DNA of 64,000 nucleotides from Candidatus Eiseniibacteriota bacterium (GTDB lineage Bacteria > Eisenbacteria > RBG-16-71-46 > CAZAMP01), in assembly GCA_965224245.1 (NCBI GenBank), contig OZ245046.1, positions 6,080,001-6,144,000 on the forward strand, written 5' to 3'. The notes under the pieces were generated by a model. That model was not told where the DNA came from and did not search any database. It saw only the letters and a program-made list of their open reading frames with translations. Numbering within the stretch: the stretch's first letter is position 1; each line of letters begins with the position of its first letter. Both the position numbers and the translations under genes were made by a program. Below, one piece after another: positions 1 to 64,000 of the stretch.

Positions 1-461
1 TCGGGCGGATAGCACAGGATCGCCACGATCGAGACGTAGTAGCGTCGGCCCTCGACCGTGGGCACGGGCGCGGTCAGCGTCGCGCAGTAGCGGCCGAGTC
101 CGCCGGGGCCGGACGACACGTCGAAGTCGTGGGTCTCGAGCTCGGCGATCGGGAGCCCCGGGCAGCCGCCACCGTCGGTGTAGAAGCTGATCCGGAACCC
201 CTCGGGTCGCTTCGCCGAGCCCGACCAGAAGACGCCCCACCACTCGACGGCGCCGACGTCGTTGCCGTTGCCGACGAACCAGTCCGCGGACTCGCTGAGA
301 AAGGCCGAGCAGCGATCGTCGATGGACGTGATGCCGAGCGCCTCGACGGGAAGCTGCTCCCACGCGACGGCGCCGCCGCACGCGGTCTCCGCCGGGGCGG
401 GCGCCGGCGAGAGCCACACAGTCAGCGTGATCAGGGCGATCAGCGACGATCGACTACGCAT
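1..461 (-). CDS. Secreted hypothetical protein, runs off window start
   Basis: Manual translation from ATG at 461 after GGAGG: MRSRSSLIALITLTVWLSPAPAPAETACGG... (signal-peptide-like); no stop seen in the part translated by hand. Confidence 0.65.
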   Translation of the reverse strand, partial: MRSRSSLIALITLTVWLSPAPAPAETACGGAVAWEQLPVEALGITSIDDRCSAFLSESADWFVGNGNDVGAVEWWGVFWSGSAKRPEGFRISFYTDGGGCPGLPIAELETHDFDVSSGPGGLGRYCATLTAPVPTVEGRRYYVSIVAILCYPP

Positions 462-491
462 CTACGCCTCCCGGCCGGCGGATGGGGTTCG

Positions 492-1325
492 TCAGGGCGT
501 GGACCGACGACGCGGCGGCGTCGGTCGGAACATCATCACCGTCAGATCGTCGGGTTTGCTCGGGCCGTCGCCCGTCGTGTCGACCATGCGGGCCCGCGAC
601 GCGTCCATGACGCGCGTCAGGGCCGCGGGGATGGGGCCCTTCCGCACGGCCTCCACGATCTCGCTGGCGTAGAGGTTGTCGGTGAGCCCGTCGCTGGATA
701 GTAGCACGGTGTCTCTCGGTGCGAGCCGCATCGACGATCCGATCTCGATGCGCATGTCCGGCGTGCCGACCGCGTTCGAGATGACGTTCCGCTCCGCATG
801 GTGTACGGCGTCCTCCTCGGCGAGCACCCCGGCCTCCACCTGATAGGCCACCGGCGCGTGTGAGACCGTCTGGAGCTTCACGCGTCCCCGCTGGCCCACG
901 ACGAGGACCTCCGAGTCGCCCACGTGGTACGGGCGCAGCTCGTCGCGCACGATCTCGGCCACGGCCAGCGTGGTGCCCGCGCCGATCCCCAGCGCCAGGA
1001 TCTCGGCGTTGGCGGCCTCGATCGCGTTCAGGATCGCGGTGCGGAGCCCGTCTGCCGGATCGTCGACGGCGGCGACGCTGGTGGCGAGCGCATCCACGGC
1101 GATGCGGGCCGCCCGTCCGCCGGCGGCGGATCCGCCGAGACCATCGGCCACCGCCAGGACGAGGGCGTCGTCGGATCGGGCCAGGACGAGCGCGGCGTCC
1201 TCGTTCGGCGTCTTCTTGTCGGGCGAGCGCGCGGTCTGCACACCGACGGTCCCGATCGACACGTCGTGCAGCTCGGGGCTCGACATGTCGTCGGCCGCGT
1301 AGACTCGCGCCACCGGAGCGCTCAT
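492..1325 (-). CDS. PP2C-family Ser/Thr protein phosphatase
   Basis: Motifs NEDA, AVADGLGG, GTT, HVGDS, LLSSDGL, DDLT; start MSAPV chosen because the longer ORF extends into the IS. Confidence 0.9.
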   Translation of the reverse strand: MSAPVARVYAADDMSSPELHDVSIGTVGVQTARSPDKKTPNEDAALVLARSDDALVLAVADGLGGSAAGGRAARIAVDALATSVAAVDDPADGLRTAILNAIEAANAEILALGIGAGTTLAVAEIVRDELRPYHVGDSEVLVVGQRGRVKLQTVSHAPVAYQVEAGVLAEEDAVHHAERNVISNAVGTPDMRIEIGSSMRLAPRDTVLLSSDGLTDNLYASEIVEAVRKGPIPAALTRVMDASRARMVDTTGDGPSKPDDLTVMMFRPTPPRRRSTP

Positions 1326-1489
1326 CGTTCGCGACCGGATGAGAGATCGTGACTCAAGCGACACCTCGGAAGACACGATCATGCGCCGGAGGCGTCGTCT
1401 TGAACGATCGACGCCGTGACCATCCCTGGGCGGAATTCCGAGGAGAGTACGCGAAACCACACACAACGCAAGCGCGGGCGTTCCCACGA

Positions 1490-2632
1490 GTGTACCCGGG
1501 TGCAAACCGCTCGCACCGCGCGCTCGTCTCCACGGGTGTACCCGGGTCTGAACCGCCCCCGGTTTGTCGGAGGGTCGATTCCTCGAGAGGATGGAGTCCA
1601 TGGGACGTTCAATCATGTTCTCCCCCGAGGTCCGCGAGCGGGCGGTTCGGATGGGTCGGGAGCACGAGGGCGAGCACGACTCGCAATGGGCCGCGATCCG
1701 CTCGATCGCGACCAGGATCGGGTGCACGCCGAGACGCTTGCCCAGGCGGAGCCCGACGGTCGAGCAACGTGATGGTGTCGTTCATCGATGAACACCGGGA
1801 CACGTACGGAGTCGAGCCGATCTGTCGGGTGGTGCCGATGCTCCGTCGACCTACCACGAGATCAAGGCCCAGGAGCGCGATCCATCGCGTCGCTCGGCTC
1901 GGCGTCGTCGAGACGAGACGATCTGCACGGAGTTCGGTCGTTCCGCTCGGAACCGCTTCCACGACGTCCACGGCGCGAAGAAGACCTGGAAGGAGCTGCG
2001 TCGCCGGGGCCTCGACGTGGCGCGACGGACGATCGATCGTCAGATGCGCGCCATGGGCCTGCGTGGCGCGGCTCGGGGTCGTGCGTTCAAGACGACGGTG
2101 GGAGCGGATCTGGCCACCCGTCCGGCCGATCTCGTCGACCGCAACTTCTCGGTGGCACGTCCGAACGCGTCTTTGGTGACCGATCTCACGCACGTATCGA
2201 CCTGGAGCGGGTTCGTGTTCGTGGCGTTCGTGATCGACCCGTTCTCGCGTCGCATCCTGGGCTGGGGTCTCGGGGTCGCTGCGTACCGACACGGTCCTCG
2301 ATGCTCTGGAAGAAGCCCACCTCACGCGTGGAGCCGCGCTCACGGGGCCGCTGGTTCATCACAAGCGAGGCGTGCGATACCTCTCGATCCCCTGAACCGA
2401 GCGTCTGGAAGACGCCGGGATCGAGCTCTCGGTCGGGAGCAAAGGCGACAGCTACGACGACGCGCTGGCCGAGACGTCATCGGGCCGTGCAAGGCGGAGC
2501 TGATCCGTACGCGCACGTCAGCGCGCGTGTACCCGGGTGCAAACGGCTCGCGCCGCGCGCACGTCAGCGCGTGTGTACCCGGGTGCAAACGGATCGTGCC
2601 GCGCGCACGTCAGCGCGCGTGTACCCGGGTGC
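1490..2632. repeat. 46-bp-period repeat array (core GTGTACCCGGGTGCAAAC) split by an IS3 remnant
   Basis: Core copies start at 1490, 1536, 2527, 2573 and 2619, with 46-bp spacing on each side of the IS. Confidence 0.8.
1549..2510 (+). mobile_element. Degenerate IS3-family element (IS51/IS6110-like), frameshifted and 3'-truncated
   Basis: Left end TGAACCGCCCC; orfA FSPEVRERAVRM; orfB pieces YGVEPICRV, DLVDRNF, TDLTHVSTWSGFVFVAFVIDPFSRRILGW, KAELI lie in different frames. Confidence 0.85.
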
Positions 2633-4004
2633 CGTCGGCGACGTCGCTCGGCGGGGTCACGATCAACGTCTCGCCGGCGTCGACGCCGCTCTCGATCTCC
2701 ACCACGCGGCCTCCGCGCACGCCCACGACCACGTCGCGGCGCCGGGCCCGACCATCCTCGACGACGAACAACGCCTCACGGCCGTCGCCCACGTCGAAGA
2801 GAGCGCTCGAAGGGGCGGTGACGACGTCCCGCCGCTCGGCCGTCACCGCGCGAACCTCGACCCGGAACGCATCGCCCAGGGCCGCCCAATCTGTGCGTGG
2901 CGACGTGATGTCGAGCCGGACGTTCACGCGCTGCTCCTCGACCCCGAGGGCCGACGTCTTCGTGAACCCCGACGGCTCGACCACGCGGATCACCGCGTCG
3001 AGGGGGGTCGCGCCGCCCCATCGCTCCACGATCGCGCGCATGCCGGGACGCAGGCGTACCGCGTCGCGCGAGAGGAAGTCGGCCACGATCTCGAGCGAGC
3101 GTGGATCACCGATCTCGACCAGCGCCTGCCCGCGCTCGGCGATCCCGGCGTCCTCGCGCAGCACGCGGAGGATGCGACCCGACACCGGGGCCCGGATCAC
3201 GACCTCGGCCGCGGCGACGCCGCCGTCCGGGGAGGCACCGCCGTCCGGGGAGACACCGCCGTCCGGGGAGACGTCGCCGTCCGGGGAGGCACCGCGGTCC
3301 GGAGAGGCGCCGCCGTCCGGGGACACACCACCGTGTGGGGACACACCGCCGTGCGGGGACACACCGCCGTGCGGGGACACACCGCCGTGGGAGGGCACGG
3401 TGCCATCCGCCGTCGCCCCGATCGCGCCGACCTCGAGCGCGGCGGATGCCTCCAGCGTGGCCCGCGCCGCGTCGACCTGGAACGCGGCCACCTGGCGGGC
3501 GAACTCCGCGGACGCGTGCGTCGCCTCGGCCGTCTCGCGGCGCGTGCGGACCTGGTCGACCTCTTCCTCGGAGACCCCGTCGCTGGCCCGGAGCGCCAGC
3601 ACGCGCTCCAGCGACGAACTGGCGAGCGCGAGTTCCGAGCGCGTCCGCGTCACGTTGGCCTCGGCCTCACGCAGCGCCGCTTCGGCCGCGCGCAGCGTGG
3701 CCTCGGCCTGGGCCCTCGCGCGGACGTCGAGGAGCGGGGAGGCGGGCGAGGTCAGCGTGGTGATCGGATCCCCGGCCTCGACCGCGTCGCCGGGGTCGAG
3801 CGTGACGCGGGTGATCATCCCCGAGATGGGCACCGTCAGCGTGAACCGGTCGATCACCCGCGTGCGGCCCTCGGTCACGATCGTCTCCAGCACGTCTCCG
3901 CGCTCGGCGGTCACGAGCTCGCAGCCCACCGGCTTCGGCAGGAACCCGTAGACGATCGCGGCGAGGACGATCAGCCCCACCACGATCACGGTCACGCGTC
4001 GCAT
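2610..4004 (-). CDS. Efflux periplasmic adaptor subunit (HlyD/MFP family)
   Basis: N-terminal TM helix, lipoyl-like halves (PISGMI, IRAPVSGRIL), coiled coil, FTKTSALGVEEQRV; last gene of ABC operon. Confidence 0.9.
   Translation of the reverse strand: MRRVTVIVVGLIVLAAIVYGFLPKPVGCELVTAERGDVLETIVTEGRTRVIDRFTLTVPISGMITRVTLDPGDAVEAGDPITTLTSPASPLLDVRARAQAEATLRAAEAALREAEANVTRTRSELALASSSLERVLALRASDGVSEEEVDQVRTRRETAEATHASAEFARQVAAFQVDAARATLEASAALEVGAIGATADGTVPSHGGVSPHGGVSPHGGVSPHGGVSPDGGASPDRGASPDGDVSPDGGVSPDGGASPDGGVAAAEVVIRAPVSGRILRVLREDAGIAERGQALVEIGDPRSLEIVADFLSRDAVRLRPGMRAIVERWGGATPLDAVIRVVEPSGFTKTSALGVEEQRVNVRLDITSPRTDWAALGDAFRVEVRAVTAERRDVVTAPSSALFDVGDGREALFVVEDGRARRRDVVVGVRGGRVVEIESGVDAGETLIVTPPSDVADGTRVHAR
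3220..3392. repeat. In-frame 18-bp tandem repeat (~9 units, GG[VA]SP[DH])
   Basis: ccgccgtccggggagrca-type units inside the adaptor gene. Confidence 0.85.
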
Positions 4005-4046
4005 CGAGAAGACCTCCTCACCCGAGCTCCGGCGCTCCCGCCGCCG

Positions 4047-6407
4047 TCATGCGCGCGTCTTCAGGACGCGCACGAGATCCAGGTGGTCGAGCCGGCGTCG
4101 CACGATGAAGGCCGAGATCAGCGCGGCGATCACGATCACGGCGGCGCCGAACGAGTACGAGACGCTGGAGACGATCGCGGGAAAGCGCATCGTCTCGGAG
4201 TTCATCTGAGTCATCGAGCCGACGGCCATCGCATGGCCCAGCACACTGCCCAGGGGGAGGGCCAGAAGCGTCAGCACCGCCGCCTCCCCGAGGAGGATCC
4301 ACGAGACCTCGGCCCGGGTGAGCCCGAGCACCCGGAGGCTGGCCAGCTCGTGGGCGCGCTCGGACAGCGAGATCCGGACCGCGTTGTACACGACCCCGAA
4401 CGCGATGATGCACGAGAGACCGACGCTGAACGAGAGCGACATCAGGAGATTCTGCGCCAGGAGCTCCTTGAAGTTCTCCATGACGATCGTCTTGACTCCG
4501 ACCCCCGCGATCACCGGGCGTGCCTCGAGGTCCCGGAGGAGGTCCCCACCGACGGGACCGGTCGCCAGGTACGCCCCCGAGACCACCGACCCCTCGCGCA
4601 TGACGGCGTTCAGCGCATCCAGATCCATGTAGGCCGAGAGCCCGACGAAGTCGTCGAGAAGCGCCGCCACCTCGACCTCGCGGACCGGTCGCGACCCCTC
4701 GAGCACCTCCAGGGTCAACGTCTCACCGACGCCGACGTGAAGGGCCTCGGCCAGCACCCTCGACATGGCCACGCCGTCCCGGGGCACCGGCACGCGGCGC
4801 AGGCGCGCGTCCAGGATCGGGCGGAGGCGTGCATCTCCCTCGATCCCGGTGATGCCGGCCAGACGCGACCGGTGCTCGCGCCGGAGCCGCACCGGCACCG
4901 TGCGGTAGGGCTCGGCGAACGTGACGCCGTCGAGCCCCTCCAGCTCGTGGAGGGCGGCCCGCGAACGCGGCTGTTGAAACGTCACCGCCACGTCCTCGAG
5001 CTGCATCGAGTTCTCCTGCGCGTCCATGACGAAGTAGATGATGTCGACGAACGAGTAGCCGAGCACCATGATCGCGGTGGCCATCGCGATGCCGAGCACG
5101 GTGAGCGCCGAGCGACGTGGGCGGCGCTCGAGCTGGCGGACGATCATCCGGCCCGCGGGGCTCAGAAGGTGCCCCAGGCCGAAGCGCTCGACGAGCGTCG
5201 CGCGATACGTGGGCGGCGCCGGAGGCTGCATCGCCTCGGCCGGGGGCAGCGCCACGCCGCGGCGCACCGACCCCATGGCCCCGCCGAGCGCCGCGAGCAC
5301 GCTGACCCCGCACGCGACCAGCGGCGTCGCCGCACCCATCCGAAACTGGACGTTCGGAAACGAGAAGTACTCGGTGTAGAGAGCCGTCATCTCGTATCCG
5401 AGGTACAGACCCGCGGCCACCCCGACGACTGCGCCGGTGAGCACGATCGCGAGCACCACGGTCGTGTAGTGGAGCGCGATCGCGCGCGTGGAGTATCCGA
5501 ACGCCTTCAGCGCGGCGATCTGCTCGCGCTGTGTGGTGATGAGCCGCGTCATGACGATGTTCACCAGGAACGCGGCGACGATCATGAACACGATCGGGAG
5601 CAGCCGCCCGGTGTTCGCGAGCTGCTCGATCTCGTTGGCCACGAACCAGTGGGAGAGCTGCTCGGCGCGGGGGACGGCGCCGAGGCCGCCGTAGGGGGCC
5701 AGGATCTCGTCCACCCGGGCGATCACGCCGTCCGGCGCGACGCCGGGCACGAGGCCGATCGCGACGTCGTCGAACGCCCCTTTCATGTCGGTCGCCGCGG
5801 CGAGGCCGTCCTCACCGGTCCAGAGCACGCCGTAGCGCCGGTCGTCGGGCAAGAACTCGCCGGGGGGGATCGTGTACACGAACTCCGGCGACAGCGCGAC
5901 GCCGACCACGTGGAACTCGCGGCGACGGCCGTTGACGATGGCCACGATCGCGTCGCCGGGCGCGTACCCGTTGGCGGCCGCGAAGTTCTCGCTGACCAGC
6001 ACCTCGTCCTCGGCGTGCGGCCGGATGTAGCGGCCCTCGCGGATCAGCACGTCGTTGAGTGACGGGTGCCCGGACTCGGGAACGCCCACCATGTGGCCGG
6101 TGGCTGGCACGTCCAGGGTCGGCACGTCCAGCGTCACGTCCACGACGACACGGGTCTCGACGCGGGCGACGCCCTCGACGGCGTCGAGCCGGTCGCGCAC
6201 GGAGTCCGGCGCGCGCACACAGGAGGCGAAGACGTCGGCGAACCGGAAGTCCGAGTAGTACGTCATCTGGGTCACGCGGAGCGACTCGAGGGTCGTGAAC
6301 ATCGACACGTACATCGTGATCCCGGCCGCGACCACCAGCGCGATCGCGATCGCCTGGCCGCGAAGGCGCCAGAGGTCGCGGACCGCCTTGCGGTGGATCG
6401 CTCTCAT
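4047..6407 (-). CDS. ABC transporter permease (FtsX/MacB-like, duplicated)
   Basis: Two MacB-periplasmic + FtsX halves; [12 protein letters not shown] and ELASLRVLG motifs. Confidence 0.9.
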
Positions 6408-6480
6408 CGTCGCACGCCCCCGCTCGCGTCCGCTGCGATCGCCGCCGTGCGGGTCACGCGGTGTGTCACCTCGTCGAGCC

Positions 6481-7206
6481 TCACCACACCAGCTCCTCCG
6501 GGGTGAGTCGGGTCGCGTTCCGCTCCACGCCCACGATCTGTCCGTCCGCGAGCCGGATCACGCGATCGGCCAGCGCGGCGATCGCGGCGTTGTGCGTGAT
6601 GACGGCCGTCGTGGTTCCACGCTCCCGGTTAGCCCGCGCGATGGCCTCGAGCACGGTGATGCCGGTGGTGATGTCGAGCGCGCCGGTCGGCTCGTCGCAC
6701 AGGAGCACGTCCGGGTTCTTGGCGATGGCCCGCGCGATTGCCACGCGCTGCTGCTCGCCACCGGAGAGCTGCGACGGGAAGTGATCGGCCCGCTCGGTGA
6801 GCCCGACCAGGGCGAGGGCGTCGGCCGGCCGCATCGGGTCCCCGGCGATCTCGGTCACCAGCGCGACGTTCTCGCGGGCGGTGAGGCTCGGGATGAGGTT
6901 GTAGAACTGGAAGACGAAGCCGACGTGATGGCGCCGGTACGCGGTGAGGTCGGCCTCCGTCGACTCGGTGAGCACGTGGTCCCGGTAGGCCACCGAGCCC
7001 GACGTGGGAACGTCGAGGCCGCCCAGGATGTTCAGGAGCGTCGACTTCCCGCTTCCGGAGGGGCCGAGGAGGACGACGAGCTCGCCCTCGAAGAGCTCGA
7101 GGTCGACGCCGCGCAGCGCATGTACCCGGACCTCGCCCGTGACGTACGTCTTGGTGACGCGCGTGGCGCGGAACACGGTGGCGAGTGGGGGCGCCGTCTG
7201 GGGCAT
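6481..7206 (-). CDS. ABC transporter ATP-binding protein (LolD/MacB-like)
   Basis: [32 protein letters not shown]. Confidence 0.95.
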
Positions 7207-7526
7207 CGCTCACGTTCCATTCCCGAGCACGGCCGTCGCTCCTCGACGCGTCGTTCGTCGACGCGTCGTCGCTCGACGAACGAGCTTAGCACCCGGGACG
7301 GCATCCCACAGCCTCGACCGGCGGTCGACGTCCGGAACGCGGCCGGCCCACGCTCCGGAGGGACCACGGGCACTCGCCGTGCCCCGTGCACGCGGAGGCC
7401 ACTCCGGCATTGTATGATTGCGGGGTGTCCAGCCGGGCCGCCCCGCCGCGCCGAGCCATTCAGGGGCCGTGATCGGCGGCGCCGGGCGACGCGGGGAACC
7501 CGGTCGATCTCTCGGAGGAGAGCGGG

Positions 7527-8441
7527 ATGGAGAGACACTCGGAGAACCGTCCGCGGAGAGTGAGCGTCGTGCTCGCGACGACTCTGTTGCTCCGGGCGTC
7601 GGGCATGGTCGCGGCACCGATCGATACGCCGGTCACCACCACGTTCGACGAGTCGCTCGAGGGCTGGTCGATTCCCCCGGAGCAGCTCGTGGATCTCATC
7701 TACATGGGCGCTGGCGGTAATCCGGGCGGTTTTGCGCTCTTCGGCGAGACGAACCCGACAGCGACCGAGATCGAGGCACCACCGGTGTACCTCGGGGACT
7801 GGTCCGAGCTCGACGGTGTCGGACGCCTGCAGTTCGACCACAAGATCCTCGAGCTGGGGGAGCTGCCGGACGGCCCCCCGTATCTCCCCTACGAAGCGGT
7901 CATCACCGGTGGCGCGAATCGAGCGCGGTTCGTGTCCGCGGAGACCGCCGTCGAGGAGTGGAACACGGTCACCGTGCCCATCGAGGAAACCGAGTGGTCG
8001 ATCGAGAAGGGTACGTGGAGCGAGCTCCTGACGAACGTGGAGAGTCTTCGGATCCGGATCGAGCTCGTCGCAAACCCGGGTAGCACGGTGGATGATCAGG
8101 ACGGCATCGACAACGTGTCACTGATGGGGGCGATGGCCGGCTTGGCCACCGGAACACCGGATGTCTCGGTCTCGATGCTCGTGGAGCCGAATCCGTTCCG
8201 GGCTCGAACGGCGGTCGTGATCTCCGGTACCGCGACCGCCCCCGTGCGAGTCGCCCTGTACGACACGGCGGGACGCCGCGTTTCCCTCCTGTTCGACGGT
8301 GTCCTCGACGCCGGCGCGATCCAGCGCATCGTCTGGGATGGGCGCGACGCGTGGCACCGCGTCATGGCGCCGGGCGTCTACCTCGTGCGCATCGTGGGGC
8401 GCGACATCGATCGTACGCAGAAGATCGTCCGAATCGAGTGA
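7527..8441 (+). CDS. Secreted protein, laminin-B-like domain + FlgD/T9SS-like CTD
   Basis: APPVYLGDWS...LTNVESLRIR; C-term PNPF...YDTAGRRV...WDGRD...GVYLVR; start uncertain (7527 or 7560). Confidence 0.7.
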   Translation: MERHSENRPRRVSVVLATTLLLRASGMVAAPIDTPVTTTFDESLEGWSIPPEQLVDLIYMGAGGNPGGFALFGETNPTATEIEAPPVYLGDWSELDGVGRLQFDHKILELGELPDGPPYLPYEAVITGGANRARFVSAETAVEEWNTVTVPIEETEWSIEKGTWSELLTNVESLRIRIELVANPGSTVDDQDGIDNVSLMGAMAGLATGTPDVSVSMLVEPNPFRARTAVVISGTATAPVRVALYDTAGRRVSLLFDGVLDAGAIQRIVWDGRDAWHRVMAPGVYLVRIVGRDIDRTQKIVRIE

Positions 8442-8458
8442 CGCAAGGGGTAGAGTTG

Positions 8459-10345
8459 ATGAACGAGCGCCACGACATCGGAGCCGGTCGGCTCCTGGAC
8501 CTTCCCTGGAACTCGACCTGGCACCCTCGCCCGGCGCCGTGCGTGAGCCTGACGCGGGCCCTCGCGATCGGGCCCGTTCTCGGCGCGCTGGCCGCATTCG
8601 CCGCGCCGCCGGGCATCGCCTACGCGGTCGGGCTCCCGATCCAGATCGACGGCGACTACGACGACTGGGACGCCTCGGCCGTCGTCGCCACCGATCCCTC
8701 CGGCGACGACGGTTCGTCCGGGATCGACTTCACGGTGCTCCAGATGGCCGACGACGGCGAGCGGGTGTTCATCCGCTTCGACACCACCGCCGAGGTGCAG
8801 GGCGACGAGGGGCAGTCCCTCGTGGTCGCGTTCGACACCGATCGCAACGCCGGCACCGGGCAATGGGTCCACGGAGTGGGAGCCGAGCTCATCTGGCAGC
8901 TCGGGGCCCGGACCGGCAACCGGTATCCCGGCGGCGCCGGCGTCGGGCACGCCGAGATCGGACTCGTGCTCGCTCCCACGGTCAGCGACGTGGCCATGGA
9001 GCTGGCCCTCGATCGGGACGCATCGCCGGGCGGCTCGCCGCTCTTCGGAGGGCCGGACGTGGACGTCGTGGTGTGGGACGATGCCCCGGGCGGCGACGTG
9101 ATCGGCGTAGCCACGTACACGTTCGTCGACGACACGTTTCCGGTGACGCCGATCCCGCTCGGTCGGGACGATCCCGATCACGTCCGCATCGCCGCGTACA
9201 ACGTCGAGAACGACGGCCTGTTCGACGGGGGATCCACCGAGGCCGCGTTCGATCGCCTGCTGAGCGCCGCGGACGCGGACGTGTTCGTGTTCTGCGAGCT
9301 CTGGAGCTACGACGCCGCCGACGTGGTGGACCGGATGGAGGAGTTTCTCCCGCCGTCCGGGGGCGAGAGCTGGTACGCCGTCAAGCGCGACGCCGGCAAC
9401 GTGGTGGCCTCGCGGTTTCCGATCCTCGACTCCTGGGAGATCCTGCCCGGGAGCCGCCTGACCGGCGTGCTCGTGGACCTCCGGCCCGACACCGACTCCG
9501 ACCTCCTCGTCGTCGCGAACCACTGGAGCTGCTGCACGGCCGACGGCAACCGCCAGATGCAGGCCGACGCGCTGATCGCGTTCCTGCGCGACGCGCGCAC
9601 GCCCGGCGGTGCGATCACGCTCGTCGAGAACACGCCGATCGTGGCCGCCGGCGACTTCAACCTCGTGGGCCTTCGCCGGCAGCTCGAGACGCTCATCACC
9701 GGGGACATCGCCGACAACGGCACGTTCGGTCCCGATTCGCCGCCGGACTGGGACGGGGGCGACTTCGCGATGACGCTGGCCCGTCATCCGGACGCGCGCC
9801 TCGTCTACACCTGGCGCCGCGACTCGAGCTCGTTCTACCCCGGCAAGCTCGACTACGTGTTCTTCACGTCGAGCGTGGCCACGCTTCACAAGGCGGTCGT
9901 GTTCGAGACGCGCACGATGTCGCCGGCGACGCTGGCCGCGAACGGCCTCGGCGCCGACGACACGGAGATCGCGAGCGATCACGCCGCGATCGTGGCCGAC
10001 TTCACGTTCGGCGCGCTCCTGGGCGCCGCCGACCCGACGGGAGGCGCCGCCCACGCACCGTGGGGGCACCTGGCGCCGGTCAGAAACCCGGTTCACCTCG
10101 GCGGGTCCATCACGTCCGGACTCACGTTGACCGGGGCCGCGACCGTCGACGTGGCCGTGTTCGACACCGTCGGTCGCCGCGTGGCCTCGCTCCTCCAGGG
10201 CCGCCTGCCACCGGGGACGCACGCACTGGTCTGGGACGGACGGGACCACGCGGGGCATCCGGTGACGCCGGGGCTCTACTACCTCCGCGCATCGCGCGAG
10301 GACACGCCGGCGCCGATCGCGACCAAGGTGGTCGTGCTCCGGTGA
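8459..10345 (+). CDS. Secreted endonuclease/exonuclease/phosphatase (EEP) family protein + FlgD CTD
   Basis: AAYNV, CE, AGDFN, KLDYVF, SDH motifs; WDGRD...GLYY tail. Confidence 0.85.
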   Translation: MNERHDIGAGRLLDLPWNSTWHPRPAPCVSLTRALAIGPVLGALAAFAAPPGIAYAVGLPIQIDGDYDDWDASAVVATDPSGDDGSSGIDFTVLQMADDGERVFIRFDTTAEVQGDEGQSLVVAFDTDRNAGTGQWVHGVGAELIWQLGARTGNRYPGGAGVGHAEIGLVLAPTVSDVAMELALDRDASPGGSPLFGGPDVDVVVWDDAPGGDVIGVATYTFVDDTFPVTPIPLGRDDPDHVRIAAYNVENDGLFDGGSTEAAFDRLLSAADADVFVFCELWSYDAADVVDRMEEFLPPSGGESWYAVKRDAGNVVASRFPILDSWEILPGSRLTGVLVDLRPDTDSDLLVVANHWSCCTADGNRQMQADALIAFLRDARTPGGAITLVENTPIVAAGDFNLVGLRRQLETLITGDIADNGTFGPDSPPDWDGGDFAMTLARHPDARLVYTWRRDSSSFYPGKLDYVFFTSSVATLHKAVVFETRTMSPATLAANGLGADDTEIASDHAAIVADFTFGALLGAADPTGGAAHAPWGHLAPVRNPVHLGGSITSGLTLTGAATVDVAVFDTVGRRVASLLQGRLPPGTHALVWDGRDHAGHPVTPGLYYLRASREDTPAPIATKVVVLR

Positions 10346-10358
10346 TGTCGCCCGGCCG

Positions 10359-10387
10359 TTGACCCTCCTGGCGCGCCCGCGTACCGT
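10359..10387 (+). promoter_or_regulatory. Putative sigma70 promoter
   Basis: TTGACC-N17-TACCGT upstream of the 10412 gene. Confidence 0.4.
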
Positions 10388-10411
10388 TCGGGGCCGGTCC
10401 CGAACCCGGCG

Positions 10412-11113
10412 GTGCGCGTGCCCGGTCCCAAGCTCGAGATCCTCGGATACGAGACGACGCCGATCGGCACGCTGTGCCTTCGCCGCCGGCGTTTTCTCCG
10501 CCAGCCCGACACCGTAGTCACCGAGATCACGCTCGATCACGAGCTCCTGATGTCGAGCCTCCACACCGCGTCCGAGCGTGCGCTCGCGAACGCGGCGCTC
10601 GAGCGTCACGGCGGGCACGATCTCGATGTGATGATCGGGGGGCTCGGGCTCGGGTACACGACCCACGAGGCGCTGGCGTCGGACCGGGTGGCCCGCGTCG
10701 AGGTGATCGAGCTCCTGGAGCCGGTGGTCGACTGGCTCCGCGAGGGGCTGATGCCGCTCTCGGCGGCGCTGACGGCCGACGCGCGCCTCACGATCACCCG
10801 GGGCGACGCATACGCGCGGCTGGCCGGCGAGCCCGACCGTGCCGTGGATCTGATCCTCGTCGACGTCGATCACTCCCCGGACGAGCCCCTGTCCGACGCG
10901 AGCGCCGCGTTCTACACCACCGAGGGCCTCGAGCGCGCGCGGCGGCACCTGTCGCCGGGCGGCGTCCTCGCGACCTGGTCGTACGCCCCGAGCGATGCCT
11001 TTACCGCTCGCCTGGGAGAGGTGTTCTCGAGCGTACACGTGGAGACGGTCACGTTCGAGAACGTGCACGTGGGCGAGACGTGCACCGACTGGCTCTTCCT
11101 CGCCACGCGATGA
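10412..11113 (+). CDS. Spermidine-synthase-like SAM-dependent methyltransferase-fold protein
   Basis: LMSS...SERALA, IGGLGLGYT, DLILVDVDHSP, PGGVLATWS. Confidence 0.85.
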   Translation: MRVPGPKLEILGYETTPIGTLCLRRRRFLRQPDTVVTEITLDHELLMSSLHTASERALANAALERHGGHDLDVMIGGLGLGYTTHEALASDRVARVEVIELLEPVVDWLREGLMPLSAALTADARLTITRGDAYARLAGEPDRAVDLILVDVDHSPDEPLSDASAAFYTTEGLERARRHLSPGGVLATWSYAPSDAFTARLGEVFSSVHVETVTFENVHVGETCTDWLFLATR

Positions 11114-12507
11114 TGCGCATCCGAGGCCGCCGCGGCGTGCGTGGTGTACACAGGGGTCTCCTCATCGCGTGCACGAACGCGCGCACGATGACGCGCACGA
11201 TGTCGCGCACGATGGCGCACACCGGGGCGTGCACGATGGCGCGCATGATCGCGCGCACGACTGCGGGCGTGACCGCGGGCGTGATCACAGGCGTGATCAC
11301 AGGCGTGATCGCAGGACCGATCGTCGGCGCGAGCGCCCCTCATGCCGATCACGTGCCCTTGCCGGACGACGTCCGCGCGATCTGGGTCGTGCGCGACGCA
11401 CTCGGAGACCCGGGGCCGGAGCGGATCGTCCGCGACGCGATCGAGGTGGGCGCCAACACGCTCTTCGTGCAGATCGTGGGGCGGGGCGACGCGTGGTTCA
11501 CGTCCTCGCACCTGCCGCGCGCCGAGATGCTGCCCCCGGAGGCAGGGGATCCCCTGGCCGAGATCCTGTCGATCGCGCATCGCGCCGGGCTCTCGGTCCA
11601 CGCGTGGATCAACGTGGCGGTGCTCTGGAGCGGCGCCGAGCCGCCGGCCTCGCCGATGCACGTCGTGAACGCGCGACCCGAGTGGGTGATGTGCCTCCCG
11701 AGCGGCTACTCGATGGTGACCGTGCCCCAGGACACGCTTCGCGCTCTGTACGTCGAGGGCCTCTTCGCCGAGCTCGCGCACGAGGGATATCGCGCGCACC
11801 TCGCCCGGGTCGTGGACGAGGTGCTCGACGGATACGACGTGGACGGGATCCATCTGGACTACGTTCGCCGTCCGGTCGTCGACGGCGGATACGATCGCGG
11901 CACGCTCGGCCGCTTCCTGGAGTCGGCCGGCGTGACGCGCGCCGAGGTGATGCCCGACTGGACGCGGGAGCTTCCGGCGCGCCGGTACCAGTGGCCGGAC
12001 TACGGGGACTCGGTCTCGGCGCCGATTCACCGGAAGTGGAACCGGTATCGGCGCGAGACGGTGACCGAGGCCGTGCGCGGCATCCGGGCGGTCGTGGACC
12101 GGCACGCGGCGTCCAGCGGCCGGGCGCTCGTCCTGTCGGCGGCGGTCATTCCCGATCCCGTGCGCGCGAGAAGGCGGTTCGCTCAGGACTGGCCCGCATG
12201 GATAGACGAGGGGCTCCTCGATGTCGCGGTGCTGATGTGCTACGCGAAGGGGACGAAGCCCGCGATCGCCCAGCTCGCGGCGGCGCGGGCCGAGGCGCCG
12301 GCGCGGCGGATCGTGGCCGGCGCGGGGGCGTGGCATCAGCCTCTCGGCGATGCCGCGCTGTCGCTGCGCCGCATGCTCGACGACGACGTGCGGGGGGTGT
12401 GTGTGTTCCCGTGGAGCGCGCTCTCGACCGACGTCCGGAAGAGCGTGCGTCTCGTGGGCCGGGCCTGGCGTCCACCATCACCCGCGCCGCCGGGATCGGA
12501 CCGCTGA
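11110..12507 (+). CDS. Glycoside hydrolase-like family 10 (GHL10/DUF187, YddW-like)
   Basis: RAIWV, NTLFVQ..RGDA, DPLAE..AHRAGLSVHAWIN, YDVDGIHLDY, QDWPAW; N-terminus has 12-bp tandem repeats, so the true start is uncertain. Confidence 0.85.
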   Translation: MMRIRGRRGVRGVHRGLLIACTNARTMTRTMSRTMAHTGACTMARMIARTTAGVTAGVITGVITGVIAGPIVGASAPHADHVPLPDDVRAIWVVRDALGDPGPERIVRDAIEVGANTLFVQIVGRGDAWFTSSHLPRAEMLPPEAGDPLAEILSIAHRAGLSVHAWINVAVLWSGAEPPASPMHVVNARPEWVMCLPSGYSMVTVPQDTLRALYVEGLFAELAHEGYRAHLARVVDEVLDGYDVDGIHLDYVRRPVVDGGYDRGTLGRFLESAGVTRAEVMPDWTRELPARRYQWPDYGDSVSAPIHRKWNRYRRETVTEAVRGIRAVVDRHAASSGRALVLSAAVIPDPVRARRRFAQDWPAWIDEGLLDVAVLMCYAKGTKPAIAQLAAARAEAPARRIVAGAGAWHQPLGDAALSLRRMLDDDVRGVCVFPWSALSTDVRKSVRLVGRAWRPPSPAPPGSDR

Positions 12508-12609
12508 CCCGACTTCGCTCCAAACAAACACGGGCATCTTCCTTCATAATCTGCTAGTCTGGAATCGCCTCCCCTCCCGGACAACCTCACCGTCCATGAG
12601 GAGGTACTC

Positions 12610-13251
12610 ATGCGAGCAGGCATCTGGCTCGTGATCGCGGCGGGAGCCGTGACCAGCGCGTGGGCCGATCCCGACCTCTCCCTCAACTTCTACTTGACGG
12701 CGCCCAGTTACGCCGGCGTATCGGATCCGGCATTCGACGCCATCAACCAGCTGGACTGCGTCGAGCTTCGCAGCGTACCGATGAGCGGCCCCGCGTTCGT
12801 GTGGGCCGTCGTCAGTCGCGTGGGGGGCTGGCCGGACGGCGTCGGCGGCATCATGTTCGGGGTCGAGTGGAGCGACGTCGCGATGGAGGGATGGTCGCTC
12901 GGCACGGGCGGATCGCTGATCGCGCTCGGTGGCTTCCCCGACAGCGGGACCGGCGCCGCGATGACCTACGAGAGGGGATGCTACGAACCCCAGGGCGAGT
13001 CGTCACGCCTCGGCTTCTTCCTGGTGTCCGACGCGTCGCACGGCGAGATGTCGTTCACCCCGGTCCCGAGTGAGGGGCGTGCCGACGTCGCGACCTGCCG
13101 GGCCGAGGTGTTCACGATCCCGGTCGAGAACCTCGGGTCGATCGTGTTCGGCGCCGAGGTCACGCCGGTCTGCGCGGTCTCGTCTCCGATCCGGGAGCGG
13201 TCGTGGTCGTCGATCAAGGCACTGTACGTCGAACGAGGAGGTGTGAGATGA
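12610..13251 (+). CDS. Secreted hypothetical protein ending SWSSIKALY
   Basis: GAGGAGG RBS, signal peptide; paralog of next gene. Confidence 0.8.
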   Translation: MRAGIWLVIAAGAVTSAWADPDLSLNFYLTAPSYAGVSDPAFDAINQLDCVELRSVPMSGPAFVWAVVSRVGGWPDGVGGIMFGVEWSDVAMEGWSLGTGGSLIALGGFPDSGTGAAMTYERGCYEPQGESSRLGFFLVSDASHGEMSFTPVPSEGRADVATCRAEVFTIPVENLGSIVFGAEVTPVCAVSSPIRERSWSSIKALYVERGGVR

Positions 13252-13919
13252 CCTCCCGCCACATCATGATGCTCGCGCTGCCGCTCGCGCTCGCGCCGCT
13301 CGACGCTCGCGCCGACTTCGACCGGCTGGCGTCGATCAACCTGTACGTGACCGAGCCGAGCTATCTCGGTGCGAACGACCCACGCTACGCGGCCATCGAC
13401 GAGGGGTCGTGCGCCGACCTGGTCAGTGAGCCCGTCGAGGGGCTCACGTACGTGTGGGTCGTGACGAGCCGCGAGGGCGGCTGGGACGACGGGGATCCGT
13501 ACGCCGATCCCGGTCTCTACCTGATCACGTTCGGAATCGAGCACTCGGGCGTCGACGTGCTCGGCTACGTGACGACGTCCGGCCTCAGCGCCAGCTTCGA
13601 CTTCGGATTCCCCGGGTCGGAGGGCGTCGGTCACATCAGCTGGGGTGGCGAGTGCTACGGCCCACCGGGGGGCGAGTCGGCGCGGGCCGGGCTCTTTCTC
13701 CTGGCCGACGGCACGTCGGGCCGGATGGCCCTCACGCCGGCCTCGGCGGGCCACAATCTCACCGGATGGCTCTCCTGCGGACTGACGCTCCACGAGATCC
13801 ACGAGGAGAACCTCGGCTCGATCATCCTGGGGCAGACCGCCGAGCCGGTCTGCGCGGATCTGTTGCCGGTGAAGGAGACGTCGTGGTCGGCCATACGAGG
13901 GCTGTATCGGTCGTACTGA
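13248..13919 (+). CDS. Secreted hypothetical protein ending SWSAIRGLY (paralog of previous)
   Basis: ATGA overlap; shared PSY.G..DP, GES.R.G.FL, ENLGSI motifs. Confidence 0.8.
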   Translation: MTSRHIMMLALPLALAPLDARADFDRLASINLYVTEPSYLGANDPRYAAIDEGSCADLVSEPVEGLTYVWVVTSREGGWDDGDPYADPGLYLITFGIEHSGVDVLGYVTTSGLSASFDFGFPGSEGVGHISWGGECYGPPGGESARAGLFLLADGTSGRMALTPASAGHNLTGWLSCGLTLHEIHEENLGSIILGQTAEPVCADLLPVKETSWSAIRGLYRSY

Positions 13920-14056
13920 TCGGAGTCGAACCCCGCCGGTCACGACCGTGAACGTCCCGAGCGCGAGCCCCTGCGCTCGGGACGTCGTCGGCTCAACCGG
14001 TCACCACGAGGTCATCGCCTCGCGCCACGCCTCGATCGCGGCTCGCTCCATCCGGT

Positions 14057-15826
14057 CTATCGCAGAACCGTCAGCCGCTCGGCGCGACGCGTGCCCGAGG
14101 ATTCCACGACGATCCAGTAGGCCCCCGGCGCGACGGTGCGACCGGCCAGGTCGCGGTGATCCCAGACGATCGTGTGCGCGCCGGCCCCCAGCTCGGCGTC
14201 GGCGAGCTCGCGCACGCGCCGGCCCGACGCGTCGATCACGGTCACCTCGACCCGGGCCGGTATCCCCAGCGTGAGTGCGACGTCGGTCGCGCCCGAGCGG
14301 GACGGATTGGCGCCGAGGCTCAGCTGCACGACCGGGCTCGGATCGCCGCCGGACCCCACGGCCAGTCCGGCCACGGGGACCTCGACCTCGAGCACGACCT
14401 CGACGATCACGGTGCCCGCCGCGCGCGTCGATCCCCGCGGCGCGGCGTCTGCCGACACCCGGGTATCGGCCCACACCGGCGGCGTGCCGGTCTCGATCCC
14501 GGCCGCCTCGCCCGTGGCGGCGGGCTGGTCCGACGGTGGCACCGGCCGCGCCAGCGCGACGGGGACCTCGACGTCGGCGGTGACGTAGCAGTACGCGGTC
14601 TCGAAGCTCAGGCGATCGGTCATCGTCAGGCTGGAGATGCCGGTGAAGTTGTCGAGGCGCGTGCCCGCGTCGACGGCGCCGTCGCCGTCGAAGTCGATCT
14701 CGTCGCCCTCGGTCACGTAGACGTGGCCGTTGACGATCAGCGCCTCCAGCGAGCCGCCGCCGCCGTCCTCGATGTCCCAGATCAGCGCGACGTCCCCGTC
14801 CTCGTTCATGTAGCCGCCCTCGATCGCGCCGGTGAGGACGTCACCGTCGAGCGTGGCGTCGCCCTCGCGGAGGAGGATGCCGCCGTCCACGACGACGAAC
14901 TCGTCCATGCTCACGTCGGCGTCGCTGTCGCCGGAGAAGAAGAAGTGGCCGTCCTCGGTGATGCCGACGAAGTCGAAGTTGTCCCAGCTCTCACCGACCA
15001 GCCCGCCGATCTCGGCCGGGATGGGGAGCCCCTCGCCGACCAGCGTGACGAGCTCGAGCCCGACGCCGTTCATGACCATGTAGGCGTTGCCGCCGGCGGT
15101 GACCTCGGTCAGGTAGTTGGTGCCGCTCGCCGAGAAGCGGTAGTCGAAGCTGACCGGTCCCGCCGGGTCGAGCGGGGCCGGGATCAGGGGCACCATGTCG
15201 CCGCCGACCAGGACCGGCGTGGCCGCGTCTCCGACGTAGAGACCGCGGTTCTGCGTGGGGCCGGTGGGCGAGGTGGAGAATCCGCCGACGAACGTGAGCG
15301 TCCCGTCGGCGAACGACCCCGGCCGGCTCCCGAAGATCCAGAAGTTGCCGGCCTCGTTGGGATAGGGCTGCCCTTCGACGGCGATCGGCGTGCCGCCGCG
15401 CCACGCGCTGTCGAGCCCGGAGGTGCCGGTGTCGGTGTCGGTGCAGATGGCGCTGTAGCACGCGTCGTTCACGGCCGTCGAGTAGCCGAAGAAGCCCTCG
15501 TAGGAGGTCTGCTCGAGCGTGCCGATGGTGCTCTCGGTGCGCACGATGCCCGACGGGTCGGGACCGTCGCCGTCGGGGTCGCCCCAGACGTGGTGGAGCG
15601 AGGTGAGGCCGTCGGAGGTCAGGAGGAGCGCGGCGTAGCCCCGCTGGTGGTTCACCGCGGTGTTGCTGATGCCGGTGATGATCTGACCGGGATCCGCGCC
15701 GGCGAGCTGCTCGCCTTCCCGGAGGATGGCGCGGCCGACGTACTGGGCGCTCGCGACGGTGGGGATCGACGCGATCAGGGCGGTGAGGCCCATCACGGTG
15801 ACGATCGAGGCGATGACGTTCCGCAT
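14057..15826 (-). CDS. Secreted protein with FlgD/T9SS-like CTD
   Basis: GGAGG RBS, signal peptide, C-term IDASGRRV...WDHRD...GAYW. Confidence 0.8.
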   Translation of the reverse strand: MRNVIASIVTVMGLTALIASIPTVASAQYVGRAILREGEQLAGADPGQIITGISNTAVNHQRGYAALLLTSDGLTSLHHVWGDPDGDGPDPSGIVRTESTIGTLEQTSYEGFFGYSTAVNDACYSAICTDTDTGTSGLDSAWRGGTPIAVEGQPYPNEAGNFWIFGSRPGSFADGTLTFVGGFSTSPTGPTQNRGLYVGDAATPVLVGGDMVPLIPAPLDPAGPVSFDYRFSASGTNYLTEVTAGGNAYMVMNGVGLELVTLVGEGLPIPAEIGGLVGESWDNFDFVGITEDGHFFFSGDSDADVSMDEFVVVDGGILLREGDATLDGDVLTGAIEGGYMNEDGDVALIWDIEDGGGGSLEALIVNGHVYVTEGDEIDFDGDGAVDAGTRLDNFTGISSLTMTDRLSFETAYCYVTADVEVPVALARPVPPSDQPAATGEAAGIETGTPPVWADTRVSADAAPRGSTRAAGTVIVEVVLEVEVPVAGLAVGSGGDPSPVVQLSLGANPSRSGATDVALTLGIPARVEVTVIDASGRRVRELADAELGAGAHTIVWDHRDLAGRTVAPGAYWIVVESSGTRRAERLTVLR

Positions 15827-16017
15827 GGGATGCCTCCAGGCTGGCGAATGTCGACGCGACGGGTGATGGGCTCGTCGCGAAACGGGACACGAGAGAATCG
15901 GACACGACGGACGTCGACTGCCGGACCGGACGGCCGGGTTTCGGGCCCTTTCGGGGGGCGCTCAAAGGGCGTGCCGAGGCCGGCTTTACGCGGTTTCGGA
16001 GGGGGTGGAGATTGGTG

Positions 16018-16047
16018 TTGACCGCGGAGCCGCGGCCGTCCTAATCT
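16018..16047 (+). promoter_or_regulatory. Putative tRNA promoter
   Basis: TTGACC-N18-TAATCT ~25 nt upstream of tRNA. Confidence 0.45.
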
Positions 16048-16071
16048 CTTCGCCCGCAATGAGATTTGAGT

Positions 16072-16146
16072 TCCTCGGTAGCTCAATGGTAGAGCAAGCG
16101 GCTGTTAACCGCTAGGTTGTAGGTTCGAGTCCTACCCGGGGAGCCA
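16072..16146 (+). tRNA. tRNA-Asn (GTT)
   Basis: Cloverleaf: TCCTCGG/CCGGGGA acceptor, GCTC/GAGC D stem, AGCGG-CTGTTAA-CCGCT anticodon arm, GTAGG-TTCGAGT-CCTAC T arm, encoded CCA. Confidence 0.97.
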
Positions 16147-16177
16147 CGCTCTGGGGGCGTCTACGGGCGCCCCTTCT
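16138..16177 (+). repeat. attL-type 40-bp direct repeat (tRNA 3' end + hairpin)
   Basis: GGGGAGCCACGCTCTGGGGGCGTCTACGGGCGCCCCTTCT, identical to 47071-47110. Confidence 0.93.
16154..16177 (+). terminator. Hairpin / probable tRNA terminator
   Basis: GGGGCGTC-TACG-GGCGCCCC followed by TTCT; weak U-tract. Confidence 0.5.
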
Positions 16178-16593
16178 CGTTCACGCCCGGTTTGCCCTTC
16201 TCGTCGACCCTTCGGCCGTATATCGCGTTGGGGCGCAACGTTCTCCGGCGATTTGAAGCGCTCGAATTCTCAGCATTCTCGGCCGCTGATTGCGCCCGCG
16301 ACCGGGTTCGCAAGGCGTCCGACGTGGGCACCATGTCTCAGCATCCGCAAACCCATGGCCTGGTGGTTAACCGCCCTGGGCTCCGTTGGTCGCTCGCGGC
16401 GTCGTTCTCAGCTCCAGTTCTGTTGACACCTCCGGCCAGGCGTCACTTGAAGCGAGGCCCTCGGCATTCGGGTTTCCACGACTCCCTGCCGCGTGCCGAA
16501 TTGAACTAAACTCCTCGTCTATCGAGATCGTGAGCATTATGGATCGCCTCGCAGGCGTTCCAGGGACCGCGACTCAGCGACAGGGGCCCCTCG

Positions 16594-19422
16594 ATGCAGC
16601 GCCTCGTGTGCACAGCGCTCGCCCTGGTTCTCCTCCCGCAGACTGCCCTCGCCTCCGACGACGACATCCACTGGTTCGACGGCTTCGCGCCACCGCCCGC
16701 GGGCGAAGGACTCAACGACAAGGTGCTCGCGATGACCGAGTACGACGGTCAGCTCGTCGTGGGCGGTGACTTCACGATGGCGGGCGATCTCGCGGTGAAC
16801 TACCTGGCACAGTGGACCGGCGACGACTGGCTCGCGCTGGGCTCTGGCCCCGATGGTGTCGTCTCCGCCCTCGGCACGTGGAACGGCCAGCTCGTGATCG
16901 GCGGTGCGTTCACGTCGGCCGGCGGCGTGCCCGCGAGCAAGGTGGCCGTCTGGGATGGTGCGACATGGTCCGCGCTCGGTCTCGGGGTTGATGCGACGGT
17001 GAAAGCCATCGTCGAGTTCGAGGGCGACCTGGTCGTCGGCGGGCACTTCCTGAATGCGGGTGGCGCTCCAGCGAGCTACATCGCGCGGTGGGACGGTGTG
17101 GCCTGGAGCGAGATCGGCGGCGGGATGGACTCGCGGGTCGAGGTGCTCGCGGTCTACGACGGCGATCTCATCGCGGGCGGGCTATTCGACAACGCTGGCG
17201 GAACGCTCGTCAATCACGTCGCGCGATGGGACGGCGTCGCGTGGCAATCGATGGCGGGTGGAATGTCGGCGCGCGTGCGGGCTCTCACTGTATGGGAAGG
17301 TTCGCTGGCGGTCGGCGGCGATTTCGAGACGGCAGGTGGTGTCGCGGCGTTGCGGGTCGCGCTCTGGGACGGTGCCACGTGGTCGTCGCTCGGAGGTGGA
17401 GCAGACGATGAGGTGTTCGCGCTGGCGAGTTACAACGGGTACCTGGTCGCGGGTGGGGCCTTCCTAGACGTTGACGGCGTCTCCGCGAGCCGAGTGGCAG
17501 CCTGGAACGCGTCAGAGTGGCTCTCAATGACCACGGGCGCGGATGACGATGTCCTGTCACTGACGCGCACCAGCGGCGATCTCTATCTCGGTGGCCGTTT
17601 CGGCGTCGCAGGCAGTGCATCATCAGCATTCATCGCTCGGTGGGGCGATGCGTCGGACAAGAACCACTGGCTACCCGCCGAGTTCGCCACGTTGCAGGCC
17701 GCCATAGACTTCGCTGCGGACTACGACGACAGATTGTTGCGCGACACGCTTCGCGTTTGCGCAGGTGAGTATGGCGACGGCGCGGTAACTGACAAGGTGG
17801 TCCAGATCATTGGAAGCGGAACCGAGGTGACGTCGCTAGGCATTCTCACCTTCGTCGACAGCCGGCTCGCTGTCACGGGGAAGCGTGCCGGCAATGAGAC
17901 TCAGAACGGCGGGCACCTTGAGAGAGTCACGCTGGACGAGCTGGTGGGCGATGTGTGGAGCCTCCGAGTGGACTCCGTCGCAGTCCAAATCGTCAGCCTC
18001 GACTGCATTGACGCATACATCCATATAGGCCGGTCTGAGATTGGTTTTTGTGAGCTGAATAACTGGATCTGCCCTGATGGATACCTGACGGTTGACGAAT
18101 CTGACCTCGGCGATCTGTATCTCGATTCCTGTGGGTCGGCAACGGTCTCAAACAGCAGCGCACAAGACCTGTATGTCTATGGGGAATCGAACGCCGAGGT
18201 GAGCCGCTGCACCGCCGGACGTGCAACCGTCCGTGGATGGGCTGCGTCCGTGGGCGCCTCGACACTCGGAACTGCGGAAGTGTCTTGCCGACCGGACGGT
18301 GCAGCTAGCATTGGCGCATGCACAGTCTTCGGAGACGTAACTCTGGATGGGGATGGAGACAACACCCAAATTGACTTTGTCGCCGCTGGGGGAAACCTCA
18401 TTCTCGGGTCGCTGACGGTGGGCGGTGCCGACGAAACGTACATCGAGGGCAACACCATTGTAACGCCAATCTCCCGGCCCTACGCGGCTCGCCTGGCCGT
18501 CTCGGACTCGCCCTTCAACCGGATGACGGAGAACGTCCTGGTCGGTGGGCGAGTCGGCCTCCAAGTGACGACTGGGTCTGTGGCTCCCGAGTGCAACAAC
18601 GTATTCGGTGCGGTGGACGAGCCGTACGGCGGTCTACCTGATCTGACCGGCGTGGATGGCAACATCTCCGTAGATCCACAGTTCTGCGATGCCATCGGGG
18701 ATGACTACACGCTGGCAGAGACCTCACCATGCCTCCCCGGCAACCACCCCGACGGCTACGACTGCGGCTTGATCGGTGCCCTCGGCCAGGGGTGCGGCCC
18801 GGCCCTCGCCAATCTCGCCCCGGCGGGCTTCGTCTGCCTCCCCGACTCAGCGGCGGCCTGGGCCGATGATCCGGACAGCCTCCGGATCGGTGCCATCGTC
18901 ATCAACGACGGCAACCTCACCTCCGGCACCTTCGACGTCCGCATCGAGATCGAGGGTTGTGTCGGGTTCTGGGGCGACACGCAGATGATCGGACCGCTGA
19001 GTCCGGGTGAGGTCGATACGGTGTTCGCTGGGCCGTTCGCCGTGGAGCCCTACCAGTGCACGGTGTCGGTCTTCGTCGACTACAACGACGACGAGACCGA
19101 GTCGTCGGAGCTGGACAACGACGTCGTGGATGCGTCGGTGTGTACCGTGGTCGGCGTACCAGTAGCGCCCGAGGAGGTGACGCTGCGTGTCTGGCCGTCT
19201 CCCGCGCGGAGCATGCTGTTCATTCGAGGTGTTCCCCGGGGAGATCGAGTCAGAGTCTACGATATCGCGGGTCGTCTCATCCGCATCCTGCCGACCACTG
19301 GCGGGGGCGCGCGCTGGAACTTGCGCACCGAGAGCAGGCAGAACGTCCCAAACGGGGTCTACTTCGTCAGTGTGGATCACGCCGGGTCAAGCGACGTGAG
19401 GCGCATAGTCGTTCGTCACTAA
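16594..19422 (+). CDS. Large secreted protein: beta-propeller repeats + beta-helix + CARDB-like + CTD
   Basis: GG.F..AGG....VA.WDG..WS.LG repeats, NISVDPQFC...LIGALGQGC, VFVDY...ESSELDN, YDIAGRLI...GVYFV. Confidence 0.8.
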   Translation: MQRLVCTALALVLLPQTALASDDDIHWFDGFAPPPAGEGLNDKVLAMTEYDGQLVVGGDFTMAGDLAVNYLAQWTGDDWLALGSGPDGVVSALGTWNGQLVIGGAFTSAGGVPASKVAVWDGATWSALGLGVDATVKAIVEFEGDLVVGGHFLNAGGAPASYIARWDGVAWSEIGGGMDSRVEVLAVYDGDLIAGGLFDNAGGTLVNHVARWDGVAWQSMAGGMSARVRALTVWEGSLAVGGDFETAGGVAALRVALWDGATWSSLGGGADDEVFALASYNGYLVAGGAFLDVDGVSASRVAAWNASEWLSMTTGADDDVLSLTRTSGDLYLGGRFGVAGSASSAFIARWGDASDKNHWLPAEFATLQAAIDFAADYDDRLLRDTLRVCAGEYGDGAVTDKVVQIIGSGTEVTSLGILTFVDSRLAVTGKRAGNETQNGGHLERVTLDELVGDVWSLRVDSVAVQIVSLDCIDAYIHIGRSEIGFCELNNWICPDGYLTVDESDLGDLYLDSCGSATVSNSSAQDLYVYGESNAEVSRCTAGRATVRGWAASVGASTLGTAEVSCRPDGAASIGACTVFGDVTLDGDGDNTQIDFVAAGGNLILGSLTVGGADETYIEGNTIVTPISRPYAARLAVSDSPFNRMTENVLVGGRVGLQVTTGSVAPECNNVFGAVDEPYGGLPDLTGVDGNISVDPQFCDAIGDDYTLAETSPCLPGNHPDGYDCGLIGALGQGCGPALANLAPAGFVCLPDSAAAWADDPDSLRIGAIVINDGNLTSGTFDVRIEIEGCVGFWGDTQMIGPLSPGEVDTVFAGPFAVEPYQCTVSVFVDYNDDETESSELDNDVVDASVCTVVGVPVAPEEVTLRVWPSPARSMLFIRGVPRGDRVRVYDIAGRLIRILPTTGGGARWNLRTESRQNVPNGVYFVSVDHAGSSDVRRIVVRH

Positions 19423-19506
19423 GACGCGTGAGCAATGGTAGACAAACCACAGTAGGAAGGTGGCTCGGGAGTGAAAGCAGGCGCTGTTCTGCCACGAGCG
19501 GAGTCG

Positions 19507-20154
19507 ATGACGAGAGCGATCGTTCTGCTGTGCATCGTCGGGTGCGTTGTTGGATGCACGCCGCCACCCAAGCCGCCCGATCTGACGAGGTATCCGACTA
19601 CGGCGGGAAGTGCGACACGGCTGCCTACTCCGGGGGAGCGTGTCCTCGTTTGGGGCGGCCATCCGGCTGCCAGAGCGATGGCCGCGGATTGGATGTATGG
19701 CCAGAACATCAGACTCGCCGACGTCTCAATCGTGTCGGGGTCCGAGGAAGATGAACCGGAGAGGGAGTCCGATGCGCTCTCCACTGCTCGAGATGAGCGC
19801 ATCCCATACATTCTGTTCGTGGAGACGCCGGTGTCGCAGGAGGGCTACTCCTGGTCAACGGGTCGGGGCACTGTGCTTGGTTCAATTGGCGGCGTGTCCA
19901 CGAGCACCGGGGCGGGCACTGCGTTCTCGGCCAGTGTCATCGTTCGATGCGTAGAGGTCTCCAGCGGAGACCTTCTGGCGATCGGGTCCGCCCACTACTC
20001 GGAGCCGAGCCGCAGCTCACAAATCGCGTTGGATGATGTTCTGACGAAGCTTACATGCCAAGCACTCGCCACGGCCTGGGGGTTCCGCCTGGGAGGTACC
20101 CGCGCGATTTCGTCGACTGACATGTGTGAGGGAAAACGGGTTCTCGGGCCATGA
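19507..20154 (+). CDS. Putative lipoprotein
   Basis: MTRAIVLLCIVGCVVGC lipobox-like N-terminus. Confidence 0.6.
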   Translation: MTRAIVLLCIVGCVVGCTPPPKPPDLTRYPTTAGSATRLPTPGERVLVWGGHPAARAMAADWMYGQNIRLADVSIVSGSEEDEPERESDALSTARDERIPYILFVETPVSQEGYSWSTGRGTVLGSIGGVSTSTGAGTAFSASVIVRCVEVSSGDLLAIGSAHYSEPSRSSQIALDDVLTKLTCQALATAWGFRLGGTRAISSTDMCEGKRVLGP

Positions 20155-20308
20155 AGGTTGTAGGGTCCGTTTCGTCGACCGGATGACGTGTCAAGGAGCA
20201 AGGTGCGCCGTTGTCGTTGGTGAGGATGCGACTGTTCCCAACAAGGATATGCTACGCCAGAAACATCGCGCGAATAGGTCGCCTGCACAGTTGGAAGGAG
20301 AAGACACC

Positions 20309-20839
20309 GTGGACACGAGACGCTCCCTAGTGTGGCTGTATTCCGGCCTGGCCGGACTGGTAATCGCAACGCCAGCAATCGCTCAATGGACGAACTCGAC
20401 CTCGAAGGACGAAATGACCGGCGAGAGAAGCTGCTACGTGCACTCCAAGTCCACGCGCCCCACCGAGAAGATGGGCTTTCCCTACGGAGATACTACTGCA
20501 TGGATGGGGATCGGATCGGACGGAGAGAGTGAGTGGGTCTACGTCAGGTTCAGCGACAGTCCGAACCTGCTCGACACATCAATTGAGGACGGGTACAACC
20601 TCATAGAGACCCGGATCAAGTGGGATGACAAGGTGGAAGATGTGACGTTCGTGCAAGAGTGGGGAGCAGAGGCGCTGCACTTTCGCGACGATGCCTCGGC
20701 TATAGCGAGAATCATGAAGTCGAATTCTGTGCTGCTCGAACTGAACTGGTACGGCGAGGGCAAGGTGTACTTTCGTTTCTCCCTGCAAGGGTCCTCAGCC
20801 GGAATAGCCAAGATGCGTCGCGACTGTGGCGGGTCGTAG
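20309..20839 (+). CDS. Secreted hypothetical protein
   Basis: AAGGAG RBS + GTG, signal peptide, W..STSKDEMTG. Confidence 0.65.
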   Translation: MDTRRSLVWLYSGLAGLVIATPAIAQWTNSTSKDEMTGERSCYVHSKSTRPTEKMGFPYGDTTAWMGIGSDGESEWVYVRFSDSPNLLDTSIEDGYNLIETRIKWDDKVEDVTFVQEWGAEALHFRDDASAIARIMKSNSVLLELNWYGEGKVYFRFSLQGSSAGIAKMRRDCGGS

Positions 20840-20922
20840 TCATGACTCCACCAGCGTACCGGTTTTGGGGCAATCCGAGCTCGAGAGCAGAATGGGGCTA
20901 TCAACGCCGAAGGTGACGAGGC

Positions 20923-21858
20923 GTGTCAGAGCAGGGCTATGTAGCACTTACCGACCCGGACTGGTATAGGCATCTTCTGTCTCAAACGCGGGTCGACGAG
21001 GTCAACTTCTGGCAGCCGCGTGGCAATCGATCATTCCGTGCCTTGAGCAGCGGACAACCGTTCTTCTTCAAGCTGCGAGCACCCCAGAAGCAGATCGCTG
21101 GGTTCGGGTTCTTCGAACGTTTCGAGGCGCTTCCGGCGTGGCTGGCCTGGGAGTGTTTCGGAGAGATGAATGGAGCTGGTAGTTTCGAGGAGATGGTCGA
21201 GCGTATCCTCAAGCTGCGTGGCGAGGGGTCGCAAACCGGGGACTTCGTCATCGGATGCGTGATGATCAAAGCACCGGTCTTGTTCGAGCAGACGGATTGG
21301 GTCGAGCCGCCAAAGGACTGGGCGCGCACGGGGATTCAGCAGGGCAAGAGGTACGCACTGGACTCGCCGGAAGGAGAACGTGTCTTTCGCGAGTGCCTGG
21401 AGCGCGCAAGCGCCGGCACGCGTTACTGGAATGTCGATCGCGTAGCGGAGGAATCGCCGAGATACGGTGCACAGGTGGAGGTGCGGCCACGGCTCGGTCA
21501 GGGACTGTTCAGCCTCGCCGTTCGAGACGCGTACAAGGGGGCATGCGCCGTCACGCGGGAGCACTCTGGCCCCGTCCTGGAGGCTGCCCACATAGTCCCG
21601 TACAGTCGTGGAGGACAACACAACGTTCGCAACGGGCTGTTGCTCAGAAGCGATCTCCATCGGCTGTATGACCGCGGCTACGTCACTGTTACGCCGGACC
21701 ATGAGTTCGTCGTGGGGCGTCGCCTTCGAGACGACTTCAACAACGGTAGAAGCTACTACTCATTGAATGGTGTACAGGTCTCGACGCCGGATGAGGCGCA
21801 ATGGCGCCCGAATCCGGAACACCTCGAATGGCACGTGAGCGAGGTGTTTCGCGGCTAG
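20923..21858 (+). CDS. HNH endonuclease (putative restriction enzyme)
   Basis: RPRLGQGLF..AVRDAY...CAVT...LEAAHI...NGLLLRSDLHRLYDRG...LEWH; N-terminal EVNFWQP domain. Confidence 0.88.
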   Translation: MSEQGYVALTDPDWYRHLLSQTRVDEVNFWQPRGNRSFRALSSGQPFFFKLRAPQKQIAGFGFFERFEALPAWLAWECFGEMNGAGSFEEMVERILKLRGEGSQTGDFVIGCVMIKAPVLFEQTDWVEPPKDWARTGIQQGKRYALDSPEGERVFRECLERASAGTRYWNVDRVAEESPRYGAQVEVRPRLGQGLFSLAVRDAYKGACAVTREHSGPVLEAAHIVPYSRGGQHNVRNGLLLRSDLHRLYDRGYVTVTPDHEFVVGRRLRDDFNNGRSYYSLNGVQVSTPDEAQWRPNPEHLEWHVSEVFRG

Positions 21859-21944
21859 GTTGGTTGTCGTGAGGGCGTCACGAGATGTCATCTGCGCGGT
21901 CTCGGCGCGAAGGGTGGTTCCACGAGGACATCAGACGGAGGGGG

Positions 21945-22586
21945 ATGATGAAGATCGTACCCGGTGCTGGCGTACTCGCCTTGCTTGTCATGGCGGCGTC
22001 GACGCACGCAGGTCGAGTCGACTGGCAATCCGAGTCGGGCATCATCGCGTACGCCAGCGGAGCATACCTAGATCGGGCGGGGAACCTCTGGCAGATACAT
22101 GATGGAGGGGGCAGCGGCTGGGACTGGTATCCGAGAGATGTGCCTGGTGGGGGTGAGTGGCCCGTCCCGATCTCGGAGATAGAGTGGTGGGGCTTCTGGT
22201 CGCTGGTTACAAGGGACGGTGGGGGTTGGGCAGCAAACGAGGATGAGTGGTTCTTCGTCGGGAATCTGCCAGGCTCTCCCGTGGGGGTCATTCATGCTTC
22301 CGAACGTAGCCCTGACGCCATGGCACGTCCCAACCCATTTGCCCAGTCGACGATTCTGGAGTTTGAGACGAGCCATGCGCTGAACGACGCACGTGTTGAA
22401 CTCTACAGCGTCGATGGTCGTCGAGTGCACGAGATCGTGATTGGAGACGTGGAGATAGAGCAGTTCTCCATTGCGTGGGACGGACGAGACGGGAATGGAT
22501 TGCAGTTGGAGCCGGGAGTCTACTTGGCGACGCTAAGCTCAAGAGGTGGAGTCGAAATGACGATCAAGATCACCTACTCACCGTGA
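21945..22586 (+). CDS. Secreted protein with FlgD/T9SS-like CTD
   Basis: Signal peptide; PNPF, YSVDGRRV, WDGRD, PGVY. Confidence 0.75.
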   Translation: MMKIVPGAGVLALLVMAASTHAGRVDWQSESGIIAYASGAYLDRAGNLWQIHDGGGSGWDWYPRDVPGGGEWPVPISEIEWWGFWSLVTRDGGGWAANEDEWFFVGNLPGSPVGVIHASERSPDAMARPNPFAQSTILEFETSHALNDARVELYSVDGRRVHEIVIGDVEIEQFSIAWDGRDGNGLQLEPGVYLATLSSRGGVEMTIKITYSP

Positions 22587-23138
22587 GCGAGTGTGGGGCC
22601 TCGTGTTTCGCAAGATCAGCTTCGCAGCCACATGGGCGACGTCGTTCTCGTAGCCGGCTGATGCCGTGGACATCAGTCGCTCGCAGATCCAATCCTCGTC
22701 AAACAACTGCCAACGTTGTGCGCCAAAGTGCATGCGGAGTCCCTCGCGATCGGTGACGCGAGCAACATTTCCTGCGGCCAGGCAGAGAGTGACACGCGGT
22801 GATCGACGGCAGGCACCGCTTGCCACGAGCTGCTCCTGGAGCCTGGCCAAAACGACATCTCGGAGCTTGTCGTCGGTGAAGAGCTTGTACCGAGTCGGCG
22901 GCTCGAACGATCCGTTCCGGAACACGACACCCCGAGAGTCGAGATAGGACTTGCACTCGACGACGAGGACCTCGTTCTTGGCTCCCTTGTAGGCGAGAAC
23001 GTCTAGTTCCCATCGAGGGGAGCTGTGCCGACCGATCGCTTGCTTGTCGTCCTTCGTCAACGCGACGCGGAAACTGGTCGTCGTCCAGTAGCCGTCCCGC
23101 TTCAGCAGGAGCGCGATCAGCGTCTCGAATGCATCCAC
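22578..23138 (-). CDS. PD-(D/E)XK restriction-endonuclease-like protein
   Basis: GGAGG + GTG; DAFE...ELDVLAY...VVECKSY. Confidence 0.7.
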   Translation of the reverse strand: MDAFETLIALLLKRDGYWTTTSFRVALTKDDKQAIGRHSSPRWELDVLAYKGAKNEVLVVECKSYLDSRGVVFRNGSFEPPTRYKLFTDDKLRDVVLARLQEQLVASGACRRSPRVTLCLAAGNVARVTDREGLRMHFGAQRWQLFDEDWICERLMSTASAGYENDVAHVAAKLILRNTRPHTRSR

Positions 23139-23269
23139 GATCCCTCCTCGGGTCGGCCTTTCAGATAGCAGTTCGCGCGGCTGGAGTCGAGGACTTGGAG
23201 ACAATGATGAAGAGAGAAACCCGGCGCACCCGCACCGGGCTATCGAGACTCACGATGTCGCCCGCTCGA

Positions 23270-23884
23270 TCAGTCGCCGCTGACCATCTCCCTCAACATC
23301 CCCGCCTGCCGCTCCAACCTCTCCGCGATCTCGACGAGCCTCGGCGCCCGACCGAAGACGAGGTTCCCCGGCGCGAACGGCAGCGTCTCCTCCTCGCCCG
23401 ACCACGGCTCGACGTATCGCACGTAGACGAGGTCGCAGCCCTGGAAGCCCATGCCGCGCTCGACGCGCTCGACGGTGCCGACGATGTGGCTGGCGTCTTC
23501 GCGATGCGGGTTGTGGCGGATCATGACCTTGTCGCCGGGGTTCACGTCGGATCTCCTTTCGGTGGTTCGCGGTGGCGCGGGGCGAGACCCACCGCCGAGC
23601 GACTCGGTCACCGCCTCTCGCTCCGTCGAGCCGAGGTGTTCCATCGGTGCCAGCCGGTTCCCCGACCAGGCGTAGACTGCCTTCGCCCCAGCGTCGACCC
23701 GATCGACCCAGTTCACCGCGTTGCTGAAGGAGAACACCGAGAACGGCCGAGGCGTCGCCCCACCTCGTCGCTCCCGACACGCGGCGAGAACGGCACGCCC
23801 GACCTCCATGGCCAGGCGCTCGTCGGACTCGTTTGCGTTGCGAACGGCGTCTTCGTAGATCCAGAGCACGTGCGCGTATCCCAT
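23270..23884 (-). CDS. Hypothetical protein (possibly two fused small genes; internal RBS + GTG at 23545)
   Basis: GGAGG before 23884 and AAAGGAG before 23545 in the same frame. Confidence 0.55.
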   Translation of the reverse strand: MGYAHVLWIYEDAVRNANESDERLAMEVGRAVLAACRERRGGATPRPFSVFSFSNAVNWVDRVDAGAKAVYAWSGNRLAPMEHLGSTEREAVTESLGGGSRPAPPRTTERRSDVNPGDKVMIRHNPHREDASHIVGTVERVERGMGFQGCDLVYVRYVEPWSGEEETLPFAPGNLVFGRAPRLVEIAERLERQAGMLREMVSGD

Positions 23885-23893
23885 GGTGGCCTC

Positions 23894-24493
23894 CTACTTG
23901 AGCGCGGCGCGTAGACGGTTCGCCAATGAGCCCGCCTTGTTTCCGACGACCTCGCGCGGACCAAGGTGCCGATCGGTGTAGTCCAACGCCGCCTTGTTGA
24001 TCGAGACCTTGATCAGCTCGGGGTTCAGCACCTCCTCGGTGTCCGGCCGCCCCTTGATCGCGACCTTCACGCTCTTGCCACTCTTCTCGACGAGGAACGT
24101 CACGCGCTCGGCGACGTTGGTGGCGCGCCCTCCGGTGAACTCACAGGGGACGCCGGCCTTCTTGCACGCGTCTCGGTAGGGGCCGAGGACGTCTCGGAAG
24201 TGCGCCTTGGCGTCGGCGATGAGGGTGTTCGCCTCGCCTCGGAGCGTGGCGGCCTCGGCCTGCATCTCTCGGACGTTCCGCTCGGCGTCGACGACGGCGG
24301 TGCGGAGCGCGTCGAGGTCGGGGGTGGCCGTGTCGCGCGTCGTCGCGGGCGGTGTCGGCGTTTCGGCGGCCGGTGGGGCCTCGGGGGCCTTCTTCGTCCG
24401 GGCCTTCGCCGTGCGGCCTGATCTCGCCCCGGTGCCGCCCGTGGTCGCCTTCGTCGCCTTCGTCTTCCTCGGAGCCGTCTTCTTCGTCGCCAT
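23894..24493 (-). CDS. Hypothetical protein with Lys/Thr/Ala-rich basic N-terminus and coiled coil
   Basis: GAGGAGG + MATKKTAPRKTKATKA... Confidence 0.7.
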   Translation of the reverse strand: MATKKTAPRKTKATKATTGGTGARSGRTAKARTKKAPEAPPAAETPTPPATTRDTATPDLDALRTAVVDAERNVREMQAEAATLRGEANTLIADAKAHFRDVLGPYRDACKKAGVPCEFTGGRATNVAERVTFLVEKSGKSVKVAIKGRPDTEEVLNPELIKVSINKAALDYTDRHLGPREVVGNKAGSLANRLRAALK

Positions 24494-24545
24494 CTCGTCC
24501 TCCTCGGCTGTGTCGCAGGCGCGGCGGATTGCGCGCCACTGCGAC

Positions 24546-24579
24546 ACATGCACGCTCGAGCCTGGCGAGGTCATCAAGT
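24546..24579 (-). promoter_or_regulatory. Conserved upstream motif ACTTGAT-N15-GAGCGTGCATGT
   Basis: Near-identical architecture at 28770-28802, upstream of the other leftward operon. Confidence 0.55.
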
Positions 24580-24907
24580 CATTTCAGGGGAATAAGTTAG
24601 CTTGATTTGGCGCCCATCGGAGCGAACCATGTGGGGAGCGATGAGGGCTGGAAAGCTCCCGGCGTCGCGGGGCCCGGACGCTGGGGGCGGCGTGAGGCAC
24701 TGCTTGCCATGGCGAGCGGTTGGGCGAGGGAAGCGGTGACATCCGGACACCACGACGCCCCCGACGACGCGCTCTGACGCGCCGGGGGGGCGGGGTATCT
24801 GGTTCCCCACGCCGATGAGGTGATGCGGAAGCGAAGGTGCAGAGCGCTGATGCTTGGGGAACGCGGGGACAGTACCACACGTCGTCGCGCGAGCGAGTTA
24901 GGAGAGC

Positions 24908-25504
24908 ATGAGGATGCCATATCGTGCCCCCGAGACCATGACCACCGCCGAGCAGCGACGGCTCCTCGACGTCAGCGCCGAGAGCCCACGCCCACGCGAT
25001 CACGTGATGATCTCGCTTGCACTCGGCACCGGGCTTCGGCTCGGCGAGCTGCTCGCGCTCGACGTAGGCGACGTCAGCCCCGATGGCGTCCACGTACGCA
25101 CCCGCGTGAAGCTGCGCGTCGAGACGACCAAAGGCTCGCGCAAGGGCGAGGTGTTTCTGCCCGATCGGGTCGTCGAGAAGCTGACGCGGTTCCTGGCGTG
25201 GAAGTCGATGATGGGGGAGTCGCTCGATGGCGACGCGCCGTTGTTCATCTCATCGTGGGGGAGACGGTTGTCGGCGAGGCGGACGCAGATGATGTTTCAT
25301 GGATGGCAGCGCAGAGCCGGTTTTGATCGACTGTACAACTGGCACTGCACCAGGCATTCGGCTATTTCCAACGTCTACCGAGCGTCTCGGGACCTCTTCC
25401 TCGCCCAGCGGTTCGCTCGCCACGCGTCACCCCTCACCACCATCATCTACACCCACGTATCGGATGAGGAGATGGCGGAGAGAGTGAAGGAGCTGCCGTG
25501 TTGA
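24908..25504 (+). CDS. Tyrosine recombinase, catalytic domain only
   Basis: RD...TGLRLGELL, TKG, HCTRHS, ARH.S..TT.IYTH; only 198 aa. Confidence 0.9.
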   Translation: MRMPYRAPETMTTAEQRRLLDVSAESPRPRDHVMISLALGTGLRLGELLALDVGDVSPDGVHVRTRVKLRVETTKGSRKGEVFLPDRVVEKLTRFLAWKSMMGESLDGDAPLFISSWGRRLSARRTQMMFHGWQRRAGFDRLYNWHCTRHSAISNVYRASRDLFLAQRFARHASPLTTIIYTHVSDEEMAERVKELPC

Positions 25505-25625
25505 CGTGGGTTGCGGTCGTCATGGTTGGCACGCTCGCGGCCCTCTGAGTCTCGACGCGCGTTCCGGCGGGAACTGTCGTAGCGTTCCATGCGGTTTCCT
25601 CGCGGAAGTCGCCGGTGTGGACTGC

Positions 25626-26273
25626 CTACGGAATGACGTAGAGGAACACGGCAAAGAAGTGACAAATGCTGCCGCCGAGCACAAATACGTGCCAGATCGC
25701 ATGATGGAACGGTCGTCGCGAGACGAAGAAGACGATGCCGAGCGTGTACGCGACACCGCCGGCCAGGAGCAAGGCGAGTCCAGCAGGCGCGAGTTCTGTC
25801 AGCAATGGCCGGGCAGCGCCGACGATCCCCCAGCCCATCAACACGTAGAGCAGCAGCTGGAGGCGACGCGCACGACCGCGCGAAACGGCTTCCAGCACGA
25901 TCCCCCCGATCGCGAGGCCCCAGACCACGGCGAAGAGGCTCCATCCCCAGCGCCCATCGAGCGTAATGAGAGCGAAGGGTGTGTAGGTACCCGCGATCAG
26001 CAGATAGATCGCGGAGTGGTCGAGAATGCCGAAGACCCGCTTGCCACGTCCAGACGGCAGCGCGTGATAGACCGTTGACGACGCATACAGGACGACCAGC
26101 GTGGCCCCGTAGATGGTGCAAGAGACCACGTCGATCGCGGAGCCCCTCCGAGCCGCAAACACGATCATGAGAACGAGCGCCGCAATCCCGATCAGCAAGC
26201 CGACGCCGTGAGTCAGGCTATGGGCCAGCTCCTCGGCGGCCGTGAACTTCTCGTCGGGATCTTTGGCAGGCAT
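25626..26273 (-). CDS. Hemolysin III / PAQR family membrane protein
   Basis: EELAHSLTHG, SSTVYH, LDHSAIYLLIAGTYTP, HAIWHVFVLGG. Confidence 0.93.
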   Translation of the reverse strand: MPAKDPDEKFTAAEELAHSLTHGVGLLIGIAALVLMIVFAARRGSAIDVVSCTIYGATLVVLYASSTVYHALPSGRGKRVFGILDHSAIYLLIAGTYTPFALITLDGRWGWSLFAVVWGLAIGGIVLEAVSRGRARRLQLLLYVLMGWGIVGAARPLLTELAPAGLALLLAGGVAYTLGIVFFVSRRPFHHAIWHVFVLGGSICHFFAVFLYVIP

Positions 26274-26371
26274 GGTTCGGATCTACAACGCTCCTCACAT
26301 CGATCTGGTGGAGGCGGCAGCATAGCAAAGGGCCAGGGTAGGGACATTCTGGGGCACGAAAGCGGCAGCGG

Positions 26372-26701
26372 TCAGGGCAGGGCGCGGCGCTGGTCCGTCC
26401 ACGAGATCGATCGCAGCGCGGCCCGAAGCCGGGTCTCCCCAACCACGATCGTCCCATCGAGCAGCCCCACCTGGATGTCCGGCGCCAGTCCCAGCAGCGC
26501 CGTGATCTGCGAGAGCCGCGCCCTCGACACCCCGGCGACCCGAGCCACCTCGGCGAACGACTCCACACGCCCGTCGCGCACCATCTCGTCGAGCATGAGC
26601 GCCAGCGCCATGAGCCGGGCCGATCGGGGCACGGTGGGGACATCGGGTTCGGCGGCAGGGGCAGACTTGGGGCGAAACGTGGCGCGTATCGTCACGCTCA
26701 T
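26372..26701 (-). CDS. Small HTH protein coupled to the serine recombinase
   Basis: SFAEVARVAGVSRARLSQITALLGLAPDIQ; overlaps the LSR stop. Confidence 0.8.
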   Translation of the reverse strand: MSVTIRATFRPKSAPAAEPDVPTVPRSARLMALALMLDEMVRDGRVESFAEVARVAGVSRARLSQITALLGLAPDIQVGLLDGTIVVGETRLRAALRSISWTDQRRALP

Positions 26702-28248
26702 GGGCCACCTCCGGGCAGAAGCGAGGCCGCTTCCTCGCGAAACGTAATCGCCACCTCGCCTGACGCCCCGTCGTACTCGACACGCTCGACGAGCAGCGCC
26801 AGCGCCTCGTGCTTCTCACGCGCCGTCAGACGCGCCCACAATGCGTCGAACTGCGACATGGCTTCCGACACGCCCGTGCGGTTGATCGCGCGGCCACGGA
26901 CGGCTGTGAGCGTCTCCTGGGCCACACGGCGGCGGTGCTCGGTGGTCTTGACCCGTCGCGTGATCTCGGTGATCCGATCGTCGTCGGCATCGCCACGGGC
27001 GCGGTTGAGTTCTCCACGCATCTGCTTGATCTCGGCGTCGAGCAGGCGGACGTCGTTGGCCAGTTCCTTCGCGCGGGCTTTCGCCTGGGCCTTCGCCGAC
27101 GCGACGGTGGCGGCGATGAGCTTCGGGTCGCTGCCGATGCCCCGGATCTGGTCGATGACGAACGCTTCGATCTCGCCGGCGGCGACCGGAGCAGTGGGGC
27201 AGACGTGGGCGCCTTCCTTCACGCGTCGCACGCATGAGTAGTAGCGATACCTCCGCGAGCCCTTCGTCGTCGCGGTCCTCGTCATCGCGGCGTCGCAGGC
27301 CGAGCATCGGAGGAGACCGGCGAGGAGGGCGACGCGCTTGGTCTTAGGCGCTGAGCCGTTCGTCACGCGATTGCCTGCGAGGCACGCCTGGACCGCCTCG
27401 AACGTCGCGACGTCCACGATGGCCTCGTGCTCGGCATCCACGATCTCGTCGCCGCAGCGGATGCGCCCGGCGTAGAGCGGGTTCGTCAGGAGCTTCTGGA
27501 GAGTCGACTTGCCGAAGGCCGAGTCGCCGTAGGTCTTGCCCGCCGCCGAAGCCCACCGCTTCGTGGTCCAGCCTCGACGGCGGATCTCGGCGATGGTGGC
27601 CGCGAGCGATCGCGTCTCCAGGTACGTCGCGAAGATCGCGCGCACCCGCTCGGCCTCGCCCTCGTTCACGACGAGCCGGCCACCGCCGTCCGCGATGTCG
27701 TACCCAAGCATTGGCACGCCGCCCGTCCACTGACCCCGTCGACGCGCCGCACGCATCTTGTCTCGCGTGCGCTCCCGGATCATCTCGCGCTCGAACTCGG
27801 CGAAGCTCATCAGCATGTTCAGCGTCAGCCGGCCCATCGAGGTGGACGTGTCGAGCTGCTGGGTCACCGAGACAAGGCCGACCTCGTGCTTCTCCAGCGT
27901 CTGCATAATCCGCGCGAAGTCCAGCAACGCACGCGAGACGCGGTCGACCTTGAGGACGACGACCCGATCGATCAGGCCCGCCTCGATGTCGCGCAGCAGA
28001 CGCTGGAACGCGGGTCGGCGTGTGTCGCCGCCGCTGAACCCACGGTCCTCGTAGACGTCGGGGAGCGCGGTCCAGCCGGCGTGGCGCTGGCTCGCAATGT
28101 AGGCGAGGCAAGCCTCCCGTTGCGCATCGATGGAGCTGAACACCTGATCCGCAGCATCATCGACCGATATGCGGACGTAGACGGCGCAGCGGACCACCGG
28201 CGGCGCCTGACGCCTGCCGTTGCGCGATGTGGTCGACAGGGCGGCCAT
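26698..28248 (-). CDS. Large serine recombinase (resolvase + recombinase + Zn-ribbon domains)
   Basis: CAVYVRIS, YEDRGFSG...RPAFQRLL, DRVSR, FAEFEREMIRERT, NPLYAG, LLRCSAC...YYSC. Confidence 0.95.
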   Translation of the reverse strand: MAALSTTSRNGRRQAPPVVRCAVYVRISVDDAADQVFSSIDAQREACLAYIASQRHAGWTALPDVYEDRGFSGGDTRRPAFQRLLRDIEAGLIDRVVVLKVDRVSRALLDFARIMQTLEKHEVGLVSVTQQLDTSTSMGRLTLNMLMSFAEFEREMIRERTRDKMRAARRRGQWTGGVPMLGYDIADGGGRLVVNEGEAERVRAIFATYLETRSLAATIAEIRRRGWTTKRWASAAGKTYGDSAFGKSTLQKLLTNPLYAGRIRCGDEIVDAEHEAIVDVATFEAVQACLAGNRVTNGSAPKTKRVALLAGLLRCSACDAAMTRTATTKGSRRYRYYSCVRRVKEGAHVCPTAPVAAGEIEAFVIDQIRGIGSDPKLIAATVASAKAQAKARAKELANDVRLLDAEIKQMRGELNRARGDADDDRITEITRRVKTTEHRRRVAQETLTAVRGRAINRTGVSEAMSQFDALWARLTAREKHEALALLVERVEYDGASGEVAITFREEAASLLPGGGP

Positions 28249-28250
28249 GG

Positions 28251-28739
28251 TCAGTCTCTCGCTCCCTTGAGCCAAAACACCTTGCCATTCCAGTTCACGC
28301 CCGTCGCGGCCCTCGCCGCCCCGCTGAGCGAGCGGTACACGTCGCCGTCGAACTCGAAGCCGCCGTGCTCCAGGACACGGCACTCCAGGACGCGGTCTCT
28401 GTACTCGCGGCGAAGCACCGTGCCGGCGGGCGGGAGGTTGAGGTCGCGCGATGGCAGGCGATTGCGGACTCGGCGGGTTGCGGAGCCATCGGCGTTAGTC
28501 GGCGGTCGCGTGCGCAAGAAGCTGAAGTCTGCCAACTCACGCGCGCGTTCCATCACCGCTGCCGGATGTCCGGTCCAGCCTTCCTCTCGCGCCTGGAGCC
28601 GCCAGATCACGCGCTTGATCAGGTGCGGCTTCGAGTGCGCCCGCGTCGGCTCCTGCCACACGCGCTCATACTCCCGCTGCAACTCCTTCACCGTCATTCC
28701 CCCGAGCCGTTCGAACTCGGTGTCGATGTCGAGCGCCAT
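28251..28739 (-). CDS. DUF2924-like protein
   Basis: L.KRVIWRLQAREEG, PAGTVLRREY, FEFDG..YRSLS.AARA.TG..WNG..F; immediately upstream of LSR. Confidence 0.85.
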   Translation of the reverse strand: MALDIDTEFERLGGMTVKELQREYERVWQEPTRAHSKPHLIKRVIWRLQAREEGWTGHPAAVMERARELADFSFLRTRPPTNADGSATRRVRNRLPSRDLNLPPAGTVLRREYRDRVLECRVLEHGGFEFDGDVYRSLSGAARAATGVNWNGKVFWLKGARD

Positions 28740-28769
28740 GTATGCCTCCTTTCGGTGCCAACCACCCGG

Positions 28770-28802
28770 ACATGACCGCTCTCATCGGCGGGGACATCAA
28801 GT
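28770..28802 (-). promoter_or_regulatory. Conserved upstream motif ACTTGAT-N14-GAGCGGTCATGT
   Basis: Matches 24546-24579. Confidence 0.55.
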
Positions 28803-29360
28803 GGTTCGTCCGCACTTCCGTGTGCGTGGCTTCGAACGTAGGCACGAGCGAAGAGGCTCGCCAGTGCGTCGCGGAGCGTCACCGGCCGAGTGCGTGGTGT
28901 GGCGGCGCCGATGACGGGCTGTAGTCCGTCCTCTCGCAATCACTTGCTCCCTTGCTCTTGACTCTCCGTCGTCGTGCGCACTAGGAATCAGCCTTGAGCG
29001 GGGCACTTCTCGACGAGAAGGGGCCAAGAGAGGCCAGGTCGAGGCTCGATCCCCGTTCAACGTCAGGTGATGTGGAAAGAGCACGTCGGTGGTTGTGTCG
29101 CCTGGTGGTACCTGCGTCGCAAGGACACTTCGCCGCCAGCACGTTGTGGCGTCGGACGAGGGGAGCCGAGTGTTTGCAGCAACGGGTCATGAAGCCTTCC
29201 CCCTAGAGTTGACGGCGTGACGGCCCTTCTCGGAGCGGTCCGAGAGTCTGATGGACTTCTCTTGTCCACTAACGCCATCTCGCCACGAGACGTCTCATGG
29301 CGAGCGTGCGGAGAGCAGGGCTTGTTCGTCGATGAACGGAACCAAGAGGGGGCGTGAGTC

Positions 29361-30128
29361 ATGCCTTCTGGAATTGCCCTGCTACTTGCCACGATGCAGC
29401 GACGCATTCGCGACGCATATCCCAACGGATTTCCCAAGGAGCTCCAAGAGCGGATGGAGCTCGAAATGGAAGCAATCCGAATCGAATCCGAGATGAAAGA
29501 ACGGCGGCGCATAAGAACCGCCGACCTCGATGAACTCGTTGCGCTTGTCGTGGCCGCGATCGGCTGTGATGGCACGAATTCAGATGAGACAATGGACGAA
29601 CTCACTCGTGAACTGGAGTTGGTCGTTCAACGCGCACCGATCAAGACACCAGACGACCTGGCATCCTTGCTCCGCAAAGTGATCGAAAACGTCCGAGATG
29701 TGACCACACCGGTGCCGGCTCATCGGCTGGACGTTACCGGAAAGACGGAGAGCCGCGGCACCAACATCGTGCTGCTAAATGAGCAGCGAACGCGCATCAA
29801 AGACGGCCAGTTCCCATTGTTGATGCGACTGGTTGTCGCGAGACTCGAGGGCGAGGATGATGGTGTCCACAAGATGGACATGGTCCGCGAGAACGTCACA
29901 CCCGCGCACCCAGACGGCGTCATCAATCGACTGCGTGATCACATACGAGACGGACTTGGCCTGTCTTCATCCGATAAGACATGCATCGCTACGGTTCCTG
30001 TCGGGAAGATCCGTTTGGAAGTGCCCACGGAGAACATCCAGTACAACAAGACGCTGCTGTTGGACCACCACATCGCCATCGTTCGTGACCTCGCTGAGCG
30101 CTTGCCTGATCTGTCCCTAGCGCGCTAG
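29361..30128 (+). CDS. Hypothetical protein (possible C-terminal winged-helix regulator)
   Basis: 255-aa ORF; INRLRDHI-like segment; no firm family. Confidence 0.55.
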   Translation: MPSGIALLLATMQRRIRDAYPNGFPKELQERMELEMEAIRIESEMKERRRIRTADLDELVALVVAAIGCDGTNSDETMDELTRELELVVQRAPIKTPDDLASLLRKVIENVRDVTTPVPAHRLDVTGKTESRGTNIVLLNEQRTRIKDGQFPLLMRLVVARLEGEDDGVHKMDMVRENVTPAHPDGVINRLRDHIRDGLGLSSSDKTCIATVPVGKIRLEVPTENIQYNKTLLLDHHIAIVRDLAERLPDLSLAR

Positions 30129-30342
30129 TCCGGTCGCCCACTGACCGGGATTCAGCGCTGTATCTCATTCCCAGCATCGACTGCAGGGGGCTGGACGCCG
30201 GGCGTCGGTATGTCGCTGCCACTATGTGGCTTGCGAGTTCGTGATAGTACTCCGCGATACTCCGTCAGTCCCCACCACCATACCTGAAGTCGTTCAATGA
30301 GCGCGTACGGACGCACCCCGCACCACCGCGAGGAGTGCGGCC

Positions 30343-30975
30343 GTGCGTTCGGAAAACTCAATCGAAGACGCGGGGTGCGTCCTGGCGTCAATCCGTCGGC
30401 TGGTTCGGGGCAAGATCGCTGTCATTCGGGATCTCACTACCCGGGAGGACTATGAGGACATCGTCTCGGAGGTCGCGGCCAGAGTCTACTCGCCGCGCGA
30501 CCGATACTCCAACGTGACCGGAACGGAGCTACAGAGGCTACTGGCCGTGATCGTGCGGTCGGTGGTGATCGACTTCATTCGCCGGGCGTGTCGTTCGAAG
30601 CGTGTCGCACCCGGCGGATGCTCCTCTCTCGACGCGGATGTGGACCCGGACGTCGTCGACGGCGACCTCGTCGGCGATCGCATCGCGGATCTGGGTGCGC
30701 TCACTCCTGAGCGGGTGACCACCGAGCGTGCCATCGACGAGCGCCTTGCTCTCCTGGGCGGTCGGCTCACGACGCGACAGCGGGCCATCCTCGCCGGCCT
30801 CGTCCGAGGCAACCGCAGAGCGGAGATTGCAGGTGACGTCAGCGTATCGCGTTCCACGCTGCACCGCGAGATCACCCGCATTCGGTCGCTGCTGCATGAT
30901 GACCAACTGCGCGAGTTGCTCGACGGCGATGAGACACATCGCGGGGCATTGTCGTTATCCAAGGTGGATGGTTGA
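30343..30975 (+). CDS. Sigma-70/ECF-like HTH protein
   Basis: EDIVSEV...VIDFIRR (region 2-like); LTTRQRAIL...AEIAGDVSVSRSTLHREITRIR (region 4). Confidence 0.7.
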   Translation: MRSENSIEDAGCVLASIRRLVRGKIAVIRDLTTREDYEDIVSEVAARVYSPRDRYSNVTGTELQRLLAVIVRSVVIDFIRRACRSKRVAPGGCSSLDADVDPDVVDGDLVGDRIADLGALTPERVTTERAIDERLALLGGRLTTRQRAILAGLVRGNRRAEIAGDVSVSRSTLHREITRIRSLLHDDQLRELLDGDETHRGALSLSKVDG

Positions 30976-30994
30976 CCACGATGAGGAGGGCTAG

Positions 30995-31321
30995 TTGCGA
31001 CGCATTTGCCGGTTCGATATTCCCGAGGCATCGGATCGAGAGCTACTCGAGTCTGGCCTGGCCCTTGCGGTTCTCTCAGCCGAGGGCGCGTTCGGCAGGG
31101 GCCGAGTGCGACTCGATGGTGCCTATGCCGTATCGGACGACGGACGCCACTGCGCGATCGATGTCGACACCGATGTCGGTCAGCACATCGCGGGTGTCGT
31201 AGTGGAGCTGCTGACGCGTGAGCTTGGCGAGGACGCATTCACGGTCACGCGCAAGCTCGTGTCGCCGGACGTGAAACAGTCGGAACAGAGGTTGAAGACG
31301 CTAGCGACGCAAGAGACCTGA
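30995..31321 (+). CDS. Phage-type hypothetical protein
   Basis: GAGGAGG RBS; LA.LSAEG.FG.GRVRLD...LTRELGEDAF. Confidence 0.65.
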   Translation: MRRICRFDIPEASDRELLESGLALAVLSAEGAFGRGRVRLDGAYAVSDDGRHCAIDVDTDVGQHIAGVVVELLTRELGEDAFTVTRKLVSPDVKQSEQRLKTLATQET

Positions 31322-31341
31322 GACCAAAGAGGACAAGAACG

Positions 31342-31475
31342 ATGCTACCGACTAAACCGACACCGCCGAGATTGCGCCTGGCGGAGTACACCGTGCTCCT
31401 CTACGGCCAAAGCAGGATCGGCAAGTCGGCCTTGGCCTCTGCAGCCCTCGACGCACTCTTCCCGGCCACCGAGGC
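31342..31475 (+). pseudogene. Duplicated N-terminal fragment of the AAA ATPase
   Basis: MLPTKPTPPRLRLAEYTVLLYGQSRIGKSALA...FPATE vs MLPTTKTPPKSNLSDYTVLMYGATKIGKSTFA...FLATE. Confidence 0.75.
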
Positions 31476-31543
31476 CGAACGGAGCGCGCCCGAGTTCGCC
31501 GACGTCGGAGAGGACACAAGGGATCTGGAGAAGGACCTTGAAG

Positions 31544-32275
31544 ATGCTGCCTACGACGAAAACGCCCCCGAAAAGCAATCTGTCCGACTACACGGTGCTC
31601 ATGTACGGCGCGACCAAGATCGGCAAGTCGACGTTCGCCGCCCAGGCCCCCGACGCGGTCTTCCTGGCCACCGAGCCCGGCCTCAATGCGCTCGACGTGT
31701 TCCAGGTGCCGATCCCCTCGTGGGTCGATCTCCTGGCGGCGTGCGCGGAGCTCTCGAAGGGCGAACACCCGTTCAAGACCGTCGTGATCGACACGATCGA
31801 CAACGCGTACCGCATGTGCGCCGAGCACATCTGCGGCCGGAACGGCGTCGACCACGAGGCGGACCTGCCTTACGGCAAGGGGTTCTCGCTGGTGCAGAAC
31901 GAGTTCCAGCGCGTGCTGACCAAGCTCTCGTTCATGCCGTGCGGTCTCATGCTGATCTCTCACGCCCAGGAGCGCGAGATCGAGACCCCGGGGGGCCGTC
32001 GGACGCGCGTGATGCCGACGCTGCCCGAGAAACCGCGCCGCATCGTGGTCGGCCTGGTCGACCTCGTGCTGTACGTCGATCTCGACGGGACTGGCCCCGG
32101 TGCGCGCCGCGTCATCCGGACGAAGCCGACGGCGAGCTACGACGCGGGCGATCGCACGGGGCGACTGCCCGAGGTGATCGGACTGAACTACAACGAGTTC
32201 GACGCGGCGTTTCGCCGCTCGGTGACGGAAGCGGACCAGACCACTCACTCGACCGACAAGGAGAAGCCAGTATGA
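31544..32275 (+). CDS. Phage AAA_24-type ATPase (Sak4-like)
   Basis: YGATKIGKST, FLATEPG, TVVIDTID, LISH, AGDRTGRLP. Confidence 0.85.
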   Translation: MLPTTKTPPKSNLSDYTVLMYGATKIGKSTFAAQAPDAVFLATEPGLNALDVFQVPIPSWVDLLAACAELSKGEHPFKTVVIDTIDNAYRMCAEHICGRNGVDHEADLPYGKGFSLVQNEFQRVLTKLSFMPCGLMLISHAQEREIETPGGRRTRVMPTLPEKPRRIVVGLVDLVLYVDLDGTGPGARRVIRTKPTASYDAGDRTGRLPEVIGLNYNEFDAAFRRSVTEADQTTHSTDKEKPV

Positions 32276-32688
32276 GCCAGCTCGCAGACGTCCTCGCACA
32301 GTTTGACGACACCTTCAACAACTTGGAGGTGGTCGCGGAGTCCGAGATCCCTGACGGCAAGTACCACGTGACGGTCGAGAAGGCCGAACTGACGAAGTCC
32401 CAGACCGGCAACCCGATGCTCCTGTGGCGTCTTCGCATCATCGGCCCTGATCAGGACGGGCAGGTGCTCTGGCACCGGAACATGATCGCGACGGAGGACA
32501 ACGTCATGTGGCTCAAGAAGGACCTCGTCACGTGCGGGGTGCATCTCGATCGGCTCAGCGAGCTGCCCGGCGCACTCGATCGCCTCGTGGGGCTGACGCT
32601 CGCCGTGGCGAAGAAGACCAAGGGCGAGTACGAGAACGTGTACCTCAACAAGCGGCTCGAGGTCCCCGCTGGCGCGACGTCGTTTTGA
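32272..32688 (+). CDS. DUF669-like phage ssDNA-binding protein
   Basis: IPDGKYHVTVEKAEL..SQTGNPML.W.L.I; typical neighbour of AAA_24. Confidence 0.75.
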   Translation: MSQLADVLAQFDDTFNNLEVVAESEIPDGKYHVTVEKAELTKSQTGNPMLLWRLRIIGPDQDGQVLWHRNMIATEDNVMWLKKDLVTCGVHLDRLSELPGALDRLVGLTLAVAKKTKGEYENVYLNKRLEVPAGATSF

Positions 32689-32698
32689 TGCCGGGCGC

Positions 32699-33142
32699 GT
32701 GACGATCGTCGTCGACACGCGTGAACAACGACCGTGGAGCTTCTCGCCGGAGCGTCCGACCGTGCGTCGGGCGCTCCCGGCGGGCGACTACTCGGTCGTG
32801 GGGCTGGAGGAGTGGGTCGCCGTGGAGCGGAAGTCGGTGAACGATCTCGTGACGAGCCTGACCCGGGAGCGAGCGCGGTTCCTTCGCGAGATGGAGCGCT
32901 TCGGGGCCTACGACGCGGCCTGTGTCGTCGTCGAGGCGGAGCTGGCCGACATCGCGGCGCACCGGTACCGGTCGAGGGCCACGCCGCGTTCCATTGTGGG
33001 CTCGGTGATCACGATCGGACTCCGCTACCGCGTGCCCACCTACTTCTGTGGAAGCCGCTCGCTCGCGGCCGCGTTCACCGAGCGCTATCTCGTTCGGTAC
33101 GCCCAGGAGCGGGCGGCAGTCCAGGTGAGGGCCGCGTCGTGA
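32699..33142 (+). CDS. ERCC4-domain nuclease
   Basis: IVVDTREQ.P, LPAGDYS, VAVERKS..DL. Confidence 0.9.
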   Translation: MTIVVDTREQRPWSFSPERPTVRRALPAGDYSVVGLEEWVAVERKSVNDLVTSLTRERARFLREMERFGAYDAACVVVEAELADIAAHRYRSRATPRSIVGSVITIGLRYRVPTYFCGSRSLAAAFTERYLVRYAQERAAVQVRAAS

Positions 33143-33185
33143 GGGGCGGGGTCGTGCGGCGTTCCATCGCCCCGGGGGGTACGAC

Positions 33186-33686
33186 ATGACCGGCGAGACA
33201 CTCGGGCACGCGCTGCGGTGCGCCGAGCGCGGATGGCGGGTGTTCCCGTGCGGGCCGGGGGCCAAGACACCGGTCGCCGGCTGCCACTGGCCGGACGAGG
33301 CGTCTCGGGACCCCGACCAGATCGCACGCTGGTGGCAGATCCACGCCGAGCCCAACTACGGGATCGTGACGGGCGAGACGAGTGCCATCTTCGTCGTCGA
33401 TCTCGATCGCCATGGGCACGAAGCGGACGAGTCGGGGGTCGAAGATGGACTCGTGACGCTCGCGACCCTGGAGAACGAGCACGACGAGATCCCTCCCACG
33501 CTGACGGTGCGGACACCCTCGGGTGGGTTCCATCTGTACTTCCAGTACCCCGAGGGCGGCGTCCGGAACTCGGCGCGGCGCATTGGTCCCGGCATCGACG
33601 TGCGCGGAGACGGCGGCTACGTGGTCGGTCCCGGGTCCATCGTCGACGGCAGGCGCTACACCATCGTCGATCGGTGGCGGCCATGA
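33186..33686 (+). CDS. Bifunctional DNA primase/polymerase N-terminal domain (Prim-Pol)
   Basis: GWRVFPC, NYGIVTG, VVDLD, TPSGGFHLYF, GIDVRGDGGYVVGPGS. Confidence 0.9.
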   Translation: MTGETLGHALRCAERGWRVFPCGPGAKTPVAGCHWPDEASRDPDQIARWWQIHAEPNYGIVTGETSAIFVVDLDRHGHEADESGVEDGLVTLATLENEHDEIPPTLTVRTPSGGFHLYFQYPEGGVRNSARRIGPGIDVRGDGGYVVGPGSIVDGRRYTIVDRWRP

Positions 33687-35413
33687 CGGTGGTCCAGACC
33701 GAGATCGCCGAGGCCCCGGCCTGGCTCCTCGAACTGGCGCGAGAGAGGCCGAGGGCACTGTCGCTCGTACCATCGCCCGTGTCGCCGCGCGTGAAGACCG
33801 TGGGCGAGATCATGGCCGAAGCGGGGAAGCTGGAAGGGTTCACCGAGACGGCCCCGGGCAAGCTGAGGGGATGCTGCATCTTTCACGACGACACGCATCC
33901 GTCGGCCGCGATCTGGGTCGGCGACGAACACGATCTCGGCAGCTATCACTGTTCGGCCGGCTGCGGGTCGTTCGGGGCCAAGGACCTCGCGGCACGTCTC
34001 GGCATCGCGTTCCATCGGGAAGGCCCCCTCGGGCCGGGGCGTACCACCGGGCAGCTCACGTACCGCCTGGACGAGGTGGGCAACGCCGAGCGGCTGGTCG
34101 ACCGGTTCGGCGACGTGCTGCGCTATTGCCCGCAGCGCCGGTCGTGGCTCGTGTGGGACGGGGGCCGCTGGGCCTGGGACGAGGCCGACAGCGTCTTCGA
34201 GTACGCCCGAAAGACGATCAATGCGCTGTTCGACGAGGCGCGCGACTCCGGCGATGACGCCAAGAAGATCGTCACGCACGCAGTACGCTCGCGCACGCAC
34301 CGGGCACTGCGGGACATGATCGCCCAGGCGGCCACCATGCCGGGCGTCATCGTCCACGCGCGTGAGCTGGATGCCGACCCCTGGCTCTTCAACGTCGCGA
34401 ACGGGACCCTGGATCTCCGCTCGGGGACCCTTCGGCCGCATGACGCCGCTGACTTGATCACGCGGCAGTCGCCCGTGGTCCATGACCCCGAGGCATGCGC
34501 CGAGCGCTGGGAGCAATGCCTCGAGGAAATCTTCGCCCGGGACACCGACGCGATTGCGTTCCTCCAGCGCTGGGGCGGCTACGCGCTCACCGGGGTCATC
34601 CGCGATCACGTGGTCCTCATCGCCCACGGGACCGGCCGCAATGGCAAGGGGACCGTCTTCGAGCGCCTTCGCGACGTCCTGGGCGACTACGCGGTGGCCG
34701 TACCATTCGCGGCGTTCACCGAGAGCCGCTATCGCGACGATGCCGGCGCGCGGCCCGACATCGTGCGCATGCGGGGCGCCCGGATGATCACGACGTCCGA
34801 GGGGGCGTTCGGGACGTACCTCGACGAGAGCACCATCAAGCGCCTCAGCGGCGGCGACACGATCTACGCGCGCGGCATGCGCGAGAACGGCGACGAGTTC
34901 CAGGTGATCGGCAAGTGCATCTTGCAGACGAACCATCGCCCGCTCGTCAAGGGCACCGACACCGCGCTCAAGGCGCGTCTCAGGCTTCTGCCGTTCAACG
35001 TGAGCTTCGCTGGTCGCGAGGACACGACGCTCGCAGAGGCGCTCAAAGCCGAGCTACCGGGCATTCTGAACTGGCTCCTCGCCGGCTGCCGGGCGTACCA
35101 GGCGGCAGGTGGCGTCGGCTCGTGCACGGCCGTCGACGCGACCACGAGCGACTACTTCACCGACATGGACGTCATCCAGGGCTTCCTCGACGAGTGGGTC
35201 GTCGCTGGCGACGAAGTGGCCTTCAAGGAGCTGTACGAGGCGTATCGCTACCACTGTGAGGAGGCCGGCATCCGACCGCTCGCAGGCCAGCGAATGGGGG
35301 AACGATTGACGGAGAAGGGCATCGGGAAAGTGAAGCGTGGCGGACAGGCAGTTCGGACCGGGATCGTGCTCGCGCGCCACGTCCCGGTGGGCTGGAGCGG
35401 GGGTCGCAGATGA
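33683..35413 (+). CDS. P4/D5-family primase-helicase (SF3) with Zn-finger-like N-terminus
   Basis: C.FHDD.HPS...YHCSAGC, GNAERL, NVANGTLDL, GTGRNGKGT, IKRLSGGD, TNHRP. Confidence 0.9.
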   Translation: MTVVQTEIAEAPAWLLELARERPRALSLVPSPVSPRVKTVGEIMAEAGKLEGFTETAPGKLRGCCIFHDDTHPSAAIWVGDEHDLGSYHCSAGCGSFGAKDLAARLGIAFHREGPLGPGRTTGQLTYRLDEVGNAERLVDRFGDVLRYCPQRRSWLVWDGGRWAWDEADSVFEYARKTINALFDEARDSGDDAKKIVTHAVRSRTHRALRDMIAQAATMPGVIVHARELDADPWLFNVANGTLDLRSGTLRPHDAADLITRQSPVVHDPEACAERWEQCLEEIFARDTDAIAFLQRWGGYALTGVIRDHVVLIAHGTGRNGKGTVFERLRDVLGDYAVAVPFAAFTESRYRDDAGARPDIVRMRGARMITTSEGAFGTYLDESTIKRLSGGDTIYARGMRENGDEFQVIGKCILQTNHRPLVKGTDTALKARLRLLPFNVSFAGREDTTLAEALKAELPGILNWLLAGCRAYQAAGGVGSCTAVDATTSDYFTDMDVIQGFLDEWVVAGDEVAFKELYEAYRYHCEEAGIRPLAGQRMGERLTEKGIGKVKRGGQAVRTGIVLARHVPVGWSGGRR

Positions 35414-35560
35414 ATGTGAACCGGGGAATGCGTCTTGAGTGTCCTGCTGTGACCTCAACCCGAAAAAGCATCCTGGCTGTCCTGCGTGTCTTGGTCGAGC
35501 CGCAATGTGTTGTCGGGAAAGAAGATCGCGAGCGGCGCGTTCCATGGGCGATCGACGTCG

Positions 35561-35663
35561 CAGGACACCGTAGGACACTGAAGGGCATTTTCAGTATAAA
35601 CGCTACGCGCGCGCGCGTGAGCGCTTATACCAAATCAGCCCTCAGGTGTCCTGCGGTGTCCTG
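35561..35663. repeat. 103-bp imperfect palindrome with GTGTCCTG iteron-like units (putative replication origin)
   Basis: CAGGACACCGTAGGACAC...GTATAAACGCT / AGCGCTTATAC...GTGTCCTGCGGTGTCCTG directly after the helicase. Confidence 0.75.
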
Positions 35664-35687
35664 GTCCCGCCCCCGGGGGTGTGCGTG

Positions 35688-36776
35688 ATGGTACGCGCGG
35701 CCGCGTCGATATGGTCCGCACTGCCGGCGTACATCGGCGGCAAGCGGAGGCTCGCCCCGCTCATCTTCCGAGAGCTGGACCGCGTGTTCCCGCGACGCCT
35801 CTGGGGGGGCGCCCGGTTCGTCGACGCGTTCGCCGGCGGCGGCTCGGTGTCGCTGTTCGCCAAGGCCCAGGGGTTTCTCCACGTCCACGCCATCGACATC
35901 GCCGAGCGATCGGTCATCGTGGGGCGTGCGCTCATCGCGAACGGTCGCGTCCACCTGACCGAGGCCGATCTTCTCCGCATCGCCGGCACCGAGATCCGGA
36001 CGCCCGGACCCATCGAGACGCTCCACGTGCCGAGCGTGTTCCCGGCGAACGTGGCCCAGTTCCTCGATCGCGCGCTGGCCACCGCCGAGGCGACCGCCGA
36101 TGGTGCAAAGGCCAACCTCATCAAGCTCCTGGCGATGAAGCTCGCCATGGCGGCACATCCGATGGCGCAGGTCCGCCCTGGTACGGCACACCGCGTGGCG
36201 ACCGGCGAACTCGAAGCGATCACCGAGAGCTGCGTGAAGGTCTACATCGATGCGAAGCGGCTCACGAGCCCCGCGAAGCTGCGAGCGTTCATTCGCGCGA
36301 TCAACGGTGGTGTGATTGCGGGCGAAGGCGACGTCACGAAGGGCAGCGCGATCGATGTGCTCCCGACCCTGAAGGCCGATGTCGTGTACTGCGATCCGCC
36401 GTACGCGGGAACGACGAGCTACGAGCGGGAGTTCAAAGTCATCGACGCGATCTTCGACGATGGCCCCAAGCCCGTGAGTCGGTTCAGCCAGTCCGTCGAA
36501 CTCCTCGACGCGCTCTTCGACTCAGCGGTCCACATTCCGGTCTGGCTCTTGTCCTACGGCAACGCCGAGCTGTCCGGGGCCGAACTCCAGGACCGCGTTG
36601 CCGCATGCGGACGCGAGACGCGCCTCGTCGAGGTGCCCTATGCCCACAAAGCCTCCGTCGCCCGGGCCGAGACCCGCGCCCGCAACCGCGAGCTCCTCGT
36701 CGTCGCCGTCGACCCCGAGCACCGCCTCATCCAGCGTATCCGTGAGAGGAGGGCCGTCGATGCCTTCGAGTCCTAG
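35688..36776 (+). CDS. DNA adenine methyltransferase (D12/Dam-like)
   Basis: YIGGKRRL, DAFAGGGSVS, YCDPPY. Confidence 0.88.
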   Translation: MVRAAASIWSALPAYIGGKRRLAPLIFRELDRVFPRRLWGGARFVDAFAGGGSVSLFAKAQGFLHVHAIDIAERSVIVGRALIANGRVHLTEADLLRIAGTEIRTPGPIETLHVPSVFPANVAQFLDRALATAEATADGAKANLIKLLAMKLAMAAHPMAQVRPGTAHRVATGELEAITESCVKVYIDAKRLTSPAKLRAFIRAINGGVIAGEGDVTKGSAIDVLPTLKADVVYCDPPYAGTTSYEREFKVIDAIFDDGPKPVSRFSQSVELLDALFDSAVHIPVWLLSYGNAELSGAELQDRVAACGRETRLVEVPYAHKASVARAETRARNRELLVVAVDPEHRLIQRIRERRAVDAFES

Positions 36777-37451
36777 CACGGTGCCCGAGACGCGCGTCGT
36801 CCCCATCGCCGATCTCGTCCCGCACCCCATGAACACCAACGCAGATGCCGCCGGATCTCTTCGAGAAGCTTAAGGGGTCACTTGCGGCGCAACGGACGGT
36901 ACCCCGCCGTGATCGTGCGGCCACACCCGAGCGACGACGGGAAGTACGAGGTCATCGACGGGCACCACCGCGCGCGAGCCCTGGAGAGCCTAGGACACGA
37001 GACGGTGCGCGTGGACGTGTGGCACGTCGATGACACCGAGACGCGGGTGCTCCTCGCGACGTTGAACCGTCTCGAAGGCGACGACGTCCCGGTGCGTCGG
37101 GCCGAGCTGCTGCACGCGTTGATGGGCGAGATGTCCAGCGCGGACCTCGCGGGCTCGTTGGTGCCGGAGAGCGGAAGCTGAGATCCGAGGACTCTGCACG
37201 CTTTGCTTGGAACTGCCGGCCGGCGATCATCGCTGCCGAGCTGGCGCGACGAGGCCGCCGAGACCGAGAAGACCCTGCCCGTCGTCCTGACCTACGTCGT
37301 CCACCCCGAGCACGCCACGCTCATCGCCGATGCCGTGGAACGCGCCTCGGACGGCATCGTTGGTCGCGATCGGAAGGCCCGGGGGCTCTTCAACCTCGCC
37401 ACCCACTACCTGGAAGGAGTCACCGATGCTGACCCGACGCCAGAAGCGTGA
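36760..37451 (+). pseudogene. ParB/Srx N-terminal domain protein, frameshifted
   Basis: VPIADLVPHPMN / RNGRYPAVIVRPHP...YEVIDGHHR...LNRLEG spread over several frames. Confidence 0.75.
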
Positions 37452-37977
37452 GCAGGCGCGTCACCTCTACCTGACCGGTGAGTGTGACAGCAACGCCGCG
37501 ATCGCCCGGCGAGCTGCACATGAAGGCGCGCACCGTCGCCCGCTATCGCAAGGAAGAGGGCTGGGACGAGCTCCGCGTGAAGGTCGATCGGCAGGCGGCG
37601 GAGAAGCTCGTCGAAAGCCTCGCTGGTGAGCGAACGAGCCTGAACCTGCGGCACTTCCGCTACTGGGACGCCATCCTGGCCCAGGTGGGCGAGGCGATGA
37701 AGACCGACACGGCGCACGGCATCCGCGAGCTGGAACGGCTCACGCACATCGTCGAAAGGTGCAGAAAGGCCAGCGGCTCGCTCGCGGCCTCAGCCTCAAC
37801 GGGGAGAACGAGGAGCAGATCCGTGCCCAGGCGGCGGCCGAGTCCCGTGCACTGGTCGATGCGTTCATCGACGCCGTGAAGGCGCACGTGCCAGACGAGG
37901 AAGCGCGCGATCAGATCCGACTCACGGTGCTCGCCAAGCTGCCGCAGCAGCCCGAAGAGGCGGACGTCGACGCATGA
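37426..37977 (+). pseudogene. Putative terminase small subunit (HTH), frameshifted
   Basis: AAGGAG + MLTRRQKREQARHLYLTG / TVARYRKEEGWDELR / QKGQRLARG; directly upstream of TerL. Confidence 0.6.
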
Positions 37978-39546
37978 GTGTCCACCGCTATCTCACCGGG
38001 CGCCTCATGGAGGTCGTCTCCCCGGCGGTACGGACGCGGAGTCAGCCGCTGGCGAACTGGGCCGTGCGCGGTGCGTCTCGACGGCAAGCCGTTCACCTTC
38101 GACGGGTCACGCCTACCTGCGGGCAATCTACGACGACACGAGCCCGCACGTGGTGCTGATCAAGGCCGCCCAGATCGGGGGTACTACCTGGGCGATCCTC
38201 CGGAGCATCCACGCGTGCCTCTCGGGGCTTCACGTGATGTATCTCTTCCCAACGCGAAGCGGACGTCATCGAGTTCTCGAAGTCACGCGTGCGACCGCTC
38301 ATCGAGGAGAACGCGTTCCTCCAGAAGGCGATGACGGACACCGACACCGCCGGGCTCAAACGCATCGAGGGGAGCTACCTGTACCTGCGCGGCATGAGAA
38401 GCCCCATCGGCATCAAGAGCGTGCCCGCCGACATGATCGTGTTCGACGAGCTGGATGAGGCCACGCCCGACGCGAAGACCCGTGCGAAGGAGCGGCTCTC
38501 GCACTCCAGCTACAAGCGAGTGATCGAGCTCAGCAATCCCTCGATCCCCGACTTCGGCATCGACGAGGCGTTCCAGCGCCAGCGATCAGCGGCACTGGCA
38601 CCTCAAGTGCCCCGGGTGCAACGAATGGACCGCCCCGGCGCTCGCGTTCCCACGGACCCTGAACACCGAGGTGCGCATCATCCAGAAGGACGTCGACGGC
38701 AACGCGTACCTGGCCTGTCCCGAGTGTGACGCCGCGCTGGACCCCGAGGCCGGGGAATGGGTCGCGACGCATCCCGGACGGGAGTCCCACGGGTATCTTG
38801 ATCTCGCAGCTCTGTCTCAGCACGCTCATCGACCCCGGCGAGATCCTGCGGGAGTACGAGGCGACCCGGTTCCCTGATCGCTTCTACAACCTCAAGATCG
38901 GTGTCGCTTGGGTGGACAAAGCCAACCGGCTCTCGACCGACGAGGTGCTCCGCCTCTGCGGCCCCATGGGCATCCTCGAGCGATCGTCGGCGTCGTGCAC
39001 CATGGGCGTCGACACGGGCCGCGAGCTTCACGTGGTCATCGCACGCCCACGCGGGGACCGGCGCGAGATCGTGTACATCGGCGTGCATGCGGCCTTCGAC
39101 GAGCTGGACGACTTGATCCGTCGGTTCAACGTGTACCGCTGCGTGATCGATGGGCTGCCCGGAGACGCACGCGGCCCGCGAGCTGGCCGCTGCGGCAGCG
39201 CGGGCATCGTGTACCTCAACTTCTTCAATCACGCACCAGCGGGGAACGCCCGCGGTGGGATCAAGCGACAGCTACACCGTCAGCGGAGAACCGGACCGAG
39301 GCGCTCGATGCCTCACGGCGCGCCATCCGCGACGGGGAGATCGTGCTGCCTCGACGCTGCCGCATCGTGGACGAGTTCGCCAAGCACCTGACCGGTGACG
39401 CGAAGCAGCTGGTCGAGGATGACGAGACCGGGGCGCAGCACTACCGGTACGTCCGCGTTGGCACGAACCACCTCAGCATGGCACTGACCTACGAATGCAT
39501 CGCGGCGGAGGCGCACGACGTGCTCGACTACGTGCCGCTGGCGTGA
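37974..39546 (+). pseudogene. Phage terminase large subunit, GpA family, multiply frameshifted
   Basis: VLIKAAQIGGTT, MYLFPT, IKSVPAD.IVFDELDE, LSNPSIP.FGID, CPGC/CPEC, FYNLKIG, MGVDTG, NHLSMA. Confidence 0.85.
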
Positions 39547-39853
39547 CCCCCGAACCGTGCCCTGGCGCACGGCGCGAGGTGCCGATCCACGACGCGGAGC
39601 GCATATAGATGTGCCGAACGGCGACGCGCCGACCCCTGAAGACGCCCGAAACAGGACGCGAACGGCCCCTCGGTCTGCCGAACGGGGACGCGACTGAGCG
39701 ACTCGGCGATGCCGTAAGTTGCAATGGTGCAACCGGTGTGGCGATGGGGTCCCCTCGGTGAGGGGCATCAGGCGGGCACCCCAGAGCGATTTCTGCGCTG
39801 AAATCGGACCCTAACCTGGCCCCTCGCCCCGAAACAGGCTCTCTGTCGTCTAT

Positions 39854-39877
39854 CGACACGGAAACGATTATGTGGCT
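39854..39877 (+). repeat. 24-nt sequence identical to 58492-58515, at the end of a conserved post-terminase non-coding block
   Basis: CGACACGGAAACGATTATGTGGCT at both loci. Confidence 0.85.
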
Positions 39878-40055
39878 TGAGGTTACGCTGGGCGCGACAC
39901 CCGCGTCCGTATCGCGATAGACTCACCGGGAATGCTGGGGAGTGCGGCGAGCGACGCTGCGCAGAGCCAGGTGAGCATGGCTGGCGATCTCACGACTGCG
40001 CCCATCACCTTATCTTGATAACATCCGGCTCGGTCTTGTTTCTTCCAAGATTGCG

Positions 40056-40358
40056 GTGGGCCACGCCCTTCCCTCGTTCGAAAAGCATCCCCGGATCTGG
40101 TCAGTGTCGAACCCATCGGGCCCGATCACCCACTTGAAGTACAACCTACCGGTTGGTGGTCGGGCGACTGTGACTATCGTTGACGTAGCGGGAAGGACCG
40201 TTCGAAGTTTTCCGGTCACGCACGATCCGCCGGGCACGTATCGGCTTACTTGGGATGGACGGAATGATGGTGGACTACTGGTATCCGCCGGCGTGTATGT
40301 CGTGAAGCTTGAGACAGACAGAGACACAGCCACGTACCGCGTTGTCATGACGCAGTAG
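40056..40358 (+). pseudogene. Orphan FlgD/T9SS-like CTD fragment
   Basis: NPS...VDVAGRTV...TWDGRN...AGVYVVKL with no upstream domain or signal peptide. Confidence 0.65.
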
Positions 40359-40436
40359 CAACACCCGAGCAGTCGCATCTTCCGAAGTGAGTACGCACTG
40401 ACCTGCATCCACATGCCGTAGGCGGCGTCTTCCATC

Positions 40437-40493
40437 GTGCGCCCGCATCCCACGGACCATGCGAAGTACGAGGTCATCGACGGACACGACCGC
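40437..40493 (+). pseudogene. Short ParB fragment
   Basis: VRPHPTDHAKYEVIDGHDR vs VRPHPSDDGKYEVIDGHHR at ~36915. Confidence 0.65.
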
Positions 40494-40599
40494 GAAGAAC
40501 CCCGCACACGCGGTTCGCGCCTCCGCAGGCCAACGGCGAGACTGGCCCGCAGTGTCCTAAAGTGGTGCGCCGCAAAAAGCGACGACATCCCGCCTCGTT

Positions 40600-40858
40600 C
40601 GAAGAGGAGGCCGCGTTCTGGCCGGCCCGTCTCGACATGCCGTTCGAGGTGGTTGCGCTAGCGGACGTCGATCACGACGGTCGTATGGACATGCTCGAGC
40701 GGCAAGGTGATGGCCTCGTGATACGTCGCGGGTTGCCCAATGCATGTTTCTCACTGGAGACGTACCTGGCCGGCGATCCAGAGCCGGACGATGAGGTCTG
40801 GTGGCGAGACGTGACGGGCGACGGGATCTGTGATCTGCTGTCAAGTGGCTACTACTCC
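40600..40858 (+). pseudogene. FG-GAP/VCBS-repeat gene fragment cut by IS66
   Basis: ADVDHDGRMDML, RDVTGDGICDLL; ends at the IS66 terminus. Confidence 0.55.
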
Positions 40859-42270
40859 GTAAGCGGTCAGCCTAGGACGTCGGTCCACCCGGTCGGTCCA
40901 GCATGGACTGCAGCGGCTCCTCGGCGAAACGCGTCTTCCACTCACGCGGCGTGAGTTCATGGACGTTCTTCGCGGGATGGATCGCCACGCGCTGCAGCAC
41001 GTCGACGAGGTAGGCGAACGGATCGACGCCGTGAAGTCGGCACGTGACGATGAGGCTCTGCACCCACCCCAACGCCTCGGCACCCACTTCGGTCGTACAG
41101 AACAACCAGTTCTTGCGCCCGAGCGCCACCGGGCGGATCGTGCGCTCCAGGTGGTTCGTGTCCGGCGCGACGGCCGGATCGTCGAGGAACACCCGTAGCG
41201 CTCTCTCACGATCGAGCGCGTAGCGTGCCGCTTTGGTGAACGGACTGGTCGGCAAGAGGACGTGCTCATCCATCGCGGCCTCCAGCGCCGCGAAGAACGC
41301 GTCGACGATCGGGCGGCTGTGCTCGCGCCGATGCGCGAGGATCGCGTCGGGACCATCGAGCTCCGCGGCGCTCGCCTCTTGCTCATAGAGCGCACCGATG
41401 CGATCCAGCGCGTCACCTGCCAGCGAGGGTTCCACGTCCTCGCCGTCCACGAACCCGCGACGCACGTGGGCCCAGCACTGCGCATGCACCACCCCGGCAC
41501 GACGCGCCGCGTACTTCTCGTAGGCCTCGTACCCGTCGCTCAGAAGCGTGCCCGAGTAGTCGGCCAGGACCTCCTGGACCACCGCATGCGCCCGCGTCGG
41601 CGAGAACACGAACGCCACCTCGTCACGATCCCCGTACACCGGCCAGAAGTACCCGGTCTTCATCGTCCCCCGGTTCGGCGGCTTGCCCTTCTTGCGGCCC
41701 GCCTTGATCGGCGTCTCGTCCATCGCGATCACCTTGCTCGCGAGGATCGACTCCACCTGGGCCGCGAAGATCGGCCCCAGAAGGTCAGCCGCTCGATGGA
41801 AGTACGTCGTCAGCGTCGAGCGGCCGATCCGTACGCCGCTGGCCGCCAGACGCTGGTGCTGGCGATACAGCGGCAGGTGGTACGCCAGCTTGTCGATCAG
41901 CATCCCGGCCAGGAAGCTCACGTCGGCCACGCTCTTCTCCAACACGGTGATCGGCGCTGGCGGGCAGGAGAACGTCTCGTCGGTCTTGTGCTTGAACACC
42001 GGACGCACGATCCGAAGCACCACGTACGCGGCGGGGCGCTGGGCCAGCCGCTCGGTGACCTTCTCGCCGATCTTCTCGTACTGGTCCATCTCATCGGCCG
42101 GGATCTCGAGATTCGGGATCACGACCGTCTCCACCGGCACCGACTCGTCGAACCGGACTCCGGAGCTCGTGTCGCGTGGGGGGCGTCGACGCCGGGTGTG
42201 AGCACCGACCACCGTCGTTGCGTCCGCGGGCTCGGACGGCGCGTCGATCTCGCCGGGGGAGCAGAGGCCA
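40859..42270 (-). mobile_element. Truncated IS66-family element (partial tnpC)
   Basis: Terminal GTAAGCGG at 40859; HLPLYRQ, DETP, SDGY, CWAHVRR, NHLERTIRPVALGRKNWLF; 5' part and tnpA/B missing. Confidence 0.88.
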
Positions 42271-42344
42271 CGTTACGTGGGATGAACTCACACAGTCCTG
42301 GAACGGCTTCTAGGACCGTTTGGTCCCCCAAAAAACTTTGCCGT

Positions 42345-42373
42345 TCCTTCCCCGTGTGCGCGGGGATGGACCG
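42345..42373 (+). CRISPR. Solitary type I-E-like CRISPR repeat (no array; no cas in window)
   Basis: TCCTTCCCCGTGTGCGCGGGGATGGACCG: 29 nt, CCCCG..CGGGG hairpin, ATGGACCG 3' end as in I-E repeats; partial CGGTTCC 34 nt downstream. Confidence 0.65.
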
Positions 42374-42809
42374 GCAGCGGGATCGCAGTTTCCGCCCGGC
42401 GATTACGCGGTTCCGTTCCAGATGCTGAGCTGCGTCGTGGTCGAGCCCGGCGACGGGTCGCTCCAGCCGGAAGCAGGGGAGTTCGAGTTGCGTTCTGGGG
42501 TCCCGGGCGGGACGCTTACGCGAACCCGAGTGCAGGCTGGAGCGACCCGTCGACGAGCGGGATTCTCACTCGCTGGACGTCGACGCCCTTGCACGGCGCA
42601 CCCAGTTCCCGACCCTACCGGGTTCCATGAACGGACGTGTGCGGCATGCCACCGCAGTGCAGCTCTCCCCTACAGCTTCGTGCCTACGGCGCCCATCGTG
42701 TGCGCGGCGAGGGGATTCTATGGAAAGGCACACAGGCAACGCGCTATACTCACGCTGCGAGCAGTCTATTGGGGTGTTTACGGAGCCTGCTACGAAGGGA
42801 CCGACAACC

Positions 42810-44987
42810 ATGCGTGTTCATGTCGCCTCAGTGCTTCTCTTGGTGCTTGGTGCAACATCGAACGTTGAAGCCGAGGAGAGCTATCGTCCAGATCAGGCGA
42901 TCGTCCGGTTTCAGCCCGGGCTCGTGGAGTTTCCTGAGCACTTGGGCCGAGAGGTTTCACTCGAACAGATCGCGTTCGGTTCGGAATCCACGCGGACGCT
43001 TCTACGGGGACTAAGTGTTGTCAGCTTCCGAACGATCGCGCCGGAATGGCGCCACCTACCACTCCCGCCTCACGTCGACATCCACGGAAACGAACTCGCG
43101 AAGCCCCTCATCGACTTTACGGACGTGTACCTACTGACGCTCGCTACATCGGATGCGGCAGCCGTTGTGGGGACGCTTGGTCGAATGGAGCAAACCGTCG
43201 TCTATGCTCAAACAAACGACCGTGTTCGTGGAACCGCCGACGGAGACTGTGACCCTGACTCGGTCATTGTGAACGATGAGTTCTTCCCGGAGACATCCAC
43301 CTTTCCTGGGCAATTCTGCTTCAACAACACCGGGGTGTATCAGGTCGGCGCAGATACTGCCCTTGTTGACATCGACATCAACCTTCGCGAGGGATGGGAC
43401 GTTTGGTCCGACGTGACCGTGAAGGTCGGAATCGTGGATGTTGAGTTCGACAAAGATCACGATGACTTGGCCGGTGTCTTCGACCCGAATCTGTCGGCCT
43501 GTTTTCCCGCGGACCCCCTGTCCACGTGTGATTGGTTCGGTACTGCCGGCCAAGACCACGGCACGTCCTGCGCGGGTTTTCTCGCAGCACGGGCTAACAA
43601 CGACTGCGATGTCAACGGTGAAGAGTGCCTAGGCGTTGTAGGAGTACTTGGCAATGCGCCAAGCATTAGCTCGACGCCTCCCGTGGTGGCACTCCGCGTT
43701 GAGGCCACGGCTGGAGCGACCTACGTTGATGGGCTTTGCGATGCGTTCGAGTACGCGCATACTGCCTCGCTGCCGATTGTATCTTCAAGCAGAGTTTCTA
43801 GCTCTGGCGGTGGAGCATCGTTCTGCCTTGCCGAAGCGGTGAGCAATCTTGCGCAGAGCGGCATCCTCCTCGTGAACAGCTCCAGCAATCAAGCGGACGA
43901 CTTCCCTACACTCCCAGTGCGGTGGGATTCTCTCACTCTTGGCGTAGGCGCTGTGACGATCGAAGGCCAGGCGCCTGTGGGGTATCACAGAGGACCCTGG
44001 ATCGACGTCGTGGCTCCCGGTGGTACAGGTCCTGCGCCGCACACGACAGCTCGCGGCAATAACTACACAGCGTTCGGTGGGACGTCGGCTTCTGCTCCTC
44101 AGGTTGCTGGCGTGGCGGCGCTGATCGCGTCGCATACAACGCATGCCGAGCGAGAGGACTTGGTGAGCATCATCGCTCGACGCGCGGTCCTCCTTCCCGG
44201 ACAGATGGAGCCTGACTCAACGTTCGGCAGCGGGCTGGTGAAACTGGACAGATCACTATGCTGGGTAGAGGATAGGGACCTAGTGCACGGCACGAAATCA
44301 CAGACACCGACTCCGACCGAACACGCCGTGGAGCAGAGGAGTTTTCGCCACTGCGAGGACTTCCAGCCAGGTTCTTCCTCGGAAACACTGTACACGAAGG
44401 TGTGGGAGTACGAGGTCAGCGTCACGTTTCCTCCACACTCTGGGATCCTTGATTCGACGCATGTGTGGGCCCGCGACCACCTCTCTCCCGGTTGGCGAGA
44501 TACGTCGGACGTGAATGGCATCGAGGACATGACCTGGGCCGGTGTTCGCAACGTTACGAGCTCCGGCTGCGACCTGTACTCATACTTCTACGAGGTATAC
44601 AACGACGCTCTCTTGACGGACTTTCGTGGTTGGCATCCGTACGATCCGACCGGCGTTCAGCCGTCGCCAATGCAGTGGCGTTACTCGGCCATGCTGGAGC
44701 CGTCGAGTTCTAGGGCGAGTGAGTCGTCATCGGCTGATCTCGACATGGATCGTTCGGTCGACGCGACGCAGTTTGTCGTCCCCGTTTCCATAGAGGGAGC
44801 CGTACAGGTTGAGGCGTTCGATGTCCGCGGTAGATCCGTGAAGTCGTGGGACACTCTTCCGGTTCAGCCGGGCATGACCGTCATCGAGTGGGACATGGAG
44901 CTGCGAAGCGCCTCCGCGGGGGTCTACTTCCTTCGAGCGACGACCCCGAGTGGAAGACGAATCGTTGGGAAGGTCGTGCACAGATGA
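42810..44987 (+). CDS. Secreted S8 subtilisin-like peptidase with CTD
   Basis: VGIVD, DHGTSCAG, DVVAPG, GGTSASAPQVAG, FGSGLV; FDVRGR...GVYFLR tail. Confidence 0.9.
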   Translation: MRVHVASVLLLVLGATSNVEAEESYRPDQAIVRFQPGLVEFPEHLGREVSLEQIAFGSESTRTLLRGLSVVSFRTIAPEWRHLPLPPHVDIHGNELAKPLIDFTDVYLLTLATSDAAAVVGTLGRMEQTVVYAQTNDRVRGTADGDCDPDSVIVNDEFFPETSTFPGQFCFNNTGVYQVGADTALVDIDINLREGWDVWSDVTVKVGIVDVEFDKDHDDLAGVFDPNLSACFPADPLSTCDWFGTAGQDHGTSCAGFLAARANNDCDVNGEECLGVVGVLGNAPSISSTPPVVALRVEATAGATYVDGLCDAFEYAHTASLPIVSSSRVSSSGGGASFCLAEAVSNLAQSGILLVNSSSNQADDFPTLPVRWDSLTLGVGAVTIEGQAPVGYHRGPWIDVVAPGGTGPAPHTTARGNNYTAFGGTSASAPQVAGVAALIASHTTHAEREDLVSIIARRAVLLPGQMEPDSTFGSGLVKLDRSLCWVEDRDLVHGTKSQTPTPTEHAVEQRSFRHCEDFQPGSSSETLYTKVWEYEVSVTFPPHSGILDSTHVWARDHLSPGWRDTSDVNGIEDMTWAGVRNVTSSGCDLYSYFYEVYNDALLTDFRGWHPYDPTGVQPSPMQWRYSAMLEPSSSRASESSSADLDMDRSVDATQFVVPVSIEGAVQVEAFDVRGRSVKSWDTLPVQPGMTVIEWDMELRSASAGVYFLRATTPSGRRIVGKVVHR

Positions 44988-46585
44988 AACGAAACGCTAG
45001 TGTTGCTCTGGTTGAGCGGTTCTTCCTCACCGTCCTCGTTGTCGCCCCGAGCGCGTCGTCGTTCCCGGTGTTGGATCAAGCCAAGATTAGCCAGACCGAA
45101 GGCGGGTTCTCTGGACAGATGCTCTTCTCCGGCTTCGGTTTCTCCGCCACTTCGGTCGGGGACCTGGATGGGGATGGGCGAGACGAGCTCGCGGTGGGGT
45201 CTCCTTGGCTCTTCGATGACGCAGAGGATTTCGAGACTGGCGGCGTGTGGATCTTGTTCCCTGCCACGTTTGATTCGTTGGCTAGCGAACAGCGGATTCA
45301 GTCGAACGTCGGCGGTTTCTCGGGCTTGCTGGATCAGGACGACTTCTTCGGCGCGAGTGTCGCCGCGCTTGGTGACCTCGACGGAGACCTCGTTCCGGAC
45401 ATCGCCGTTGGGTCCGCTTTTGACGACGACGGAGGTACCGACCGCGGAGCCGTCTGGATACTCTTCATGAACAGCGACGGAACGGTCCGAGATCACACGA
45501 AGATCAGTCAGACTTCGGGTGGCTTTGGGGGAACGCTGTCGGATGACGACTGGTTCGGTCGCTCGATATCTGTGATCGGAGATCTCGATGGGGATCTCGT
45601 GGTCGACATCGCGGTGGGACACGATCGCGCGGACGACAACGGGTTCGTCAATTGCGGAGCCGTCTGGATACTCTTCATGAACACCGACGGCAGCGTTCGA
45701 GATGAGGCTCGAATCACGAGTTCTGAGGGCTGGCCGGGCAACGACCTCGGAAGCAATAACTACTTCGGTCGGTCCGTGTCGTGGTTGGGAGACCTCGACG
45801 GAAACGGCATCACAGAGATCGCGGTAGGCGAACCGCGCGACAGCGACGGTAACGGTACACCAGGGGCCGTTTGGGTGCTCAGCGTTGGGCCAGGGGGAAG
45901 CGTCGTTGGCCAACAAAAGATCAGCACACTCGAGGGTGGCTTTCTCGGTGAGATCGAAGACAGCGATCAGTTCGGAGAGAGCTGCGTTGCCCTTCCTGAC
46001 TTGGATGGAGACGGAGTGCCCGAACTCGTCGTCGGCGCGGATGGAGATGACGATGGCGCGCCGCAGGCCGGTGCCGCTTGGCTCTTGTACCTGGACTCGG
46101 ACGGACGGGCCAAGGACTACAGGAAGATCAGCGCACTCGAGGGTGGCTTCACCGGTCAGCTGGATGAGACCGACTGGTTCGGCACCGGGCTTGCCTCACT
46201 CGGCGATGTCTCGGGTGACGGGATCCCGGATCTTGCGGTCGGCGCGCCGGGTGACGATGACGGTGGCGGGGCCTCCGGCGCACTTTGGCTGCTAGCGCTC
46301 GCCGACGACACCGTTGCTACCCCTCCGAGCAACGATGATCCACAGGCGCTCTCGGGAGTCCGCCCGCTACCTGCGGACCGGTTTGTCGTGATACAGCACG
46401 CCCGCACCGCGGAGGAGATCGTGGTTCACGACGCAGCGGGCCGCTTCGTCGTTCGGCTGCCGGTTTCTCGTGGTGCCTCGGCGTCACGATGGGATCTTCG
46501 CGATCTCAGGGGCCGGAGAGTGTCCAGTGGTGTGTACTTCGCTTCCCCATCGGGTTCGTCGGCGCTTCGCATGATCGTTCGGTGA
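44984..46585 (+). CDS. Secreted integrin-alpha/FG-GAP beta-propeller protein with CTD
   Basis: Repeats FG.SV..LGDLDGD...DIAVG...DDDG....GAVWILF; HDAAGR...GVYF tail. Confidence 0.88.
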   Translation: MKRNASVALVERFFLTVLVVAPSASSFPVLDQAKISQTEGGFSGQMLFSGFGFSATSVGDLDGDGRDELAVGSPWLFDDAEDFETGGVWILFPATFDSLASEQRIQSNVGGFSGLLDQDDFFGASVAALGDLDGDLVPDIAVGSAFDDDGGTDRGAVWILFMNSDGTVRDHTKISQTSGGFGGTLSDDDWFGRSISVIGDLDGDLVVDIAVGHDRADDNGFVNCGAVWILFMNTDGSVRDEARITSSEGWPGNDLGSNNYFGRSVSWLGDLDGNGITEIAVGEPRDSDGNGTPGAVWVLSVGPGGSVVGQQKISTLEGGFLGEIEDSDQFGESCVALPDLDGDGVPELVVGADGDDDGAPQAGAAWLLYLDSDGRAKDYRKISALEGGFTGQLDETDWFGTGLASLGDVSGDGIPDLAVGAPGDDDGGGASGALWLLALADDTVATPPSNDDPQALSGVRPLPADRFVVIQHARTAEEIVVHDAAGRFVVRLPVSRGASASRWDLRDLRGRRVSSGVYFASPSGSSALRMIVR

Positions 46586-46897
46586 CGTGCACACCGGGGC
46601 CGCGAAGGACGGGCGTGGTCCTCCGCCGTTCTTCACTGGGTTCGACCGTTGACCACGAAAACGGCTGGAGTTCGATGAGAACGGCGACCCCGCGTCGGGG
46701 TGGCCGGCAAATGGCGTTGGGCTCTCACCCGTTACCGACCACCACCGGAGTCATCGTGGTCTGGGAAACGCGAAGTCACGCCCGTTAGCGTCCGAGAATC
46801 GTGCGCCGCGAAAAGACATCGACGTCCAGCGGGTGCAAGACCTGCCGGCGACGGGTGGCTCCAGACGCAGTTCGAGGTTCGAAACGAATTGTGGTAC

Positions 46898-47073
46898 CCC
46901 ACGTCGGACGCTCTGCAGAACTGAGAATCAAGCGGGTCGCGAGGAGTGCGAAGCGACGCATCTCGCAACTCGCATTGGAGAAAGCGCTTACCCGAGTTCG
47001 CGAGGCGTCCGAACCGGACACCAAGTAGGACGCAAAACGTAACAGAGAAAGTTAGCGGAGCGTCCTACGTGGG
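46898..47073. promoter_or_regulatory. Right-end cluster of GCGTCC(G/T)ACGTGGG boxes (putative recombinase/accessory sites)
   Basis: Copies at 46898-46911 (-), 47021-47033 (-), 47060-47073 (+); also 16315-16328 and 47248-47261. Confidence 0.6.
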
Positions 47074-47110
47074 GAGCCACGCTCTGGGGGCGTCTACGGG
47101 CGCCCCTTCT
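47071..47110 (+). repeat. attR of element 1 / left att of element 2
   Basis: 40-bp identity to 16138-16177, followed by >200 bp homologous to 16178-16400. Confidence 0.92.
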
Positions 47111-47344
47111 TGTTGACTCTTCCTCACGCCTCTCTCGCCACCCCGAGGCCGTATATCGCGTTGGGGTGCAACGTTCTCCAGCGATATCCAGGCGTCGGAG
47201 TCTCAGCACCCTCGCGCGCTTCTATCCCCTCGCCGGGGGTTCGCCGGGCGTCCGACGTGGGCGGCAATTCTCAGCATCTGCGTAACCGTTCGGGCATCCC
47301 ATCCGGGTGATCAGCCCGTGTCCCGGCGCGCTGTCGGGTGAGGC

Positions 47345-48958
47345 CTACCTGGGGTCTGCTTCGTAGCAGGGAACGTGGTTCTCGGGCAGCAGCTCGTCGA
47401 TCTTGGCGTCGGGCCACCCATCGGCGATGCGCTCGAGAACGCGGATGAGATACGCGTAGACGTCGATCTTCGCCAGCGCGGCGGTGCGCACGACGGAGTA
47501 GAGGATCGCCGCGCGCTGGGCGGCCCGGTCGGATCCCGCGAACAGGTAGTTCTTCCGACCGACGGCGACCGCTCTCAACTGCCGCTCGCACAGGTTGTTG
47601 TCCAACGGCAGATGTCCGTCGTCGAGGAAGCACCAGAGCGCGTCGTGTTGATTCACGACGTACCCGCACGCCTTCGACAGCGCGCTCTCGGGCGGCTCGG
47701 ACTCTTCGGTTCGCACGATCCATCGATCGAGCCGATCCAGGATCGCTCGGCTGCGCTCGGTGCGGAGCTCCTGGCGTTCGGGGGGATCGAGCCCACGCCG
47801 ATCGGCCAGCGTCTCCACTCGATACAGCTGCGCGATCAGCTTCAGCGGATACGCCACGCGAGAGTCCGTGTCGCGCAACGCCTCGAAGCCCCGCCTGGCA
47901 TGCGCCCAGCAGCCGACCTCGATCGCGCTGGCCACCTCGCCGTTGTACACCCGATCGTAGACCGTCGCCGCGTCCGCCTGGTGATAGCCCTCGCGGCCCG
48001 CCAGGAAGCGCCACGGGCCGTCCTCGCCCGTGCCGGTCTTCGCGTAGTGGAACGCCGCGTACGTCCCATCCCCGATGGCGCACCACATCGTGCCCATCCG
48101 CACCCCGTTCGGGTCGTCACGATCGAGCACCCGCAGCCCGGTCGCGTCGCTCTGCAGCGTGTGCGCGTGGAACGCCTTCTCCCAGATCCGCTCGGCGATG
48201 GGCCGTAGCTCCTCGGCCACGCGCGCCGTCCAGTCGCAGAGCGTGGAGCGCGCGATCGCGACCCCGCCGCGGGCGTAGATCTCGCTCAGCCGCGCCAGCG
48301 GGATGTGGTCCTGGTACTTCGCTTGAACGACGTGCGCCAAGAGGCTCGGCGCCGCACGACCCTTGTCGATGAACTTGGCGGGCCCCGGCGCGGTGACCAC
48401 CGCGTCCTTGCACGTCGAACACGCGTACTTCGTGCGACGGTGCTCCTCGACCTCGAACCGGGCGGGGACCAGGCGCAGGATCTCGCTCACGTCCTCGCCG
48501 ATCGCCTTCATCGGAACGCCACACGTGCCGCAAGGCAGATCCTGCTCCGGCAGCGTGTGGGTCACGATCTCGCGTGGGAGTGTCTCGGGGAGCCGTTGCC
48601 GGCGGGGCCGCCGCGTCGGCGGACTCGGCAACGCCGCTTCGGCCGCCGCGATCTCCTCCGTCAGCTGCGCATCGTCGGTCTCGGTGTCGTCGAGATCGTT
48701 CTCGGGATCGACGTTGTTCTCGGGCATCTTGGCCAACATCAACAACAGCTGAGCCGGGTCCACCTTCTCGCTCCGGATCCCCGCGCGCTTGCGACGCTCG
48801 GCGAACAGCGCCAGCTCGAGATGGAGGTTCCGGTGCAGGAGCAGGCGCATGCGCTCGAACGCCTTCTCGATCGCGTCATCGGTACGGCCGTTGGCGGCCA
48901 GCGTCTGGAGCTCGGAGCGGAAGCGCTCGAGTTCACGAGTGAGTTGCGCGAAGGTCAT
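47345..48958 (-). CDS. tnpC: IS66 transposase
   Basis: RSEK, C..C zinc finger, KYQDHIPL.R, SDAT, CWAHARR, DNNLCERQLR..AVGRKNYLF. Confidence 0.95.
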   Translation of the reverse strand: MTFAQLTRELERFRSELQTLAANGRTDDAIEKAFERMRLLLHRNLHLELALFAERRKRAGIRSEKVDPAQLLLMLAKMPENNVDPENDLDDTETDDAQLTEEIAAAEAALPSPPTRRPRRQRLPETLPREIVTHTLPEQDLPCGTCGVPMKAIGEDVSEILRLVPARFEVEEHRRTKYACSTCKDAVVTAPGPAKFIDKGRAAPSLLAHVVQAKYQDHIPLARLSEIYARGGVAIARSTLCDWTARVAEELRPIAERIWEKAFHAHTLQSDATGLRVLDRDDPNGVRMGTMWCAIGDGTYAAFHYAKTGTGEDGPWRFLAGREGYHQADAATVYDRVYNGEVASAIEVGCWAHARRGFEALRDTDSRVAYPLKLIAQLYRVETLADRRGLDPPERQELRTERSRAILDRLDRWIVRTEESEPPESALSKACGYVVNQHDALWCFLDDGHLPLDNNLCERQLRAVAVGRKNYLFAGSDRAAQRAAILYSVVRTAALAKIDVYAYLIRVLERIADGWPDAKIDELLPENHVPCYEADPR

Positions 48959-48970
48959 GCACTCTTTGAA

Positions 48971-49351
48971 TCACATCGTCGCGCGCCAGGCAAGTCCCTT
49001 CTTCGGCGACCAGCGACTCCGGCGCTGGGAGCCGCGAAGATCGATCCCATCCAGGAGCAACGTCAGCTCCGACGACTCGATCTCGACGTGCGAGGACCCG
49101 ACCTCGGGGTGGCGCGGGAGCGTGAAGCGGCCGCGTTCGAGGCGCTTGTAGACGAGGAGATAGCCCGAGGGCTGCCAGACGAGGATCTTCATCCGGTTCG
49201 CGCGCCGGTTGATGAACACGAACAGGTGTCCCGAGAGGGGATCGGCGGAGATGATCTCGCGCGTGGCCGCCGAGAGCCCGTCGAAGCCCTTGCGGAGATC
49301 GACGGGCTCAGCGGCGATGTAGATGCGCACGGTGTGCGGCAGGGTCAGCAC
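48971..49351 (-). CDS. tnpB: IS66 accessory protein
   Basis: PVDLRKGFDGL, LFVFINRR, KRLERGRF, LLLDGID. Confidence 0.95.
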   Translation of the reverse strand: MLTLPHTVRIYIAAEPVDLRKGFDGLSAATREIISADPLSGHLFVFINRRANRMKILVWQPSGYLLVYKRLERGRFTLPRHPEVGSSHVEIESSELTLLLDGIDLRGSQRRSRWSPKKGLAWRATM

Positions 49352-49701
49352 GGATCGAGCGCCTCGATGAGCTCGTGTAGCAGCGTGCGATCGAAGCCGC
49401 GGCGGACGACGATCCGGTGGCGCTGCCCGACGATGAGCTCGATACCGGCGTCGGAGTCGGCCACGTCGGCGTCAGCCGTCTCCACGATCTCGACCGGGTG
49501 GAAGCGGGGGCTGCCGTCGGCCTCGAGCTTGGACTTCCAGCGGCGCAGTCGCGACACACTGAGGCCACACTGTCGCGCAAAGGCGTTCAGTGTGAGCCCA
49601 CTCTGGCTCCAGATGGCAAGTGCGCGTTCCGCGTCCGACTCCCGCCAGTAGCGGTTGTCGGAGATCGGGGCGAGCGCGGTCGTGATCGACTTCGAGAGCA
49701 T
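49345..49701 (-). CDS. tnpA: IS66 TnpA HTH protein
   Basis: SGLT..AFARQCGLS...L.RWK; position in IS66. Confidence 0.85.
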   Translation of the reverse strand: MLSKSITTALAPISDNRYWRESDAERALAIWSQSGLTLNAFARQCGLSVSRLRRWKSKLEADGSPRFHPVEIVETADADVADSDAGIELIVGQRHRIVVRRGFDRTLLHELIEALDPC

Positions 49702-50129
49702 GCGGCACCTCCTCGGGTGCGCACGTTCTCAGGACCGGCCGATGGGCTCAACATGGGTTCACCGAACGGATACGCATCTGCGAACCGGCAGCCCCGTTGT
49801 TGACACCGCCGCCGTAACCCGTTGGTACGCCTTGAGCCGATTGCGGCTTTCCGCGACTCGCACGGAACGTGTTGAAGACGCGATCGAGGTGCCACGCGCT
49901 CCGGATTGAGCATCACCGGTCACGTGTGGCTATGTGCACGCATTTTGGAGAGGGACAGGGACGATCACGATTCGTTGTGGCCGTTTTCGCGGCCGATCTG
50001 CGCGTACTGGATGTTCGGCACTTCGGGCCGCGCACTTTCGCCGCACGCGGAGTGCCGCGCGTTCCCTCACCAGTTTGGCCCAGGGGCGGTATCGCGCGTC
50101 CTCGTCGGCCGCGCTGTTCCCGGGAGGTG

Positions 50130-50636
50130 CCCGTGCGACCTCGGTCGACGATCGTGAAGTTCGTCCTCGCTCAGCTGGGCACAGGGCTGCTCGGGTCGCC
50201 ACAGCCGTCCTCGGCCACTGCGCCCCCGGCTCGATCCGCAGACGGCGTTGCCATCCGAGCGCTGCCTGGCGACACCGTGGATCTCAACGGTTCCGCGGAG
50301 CTCACCGTCACCGACGTCGGAGCGATCGGATACTCCGATCCTGACGGCACGGAGCGCGGACTCGGTTTCCGTCTGGCCGGAGGGATGCGCGCCCTTTATC
50401 ACGCCGGAGTGGTTCTCGGCGTTTCACCGGGGCAGGTGTCCGACGCCGCCTACGGATCCGACGACAAACGGGGCCACGATTCCCTTCGACTTTGCCGGGA
50501 CGTCACCACTGCGGTGGGAGATGAACGGGGCGGTGATCCGGTCTACATACGACGACTCCCCGTCCCCGGCTCCTCTCGGCGTCTCGATTCGCCAGGACGT
50601 GAGCCTGATCCCAGGAGCGGCCGTCGCCGCTCCTGA
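50130..50636 (+). pseudogene. Fragment of a secreted protein gene, frameshifted/truncated
   Basis: LTVTDVGAIGY...GLGF...ALYHAGVVLG...VSDAAYG, continuing in another frame. Confidence 0.45.
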
Positions 50637-50757
50637 GAAGAGATCAGAATGTGCCTTGACTAGGGTCGTTCCATATCAGAACCGGACTCCGACGCGGAGG
50701 TCTCCGGGACCTGCTGAACGTGCATGAAATCCACGCCTTACGAAACGGGAGGAACTC

Positions 50758-53700
50758 GTGCTGCGCATCTCGATCGGGCCGGGACGAACGCCGCTACAGC
50801 TGCTGCTCATCGTCCTCCTCGGATCGGGGGGGCCGGCCGCCGCACAGACCTTCGTGGACGTCACGAACAGCGCACTCGTTGACTGGGGGTATGGCCTGGG
50901 TGCGGCGTGGGGGGACTACGACGACGACGGCGATCTCGACCTCTACGTCCTCAACGGCGGATCTGACCCAAACCGTCTGCTTCGCAACGACGGCGGGACG
51001 TGGGCGGTGGTCACCAGCGGTCCTCTCGGCGACACGGGCTCCGGAGCTGGCATGGCCTGGGGGGATTACGACAACGATGGTGATCTCGACCTCTACGTCG
51101 AGAACTGGGACTCGTCGAACAAGCTGTTCCGCAACGACGGCGGGACGTGGGCGGACGCCACCAGCGGTCCACTCGGCGATGTCGAGGGAGGTACCACGGC
51201 CTGGGGGGACTACGACAACGACGGGGACCTCGACCTCTACGCGGCGCGGAACGTTGGGCCGTCCAAGTTGATCCGCAATGACGGTGCGACGTGGGTGGAT
51301 GTCACGACCGACCCGCTGGGCGACACGAGGAGCAATGGCTTCGTGGCGTGGGGGGATTACGACAACGACGGGGACCTCGATCTCTGCGTCAACGGCGACT
51401 ACCCCGCAAGCCCCAGGCAGTTCCGCAACGACGGCGGGGCATGGGTGCTCGTGACACTCCCGACGTCGCACGCGGATTGTGTAGCGTCAGGCGACTACGA
51501 CAACGACGGGGACCTCGACCTCTATCTCGGGAGAACCTACGACACACTGCTCCGCAACGACGGTGGTACGTGGGCGGATGCCACCAGCGACCCGATCGGC
51601 TACCTTCCGTCAGATGCAGCATGTGCGGCCTGGGGGGACTATGACAACGACGGGGACCTCGACCTCTGCGTCGCCAACCGCGGCCTCGGCTCCCAAGAGG
51701 AACACAACCTGTTCCGCAACGACGCCGGAACCTGGGTGGACGTGGCCGGTGGCCAGCTCGGCGGCGAATATGATCAGGGCTTTGGCGTGGCCTGGGGGGA
51801 CTATGACAACGACGGGGACCTCGACCTCTACATCGTCAACTACGAGGGATGGAACAAGCTCTTCCGGAACGAGGTGGGGAGCAAGAACCACTGGCTGCAG
51901 GTGAAGCTCCAGGGCACGGTGTCCAACTCGGCGGGGATCGGAGCACAGGTCCGGCTGACGGCGGGGGGCATCACGCAGATCCGCGAGCTCTCGGGTGGCT
52001 CGGGCCGGTCGCAGGATGCGCTCATCGCGAGCTTCGGACTGGGCGCCACGTCGACGATCGATCAGCTCGAGGTGATCTGGCCGAGCGGGCTCGTGCAGGT
52101 CGTGAGTCCGCCGCCGACCATGGACGAGAGGATCACGGTGGTGGAAGCGCCGCCCTTCACGGACGTCACGAACGACCCGCTGGACCACGCCGGGCAGAGT
52201 CGGGGTGTCGCGTGGGGGGACTACGACGATGACGGGGACCTCGATCTCTACCTCGCGAACAACGGCTCGGCGAACAAGCTGTTCCGCAACGATGGCGGGA
52301 CGTGGGTGGATGCCACGAGCGGCCCGGTCGGCGATACGAATCGGGGCATTGGTGTGGCGTGGGGGGACTATGACGATGACGGGGACCTCGACCTCTACCT
52401 CGCGAACGACGGCTCGGCGAACAAGCTGTTCCGCAACGATGGCGGGACGTGGGTGGATGCCACGAGCGGCCCGGTCGCCGACACGGGCGATGGCCGGGCC
52501 GTGGCCTGGGGCGACTACGACAACGACGGCGACCTCGATCTCTACCTCGCCAACTTCGGCTCGGCGAACAGGCTCTTCCGCAACGACGGCGGGGTATGGG
52601 TGGACGTCACGAACGATCCGCTCGACGACGCCGGGCAGAGTCGGGGTGTCGCGTGGGGGGACTACGACGATGACGGGGACCTCGATCTCTACCTCGCGAA
52701 CAACGGCACGGCCAACAAGCTGTTCCGCAACGATGGCGGGACGTGGGTGGATGCCACGAGCGGCCCGCTCGGCGATACGGGTCCAGCATCCGGTGTGGCG
52801 TGGGGGGACTTCGACAACGATGAGGACCTCGACCTCTACCTCGCCAACCACGGGGAGGCGAACCGCCTGTTCCGTAACGATGGCGGGATGTGGGTGGATG
52901 CCACGAGCGGCCCGCTCGGCGACACGAACGGGGGCCTTGGTGTGGCGTGGGGGGACTACGACAACGACGCCGACCTCGATCTCTACCTCGCGAACAACGG
53001 CGCTGCGAACAAGCTCTTCCGCAACGATGACGGGACGTGGGTGGATGCCACGAGCGGACCGTTCGACGACACGGGGCTCGGCCAGAGTGTGGCGTGGGGG
53101 GACTACGACGAGGACGGAGATCTCGACCTCTACCTTGCCAACTCCAATTCGGCCAACAAGCTGTTCCGTAACGAGGTGGGGAGCGAGAACCACTGGCTCC
53201 AGGTGAAGCTGCGGGGGACCGTGTCCAACTCGGCCGGGATCGGCGCACGGGTCCGTCTGACGGCCGGGGGCGTCACGCAGATCCGTGAGCTCTCCGGTGG
53301 CTCGGGATACCTGTCGCAGGATGCTCTGACCGCGAGCTTCGGGCTGGGCGCCACGACGGTGATCGATCAGCTCGAGGTGGTTTGGCCGAGCGGGTTCGTG
53401 CAGGTGGTGAGCCCGCCGCCGGCGGTCGACGGGACCCTCACGGTGGTGGAGGATCTGCTCTTCACGGATGTCACGAGCGGCCCACTCGGTGACACGGGGC
53501 AGGGCCAGGGCGTGGCGTGGGGAGACTATGACGACGACGGGGACCTCGACTGCTACGTGGGCAACTATGGTCAGGCGAACAAGCTCTTTCGCAACGACGC
53601 GGGAGCCTGGGTGGACGCCACGAGCGGTCCGCTGGGTGACACGGGCAACGTGCGCGGCGTGGCCTGGGGGGACTACGACGACGACGGGGATCTCGACCTC

Positions 53701-56700
53701 TACGTCGCGAACAACGGCTCGGCGAACCGGCTGTTCCGCAACGACGGCGGAAGCTGGGTGGATGCCGCCACCGGCCCGCTCGCCGATGCGGGCCCCGGCG
53801 CTGGCGTGGCGTGGGGCGACTACGACAACGACGGGGATCTCGACCTCTACCTCGCCAACTTCAGCTCGGCGAACAAGCTCTTCCGCAACGACGGCGGCAC
53901 GTGGGTGGACGCGACCAGCGGTCCGCTCGGCAGCACTGCCGCGTCCTACGGGGTCGCGTGGGGCGACTACGACGGCGACGGAGACCTCGACCTCTACGTC
54001 TCGAACAACGGCACGGCCAACAAGCTCTTCCGCAACGACGCGGGCACGTGGGTGGACGCCACCAGCGGACCCCTGGGCAACGCGGGGCAGGGCCGGGGTG
54101 TGGCGTGGGGCGACTACGACAACGACGGGGACCTCGACCTCTACCTCGCCAACTTCAGCTCGGCGAACAAGCTCTTCCGCAACGACGTCGGGACGTGGGT
54201 GGACGCCACCAGCGGTCCGCTCGGAGACGCCGGTGGGGGCTTCGGCGTGGCATGGGGAGACCACGACAACGACGGGGACCTCGATCTCTATCTCGCGAAC
54301 TGGAACTCGGCGAACAGGCTCTTCCGCAACGACGATGGCACGTGGGTGGATGCCACGAGCCCTTCACTCGGCGATACGGGTCCGGGCCGAGGCGTGGCAT
54401 GGGGAGACCACGACGACGACGGCGACCTCGACCTCTACCTCGTCAACTACGGAGAGGCCAACAAGCTCTTCCGGAACGAGGTGGGGATCGAGAATCACTG
54501 GCTGCGGGTGAAGCTCCAGGGCACGGTGTCAAACTCTTACGGGATCGGCGCGCGGGTCCGGGTGACGGCGGGGGGCATCACACAGGTGCGCGAGCTGTCG
54601 GGTGGCTCGGGCTGGCTGTCGCAGGACGCGCCGAGCGCGAGCTTCGGGCTAGGTGCCTCGACGACGATCGATCAGCTCGAGGTGGTCTGGCCGAGCGGGC
54701 TGGTCCAGGTCGTCAGCCCACCGCCGACCGTCGACGGGATGATCACGGTGGTGGAAGACATCCCCTTCACCGACGCCACGAGCGCCCCGCTCGGGGACAC
54801 GGGGCAAGGCTATGGCGTGGCCTGGGGGGACTACGACGACGACGGCGACCTCGACGTCTATGTCGCCAACTACGCTTCCGCGAACAAGCTCTTCCGTAAC
54901 GACGGTGCAACGTGGGTGGATGCCACGAGCGGTCCACTCGGTGACACGGGCCCCGGCCGGGGGGTGGCCTGGGCAGACGCCGACAACGATGGGGATCTCG
55001 ACCTCTACCTCGCGAACGCCGGCACGGCGAACAAGCTGTTCCGCAACGATGGCGGGACGTGGGTGGACGCCACCGGCGGTCCACTCGGTGACTCGGGTAA
55101 CGGTCTTGGCGTGGCGTGGGGGGATTACGATAACGACGGCGACCTCGACCTCTATCTCGCGAACGGTACCACGGCGAACAAGCTGTTCCGCAACGACGGT
55201 GGAGCCTGGGTGGACGCCACGAGCGGCCCCCTCGGTGACTCTGGTCGTGGTCACTGCGTGGCGTGGGGAGACTACGACGACGACGGTGACCTCGACCTCT
55301 ATCTCACCAACATCGGGGAACCGAACAAGCTGTTCCGCAACGACGGTGGAGCATGGGTGGATGCCACGAGCGGCCTCCTCGGCGACTCGGGGATCGGCTA
55401 TGGCGTGGCCTGGGGGGACTACGACAATGACGGCGACGTTGATCTCTACGTTGTCAATTTCGATTCGGCTAACAAGCTCTTCCGCAACGATGACGGGACA
55501 TGGGTGGACGTCACTAGCGGTCCCCTCGGTGACGCGGGTGGCCGGGGTGTGGCGTGGGGGGACTATGACAACGATGGGGACCTCGACCTCTACGTCACCA
55601 GCGTGCATGCGGCGAACCGGCTGCTCCGCAACGATGGTGGAACGTGGGCAGATGTCACGAGTGGTCCTGTCGGTGATGTGGCCAGTGCCGGAGGCGTTGC
55701 ATGGGGGGACTATGACAACGATGGGGATGTCGATCTCTACCTCGCCAACGTGAGCACTGGGAACAAGCTCTTGCAGAACGAGGTGGGGAGCGAGAACCAC
55801 TGGCTGCAGGTCAGGCTCCAGGGGACGGTGTCGAACCGGGCGGGCATCGGAGCGCGGGTCCGGGTGACGGCGGGAGGCACCACACAGACGCGCGAGCTGT
55901 CGGGTGGCTCGGGCTACCTGTCGCAGGATGCGCTCATCGCGAGCTTCGGACTGGGCGCCACGTCGACGATCGATCAGCTCGATGTGACCTGGCCGGGCGG
56001 GCTCGTGCAGGTCGTGAGTCCGCCGCCGACCGTGGACGAGAGGATTACGGTGGTGGAAGCACCACCTTTCACGGACGTCACGAACGACCCGCTCGGCGAC
56101 GCCGGCTCGGGTCGGGGTGTGGCATGGGGGGACTACGACGACGACGGTGACCTCGATCTCTACCTCGTGAACAACGGCACGGCAAACAAGCTGTTCCGCA
56201 ACGACGGCGAAACGTGGGTGGAAGCCACGAGCGGCCCGCTCGGGGACACGGGCCTTGGACGAGGCGCGGCGTGGAGTGACGAGGACAACGACGGTGACCT
56301 GGACCTCTACCTCGCCAACTACAATTCCGCGAACAAGCTGTTCCGCAACGATGGCGGGATGTGGGTCGATGCCACGAGTGGTCCGCTCGGCGACACGGGA
56401 AACGGCTTTGGCGTGGCGTGGGGGGATTACGACAACGACGGGGATGTCGACCTCTATCTTGCCAACTACAACTCGGCGAACAAGCTGTTCCGCAACGACG
56501 GGGGGGTGTGGGTGGACGCGACGAGCGACCCGCTCGGCGACACCGACGGCCGGGGTGTGGCGTGGGGGGACTACGACGGCGACGGCGATCTCGACCTTTA
56601 CGTCGCCAACAACGGCACGGCGAACCAGCTGTTCCGCAATGACGGCGGCGCGTGGGTGGATGCCACCTCGAGCCCGCTGGACGACACAGGGTTTGGCCGG

Positions 56701-57672
56701 GGCGCGGCGTGGGCGGACTACGACAGCGACGGCGATCTTGATCTCTACCTCACCAACTACGAGTCACCAAACAAGCTGTTCCGCAACGACGGCGGAGCCT
56801 GGGTGGACGCCACCAGCGGTCCGCTGGGCGACACGGGTGGGGGCTTTGGCGTGGCGTGGGGCGACTACGACAACGATGGGGATGTCGACCTCTACCTCGC
56901 CAACGACGGTTCGGCCAACAAGCTGTTCCGCAACGACGGTGGGACGTGGGCGGAGGCCACGAGCGCTCCACTCGACGACACGGGGCAGGGCTATGGCGTG
57001 GCGTGGGGAGACTGCGATGACGATGGGGATCTCGACCTCTACCTCGTCAACTCCAGCTCGACCAACAGGCTCTTCCGCAACGAGGTGGGGAACGAGAACC
57101 ACTGGCTGCAGGTGAAGCTCCAGGGGACGGCGTCCAACCGGGCGGGCATCGGTGCGCGGGTCAGACTCACCGCGGGAGGCACCACGCAGCTCCGCGAGCT
57201 GTCGGGTGGCTCGGGCTACCTGTCGCAGGATGCCCTCACCGCGAGCTTCGGCCTCGGCTCCACGACGACGATCGACCAGCTCGAGGTGAGCTGGCCGAGC
57301 GGGATCCTGCAGGAGGTCGATCCCCCCGGTGTCGACCAGAAGATCACGGTCATCGAAGCGGATCTGCTCGGGGTGTTCCCCTTGACGATGCCGCGGCACA
57401 TCGTGCTCCATCCCGCCGCGCCGAATCCCTTCTCGGGCACGACGAGCATCCGCTACGACCTCCCCCGCCGGTCGAACGTCCACCTGCGGCTGTATGACGT
57501 GACGGGGCGTCTGCTGCGCGTGCTGGAGAGCTCCCCGCGGAGCGCGGGACGGCACGTGTCGGTGTGGGACGGCACGGACCGCGCCGGCGCGAAGGCGGCG
57601 CCAGGCGTGTACTTCTATCGACTGGAGACGGACGACTTCGGGGCCACGCGACGCGTCATGAGACTACGGTGA
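50758..57672 (+). CDS. Giant secreted protein: 5x (7 FG-GAP blades + ASPIC/UnbV), CRTAC1-like, + FlgD CTD
   Basis: ~35 AWGDYDNDGDLDLY repeats; five NHWL.V.L.G..SN..GIGA.V modules; PNPF...WDGTD...GVYFYRL. Confidence 0.93.
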   Translation: MLRISIGPGRTPLQLLLIVLLGSGGPAAAQTFVDVTNSALVDWGYGLGAAWGDYDDDGDLDLYVLNGGSDPNRLLRNDGGTWAVVTSGPLGDTGSGAGMAWGDYDNDGDLDLYVENWDSSNKLFRNDGGTWADATSGPLGDVEGGTTAWGDYDNDGDLDLYAARNVGPSKLIRNDGATWVDVTTDPLGDTRSNGFVAWGDYDNDGDLDLCVNGDYPASPRQFRNDGGAWVLVTLPTSHADCVASGDYDNDGDLDLYLGRTYDTLLRNDGGTWADATSDPIGYLPSDAACAAWGDYDNDGDLDLCVANRGLGSQEEHNLFRNDAGTWVDVAGGQLGGEYDQGFGVAWGDYDNDGDLDLYIVNYEGWNKLFRNEVGSKNHWLQVKLQGTVSNSAGIGAQVRLTAGGITQIRELSGGSGRSQDALIASFGLGATSTIDQLEVIWPSGLVQVVSPPPTMDERITVVEAPPFTDVTNDPLDHAGQSRGVAWGDYDDDGDLDLYLANNGSANKLFRNDGGTWVDATSGPVGDTNRGIGVAWGDYDDDGDLDLYLANDGSANKLFRNDGGTWVDATSGPVADTGDGRAVAWGDYDNDGDLDLYLANFGSANRLFRNDGGVWVDVTNDPLDDAGQSRGVAWGDYDDDGDLDLYLANNGTANKLFRNDGGTWVDATSGPLGDTGPASGVAWGDFDNDEDLDLYLANHGEANRLFRNDGGMWVDATSGPLGDTNGGLGVAWGDYDNDADLDLYLANNGAANKLFRNDDGTWVDATSGPFDDTGLGQSVAWGDYDEDGDLDLYLANSNSANKLFRNEVGSENHWLQVKLRGTVSNSAGIGARVRLTAGGVTQIRELSGGSGYLSQDALTASFGLGATTVIDQLEVVWPSGFVQVVSPPPAVDGTLTVVEDLLFTDVTSGPLGDTGQGQGVAWGDYDDDGDLDCYVGNYGQANKLFRNDAGAWVDATSGPLGDTGNVRGVAWGDYDDDGDLDLYVANNGSANRLFRNDGGSWVDAATGPLADAGPGAGVAWGDYDNDGDLDLYLANFSSANKLFRNDGGTWVDATSGPLGSTAASYGVAWGDYDGDGDLDLYVSNNGTANKLFRNDAGTWVDATSGPLGNAGQGRGVAWGDYDNDGDLDLYLANFSSANKLFRNDVGTWVDATSGPLGDAGGGFGVAWGDHDNDGDLDLYLANWNSANRLFRNDDGTWVDATSPSLGDTGPGRGVAWGDHDDDGDLDLYLVNYGEANKLFRNEVGIENHWLRVKLQGTVSNSYGIGARVRVTAGGITQVRELSGGSGWLSQDAPSASFGLGASTTIDQLEVVWPSGLVQVVSPPPTVDGMITVVEDIPFTDATSAPLGDTGQGYGVAWGDYDDDGDLDVYVANYASANKLFRNDGATWVDATSGPLGDTGPGRGVAWADADNDGDLDLYLANAGTANKLFRNDGGTWVDATGGPLGDSGNGLGVAWGDYDNDGDLDLYLANGTTANKLFRNDGGAWVDATSGPLGDSGRGHCVAWGDYDDDGDLDLYLTNIGEPNKLFRNDGGAWVDATSGLLGDSGIGYGVAWGDYDNDGDVDLYVVNFDSANKLFRNDDGTWVDVTSGPLGDAGGRGVAWGDYDNDGDLDLYVTSVHAANRLLRNDGGTWADVTSGPVGDVASAGGVAWGDYDNDGDVDLYLANVSTGNKLLQNEVGSENHWLQVRLQGTVSNRAGIGARVRVTAGGTTQTRELSGGSGYLSQDALIASFGLGATSTIDQLDVTWPGGLVQVVSPPPTVDERITVVEAPPFTDVTNDPLGDAGSGRGVAWGDYDDDGDLDLYLVNNGTANKLFRNDGETWVEATSGPLGDTGLGRGAAWSDEDNDGDLDLYLANYNSANKLFRNDGGMWVDATSGPLGDTGNGFGVAWGDYDNDGDVDLYLANYNSANKLFRNDGGVWVDATSDPLGDTDGRGVAWGDYDGDGDLDLYVANNGTANQLFRNDGGAWVDATSSPLDDTGFGRGAAWADYDSDGDLDLYLTNYESPNKLFRNDGGAWVDATSGPLGDTGGGFGVAWGDYDNDGDVDLYLANDGSANKLFRNDGGTWAEATSAPLDDTGQGYGVAWGDCDDDGDLDLYLVNSSSTNRLFRNEVGNENHWLQVKLQGTASNRAGIGARVRLTAGGTTQLRELSGGSGYLSQDALTASFGLGSTTTIDQLEVSWPSGILQEVDPPGVDQKITVIEADLLGVFPLTMPRHIVLHPAAPNPFSGTTSIRYDLPRRSNVHLRLYDVTGRLLRVLESSPRSAGRHVSVWDGTDRAGAKAAPGVYFYRLETDDFGATRRVMRLR

Positions 57673-57849
57673 TGACTCGACGTGGCTGCGCCTGCGGGTG
57701 GCCCGCGTGAGGTCCCAATGAACGGGACCGGGGCCGCAACGTCAGCTGCCGCTCGAACTCGTGGTGTCCGTAAATTGGCAACGAACCCGGCGGGCTGCCC
57801 AAGTTCCACGACCGGAGGGTCGCGTGAGGTCGTTCGAGTCTTCGGACAC

Positions 57850-58137
57850 TACACCGAGGCGCTGGACGCATCACGACGGGCGATCCGCGAGGGCGAGGTG
57901 CTGCTCCCACGCCGGGGACCGGTGGTCGAGGCGTTCGCCACGCAGCTCGCGAACGATGCCAAGCGGCTCCTGGAGGACGAGGAGACGGGGGCGCAGAGCT
58001 ATCGGTACGTGAAGCTCGGGACCAACCACTACTCGCTGGCCTGGACCTACTGGCTGGCGATCGATCGCCTGGTGGTGTGGCCCACGCTGGATCGGCGGTT
58101 CATCCGTCGTCGACCGCGCCCCCGGCTGCCGCGGTGA
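57850..58137 (+). pseudogene. C-terminal remnant of GpA-type terminase large subunit
   Basis: TEALDASRRAIREGEVLLPRR...EDEETGAQSYRYV.LGTNH aligns with 39295-39546. Confidence 0.85.
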
Positions 58138-58818
58138 TGGCCGTGCTGACGGGGTCGGGGAGAGCGCTCTCCCGAGGTGCCGAAACCGGTCACGACGGGC
58201 GTTCCGAACGCTCGAAACGGTCCTCACGCGCGTGTGAAACGTCCGAACCGTGACGCGGGAGGGGGCATCGATGCCCGAACGCGGACGCGGCGTGCCCTCG
58301 ATCGGCCCCTTCGAGACGCGACGGGCCGACCCGCCCGATCCTGTAACGCTTTGACACATGGACAGGTGGGGAGTTCAGGTCCTTCGGCGGTGCCCGGCGA
58401 CGGTGTGATTTGGTCGTGAAACCTGCCCCAAACCTGCCCCTTGGCCTGGAATCCGGCCCCTGGACGGCCACACAGGCGGTGTGTCGTACTCCGACACGGA
58501 AACGATTATGTGGCTGTGAGTTACGGCTGTCTTGGGTTGCCCGATCCCTCGACGATGCAGCGACGCTGGACGGGGCTCCTGGGTCTGGGCAGGAAGGTGG
58601 AATGATGCAGTCGCATCATTGCGAGCGCCTCATTCCGAGTCCGGCCCGGACACTGGATTGGAGGACGAGATGGCTTTCTGGACCCGGCAGACGCGGGGGG
58701 CGTCCCCGCCCGTGACGTCAGACGTGGGCGAGGTGACGAAGCCGGAGCGTCTCGACACAAACCAAGAGGCGATCCCTCCCAACCCGAGAGAATCGCCTCT
58801 TGACAGGGTCATTCCATA

Positions 58819-61158
58819 TCACCGGGTGAGAACCAGCCGCTGGGTGATCGAGGACGACCCGTGTGAGAGCTGGACGAAGTAGACGCCTGACGGAACCTCG
58901 CGTCCGTGATCATCCCGTCCATCCCAGCCGAGCCGGTGAACACCCGCCGCGAGCATGGCGTGGGGTACCAGCCGGCGCAGCATCCGTCCGCGCGCGTCGT
59001 AGACCGACACGTGCGCCAGCGCCGGCCGGAGCAGCTGGAACGTCACGACCGTGGCCCGGCGGAACGGGCTCGGCGAGACCCCGAGCATGTGCTCGACCCT
59101 GTCCGCCGGCTGCTCGGGTGAGCCAGCCGACAGGGGACACGGATCGGAGCTCAACCGATAGCTGACCACGCGCTCATCGTTCCCCACGTGCCCGAGCGAG
59201 AGCATGTCGAACCGCATCGACACCGCCCATCCGAACTGGTCGATGCCCGCGGGATCCCGGAGCTTGTCGACGGGTAGCCAGTCCAACCCATCGAACTGGT
59301 AGACGTAGGCGGCGTCGGCATTGGCTGCGCCGGCGACGAGGACGTCCCCGCGAGCGTCCATCTCCCATCCGAACCAGTCGAAGCTGGAGCCGTCGGAGTC
59401 CCAGGCGGAGACGGTGGACGCGTGAACCCATCCCGTTCCGTCGTGTCGGTACACGTGACACCGGCCGGGGCCGGCGGCCGACGTGGACGCGGAGATGAAC
59501 AACCGGTCGCCCGTCACACTGTCGGAGGCGAGGACGACGTCGTCTCCGAAGCACTGCGCCGGCGACTGCGGCGGCAGGATCTCCTGTACCTGCTCGAAGC
59601 TCGACGACAGGGCGTCGTACTCGAAGACGTACGTCACGCCGAAATCCCCGCTGGCGAGCGGTGCTGCCCAGTCGGACACCACGATCATGTCCCGGATCTC
59701 CGACACCGGGGCGCCGGCGCGACCGATCGCGAGGCTTTCGCCGAACCCACTGAGCGACAGGACGTCGGGACCCCGTGTCGGCGTGATGGTGATCAGGGGC
59801 ACGATGCCCTCCGCGCCCGCGTAATCGAACATCTCCACGTAGGAGTCATTCCCCTTGGCGGAGCCGATCGCGAGGAACCCTTCCTCGACGACGTCCATGC
59901 CGTAGCCCCATGCCTCGGTGGAGGGCGAGACCGGCGCCAGCCGGTCGTACTCCGTCCAGGTCTCGCCGTCCGAATGGAAGACATACACGGCGTCGTCGTC
60001 GCCCCACGGCTGGTTGGCGATCAGCGCCAGGGGTGGGCTCATCACGACGCGGTAGCCGAACTGCTTGTCCGGACCGGGATCCGAAGGGAAGAGGGTCTGC
60101 TCGAGGTCCCAGCTCGCACCGTTCCACCGGTAGAGGTAGGCGGCCCCGCCGGCCGGGGCGAGGCTGTCGTCGAGCGGCGCCCCGACCAGCATCACGAATC
60201 GATCGTCGTAGTAGTCGAACTGAACGTCGACCGAGGCCCGGCCGAACCAGCCGGGGTCGCTGGGTTCGACGAGCTCCTCGAAGCAGATGTGGCAGGGCGA
60301 GGTGCCCTGGGCGTCCAGCGACACGTCGATCGGCTGGACCGAGTAGGGCGTCCAGCTGGAAAGCTGCTGGCCCGAGAGCGTCGTCCGCAGAATGCGACCC
60401 CCATCCCCGGCACCGGTCGTCCAGTACATCCGACCCCCGGGCAGATCCAGGATGAGGAACTGGGGCTCGGTCAGCCCGCTCACCAGCAGCGTCGCGTCGC
60501 TTCCGTCGAGCGACGCACGCCAGATCTCGCCGTCGGTGTTGTCACTCCAGTAGAGGTGGTCGGACTCGACATCCAGGGCCACGTCCCATGGAGACGTCAG
60601 GCCGCTGGCCAGAATCTCGAGGGACGATCCATCGAGGTTGGCTCTGTAGAGCCCTCTCGACGACGCATCGACCCAGTACATCGCGCCGGCATCCAGATCC
60701 AGCTCGATCCCCATCGGATCGCGCCCCGTGATGATTGTCTCCCGACCCGTGCCATCCAGGTTGGACCGCTCGATCCGACTGGCATCGATGTCACTCCAGT
60801 AGAGCTTGCCCGCCAGAGGATCCATGGTGATGTCGCGCGCCCGGAGGAGCCCCGTGGAGATCACGATCTCCACGTTCGACCCGTCGAGATTGGCACGTGA
60901 GATCGTGTCGTCGGTCTGATCCGTCCAGTAAACCTTCCCGCCGTCTATGTCCACGTGAATCCCGGAGGGATCGGTGAGACCGGACACGATCTCCGTCGGG
61001 GCACGTGGATTGCTGAGCGGCGCCCGAACGATGGCGCCGAGGTCATCGTCGGCCCACCACAGGTAGCGCAGGGCGTCACAAGGTGCTTGAGCGGCGGCGC
61101 CCAGCGCCGTAACCAGTGACAGCATAAGCAGATACGACAGAGAAAGAGATCGAGTCAT
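58819..61158 (-). CDS. Secreted protein: LDL-receptor YWTD propeller + FG-GAP propeller + FlgD CTD
   Basis: KVYWTD, KLYWSD, RANLDGS repeats; VGAP.DD....GAAYLY; YDARGR...WDGRD...SGVYFV. Confidence 0.88.
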   Translation of the reverse strand: MTRSLSLSYLLMLSLVTALGAAAQAPCDALRYLWWADDDLGAIVRAPLSNPRAPTEIVSGLTDPSGIHVDIDGGKVYWTDQTDDTISRANLDGSNVEIVISTGLLRARDITMDPLAGKLYWSDIDASRIERSNLDGTGRETIITGRDPMGIELDLDAGAMYWVDASSRGLYRANLDGSSLEILASGLTSPWDVALDVESDHLYWSDNTDGEIWRASLDGSDATLLVSGLTEPQFLILDLPGGRMYWTTGAGDGGRILRTTLSGQQLSSWTPYSVQPIDVSLDAQGTSPCHICFEELVEPSDPGWFGRASVDVQFDYYDDRFVMLVGAPLDDSLAPAGGAAYLYRWNGASWDLEQTLFPSDPGPDKQFGYRVVMSPPLALIANQPWGDDDAVYVFHSDGETWTEYDRLAPVSPSTEAWGYGMDVVEEGFLAIGSAKGNDSYVEMFDYAGAEGIVPLITITPTRGPDVLSLSGFGESLAIGRAGAPVSEIRDMIVVSDWAAPLASGDFGVTYVFEYDALSSSFEQVQEILPPQSPAQCFGDDVVLASDSVTGDRLFISASTSAAGPGRCHVYRHDGTGWVHASTVSAWDSDGSSFDWFGWEMDARGDVLVAGAANADAAYVYQFDGLDWLPVDKLRDPAGIDQFGWAVSMRFDMLSLGHVGNDERVVSYRLSSDPCPLSAGSPEQPADRVEHMLGVSPSPFRRATVVTFQLLRPALAHVSVYDARGRMLRRLVPHAMLAAGVHRLGWDGRDDHGREVPSGVYFVQLSHGSSSITQRLVLTR

Positions 61159-61314
61159 CGTGACCCCCCGAGGTTGCAGACCCGTTACCGGGAACGGGCG
61201 ATCCTCGTGGGCCACTCCCCGAAGAGACCACCCCTGCTGTGTTACGCGCAGGAGGGGGATGGAACCGGCCACGAAAAGGCAGGAACGGGGCTGTCGAACC
61301 CGGAGAGGGACTGG

Positions 61315-61884
61315 CTACGCGCGCTCGCTCAGGCGCCGATGGAGCCACGCACGCCCGTACGTCCAGAGGCGCCGCACCGTTCTCGGCGAGACGCCGATGC
61401 ATTCGGCGACCTCGTCGATCGGTAGCCCGGAGAAGAACCGCAGCTCCACGACCCGCGCCGAGTCGGGGGCGACGGCGGCCAGCTTGCCGAGCGCATCGTC
61501 CAGTGCGACGTAGTCGATCCGGAGGGCGTTGGCTCCGAGGGTCGCCGCCTCGTCGAGCGGCACCGTGGATGTGCCTCGGCCGCGCCGATGACTGCCCCGG
61601 CGTCTGGCGTGATCGACCAGGATGCGCCTCATGGCGATGGCCGCGAGCGCCATGAAGTGTGCGCGGTCGTTGACGCGGGCGCGAGTCTGATCGACGAGGC
61701 GGAGGTACGCCTCGTGCACGAGCTCGGTGGCCTGGAGGGTATGATCCGGCCGCTCCCCGGCCAGATAGGATTGCGCCAACCGGTGCAGCTCGCGATAGAC
61801 GATGGGCAGCACGTCGGCGTAGGCGGAGGAATCTCCGTCCGCCGTGGCCTGCAGCAGCTCGGTGAGGTCGCGACGTCGTGCCAA
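61315..61884 (-). CDS. ECF sigma factor (kinase-associated type)
   Basis: VYRELHRLA, HTLQATELVHEAYLRL, AMRRILVDHARR, VELRFFSGL, RAWL; TTG start after GGGGAG. Confidence 0.92.
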   Translation of the reverse strand: MARRRDLTELLQATADGDSSAYADVLPIVYRELHRLAQSYLAGERPDHTLQATELVHEAYLRLVDQTRARVNDRAHFMALAAIAMRRILVDHARRRGSHRRGRGTSTVPLDEAATLGANALRIDYVALDDALGKLAAVAPDSARVVELRFFSGLPIDEVAECIGVSPRTVRRLWTYGRAWLHRRLSERA

Positions 61885-62016
61885 ACTCGACTCCCCCTTC
61901 AGCCGACTCCGAATGCTGCTATATACTAGCAAAGAAGTCACTTCAGGCGATTGCCGGTGATCTCCGCGTCCTCGTGGCGCCGGACGCCGGGCTCGTTCGA
62001 TCGACGCCGGGGGCCG

Positions 62017-64000
62017 ATGACCGACGAGAATCCACTAGACGCCGCGCGGATCCTCTGGGACGCCCTCGAGCGTCCGGCCGAGGAGCGGGATGACTTCCTC
62101 CGCCGGGCGTGTGCGCAGGACCCGGAGCTCCTGGAGGAGGTCCGATCGCTCCTGAAGGCACACGCGGCGGCGGGCGACACGCTGGCCACCGCCGGAGCGG
62201 AGGCCGATCTGGCCGTCGCGATCGGCGCACTGGACGAGCTCCCGGTCGGAATGCGGCTGGGCGCCTACACGATCCGATCACTCATCGCCACGGGCGGAAT
62301 GGGCGCGGTCTATCTGGCGGAACGGAGCGACGCCGAGTACGAGAAGAGGGTCGCGATCAAGCTCCTGCGGTCGGCGCTCGTCGCCGATGTGATGCTGGAC
62401 CGCTTTCGCACCGAACGGCAGGTGCTGGCGAGCCTCGATCATCCCAACATTGCCCACCTGATCGACGGCGGAGCGACGAGCGACGGCATCCCGTACATCG
62501 TCATGGAGTACGTGGATGGATGTCCCATCGACGAGTACTGCCGCGCGACGGATCCGTCGATCCGCGAGCGGCTCGAGCTCTTCCGTTCCGTCTGCGCCGC
62601 CGTCAGCTCCGCACATCGAAACCTGATCGTTCATCGGGATCTGAAGCCATCCAACATCCTCGTCGATCGTTCCGGACAGGTGAAGCTGCTCGACTTCGGG
62701 CTGGCGAAGATCCTCGATCCGAGCGAGGTCGCCGCGCAGTCGGTCACACGGCTCCGGATGTTGACGCCTCGCTACGCCAGCCCGGAGCAGATCCGGGGCC
62801 AGCGGGTGACGGCCGCGACGGACGTGTATTCCCTCGGCATCGTGCTGTACGAGATTCTCACGGAATGCTCGCCGTACGAGCTGTCGGGAGACGAGTCGTG
62901 GAGGCTGGAGCGGGCGATCTGTGAGCAGCTTCCTCCGCGTGCCAGCACGAAGCGATGGTCCGGTCCGGCCTCCGAGTCGAGACCGACGCGACGACGGCGA
63001 AGGCAGCTGCGGGGCGACGTGGACACGATCCTCGCCAAGGCGCTCCGAAAGAACCCGGACGATCGCTACCGATCGGCAGACGAGCTGGCCGAGGACATTC
63101 GACGTCATCTCGACGGGTCCACGGTCACGGCCCGGCCGGACACGTTCCGCTATCGAACGCTCGTCTTCGTGCGAAAGCAGCGGGGCCTCGTCACGAGCGT
63201 CCTGGGTATCGTCATCGCTCTCGCCGTCGGGCTCGTGATCGCCCTGCACCAGTACTCCCGCGCCCAGGAGCGCACGAGGGCCGCGGAGCGACTCGCGTAC
63301 TCCGCGAAGATCGCGGCCGCGGAGAAGGCGATCCTGGCGAACCAGCTGGATTCTGCGGAGAGAGCCCTGGACCAGGCGCCTCCTTCTCTTCGCGGCTGGG
63401 AGTGGGGTCATTTGCACAGCCGCCTCGATGGCAGCCACGCGAGCTGGAAGGGCCACGATCACTGGGTGACCACGCTCGCGGTCTCTCCCGACGGATCGAT
63501 GTTCGCGTCCGGCTCGTACGACGGGAGCATCAAGACCTGGGATCTCCCGGGCGGATCGCACGTCCGGACGTTCACGCGCGACGGGACCCGCACGTGGGAC
63601 CACGGCGTGCTGAGTCTCGCGTTCACACCCGACGGACGCCGTCTCCTGGCCGGGTACATCGATTCGACGAGCGAGGACCCGCAAGACGTCGTTCTCTGGG
63701 ACGTCGGGACCGGCGACGTGATCGGGGGTGTGGAAGACGCGATCTGGAGCGAGGTCGCGATCGACGAGGCCGGAGCGTACGCGGCCGTGGGCGTCTTTCA
63801 TGGTCAGGCGCACGTGTTCTCCCTCTCCGATCTGTCGAGCCCCGTTGCCGTGCTCGAGCCTTCGCTCGTGAAACGAGATGGCGAAGACGACCCGGCGGCA
63901 CCTCTTCATGTTCGACTGCAGGATGTCGCGTTTCAGCCCCATGGGAGCTTGCTGGCGACCGCACGTCAACGGGTCGAGCTCTGGGACACCGGCACGTGGA
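62017..64000 (+). CDS. Ser/Thr protein kinase with TM helix and WD40 repeats (runs off window)
   Basis: Manual translation: GGMGAVY, VAIKLL, HRDLKPSNIL, DFGLAK, TPRYASPEQ, DVYSLG, GWEW, GH.HWV..LAVSPDG. Confidence 0.92.
   Translation, partial: MTDENPLDAARILWDALERPAEERDDFLRRACAQDPELLEEVRSLLKAHAAAGDTLATAGAEADLAVAIGALDELPVGMRLGAYTIRSLIATGGMGAVYLAERSDAEYEKRVAIKLLRSALVADVMLDRFRTERQVLASLDHPNIAHLIDGGATSDGIPYIVMEYVDGCPIDEYCRATDPSIRERLELFRSVCAAVSSAHRNLIVHRDLKPSNILVDRSGQVKLLDFGLAKILDPSEVAAQSVTRLRMLTPRYASPEQIRGQRVTAATDVYSLGIVLYEILTECSPYELSGDESWRLERAICEQLPPRASTKRWSGPASESRPTRRRRRQLRGDVDTILAKALRKNPDDRYRSADELAEDIRRHLDGSTVTARPDTFRYRTLVFVRKQRGLVTSVLGIVIALAVGLVIALHQYSRAQERTRAAERLAYSAKIAAAEKAILANQLDSAERALDQAPPSLRGWEWGHLHSRLDGSHASWKGHDHWVTTLAVSPDGSMFASGSYDGSIKTWDLPGGSHVRTFTRDGTRTWDHGVLSLAFTPDGRRLLAGYIDSTSEDPQDVVLWDVGTGDVIGGVEDAIWSEVAIDEAGAYAAVGVFHGQAHVFSLSDLSSPVAVLEPSLVKRDGEDDPAAPLHVRLQDVAFQPHGSLLATARQRVELWDTGTW

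Follow-up and report, generated by a model that had tools for sequence, protein, structure and literature searches.

The tRNA-Asn locus, its repeats and its cargo

The window analyzed here is a 64,000-nt stretch from a Candidatus Eiseniibacteriota bacterium (GCA_965224245.1 OZ245046.1:6080001-6144000), and positions are counted from its first nucleotide. It contains a tRNA-Asn (GTT) gene at 16072..16146 (+ strand; ARAGORN; Rfam 71.7 bits), the sole tRNA-Asn gene of the genome. The final 9 nt of this gene and a G+C-rich hairpin form the first copy of a 40-nt att repeat (16138..16177, +), and an identical copy lies at 47071..47110 (+). A 40-nt exact repeat within 64 kb far exceeds chance expectation. 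A 17-nt motif flanks the att core on both sides, and homology continues past the repeat (16129-16348 vs. 47062-47281, ∼220 nt, 78% identity). Sequence comparison thus bears out the preliminary description of this DNA, which had reported a 40-bp att repeat starting at 16138 and at 47071 and >200 bp after the second copy homologous to the left end of the first element. An ARAGORN "tRNA-Arg" at 58169-58262 was without Rfam support.

A left-end block (16178..16370, +) recurs at 47111-47288 and at four other places in the genome, followed every time by an FG-GAP or beta-propeller gene. The right-end block of the att-to-att unit (46795..47070, +) is 75% identical to positions 4729-5007 of contig C23. 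Between and beyond these ends lie genes that we regard as cargo: a 942-aa beta-propeller/CARDB protein with a T9SS-type C-terminal sorting domain (16594..19422, +), an HNH_2 endonuclease-domain protein (20923..21858, +; PADLOC HNH model, E 7e-17), an HlyIII-family membrane protein (25626..26273, −), an S8 peptidase-domain protein with a 565-aa FG-GAP repeat protein (42720..46585, +) and a 2304-aa FG-GAP/ASPIC repeat protein (50758..57672, +). The product of orf227 (23894..24577, −) has no assigned function; in sister copies this gene is again a neighbour of the small tyrosine recombinase. A 255-aa ORF (29361..30128, +) is unique to the first element copy and gave an uninformative fold model (pLDDT 42). 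Insertion sequences are represented by an N-terminally truncated IS66 transposase gene (40872..42212, −) and by a complete, three-gene IS66 (47281..49778, −), which is also present, at 99.9% identity, at two further sites on the chromosome.

Long direct repeats at tRNA genes are typical of tyrosine integrases, not of serine integrases. The element carries two recombinases, one of each kind. The tyrosine recombinase, TyrInt198 (24908..25504, +), is a 198-aa protein (194–212 aa across its relatives) reduced to the catalytic domain. The Pfam match to that domain spans residues 8–187, and no N-terminal core-binding or arm-binding domain is present. The R-K-HxxR-H/W-Y residues, which correspond to the catalytic residues of the tyrosine recombinase family, are invariant in 9/9 aligned sequences, TyrInt198 included.

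A worn element copy and a stub

The first element copy is a modular segment of ∼13.5 kb (26372-39877). Its conserved core has its left limit at the stop codon of rec109, a small protein gene (26372..26701, −; phrog_14161 "recombinase"), and no conserved non-coding sequence was found to mark the left end of this 13-kb core. Next come the large serine recombinase (26698..28248, −), which has all three expected domains (Resolvase, PF00239, 2e-40; Recombinase, PF07508, 2e-13; Zn_ribbon_recom, PF13408, 8e-14), its usual partner, a DUF2924 protein (28251..28739, −), and an ECF-sigma-like regulator (30343..30975, +). The replication module (31538..35413, +) encodes AAA_24 (Sak4-like), DUF669, an ERCC4 nuclease, Prim-Pol (33186-33686, +) and the D5 helicase (33674-35413, +), the last in another frame than Prim-Pol, as in sister copies C11 and C22. 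A D12-class N6-adenine DNA methyltransferase (MTase) gene follows (35646..36776, +).

The packaging genes of this copy read as damaged. The ParB-like gene is split into two ORFs of 99 and 82 aa (36882..37451, +; 219–228 aa in sister copies), and the TerS-like gene is a 72-aa remnant (37759..37977, +; 183 aa in sister copies). The GpA-type TerL (38105..39546, +; phrog_675 matches at 38105-39513) is broken up into five pieces spread over three frames, shows ∼20 one-base insertions when compared with sister copies C9, C5 and C2, and has no open reading frame in the present assembly. TerL matched phrog_675 over positions 18–550 of 576. On GpA_ATPase (PF05876, cut-off 25.6 bits), one fragment of the window TerL scored 21.1 bits, and the intact TerL of sister copy C5 scored 94.6 bits. 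From their sequence, ParB, TerS and TerL of copy 1 read as inactivated. The gene list given for element 1 in the preliminary description is right for the recombinases, AAA/DUF669/ERCC4/Prim-Pol/D5 and the MTase, but ParB, TerS and TerL do not read as intact. Its statement that element 1 has no recognizable portal, capsid, tail, lysis or conjugation gene stands, with zero matches to such families.

TerL is followed by a conserved end block (39613..39877, +; end motif 39854-39877). The end motif occurs at eight places in the genome, each downstream of TerL, and the non-coding block said to be shared by both copies is indeed shared (39834-39887 vs. 58472-58525, 84% identity). What remains of the second copy is a stub: a TerL 3′ remnant (57853..58050, +; 68% identical) that retains just residues 437–502 of 519, and its end block (58472..58525, +; end motif 58492-58515). 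No other core gene was detected by tblastn between 46000 and 120000, and the remainder of the supposed second element is IS66 (47281-49778), the 2304-aa FG-GAP gene and the end block. A terminase-encoding "element 2" is thus not found, and the "tandem pair of terminase-encoding elements" reduces to one copy whose packaging genes read as broken and a stub without a terminase gene, both set in an island of surface-protein genes that is very large and riddled with IS elements. Present-day mobility through packaging is unlikely for either copy.

The family and the region after TerL

Intact family copies in the source genome sit on small contigs, and those on C5, C9 and C11 have an open TerL of 519–547 aa. 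TerL relatives with at least 50% identity were found in 21/206 genomes of the phylum, and a named collection yielded 41 loci, with titles naming Candidatus Eisenbacteria and Acidobacteriota MAGs. Most related loci have open TerL genes (519–574 aa), and MTase-ParB-TerS-TerL synteny is kept across them. The unit that recurs across genomes is a ∼13-kb modular core plus the small tyrosine recombinase; the 31-kb att-to-att unit is not the conserved one. The core is composed of DUF2924-serine recombinase, swappable replication genes (PrimPol-D5, DnaB+RepO, DUF3987 or DUF3854/DUF927) and MTase-ParB-TerS-TerL, and when two copies are compared within one genome they share modules and not the whole unit. 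In IMG/VR, relatives are classed as provirus or linear, not circular, and include provirus calls of 17 kb that start at the serine recombinase and reach TerL/TyrInt198, with a CheckV completeness of 21–39%.

TerS is recognized weakly (Terminase_5, E 1e-3, at or under its cut-off). Pfam did not detect the TerL nuclease domain PF20454 in the TerL of the family, and the C-terminal half of the TerL alignment has invariant Asp/Glu columns. Codon comparison indicates that intact TerL is under purifying selection (dN/dS 0.12–0.30 in 9/9 pairs tested).

No gene after TerL is conserved, and two copies within one genome cease to be homologous at the TerL stop codon. We analyzed the content of the region after TerL at the loci with at least 2 kb beyond it (n = 25). 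No head-and-packaging, portal or connector PHROG was matched by any of the 146 ORFs (25/25 loci). The preliminary description had named portal or capsid genes after TerL in intact relatives as grounds for refuting its proposal; close relatives have none there, and the proposal passed this check. The cargo here is often anti-phage defence, namely a PDC-S35 TIR gene, a type I RM system with DarT/DarG, or a type IIG RM system. The largest conserved protein of unassigned function (446 aa) has a confident alpha/beta domain in fold prediction; a structural search of the kind suggested earlier, run with Foldseek, had no hit in PDB or BFVD at E ≤ 0.001, and the matches listed included neither a capsid nor a portal.

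Only relatives at 25–45% TerL identity, the GpA-terminase tailed phages L075, L079 and L087 of IMG/VR, have portal, protease and major head genes after TerL. They resemble the family in phrog_675 and GpA_ATPase matches and in having TerS upstream, but their head genes follow TerL directly, where the family has cargo or a recombinase. Because these nearest phages have portal and capsid genes after TerL, the terminase module would descend from a phage. The portal, major capsid, tail and lysis genes of an intact tailed prophage are all lacking in the element.

Possible routes of transfer and relation to known satellites

On balance, we lean towards a joint reading: the family is a modular mobile element, a phage satellite equipped with TerS and TerL and lacking a shell, represented in the window by a worn copy and a stub, and the interval opens a large island, linked to tRNA-Asn, of genes for secreted FG-GAP and beta-propeller proteins. 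An intact member would comprise a DUF2924/large serine recombinase/small-protein module, regulators with a swappable replication module, the MTase-ParB-TerS-TerL operon with TerL as its last conserved gene, a cargo slot after TerL and a ∼195-aa tyrosine recombinase at one edge. It would excise and replicate by itself, its own complete terminase would cut and translocate its DNA, and a helper phage would supply procapsids and tails. Since the terminase is kept and shell genes never are, intact members probably travel in the capsids of another phage, and it is the complete terminase combined with dependence on helper procapsids and tails that would make them satellites of this kind. Across the genome, matches to capsid and portal families were confined to contig C17, a separate 38-kb phage with its own, different terminase, and none of the 20 further genomes of the phylum that bear the element has a C17-like portal. 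Contigs from public runs were fragmented; every joint had just 20–23 letters on one side, giving no reliable circle junction, and neither an empty site nor an excised or packaged form was seen.

That the head module is missing by design, and not through decay, was proposed in the preliminary description; this is upheld for the family and not for the window copies. The loci might instead be decayed tailed prophages, with the structural genes deleted and the terminase a leftover without present role. Consistent with decay are ParB, TerS and TerL of copy 1, which read as broken, the 200-nt TerL stub and inserted IS66 of copy 2, the truncated and complete IS66 copies inside the interval, the partial completeness of the IMG/VR records and the head genes that follow TerL in the nearest phages. 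Independent decay would not, however, be expected to give the same break point at 25/25 loci in two phyla, to leave TerL open in most of them, or to allow replication modules to be swapped while the packaging operon was preserved, and a leftover TerL would not stay at the dN/dS values measured. Decay fits the two window copies individually but not the family, and we consider it quite improbable. Slightly less probable still is a terminase module with another role, for example a defence function that disturbs the packaging of invading phages, or the processing of replication products, in an element that moves otherwise. The clustering of defence genes beside TerL in relatives, the absence of an identified helper or capsid partner and the TerL nuclease domain that Pfam does not recognize are in line with such a role; the gene order with overlapping TerS and TerL, which is the same in related phages, the span of the phrog_675 match and the conserved acidic residues in the C-terminal half of TerL count against it, as does the failure to find genes for conjugation or any other transfer in the element.

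A different question is what moves. The mobile unit could be the whole att-to-att segment (16138-47071), a tRNA-Asn cargo island moved by TyrInt198 and stacked in tandem, to some extent resembling tycheposon arrays, with the terminase core as a nested passenger or recombining module. The tRNA 3′-end is part of the 40-nt direct repeat, the 17-nt motif lies on either side of the att core, both ends are conserved (the left-end block at six places, the right-end block in C23) and a secreted-protein gene always follows the left-end block. TyrInt198, whose catalytic residues are all conserved, is found with the element in both phyla, and a locus in another genus (G026:C29) has tRNA-Asn, cargo, core, TyrInt198 and cargo, with a 96-nt direct repeat 29.5 kb away. 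Against this, TyrInt198 lacks an N-terminal domain for DNA binding, 9/10 loci retrieved from relatives had no ARAGORN tRNA within ∼20 kb, the tRNA-Asn link holds at just 2/11 loci (the window's own included), and copies within one genome share modules but no whole unit. We judge this arrangement unlikely, although it can coexist with the satellite reading. As an extension of the latter, the terminase may package outward from the TerS/TerL end, sending the post-TerL slot first into hijacked capsids and driving lateral transduction of the adjacent cargo island in Eisenbacteria and Acidobacteriota alike; we regard this as a long shot. In relatives the slot is occupied by defence genes, in the window by hypervariable genes for secreted FG-GAP proteins.

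The satellite reading can be set beside known systems. In the account of SatelliteFinder in PMC10085698, four satellite families are covered (P4-like, PICI, cfPICI and PLE), which either redirect the helper's terminase or pair a terminase with a capsid; terL is listed there as a marker that separates cfPICI from PICI, and the definition of cfPICI further requires capsid, head-tail adaptor and connector genes. By that account (PMC10085698), the family resembles PICI of the SaPI type in its ∼13–17-kb integrative core, integrase, regulators, own primase/replicase and TerS, in its lack of virion genes, in its defence cargo slot and in helper dependence, which is presumed here. Integrase, regulator and primase-replicase within ∼10–20 kb are present (large serine recombinase, sigma-like regulator, PrimPol/D5; 13.5 kb), but a complete TerL is carried, unlike the PICI pattern of TerS without TerL (PMC10085698). 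The integrase also differs, since a DUF2924-associated large serine recombinase is accompanied by a minimal tyrosine recombinase, as do the hosts (Eisenbacteria and Acidobacteriota), and no capsid-remodelling gene was found in the family. With cfPICI it shares TerS and TerL and the packaging of its own DNA (PMC10085698), which its genes suggest; the capsid, adaptor and connector genes are absent, both from the core and from the 146 ORFs after TerL. The present element differs from tycheposons in its complete terminase module and large serine recombinase. Tycheposons, like other tandem cargo islands at tRNA genes, reportedly integrate at tRNA 3′-ends, form tandem att arrays and carry a tyrosine recombinase and niche-specific cargo, likewise seen here.

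If this reading is correct, a conserved family that is terminase-complete and shell-less would represent a third way of pirating capsids. Virus-finding pipelines report such loci as 20–40% complete proviruses, which this family would explain. It would also extend satellites to Eisenbacteria and Acidobacteriota, uncultivated phyla of soil and sediment for which our literature searches found nothing pertinent on satellites. Given the defence systems in the post-TerL cargo slot, these elements may move anti-phage genes across phyla.

The tRNA-Asn island and its two element copies

The tRNA-Asn(GTT) gene at 16072-16146 (Rfam 71.7 bits) is the only tRNA-Asn gene of the genome (G000), and an Rfam scan of 15500-59500 gave no other match. 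A 40-nt exact repeat (16138-16177 and 47071-47110) comprises the last 9 nt of this gene and a G+C-rich hairpin, and the ~220 nt downstream of the two copies are 78% identical to each other. The exact recurrence and the homology that follows each copy uphold the preliminary description, which had reported an att-like repeat and, past its second copy, a related "left end". This left-end block was found at six sites in G000: two in the window, one 49 kb past the window end and one each on the small contigs C23, C11 and C3. The 6.94-Mb assembly consists of one 6.45-Mb contig (69% G+C) and 26 small contigs (57–66% G+C), and many of the latter are diverged copies of the same element (70–94% nucleotide identity). 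For at least 170 kb after the tRNA-Asn gene, the chromosome is dense in FG-GAP and beta-propeller secreted-protein genes and in IS copies. Secreted proteins of this island, which runs from 16146 to beyond the window end, carry T9SS-type or FlgD-Ig tails, and one protein cluster has 57 members across the island and the small contigs.

Genes were called with our own codon-usage script, so that starts are approximate, and families were assigned from Pfam and PHROGs. The first element (copy 1) opens with a secreted beta-propeller/CARDB protein with a T9SS-type tail (16594-19422), followed by an HNH protein, a FlgD-Ig protein, orf227 (minus strand), a 198-aa tyrosine recombinase (24908-25504), HlyIII (minus), the small "recombinase" protein rec109 (minus), a large serine recombinase (26698-28248, minus) and DUF2924 (minus). 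A unique 255-aa ORF (29361-30128), for which the predicted fold is unusable (mean pLDDT 42), and a sigma-like regulator are followed by the replication genes AAA_24, DUF669, ERCC4, Prim-Pol and D5, a D12-class MTase, ParB, a TerS-like gene, a GpA-type TerL and a non-coding block. A truncated IS66 transposase gene (40872-42212), an S8 peptidase-domain protein, an FG-GAP protein and the second att copy make up the right end. None of the copy 1 genes matched a portal, capsid, tail, lysis or conjugation family in Pfam or PHROGs. The Prim-Pol (166 aa) and D5 helicase (579 aa) genes, at 33186-35413, overlap by 13 nt in different reading frames; they are also separate in the sister copies on C11 and C22, and form a single fused gene in C5, C27 and most relatives. 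The arrangement may reflect programmed frameshifting, or else a split that has been conserved.

The preliminary description had taken copy 1 to encode a terminase, and this is not confirmed by the assembly as it stands, in which ParB, TerS and TerL are not open reading frames. When compared with phrog_675, copy 1 TerL was recovered in five pieces and three frames (38105-39513); ParB is divided into 99 + 82 aa (219–228 aa in sister copies), and TerS is reduced to 72 aa (183 aa in sister copies). Alignment of 36800-39300 with the sisters C9, C5 and C2 revealed 21 insertions, most of them (17) a single base long, against just 2 internal deletions. Such a spectrum is not typical of natural decay, and consensus error could account for part of it. 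Public-run contigs, from runs that may be the assembly's own source, match the assembly at 37229, 37249 and 37513; at 38796-38816 contigs from these runs show only the uninterrupted variant, without the inserted letters.

The second att copy is followed by a complete three-gene IS66 (47281-49778), which looks recently active: copies with 99.9% identity are present at two other chromosomal sites, and a partial one on C10. An FG-GAP/ASPIC repeat gene of 2304 aa (50758-57672) comes next, in which 147-nt units (at least 28 copies) build up a 1302-nt super-repeat that itself occurs five times. A TerL remnant (57853-58050), 68% identical and corresponding to residues 437–502 of 519, then leads into the end block. 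An ARAGORN-predicted 94-nt tRNA-Arg(CCG) inside that block (58169-58262) is probably spurious, because Rfam has no tRNA match there. When twelve core proteins were searched by tblastn against 46000-120000, nothing was found beyond the TerL remnant except an orf227 fragment. On its sequence, element 2 is a stub, and not the second terminase-encoding element that had been proposed.

A terminase family and the region downstream of TerL

Open TerL genes (519–547 aa) are present on the sister contigs C5, C9 and C11. Intact TerL scored 79–95 bits on GpA_ATPase (cut-off 25.6); its nuclease domain has no Pfam match, phrog_675 is covered nearly end to end and the acidic columns are invariant. A sequence search of the PDB with TerL gave 0 matches. 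Values of dN/dS between 0.12 and 0.30 in nine pairs indicate constraint on the intact TerL genes.

C5 TerL was used as the query for genomes of the phylum, and an alignment of the TerL copies for IMG/VR and the named genome collection. Relatives with at least 50% identity were found in 21 of 206 phylum genomes, representing 17 of 83 genera. At the same threshold the named collection yielded 41 loci, in genomes titled Candidatus Eisenbacteria and Acidobacteriota (Polarisedimenticolia, Thermoanaerobaculia and Terriglobia), together with a single "Proteobacteria" MAG and a phage-like locus of Armatimonadia with 35% identity. The IMG/VR search listed 25 loci, eight of them with 59–64% identity in the best segment. 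Gene maps revealed a recurrent core of ~13 kb, made up of DUF2924, a serine recombinase and rec109 (in either orientation), regulators, a replication module and MTase-ParB-TerS-TerL. The replication module varies by copy (PrimPol-D5; DnaB and RepO; DUF3987; DUF3854/DUF927). Two copies in one genome have only modules in common, and their homology ends at the TerL stop codon.

The preliminary description had suggested that the missing head module is a design feature rather than decay, and that intact relatives consistently having portal or capsid genes after TerL would speak against this. All ORFs of at least 100 aa starting within 7 kb after TerL (146 ORFs) were therefore compared with PHROGs at the 25 loci where the flank reaches 2 kb or more, a set without L145 (35% identical, an outgroup) and without 15 loci with a short flank or no called TerL ORF. 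None of the 146 ORFs matched a head-and-packaging or connector PHROG (E ≤ 1e-5). Weak "tail" matches were obtained for four ORFs at three of the 25 loci, all four being repeat-rich cargo proteins, and the small tyrosine recombinase lies within the tested flank at 12 of the 25. In contrast, TerL relatives with 25–45% identity have a portal directly after TerL (L075, E 1e-96; L079, 2e-16; L087, 1e-82), and L075 adds genes for a protease and a major head protein. By this comparison, head genes are missing after TerL in the close relatives and present there in the phage ancestors. The preliminary observation is confirmed in part. The design reading finds support at the level of the family, and not in the two window copies, of which one has broken genes and the other is a stub.

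Structural genes were also considered elsewhere in the element. Some relatives have long ORFs (420–700 aa) ahead of the MTase that had been suspected to be such genes. These are probably spurious antisense ORFs: one of them found nothing among 5.8 billion proteins, their Atlas scores were only 0.81, and the codon-usage gene caller placed 3–4 small opposite-strand genes where they lie. For the largest conserved unknown protein, whose protein-library entry has 446 aa, a fold model built with 37 aligned sequences reached pLDDT ~90 at residues 110–300. Foldseek against the PDB and BFVD gave nothing at E ≤ 0.001 with this model; the top matches were weak and thioredoxin-like, and those listed included neither a capsid nor a portal.

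Ends, recombinases and cargo

The end motif after TerL was found at eight sites, each after TerL and in constant orientation relative to it. No inverted end motif (≤4 mismatches) was present at the other end of the core, and no conserved non-coding left end of the core was detected, homology starting at the rec109 stop codon. The sequence flanking the end motif on its far side from TerL was ruled out as a degenerate att core, since its local alignment scores were equalled in 40–294 of 300 shuffles. The att-to-att unit has conserved blocks at both ends. A 17-nt motif, GTTCGCNRGGCGTCCGA, is present in direct orientation at 16306, 46996 and 47239. It flanks the att core at 47071 on either side and follows the one at 16138, which makes it a candidate arm site for a recombinase; the evidence is weak, the pattern having been derived from the same sites. 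G026, a genome of another genus, has an equivalent layout at its tRNA-Asn, bounded by 96-nt direct repeats with a spacing of 29.5 kb; at nine of the other ten loci scanned, no tRNA was found within ~20 kb.

A tyrosine recombinase of ~195 aa follows TerL at many loci, often convergent and a few bases away. Its catalytic residues are kept in 9/9 sequences, and it has no N-terminal domain. This catalytic-domain-only protein (24908-25504 in the window; 11620-12204 of L117) accompanies the element in both phyla, and is close in size to FimB/FimE-type invertases.

The slot after TerL holds defence genes: a PDC-S35 TIR gene on C9, type I RM with DarT/DarG at L114, type IIG RM at L115, L138 and L135, and further, weaker defence matches. 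At L114 (the same locus as L066), DarT/DarG is nested between the type I restriction-modification genes (12834-21544). On C9, which shares its right flank with copy 1, TerL and the end motif are separated by the TIR gene. C9 is thus an alternative, intact version at this site; its replication module differs from that of copy 1.

Mobility, a helper candidate and known satellites

The core is present in four public runs (two samples, one study), none recorded as RNA. Public-run contigs over 23000-42999 are short, and all 14 joints have only 20–23 letters on one side, so that they speak neither for nor against excision or an empty site. The IMG/VR relatives are classed as provirus or linear, with 21–39% estimated completeness. 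A separate small contig, C7 (33.8 kb), repeats the genes at 3-12190 in order at 21299-33504, a layout that suggests a circular replicon of ~21.3 kb represented 1.6 times in the assembled contig.

In G000, capsid and portal genes are confined to C17: across the whole genome, HK97 capsid and portal families matched this contig alone, and the lambda-type portal family matched nothing. C17 (38.4 kb) reads as a complete tailed phage. It encodes a TerL (Terminase_6C) and a portal with a fused Mu F domain; a 492-aa ORF contains an HK97-type capsid gene, and another ORF, of 1722 aa, has the size of a tape measure. It was rejected as a helper because its TerL belongs to another family and its portal is rare in element-bearing genomes: a C17-like portal was found in 5/206 genomes and in 0 of the other 20 element-bearing genomes. 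The C17 portal has 25% identity to the portals of phages with the nearest TerL.

In the SatelliteFinder paper, terL, a head-tail adaptor and a connector are the markers that separate cfPICI from PICI (PMC10085698), and by these markers the present element family falls under neither definition. The literature searched, mostly as titles and abstracts, describes no terminase-complete, capsid-less satellite family and nothing on mobile elements of Eisenbacteria. On balance, we lean slightly towards a family of satellite-like elements that bring a complete terminase of their own, which in the window would be represented by one worn copy and one stub within the tRNA-Asn cargo island.

Follow-up and report, generated by a model that had tools for sequence, protein, structure and literature searches.

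We identified a solitary type I-E-style CRISPR repeat in the 64-kb window (the whole stretch of DNA that was analysed), and with a probability of about 0.6 it is a relic, inert in its present host, of either a lost array or a repeat unit borne by the island. This explanation is placed first because a cognate host system, a promoter-like site, conservation and an intact surrounding element are all missing. The features referred to below are the following:

16072-16178, plus strand: tRNA-Asn gene (16072-16146) and left direct repeat (16138-16178)
40872-42272, minus strand: IS66-family transposase gene, 5'-truncated relative to the intact copy on contig C11 (75.7% identity)
42273-42444: orphan fragment of 172 bp that carries the repeat, bounded by two truncation junctions
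42330-42335: A6 tract, U6 on the minus strand, 3 nt past the extended hairpin
42339-42376: extended near-palindrome of 38 nt, with arms at 42339-42354 and 42361-42376 (16 nt each, 88% complementary)
42345-42373, plus strand: solitary type I-E-style CRISPR repeat, the 29-mer TCCTTCCCCGTGTGCGCGGGGATGGACCG, with core stem CCCCGU/GCGGGG (one G-U pair), loop GUGC and a 3' part, AUGGACCG, corresponding to the crRNA 5' handle
42445-42628: long hairpin made of a dispersed unit that is present twice in inverted orientation, with truncation of the left copy at 42445
47071-47111, plus strand: right copy of the direct repeat, closing an island of ~31 kb that encloses the CRISPR repeat

The 29-mer is present as a single copy in the window when up to 3 mismatches are allowed, with 0 matches in 100 shuffles, and no second copy with up to 6 substitutions was found in the genome (6.94 Mb, 27 contigs, 69% G+C). 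For comparison, a position matrix and a covariance model were built from 28 distinct array repeats. The array repeats were gathered by scanning one genome per species for a degenerate form of the core, giving 11 loci, 9 of them in arrays with a period of ~61 nt, and a metagenome scan gave 8 further loci, including 2 arrays of GTGTTCCCCGTGTGCGCGGGGATGAACCG with AT-rich leaders in front. Leptonemataceae, Gemmatimonadales, Rhizobiaceae, Streptomyces, Thermoplasmatota, Cupriavidus and Burkholderiales were among the source taxa of the arrays, which we take to be of type I-E in view of the Cas7e beside the array of one class genome (G069) and the known I-E consensus. The repeat scored 31.1 bits with the matrix, compared to 18.9 bits for the next site in the 6.94 Mb and 14.9 bits for the top-scoring site of the reversed sequence used as control, and 34.9 bits (E 9.4e-9) with the covariance model. 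It agrees with 14 of 14 invariant and 4 of 4 nearly invariant columns of the alignment of the 28 array repeats, the only unusual base in that alignment being the T at position 1, where the arrays have G or C. Since the matrix score, the covariance-model score and the conserved columns all agree, positions 42345-42373 are, judged from sequence, a genuine type I-E-style CRISPR repeat with its sense strand on plus, as the sequence-only reading had proposed. Moreover, the 29 nt follow the consensus of I-E-type arrays, GTGTTCCCCG-N6-CGGGGATGAACCG, and have the corresponding structure of a stem of 6-7 pairs, a tetraloop and an 8-nt 3' part ending in ACCG. The tail ATGGACCG is identical in the array repeats of loci L011, L013, L015 and L016; over the full length, 26 of 29 bases are identical to the Thermoplasmatota array repeat (L015) and 25 of 29 to those of the metagenome arrays at L033 and L040, while the 4 plasmid records matching the repeat (41-43 bits) do so with array repeats.

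No companion of the repeat was detected. Apart from its own antisense, no unit of 2 bits or more was found with the matrix in 41900-42900, and the covariance model, run over the whole window with filters off, gave no partial copy near the repeat at E values up to 10. The earlier statement that the window holds no cas genes and no further full repeats is confirmed. A CRISPR array consists of at least two repeats with spacers of ~32 nt, and none was seen at the locus or in the genome, where all other sites score at most 19 bits; the match to a known repeat with no other full or partial repeat nearby is instead what is described for a solitary repeat unit (SRU). Two further sites were considered as a second repeat and rejected, as neither a 15/17 match at 42697-42713 nor the 9-mer GGGATGAAC at 42279 gave a matrix or model score. 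When 400-nt windows were drawn at random from the genome, 49% contained some shared 9-mer, GGGATGAAC itself being rare (86 occurrences in the genome).

Searches of the host genome for Cse1, Cas7e, Cas6e, Cas1 and the I-E Cas2 gave 0 matches, the genome being 97.4% complete, which falls short of proving absence. The Cas3 core gave 6 weak helicase matches, the best of 28.6 bits against a cut-off of 102. Neither a k-mer periodicity scan nor the matrix revealed a CRISPR array in the host genome, the 12 bins flagged by the former all being head-to-tail tandem repeats. The suggestion that the element inhibits or hijacks a host I-E system is therefore not supported, as neither cas genes nor an array were detected in the 97.4%-complete genome, and looking for an I-E cas locus and for CRISPR repeats to compare with the one in the window brought up neither in the host. 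Upstream of the repeat no sigma-70-like promoter was found, a consensus that may not be that of this phylum. Separately, the host genome contains a run of ~560 C (C1:2,197,560-2,198,119, 93% match) that is probably an assembly artefact.

The location of the repeat in a mobile element was correctly recognised in the sequence-only reading, because the ~31-kb island, bounded by the duplicated end of tRNA-Asn, encloses it. The direct repeat consists of the tRNA-Asn 3' end and ~35 nt downstream, and the G+C content of the island is lowered. Internal recombinase genes, namely an ORF with a tyrosine-integrase domain (198 aa, perhaps a fragment, at 24908-25504) and a serine recombinase (26698-28383), suggest that two or more elements are stacked at the tRNA-Asn site. 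The island further carries a phage-type replication module (AAA_24, DUF669, ERCC4, D5 primase, D12 methylase, ParB-like) and a terminase large-subunit gene that is split in two fragments and after which structural genes are absent. To the right of the repeat region lie an S8 peptidase gene, whose start is most likely at 42811, and then an FG-GAP gene, and an intact IS66 element (tnpA, tnpB, tnpC) is found just beyond the right direct repeat. Overall, the setting of the repeat is decayed, with a degraded prophage, IS66 debris and two IS66 elements. The repeat itself is intergenic, the ORFs that overlie it having no family matches and a low GC3. SRUs are intergenic on a virus, prophage or plasmid; the island does hold a degraded prophage, yet the repeat is situated in IS-flanked debris beyond the recognisable phage genes. 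The D5-type primase of the island has 2 distant relatives at loci in viral contigs (35% identity), and neither of these loci contains an I-E-like unit.

Other features of the window were observed along the way. After the broken terminase gene, at 39550-39692, there are 3-4 iteron-like copies of a TGCCGAACGGCGACGCG-like motif at spacings of 32 and 64 nt. At 1735-1845 an ALIL pseudoknot (Rfam RF01497, 64 bits) precedes an ORF at 2017-3951 with a weak, below-threshold match to an integrase core, which together with ALIL would fit an IS3-family frameshifting element.

Both neighbours of the 172-bp fragment are broken. The adjacent IS66 gene was already noted from the sequence and is indeed there, as the 5'-truncated copy at 40872-42272. 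The intact element on C11 measures 2370 bp and has GTAAGCGGTCAG inverted repeats, whereas the copy in the window corresponds to C11 positions 100-1354 only, with a reading frame that opens at 42272, and has lost ~58 N-terminal codons, tnpB, tnpA and the left inverted repeat; the missing 5' part was not found elsewhere in the genome. On the other side, the left copy of the dispersed unit retains its last 32 nt, while the whole unit is present on C11 and C23. On C11 the dispersed unit lies ~160-200 nt beyond the end of IS66, as it does in the window, and the C11 spacer between the two has no homology to the 172-bp fragment.

Beyond the repeat itself, positions 42273-42444 have no relatives other than chance-level short matches in the host, the 206 class genomes and the phage and plasmid records. 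The class genomes gave matches to the dispersed unit and weak short ones, including a chance match in G186 in which the hairpin is absent, and the fragment was also without a match in the only other genome of the same family that was compared. Phage records gave no match, and plasmid records gave the 4 on the repeat and 4 short, insignificant ones elsewhere in the fragment. There were 0 exact copies of the repeat in viral contigs, where the locus was not matched either, and no Rfam family was called at or near it. In Logan contigs the repeat was covered without differences in 3 of 4 runs (2 samples from one study, possibly the source of the assembly itself), and these contigs contained no variant with a longer array.

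The dispersed unit deserves a description of its own. It measures ~65-90 nt, has a consensus of roughly GCTGGAGCGACCCGTTGCCGGGCGGG..CACCCGCTGGACGTCGCCGCCTTTTCACGGCGCAC and occurs in several copies in the genome, the sites being 42445-42628 and 46801-46867 in the window, C1:4120570-4120669, C1:6165339-6165435, C1:6150924-6150978, C10, C11:38064-38138 and C23:4734-4857. Copies with 77-82% identity occur in other class genomes, sometimes near contig ends, and 20 of 205 other class genomes matched a 598-nt query, mostly over this unit. In the window, a hairpin of 110 nt at 42446-42557 is built from two copies in opposite orientation, and the S8 peptidase and FG-GAP gene pair is bracketed by inverted copies. 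Three copies lie 160-410 nt outside IS66 elements, and the unit may be a MITE, a REP-like element or a preferred IS66 target.

The class to which the host belongs does contain type I-E systems. Given Cas7e in 3 of 206 class genomes and the arrays of G069 (40 repeats of CTGTTCCCCGCACGCGCGGGGATGAACCG directly after cas2, with a 60-nt leader) and G122 (at least 49 repeats), I-E systems appear from these gene and repeat matches to be present in the lineage yet rare. The repeats of the two arrays are identical to the repeat in the window at 22-24 of 29 bases. When the covariance model was run over 151 class genomes, arrays were found in the same 2 genomes and single matches in 12. Inspected by eye, the single matches in G005, G003, G079, G070 and G043 are, besides that in the window, I-E-like, with damaged stems in G003 and G043, and the remaining six are partial or interrupted. 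Cas7e was matched in G079 and had no match in G003, G005, G043 and G070. In G005, a class relative publicly labelled Candidatus Eiseniibacteriota, the repeat is followed by a spacer of 33 nt and then by 14 nt that begin a second repeat; the adjacent gene has a translated C-terminus that suggests truncation, and this locus is clearly a deletion stump. Taking the class-wide model matches together with the Cas7e absences, lone I-E-like repeats without Cas7e are about as common in the class as arrays, which fits repeated loss. In an I-E-bearing class relative, a lone copy of the repeat of its own array lies ~3.8 kb upstream of cas7 (L060 1338-1366, G162:C362); the sequence just downstream of it reads by eye like an internal part of cas3, and this lone repeat may mark a rearranged cas3.

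The flanks of the repeat in the window have a further peculiarity, as they lengthen its hairpin. The folding energy of the extended hairpin is -27.7 kcal/mol, compared to -14.3 kcal/mol for the canonical G069 repeat, and 8 of 10 positions outside the core stem are paired; the maximum was 6 among 320 distinct I-E-type repeat instances, mostly from arrays, that were taken from fetched loci of other genomes. The bases that form the extension are the departures of the repeat from the consensus (positions 1-3) and the 6 bases upstream. In the predicted fold the AUGGACCG handle is taken up by the extended stem, and this may interfere with normal processing. The A/T tract that had been reported before the repeat is present as A6 at 42330-42335; lying 9 nt upstream of the repeat, it is the sole A6/T6 run in the 64-kb window, 118 runs of this kind being present in the genome. 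The tract either remains from an AT-rich leader or, read on the minus strand, provides the U-tract of a terminator-like site. Similar A/T runs occur in the array leaders L018, L013 and L017. The motifs TCGGTAGGATCTTTGA and GGAAGT, common to 4 array leaders, are absent upstream of the repeat where the A6 is present, although leaders vary between lineages, and alignment of the 100 nt upstream with 8 array leaders and 3 lone repeats revealed no shared leader motif. Since the shared leader motifs are absent, it is not shown that the locus represents the leader and first repeat of a collapsed array.

Most likely, then, the repeat is a relic, as indicated by the undetected host Cas, the two broken neighbours, the decayed setting, the lack of a sigma-70-like promoter and of conservation, and the lone repeats of the class together with the G005 stump. 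We propose that the repeat is left over from an I-E array, or from a repeat unit on a mobile element, and that in the tRNA-Asn island deletions or replacements, possibly related to IS66, may have removed its flanks. Stranded without a Cas partner, it would play no part in the CRISPR immunity of the host. The palindrome and the A/U-tract could be a by-product, for instance of quasi-palindrome correction or as a leader remnant, or could reflect a secondary use of the hairpin. A single template-switch event of the kind known as quasi-palindrome correction could yield such clustered changes. Residual repeats are also kept by E. coli strains that lack the I-F cas genes. The sequence-only reading had named a stump produced by deletion next to the IS66 as what would overturn its functional interpretation; of the histories considered, this one fits the anatomy best, and the part that did not materialise is its proof, as none of the relatives found has an intact array in synteny. 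Some observations speak against a relic. The core shows no decay, 18 of 18 conserved columns being intact, and a functional unit would look equally so. Moreover, the pairing of the outer positions exceeds that of any of the 320 instances, and a distance of 9 nt separates the repeat from the sole A6/T6 run of the 64 kb. Both point to selection or to a specific event more than to chance remnants.

Among the other explanations, we speculated if the repeat could be a working SRU of the RNA anti-CRISPR (Racr) type, which the island would transcribe and which would act in an I-E-bearing recipient cell while merely being carried in the present host. In this case the hairpin would serve as a substrate that Cas6e binds and cleaves, the stub would then take up Cas7 and Cas5, and Cascade subunits would be tied up. 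The intact I-E repeat with its perfect stem and handle is consistent with this, as is its solitary and intergenic position in an integrated island whose prophage genes share its orientation. SRUs and Racrs were described by Camara-Wilpert et al. (2023, PMC10651486), including RacrIE1 and RacrIE2 for type I-E; in that study, these two I-E Racrs are validated and 2,103 SRUs are reported on viral sequences. The 41-43 bits of our matches to plasmid arrays are close to the 41.1-bit cut-off given there, with databases and settings that differ from ours. Related repeats (22-24 of 29 bases identical) also belong to I-E systems of the class. According to the same study, ~90% of SRU prophages reside in hosts with CRISPR-Cas, and 83% of those share the subtype (PMC10651486), a cognate subtype that our host was not found to carry. 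A Racr is compatible with the absence of host Cas genes because, as stated in that text, ~1 in 10 SRU-bearing prophages are found in hosts without CRISPR-Cas (PMC10651486). Against a Racr stand the cas genes not detected in the host and the rarity of I-E in the class (Cas7e in 3 of 206 genomes), as well as the lack of a promoter-like site upstream, as far as the sigma-70 consensus applies to this phylum. In addition, the ORFs scanned within ~5 kb had no anti-defence-type match in Pfam or PHROGs, the unit is placed between two truncation junctions and separated from the prophage genes by the broken IS66, and no related virus or genome carries it among the viral contigs, phage records and 206 class genomes. 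Finally, with the AUGGACCG handle taken up by the extended stem, processing may be hindered. Of the earlier proposal of an RNA anti-CRISPR, the solitary I-E repeat on an island therefore stands, and the promoter-like site, the cognate host system and the conserved locus did not turn up; we regard this explanation as unlikely.

Somewhat less likely again is that the repeat-derived hairpin serves as a cis element, that is, as an intrinsic terminator on the minus strand made of a 15-bp stem followed by AAG and U6. Such an element might, for example, protect the region of the IS66 gene against read-through, or terminate a minus-strand transcript that carries the repeat in antisense. Folded as minus-strand RNA, the hairpin has an energy of -25.4 kcal/mol, and the U6 follows 3 nt later. 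T6 runs are rare in this genome, and 14 of the 118 have a hairpin of -25 kcal/mol or lower ending no more than 5 nt ahead of them, compared to 5 of 118 in the control, the present site being among the 14; the stem extension is likewise exceptional among I-E repeats. However, a consensus terminator scan made no call at the site, the ORFs upstream on the minus strand encode only 63 and 81 aa without family matches, leaving no credible gene or promoter, and the minus-strand gene downstream of the hairpin is itself broken. The A-tract is equally explicable as a leader remnant. It is improbable, though worth stating, that the repeat, once captured by the island, was remodelled into the 38-nt near-palindrome with its U-tract and kept because the hairpin was useful. 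In that event it could serve as a repeat-derived terminator, as the end of a minus-strand 'anti-repeat' RNA, or as a two-strand decoy against I-E crRNA processing in recipient cells.

Very improbable, and failing because the second repeat is absent by both matrix and covariance model, is the mini-array that had also been suggested, in which repeat, spacer and degenerate repeat would lend a single guide to host Cascade against competitors. A 34-nt stretch does follow the 3' end of the repeat, and CGGTTCCGTTCC loosely echoes CGTTCCTTCC at the 5' edge of the repeat. The CGGTTCC at 42408, taken earlier for a vestigial second repeat, is not supported as such, as it has no matrix or model score and is out of register, its distance from the repeat being 66-67 nt where real arrays have a period of 61 nt. 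The putative spacer fared no better as a guide against mobile elements or the host: phage records gave no match to it, plasmid records gave a single short match of 27 nt that is insignificant (E 0.5), and no second copy was found when 40000-43000 was compared with the host genome by blastn (E 1e-5). The host, moreover, is without a detected Cascade.

The probability that the repeat is a chance or convergent GC-rich palindrome without CRISPR ancestry, such as a protein-binding site, is next to nil, since although the genome does hold a second extended palindrome (core TTCCCCGT..ACGGGGAT) in a divergent intergenic region, the repeat has all the non-palindromic I-E features (TT before the stem, AT and GGACCG after it) and scores 31-35 bits where no other site in the genome exceeds 19, and the second palindrome departs from the array repeats at the invariant columns G16 and A26 and stays under 14 bits. 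That palindrome, ATCGTGGGTTCCCCGTATGTACGGGGATTCCACGAT at C1:750,243-750,271 (L002 1498-1526), shares its core with the repeat and is more likely a protein-binding site than a CRISPR relic.

If the repeat is a relic, it records the past passage of an I-E array or repeat unit through an uncultured lineage, and it adds a case in which a lone repeat in a host without detected cas genes need not be an anti-CRISPR, which calls for caution in SRU surveys. Were one of the minority explanations true, Racrs would be extended to islands of a candidate phylum, or a CRISPR repeat would have been reused as a terminator; in either case the news would be modest, SRUs and array stumps having been described before.

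Compared with known systems, the locus most resembles array stumps and orphan repeats left after CRISPR-Cas loss, like that of G005, in being a single repeat in a cas-less genome with rearranged DNA adjoining, and it differs from them in having no leader motif, no spacer with partial repeat and no cas pseudogene. With intrinsic (Rho-independent) terminators it shares a GC-rich hairpin followed by a U-run, here on the minus strand; unlike these, it has a gap of 3 nt before the U-run, drew no call from the consensus scan and has no gene upstream to terminate. Viral and plasmid mini-arrays, CreA and crlRNAs (10.1101/2024.12.27.630466) are also cas-less, repeat-derived elements that use a host effector, but consist of two repeats or pseudo-repeats around a guide and rely on a resident effector, whereas the window has one repeat and no effector. 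Like the Racrs and SRUs described in PMC10651486, the window's unit is a lone CRISPR-type repeat of type I-E, intergenic and in integrated mobile DNA, with no adjoining repeats or cas genes. Unlike those, it has no promoter-like site, host CRISPR-Cas or conservation, its neighbours are broken, and its flanks add to the hairpin, which reaches 15 bp and sequesters the handle. In conclusion, SRUs and array stumps have already been described, and what is new here is an instance in an uncultured lineage together with its unusual palindromic extension.
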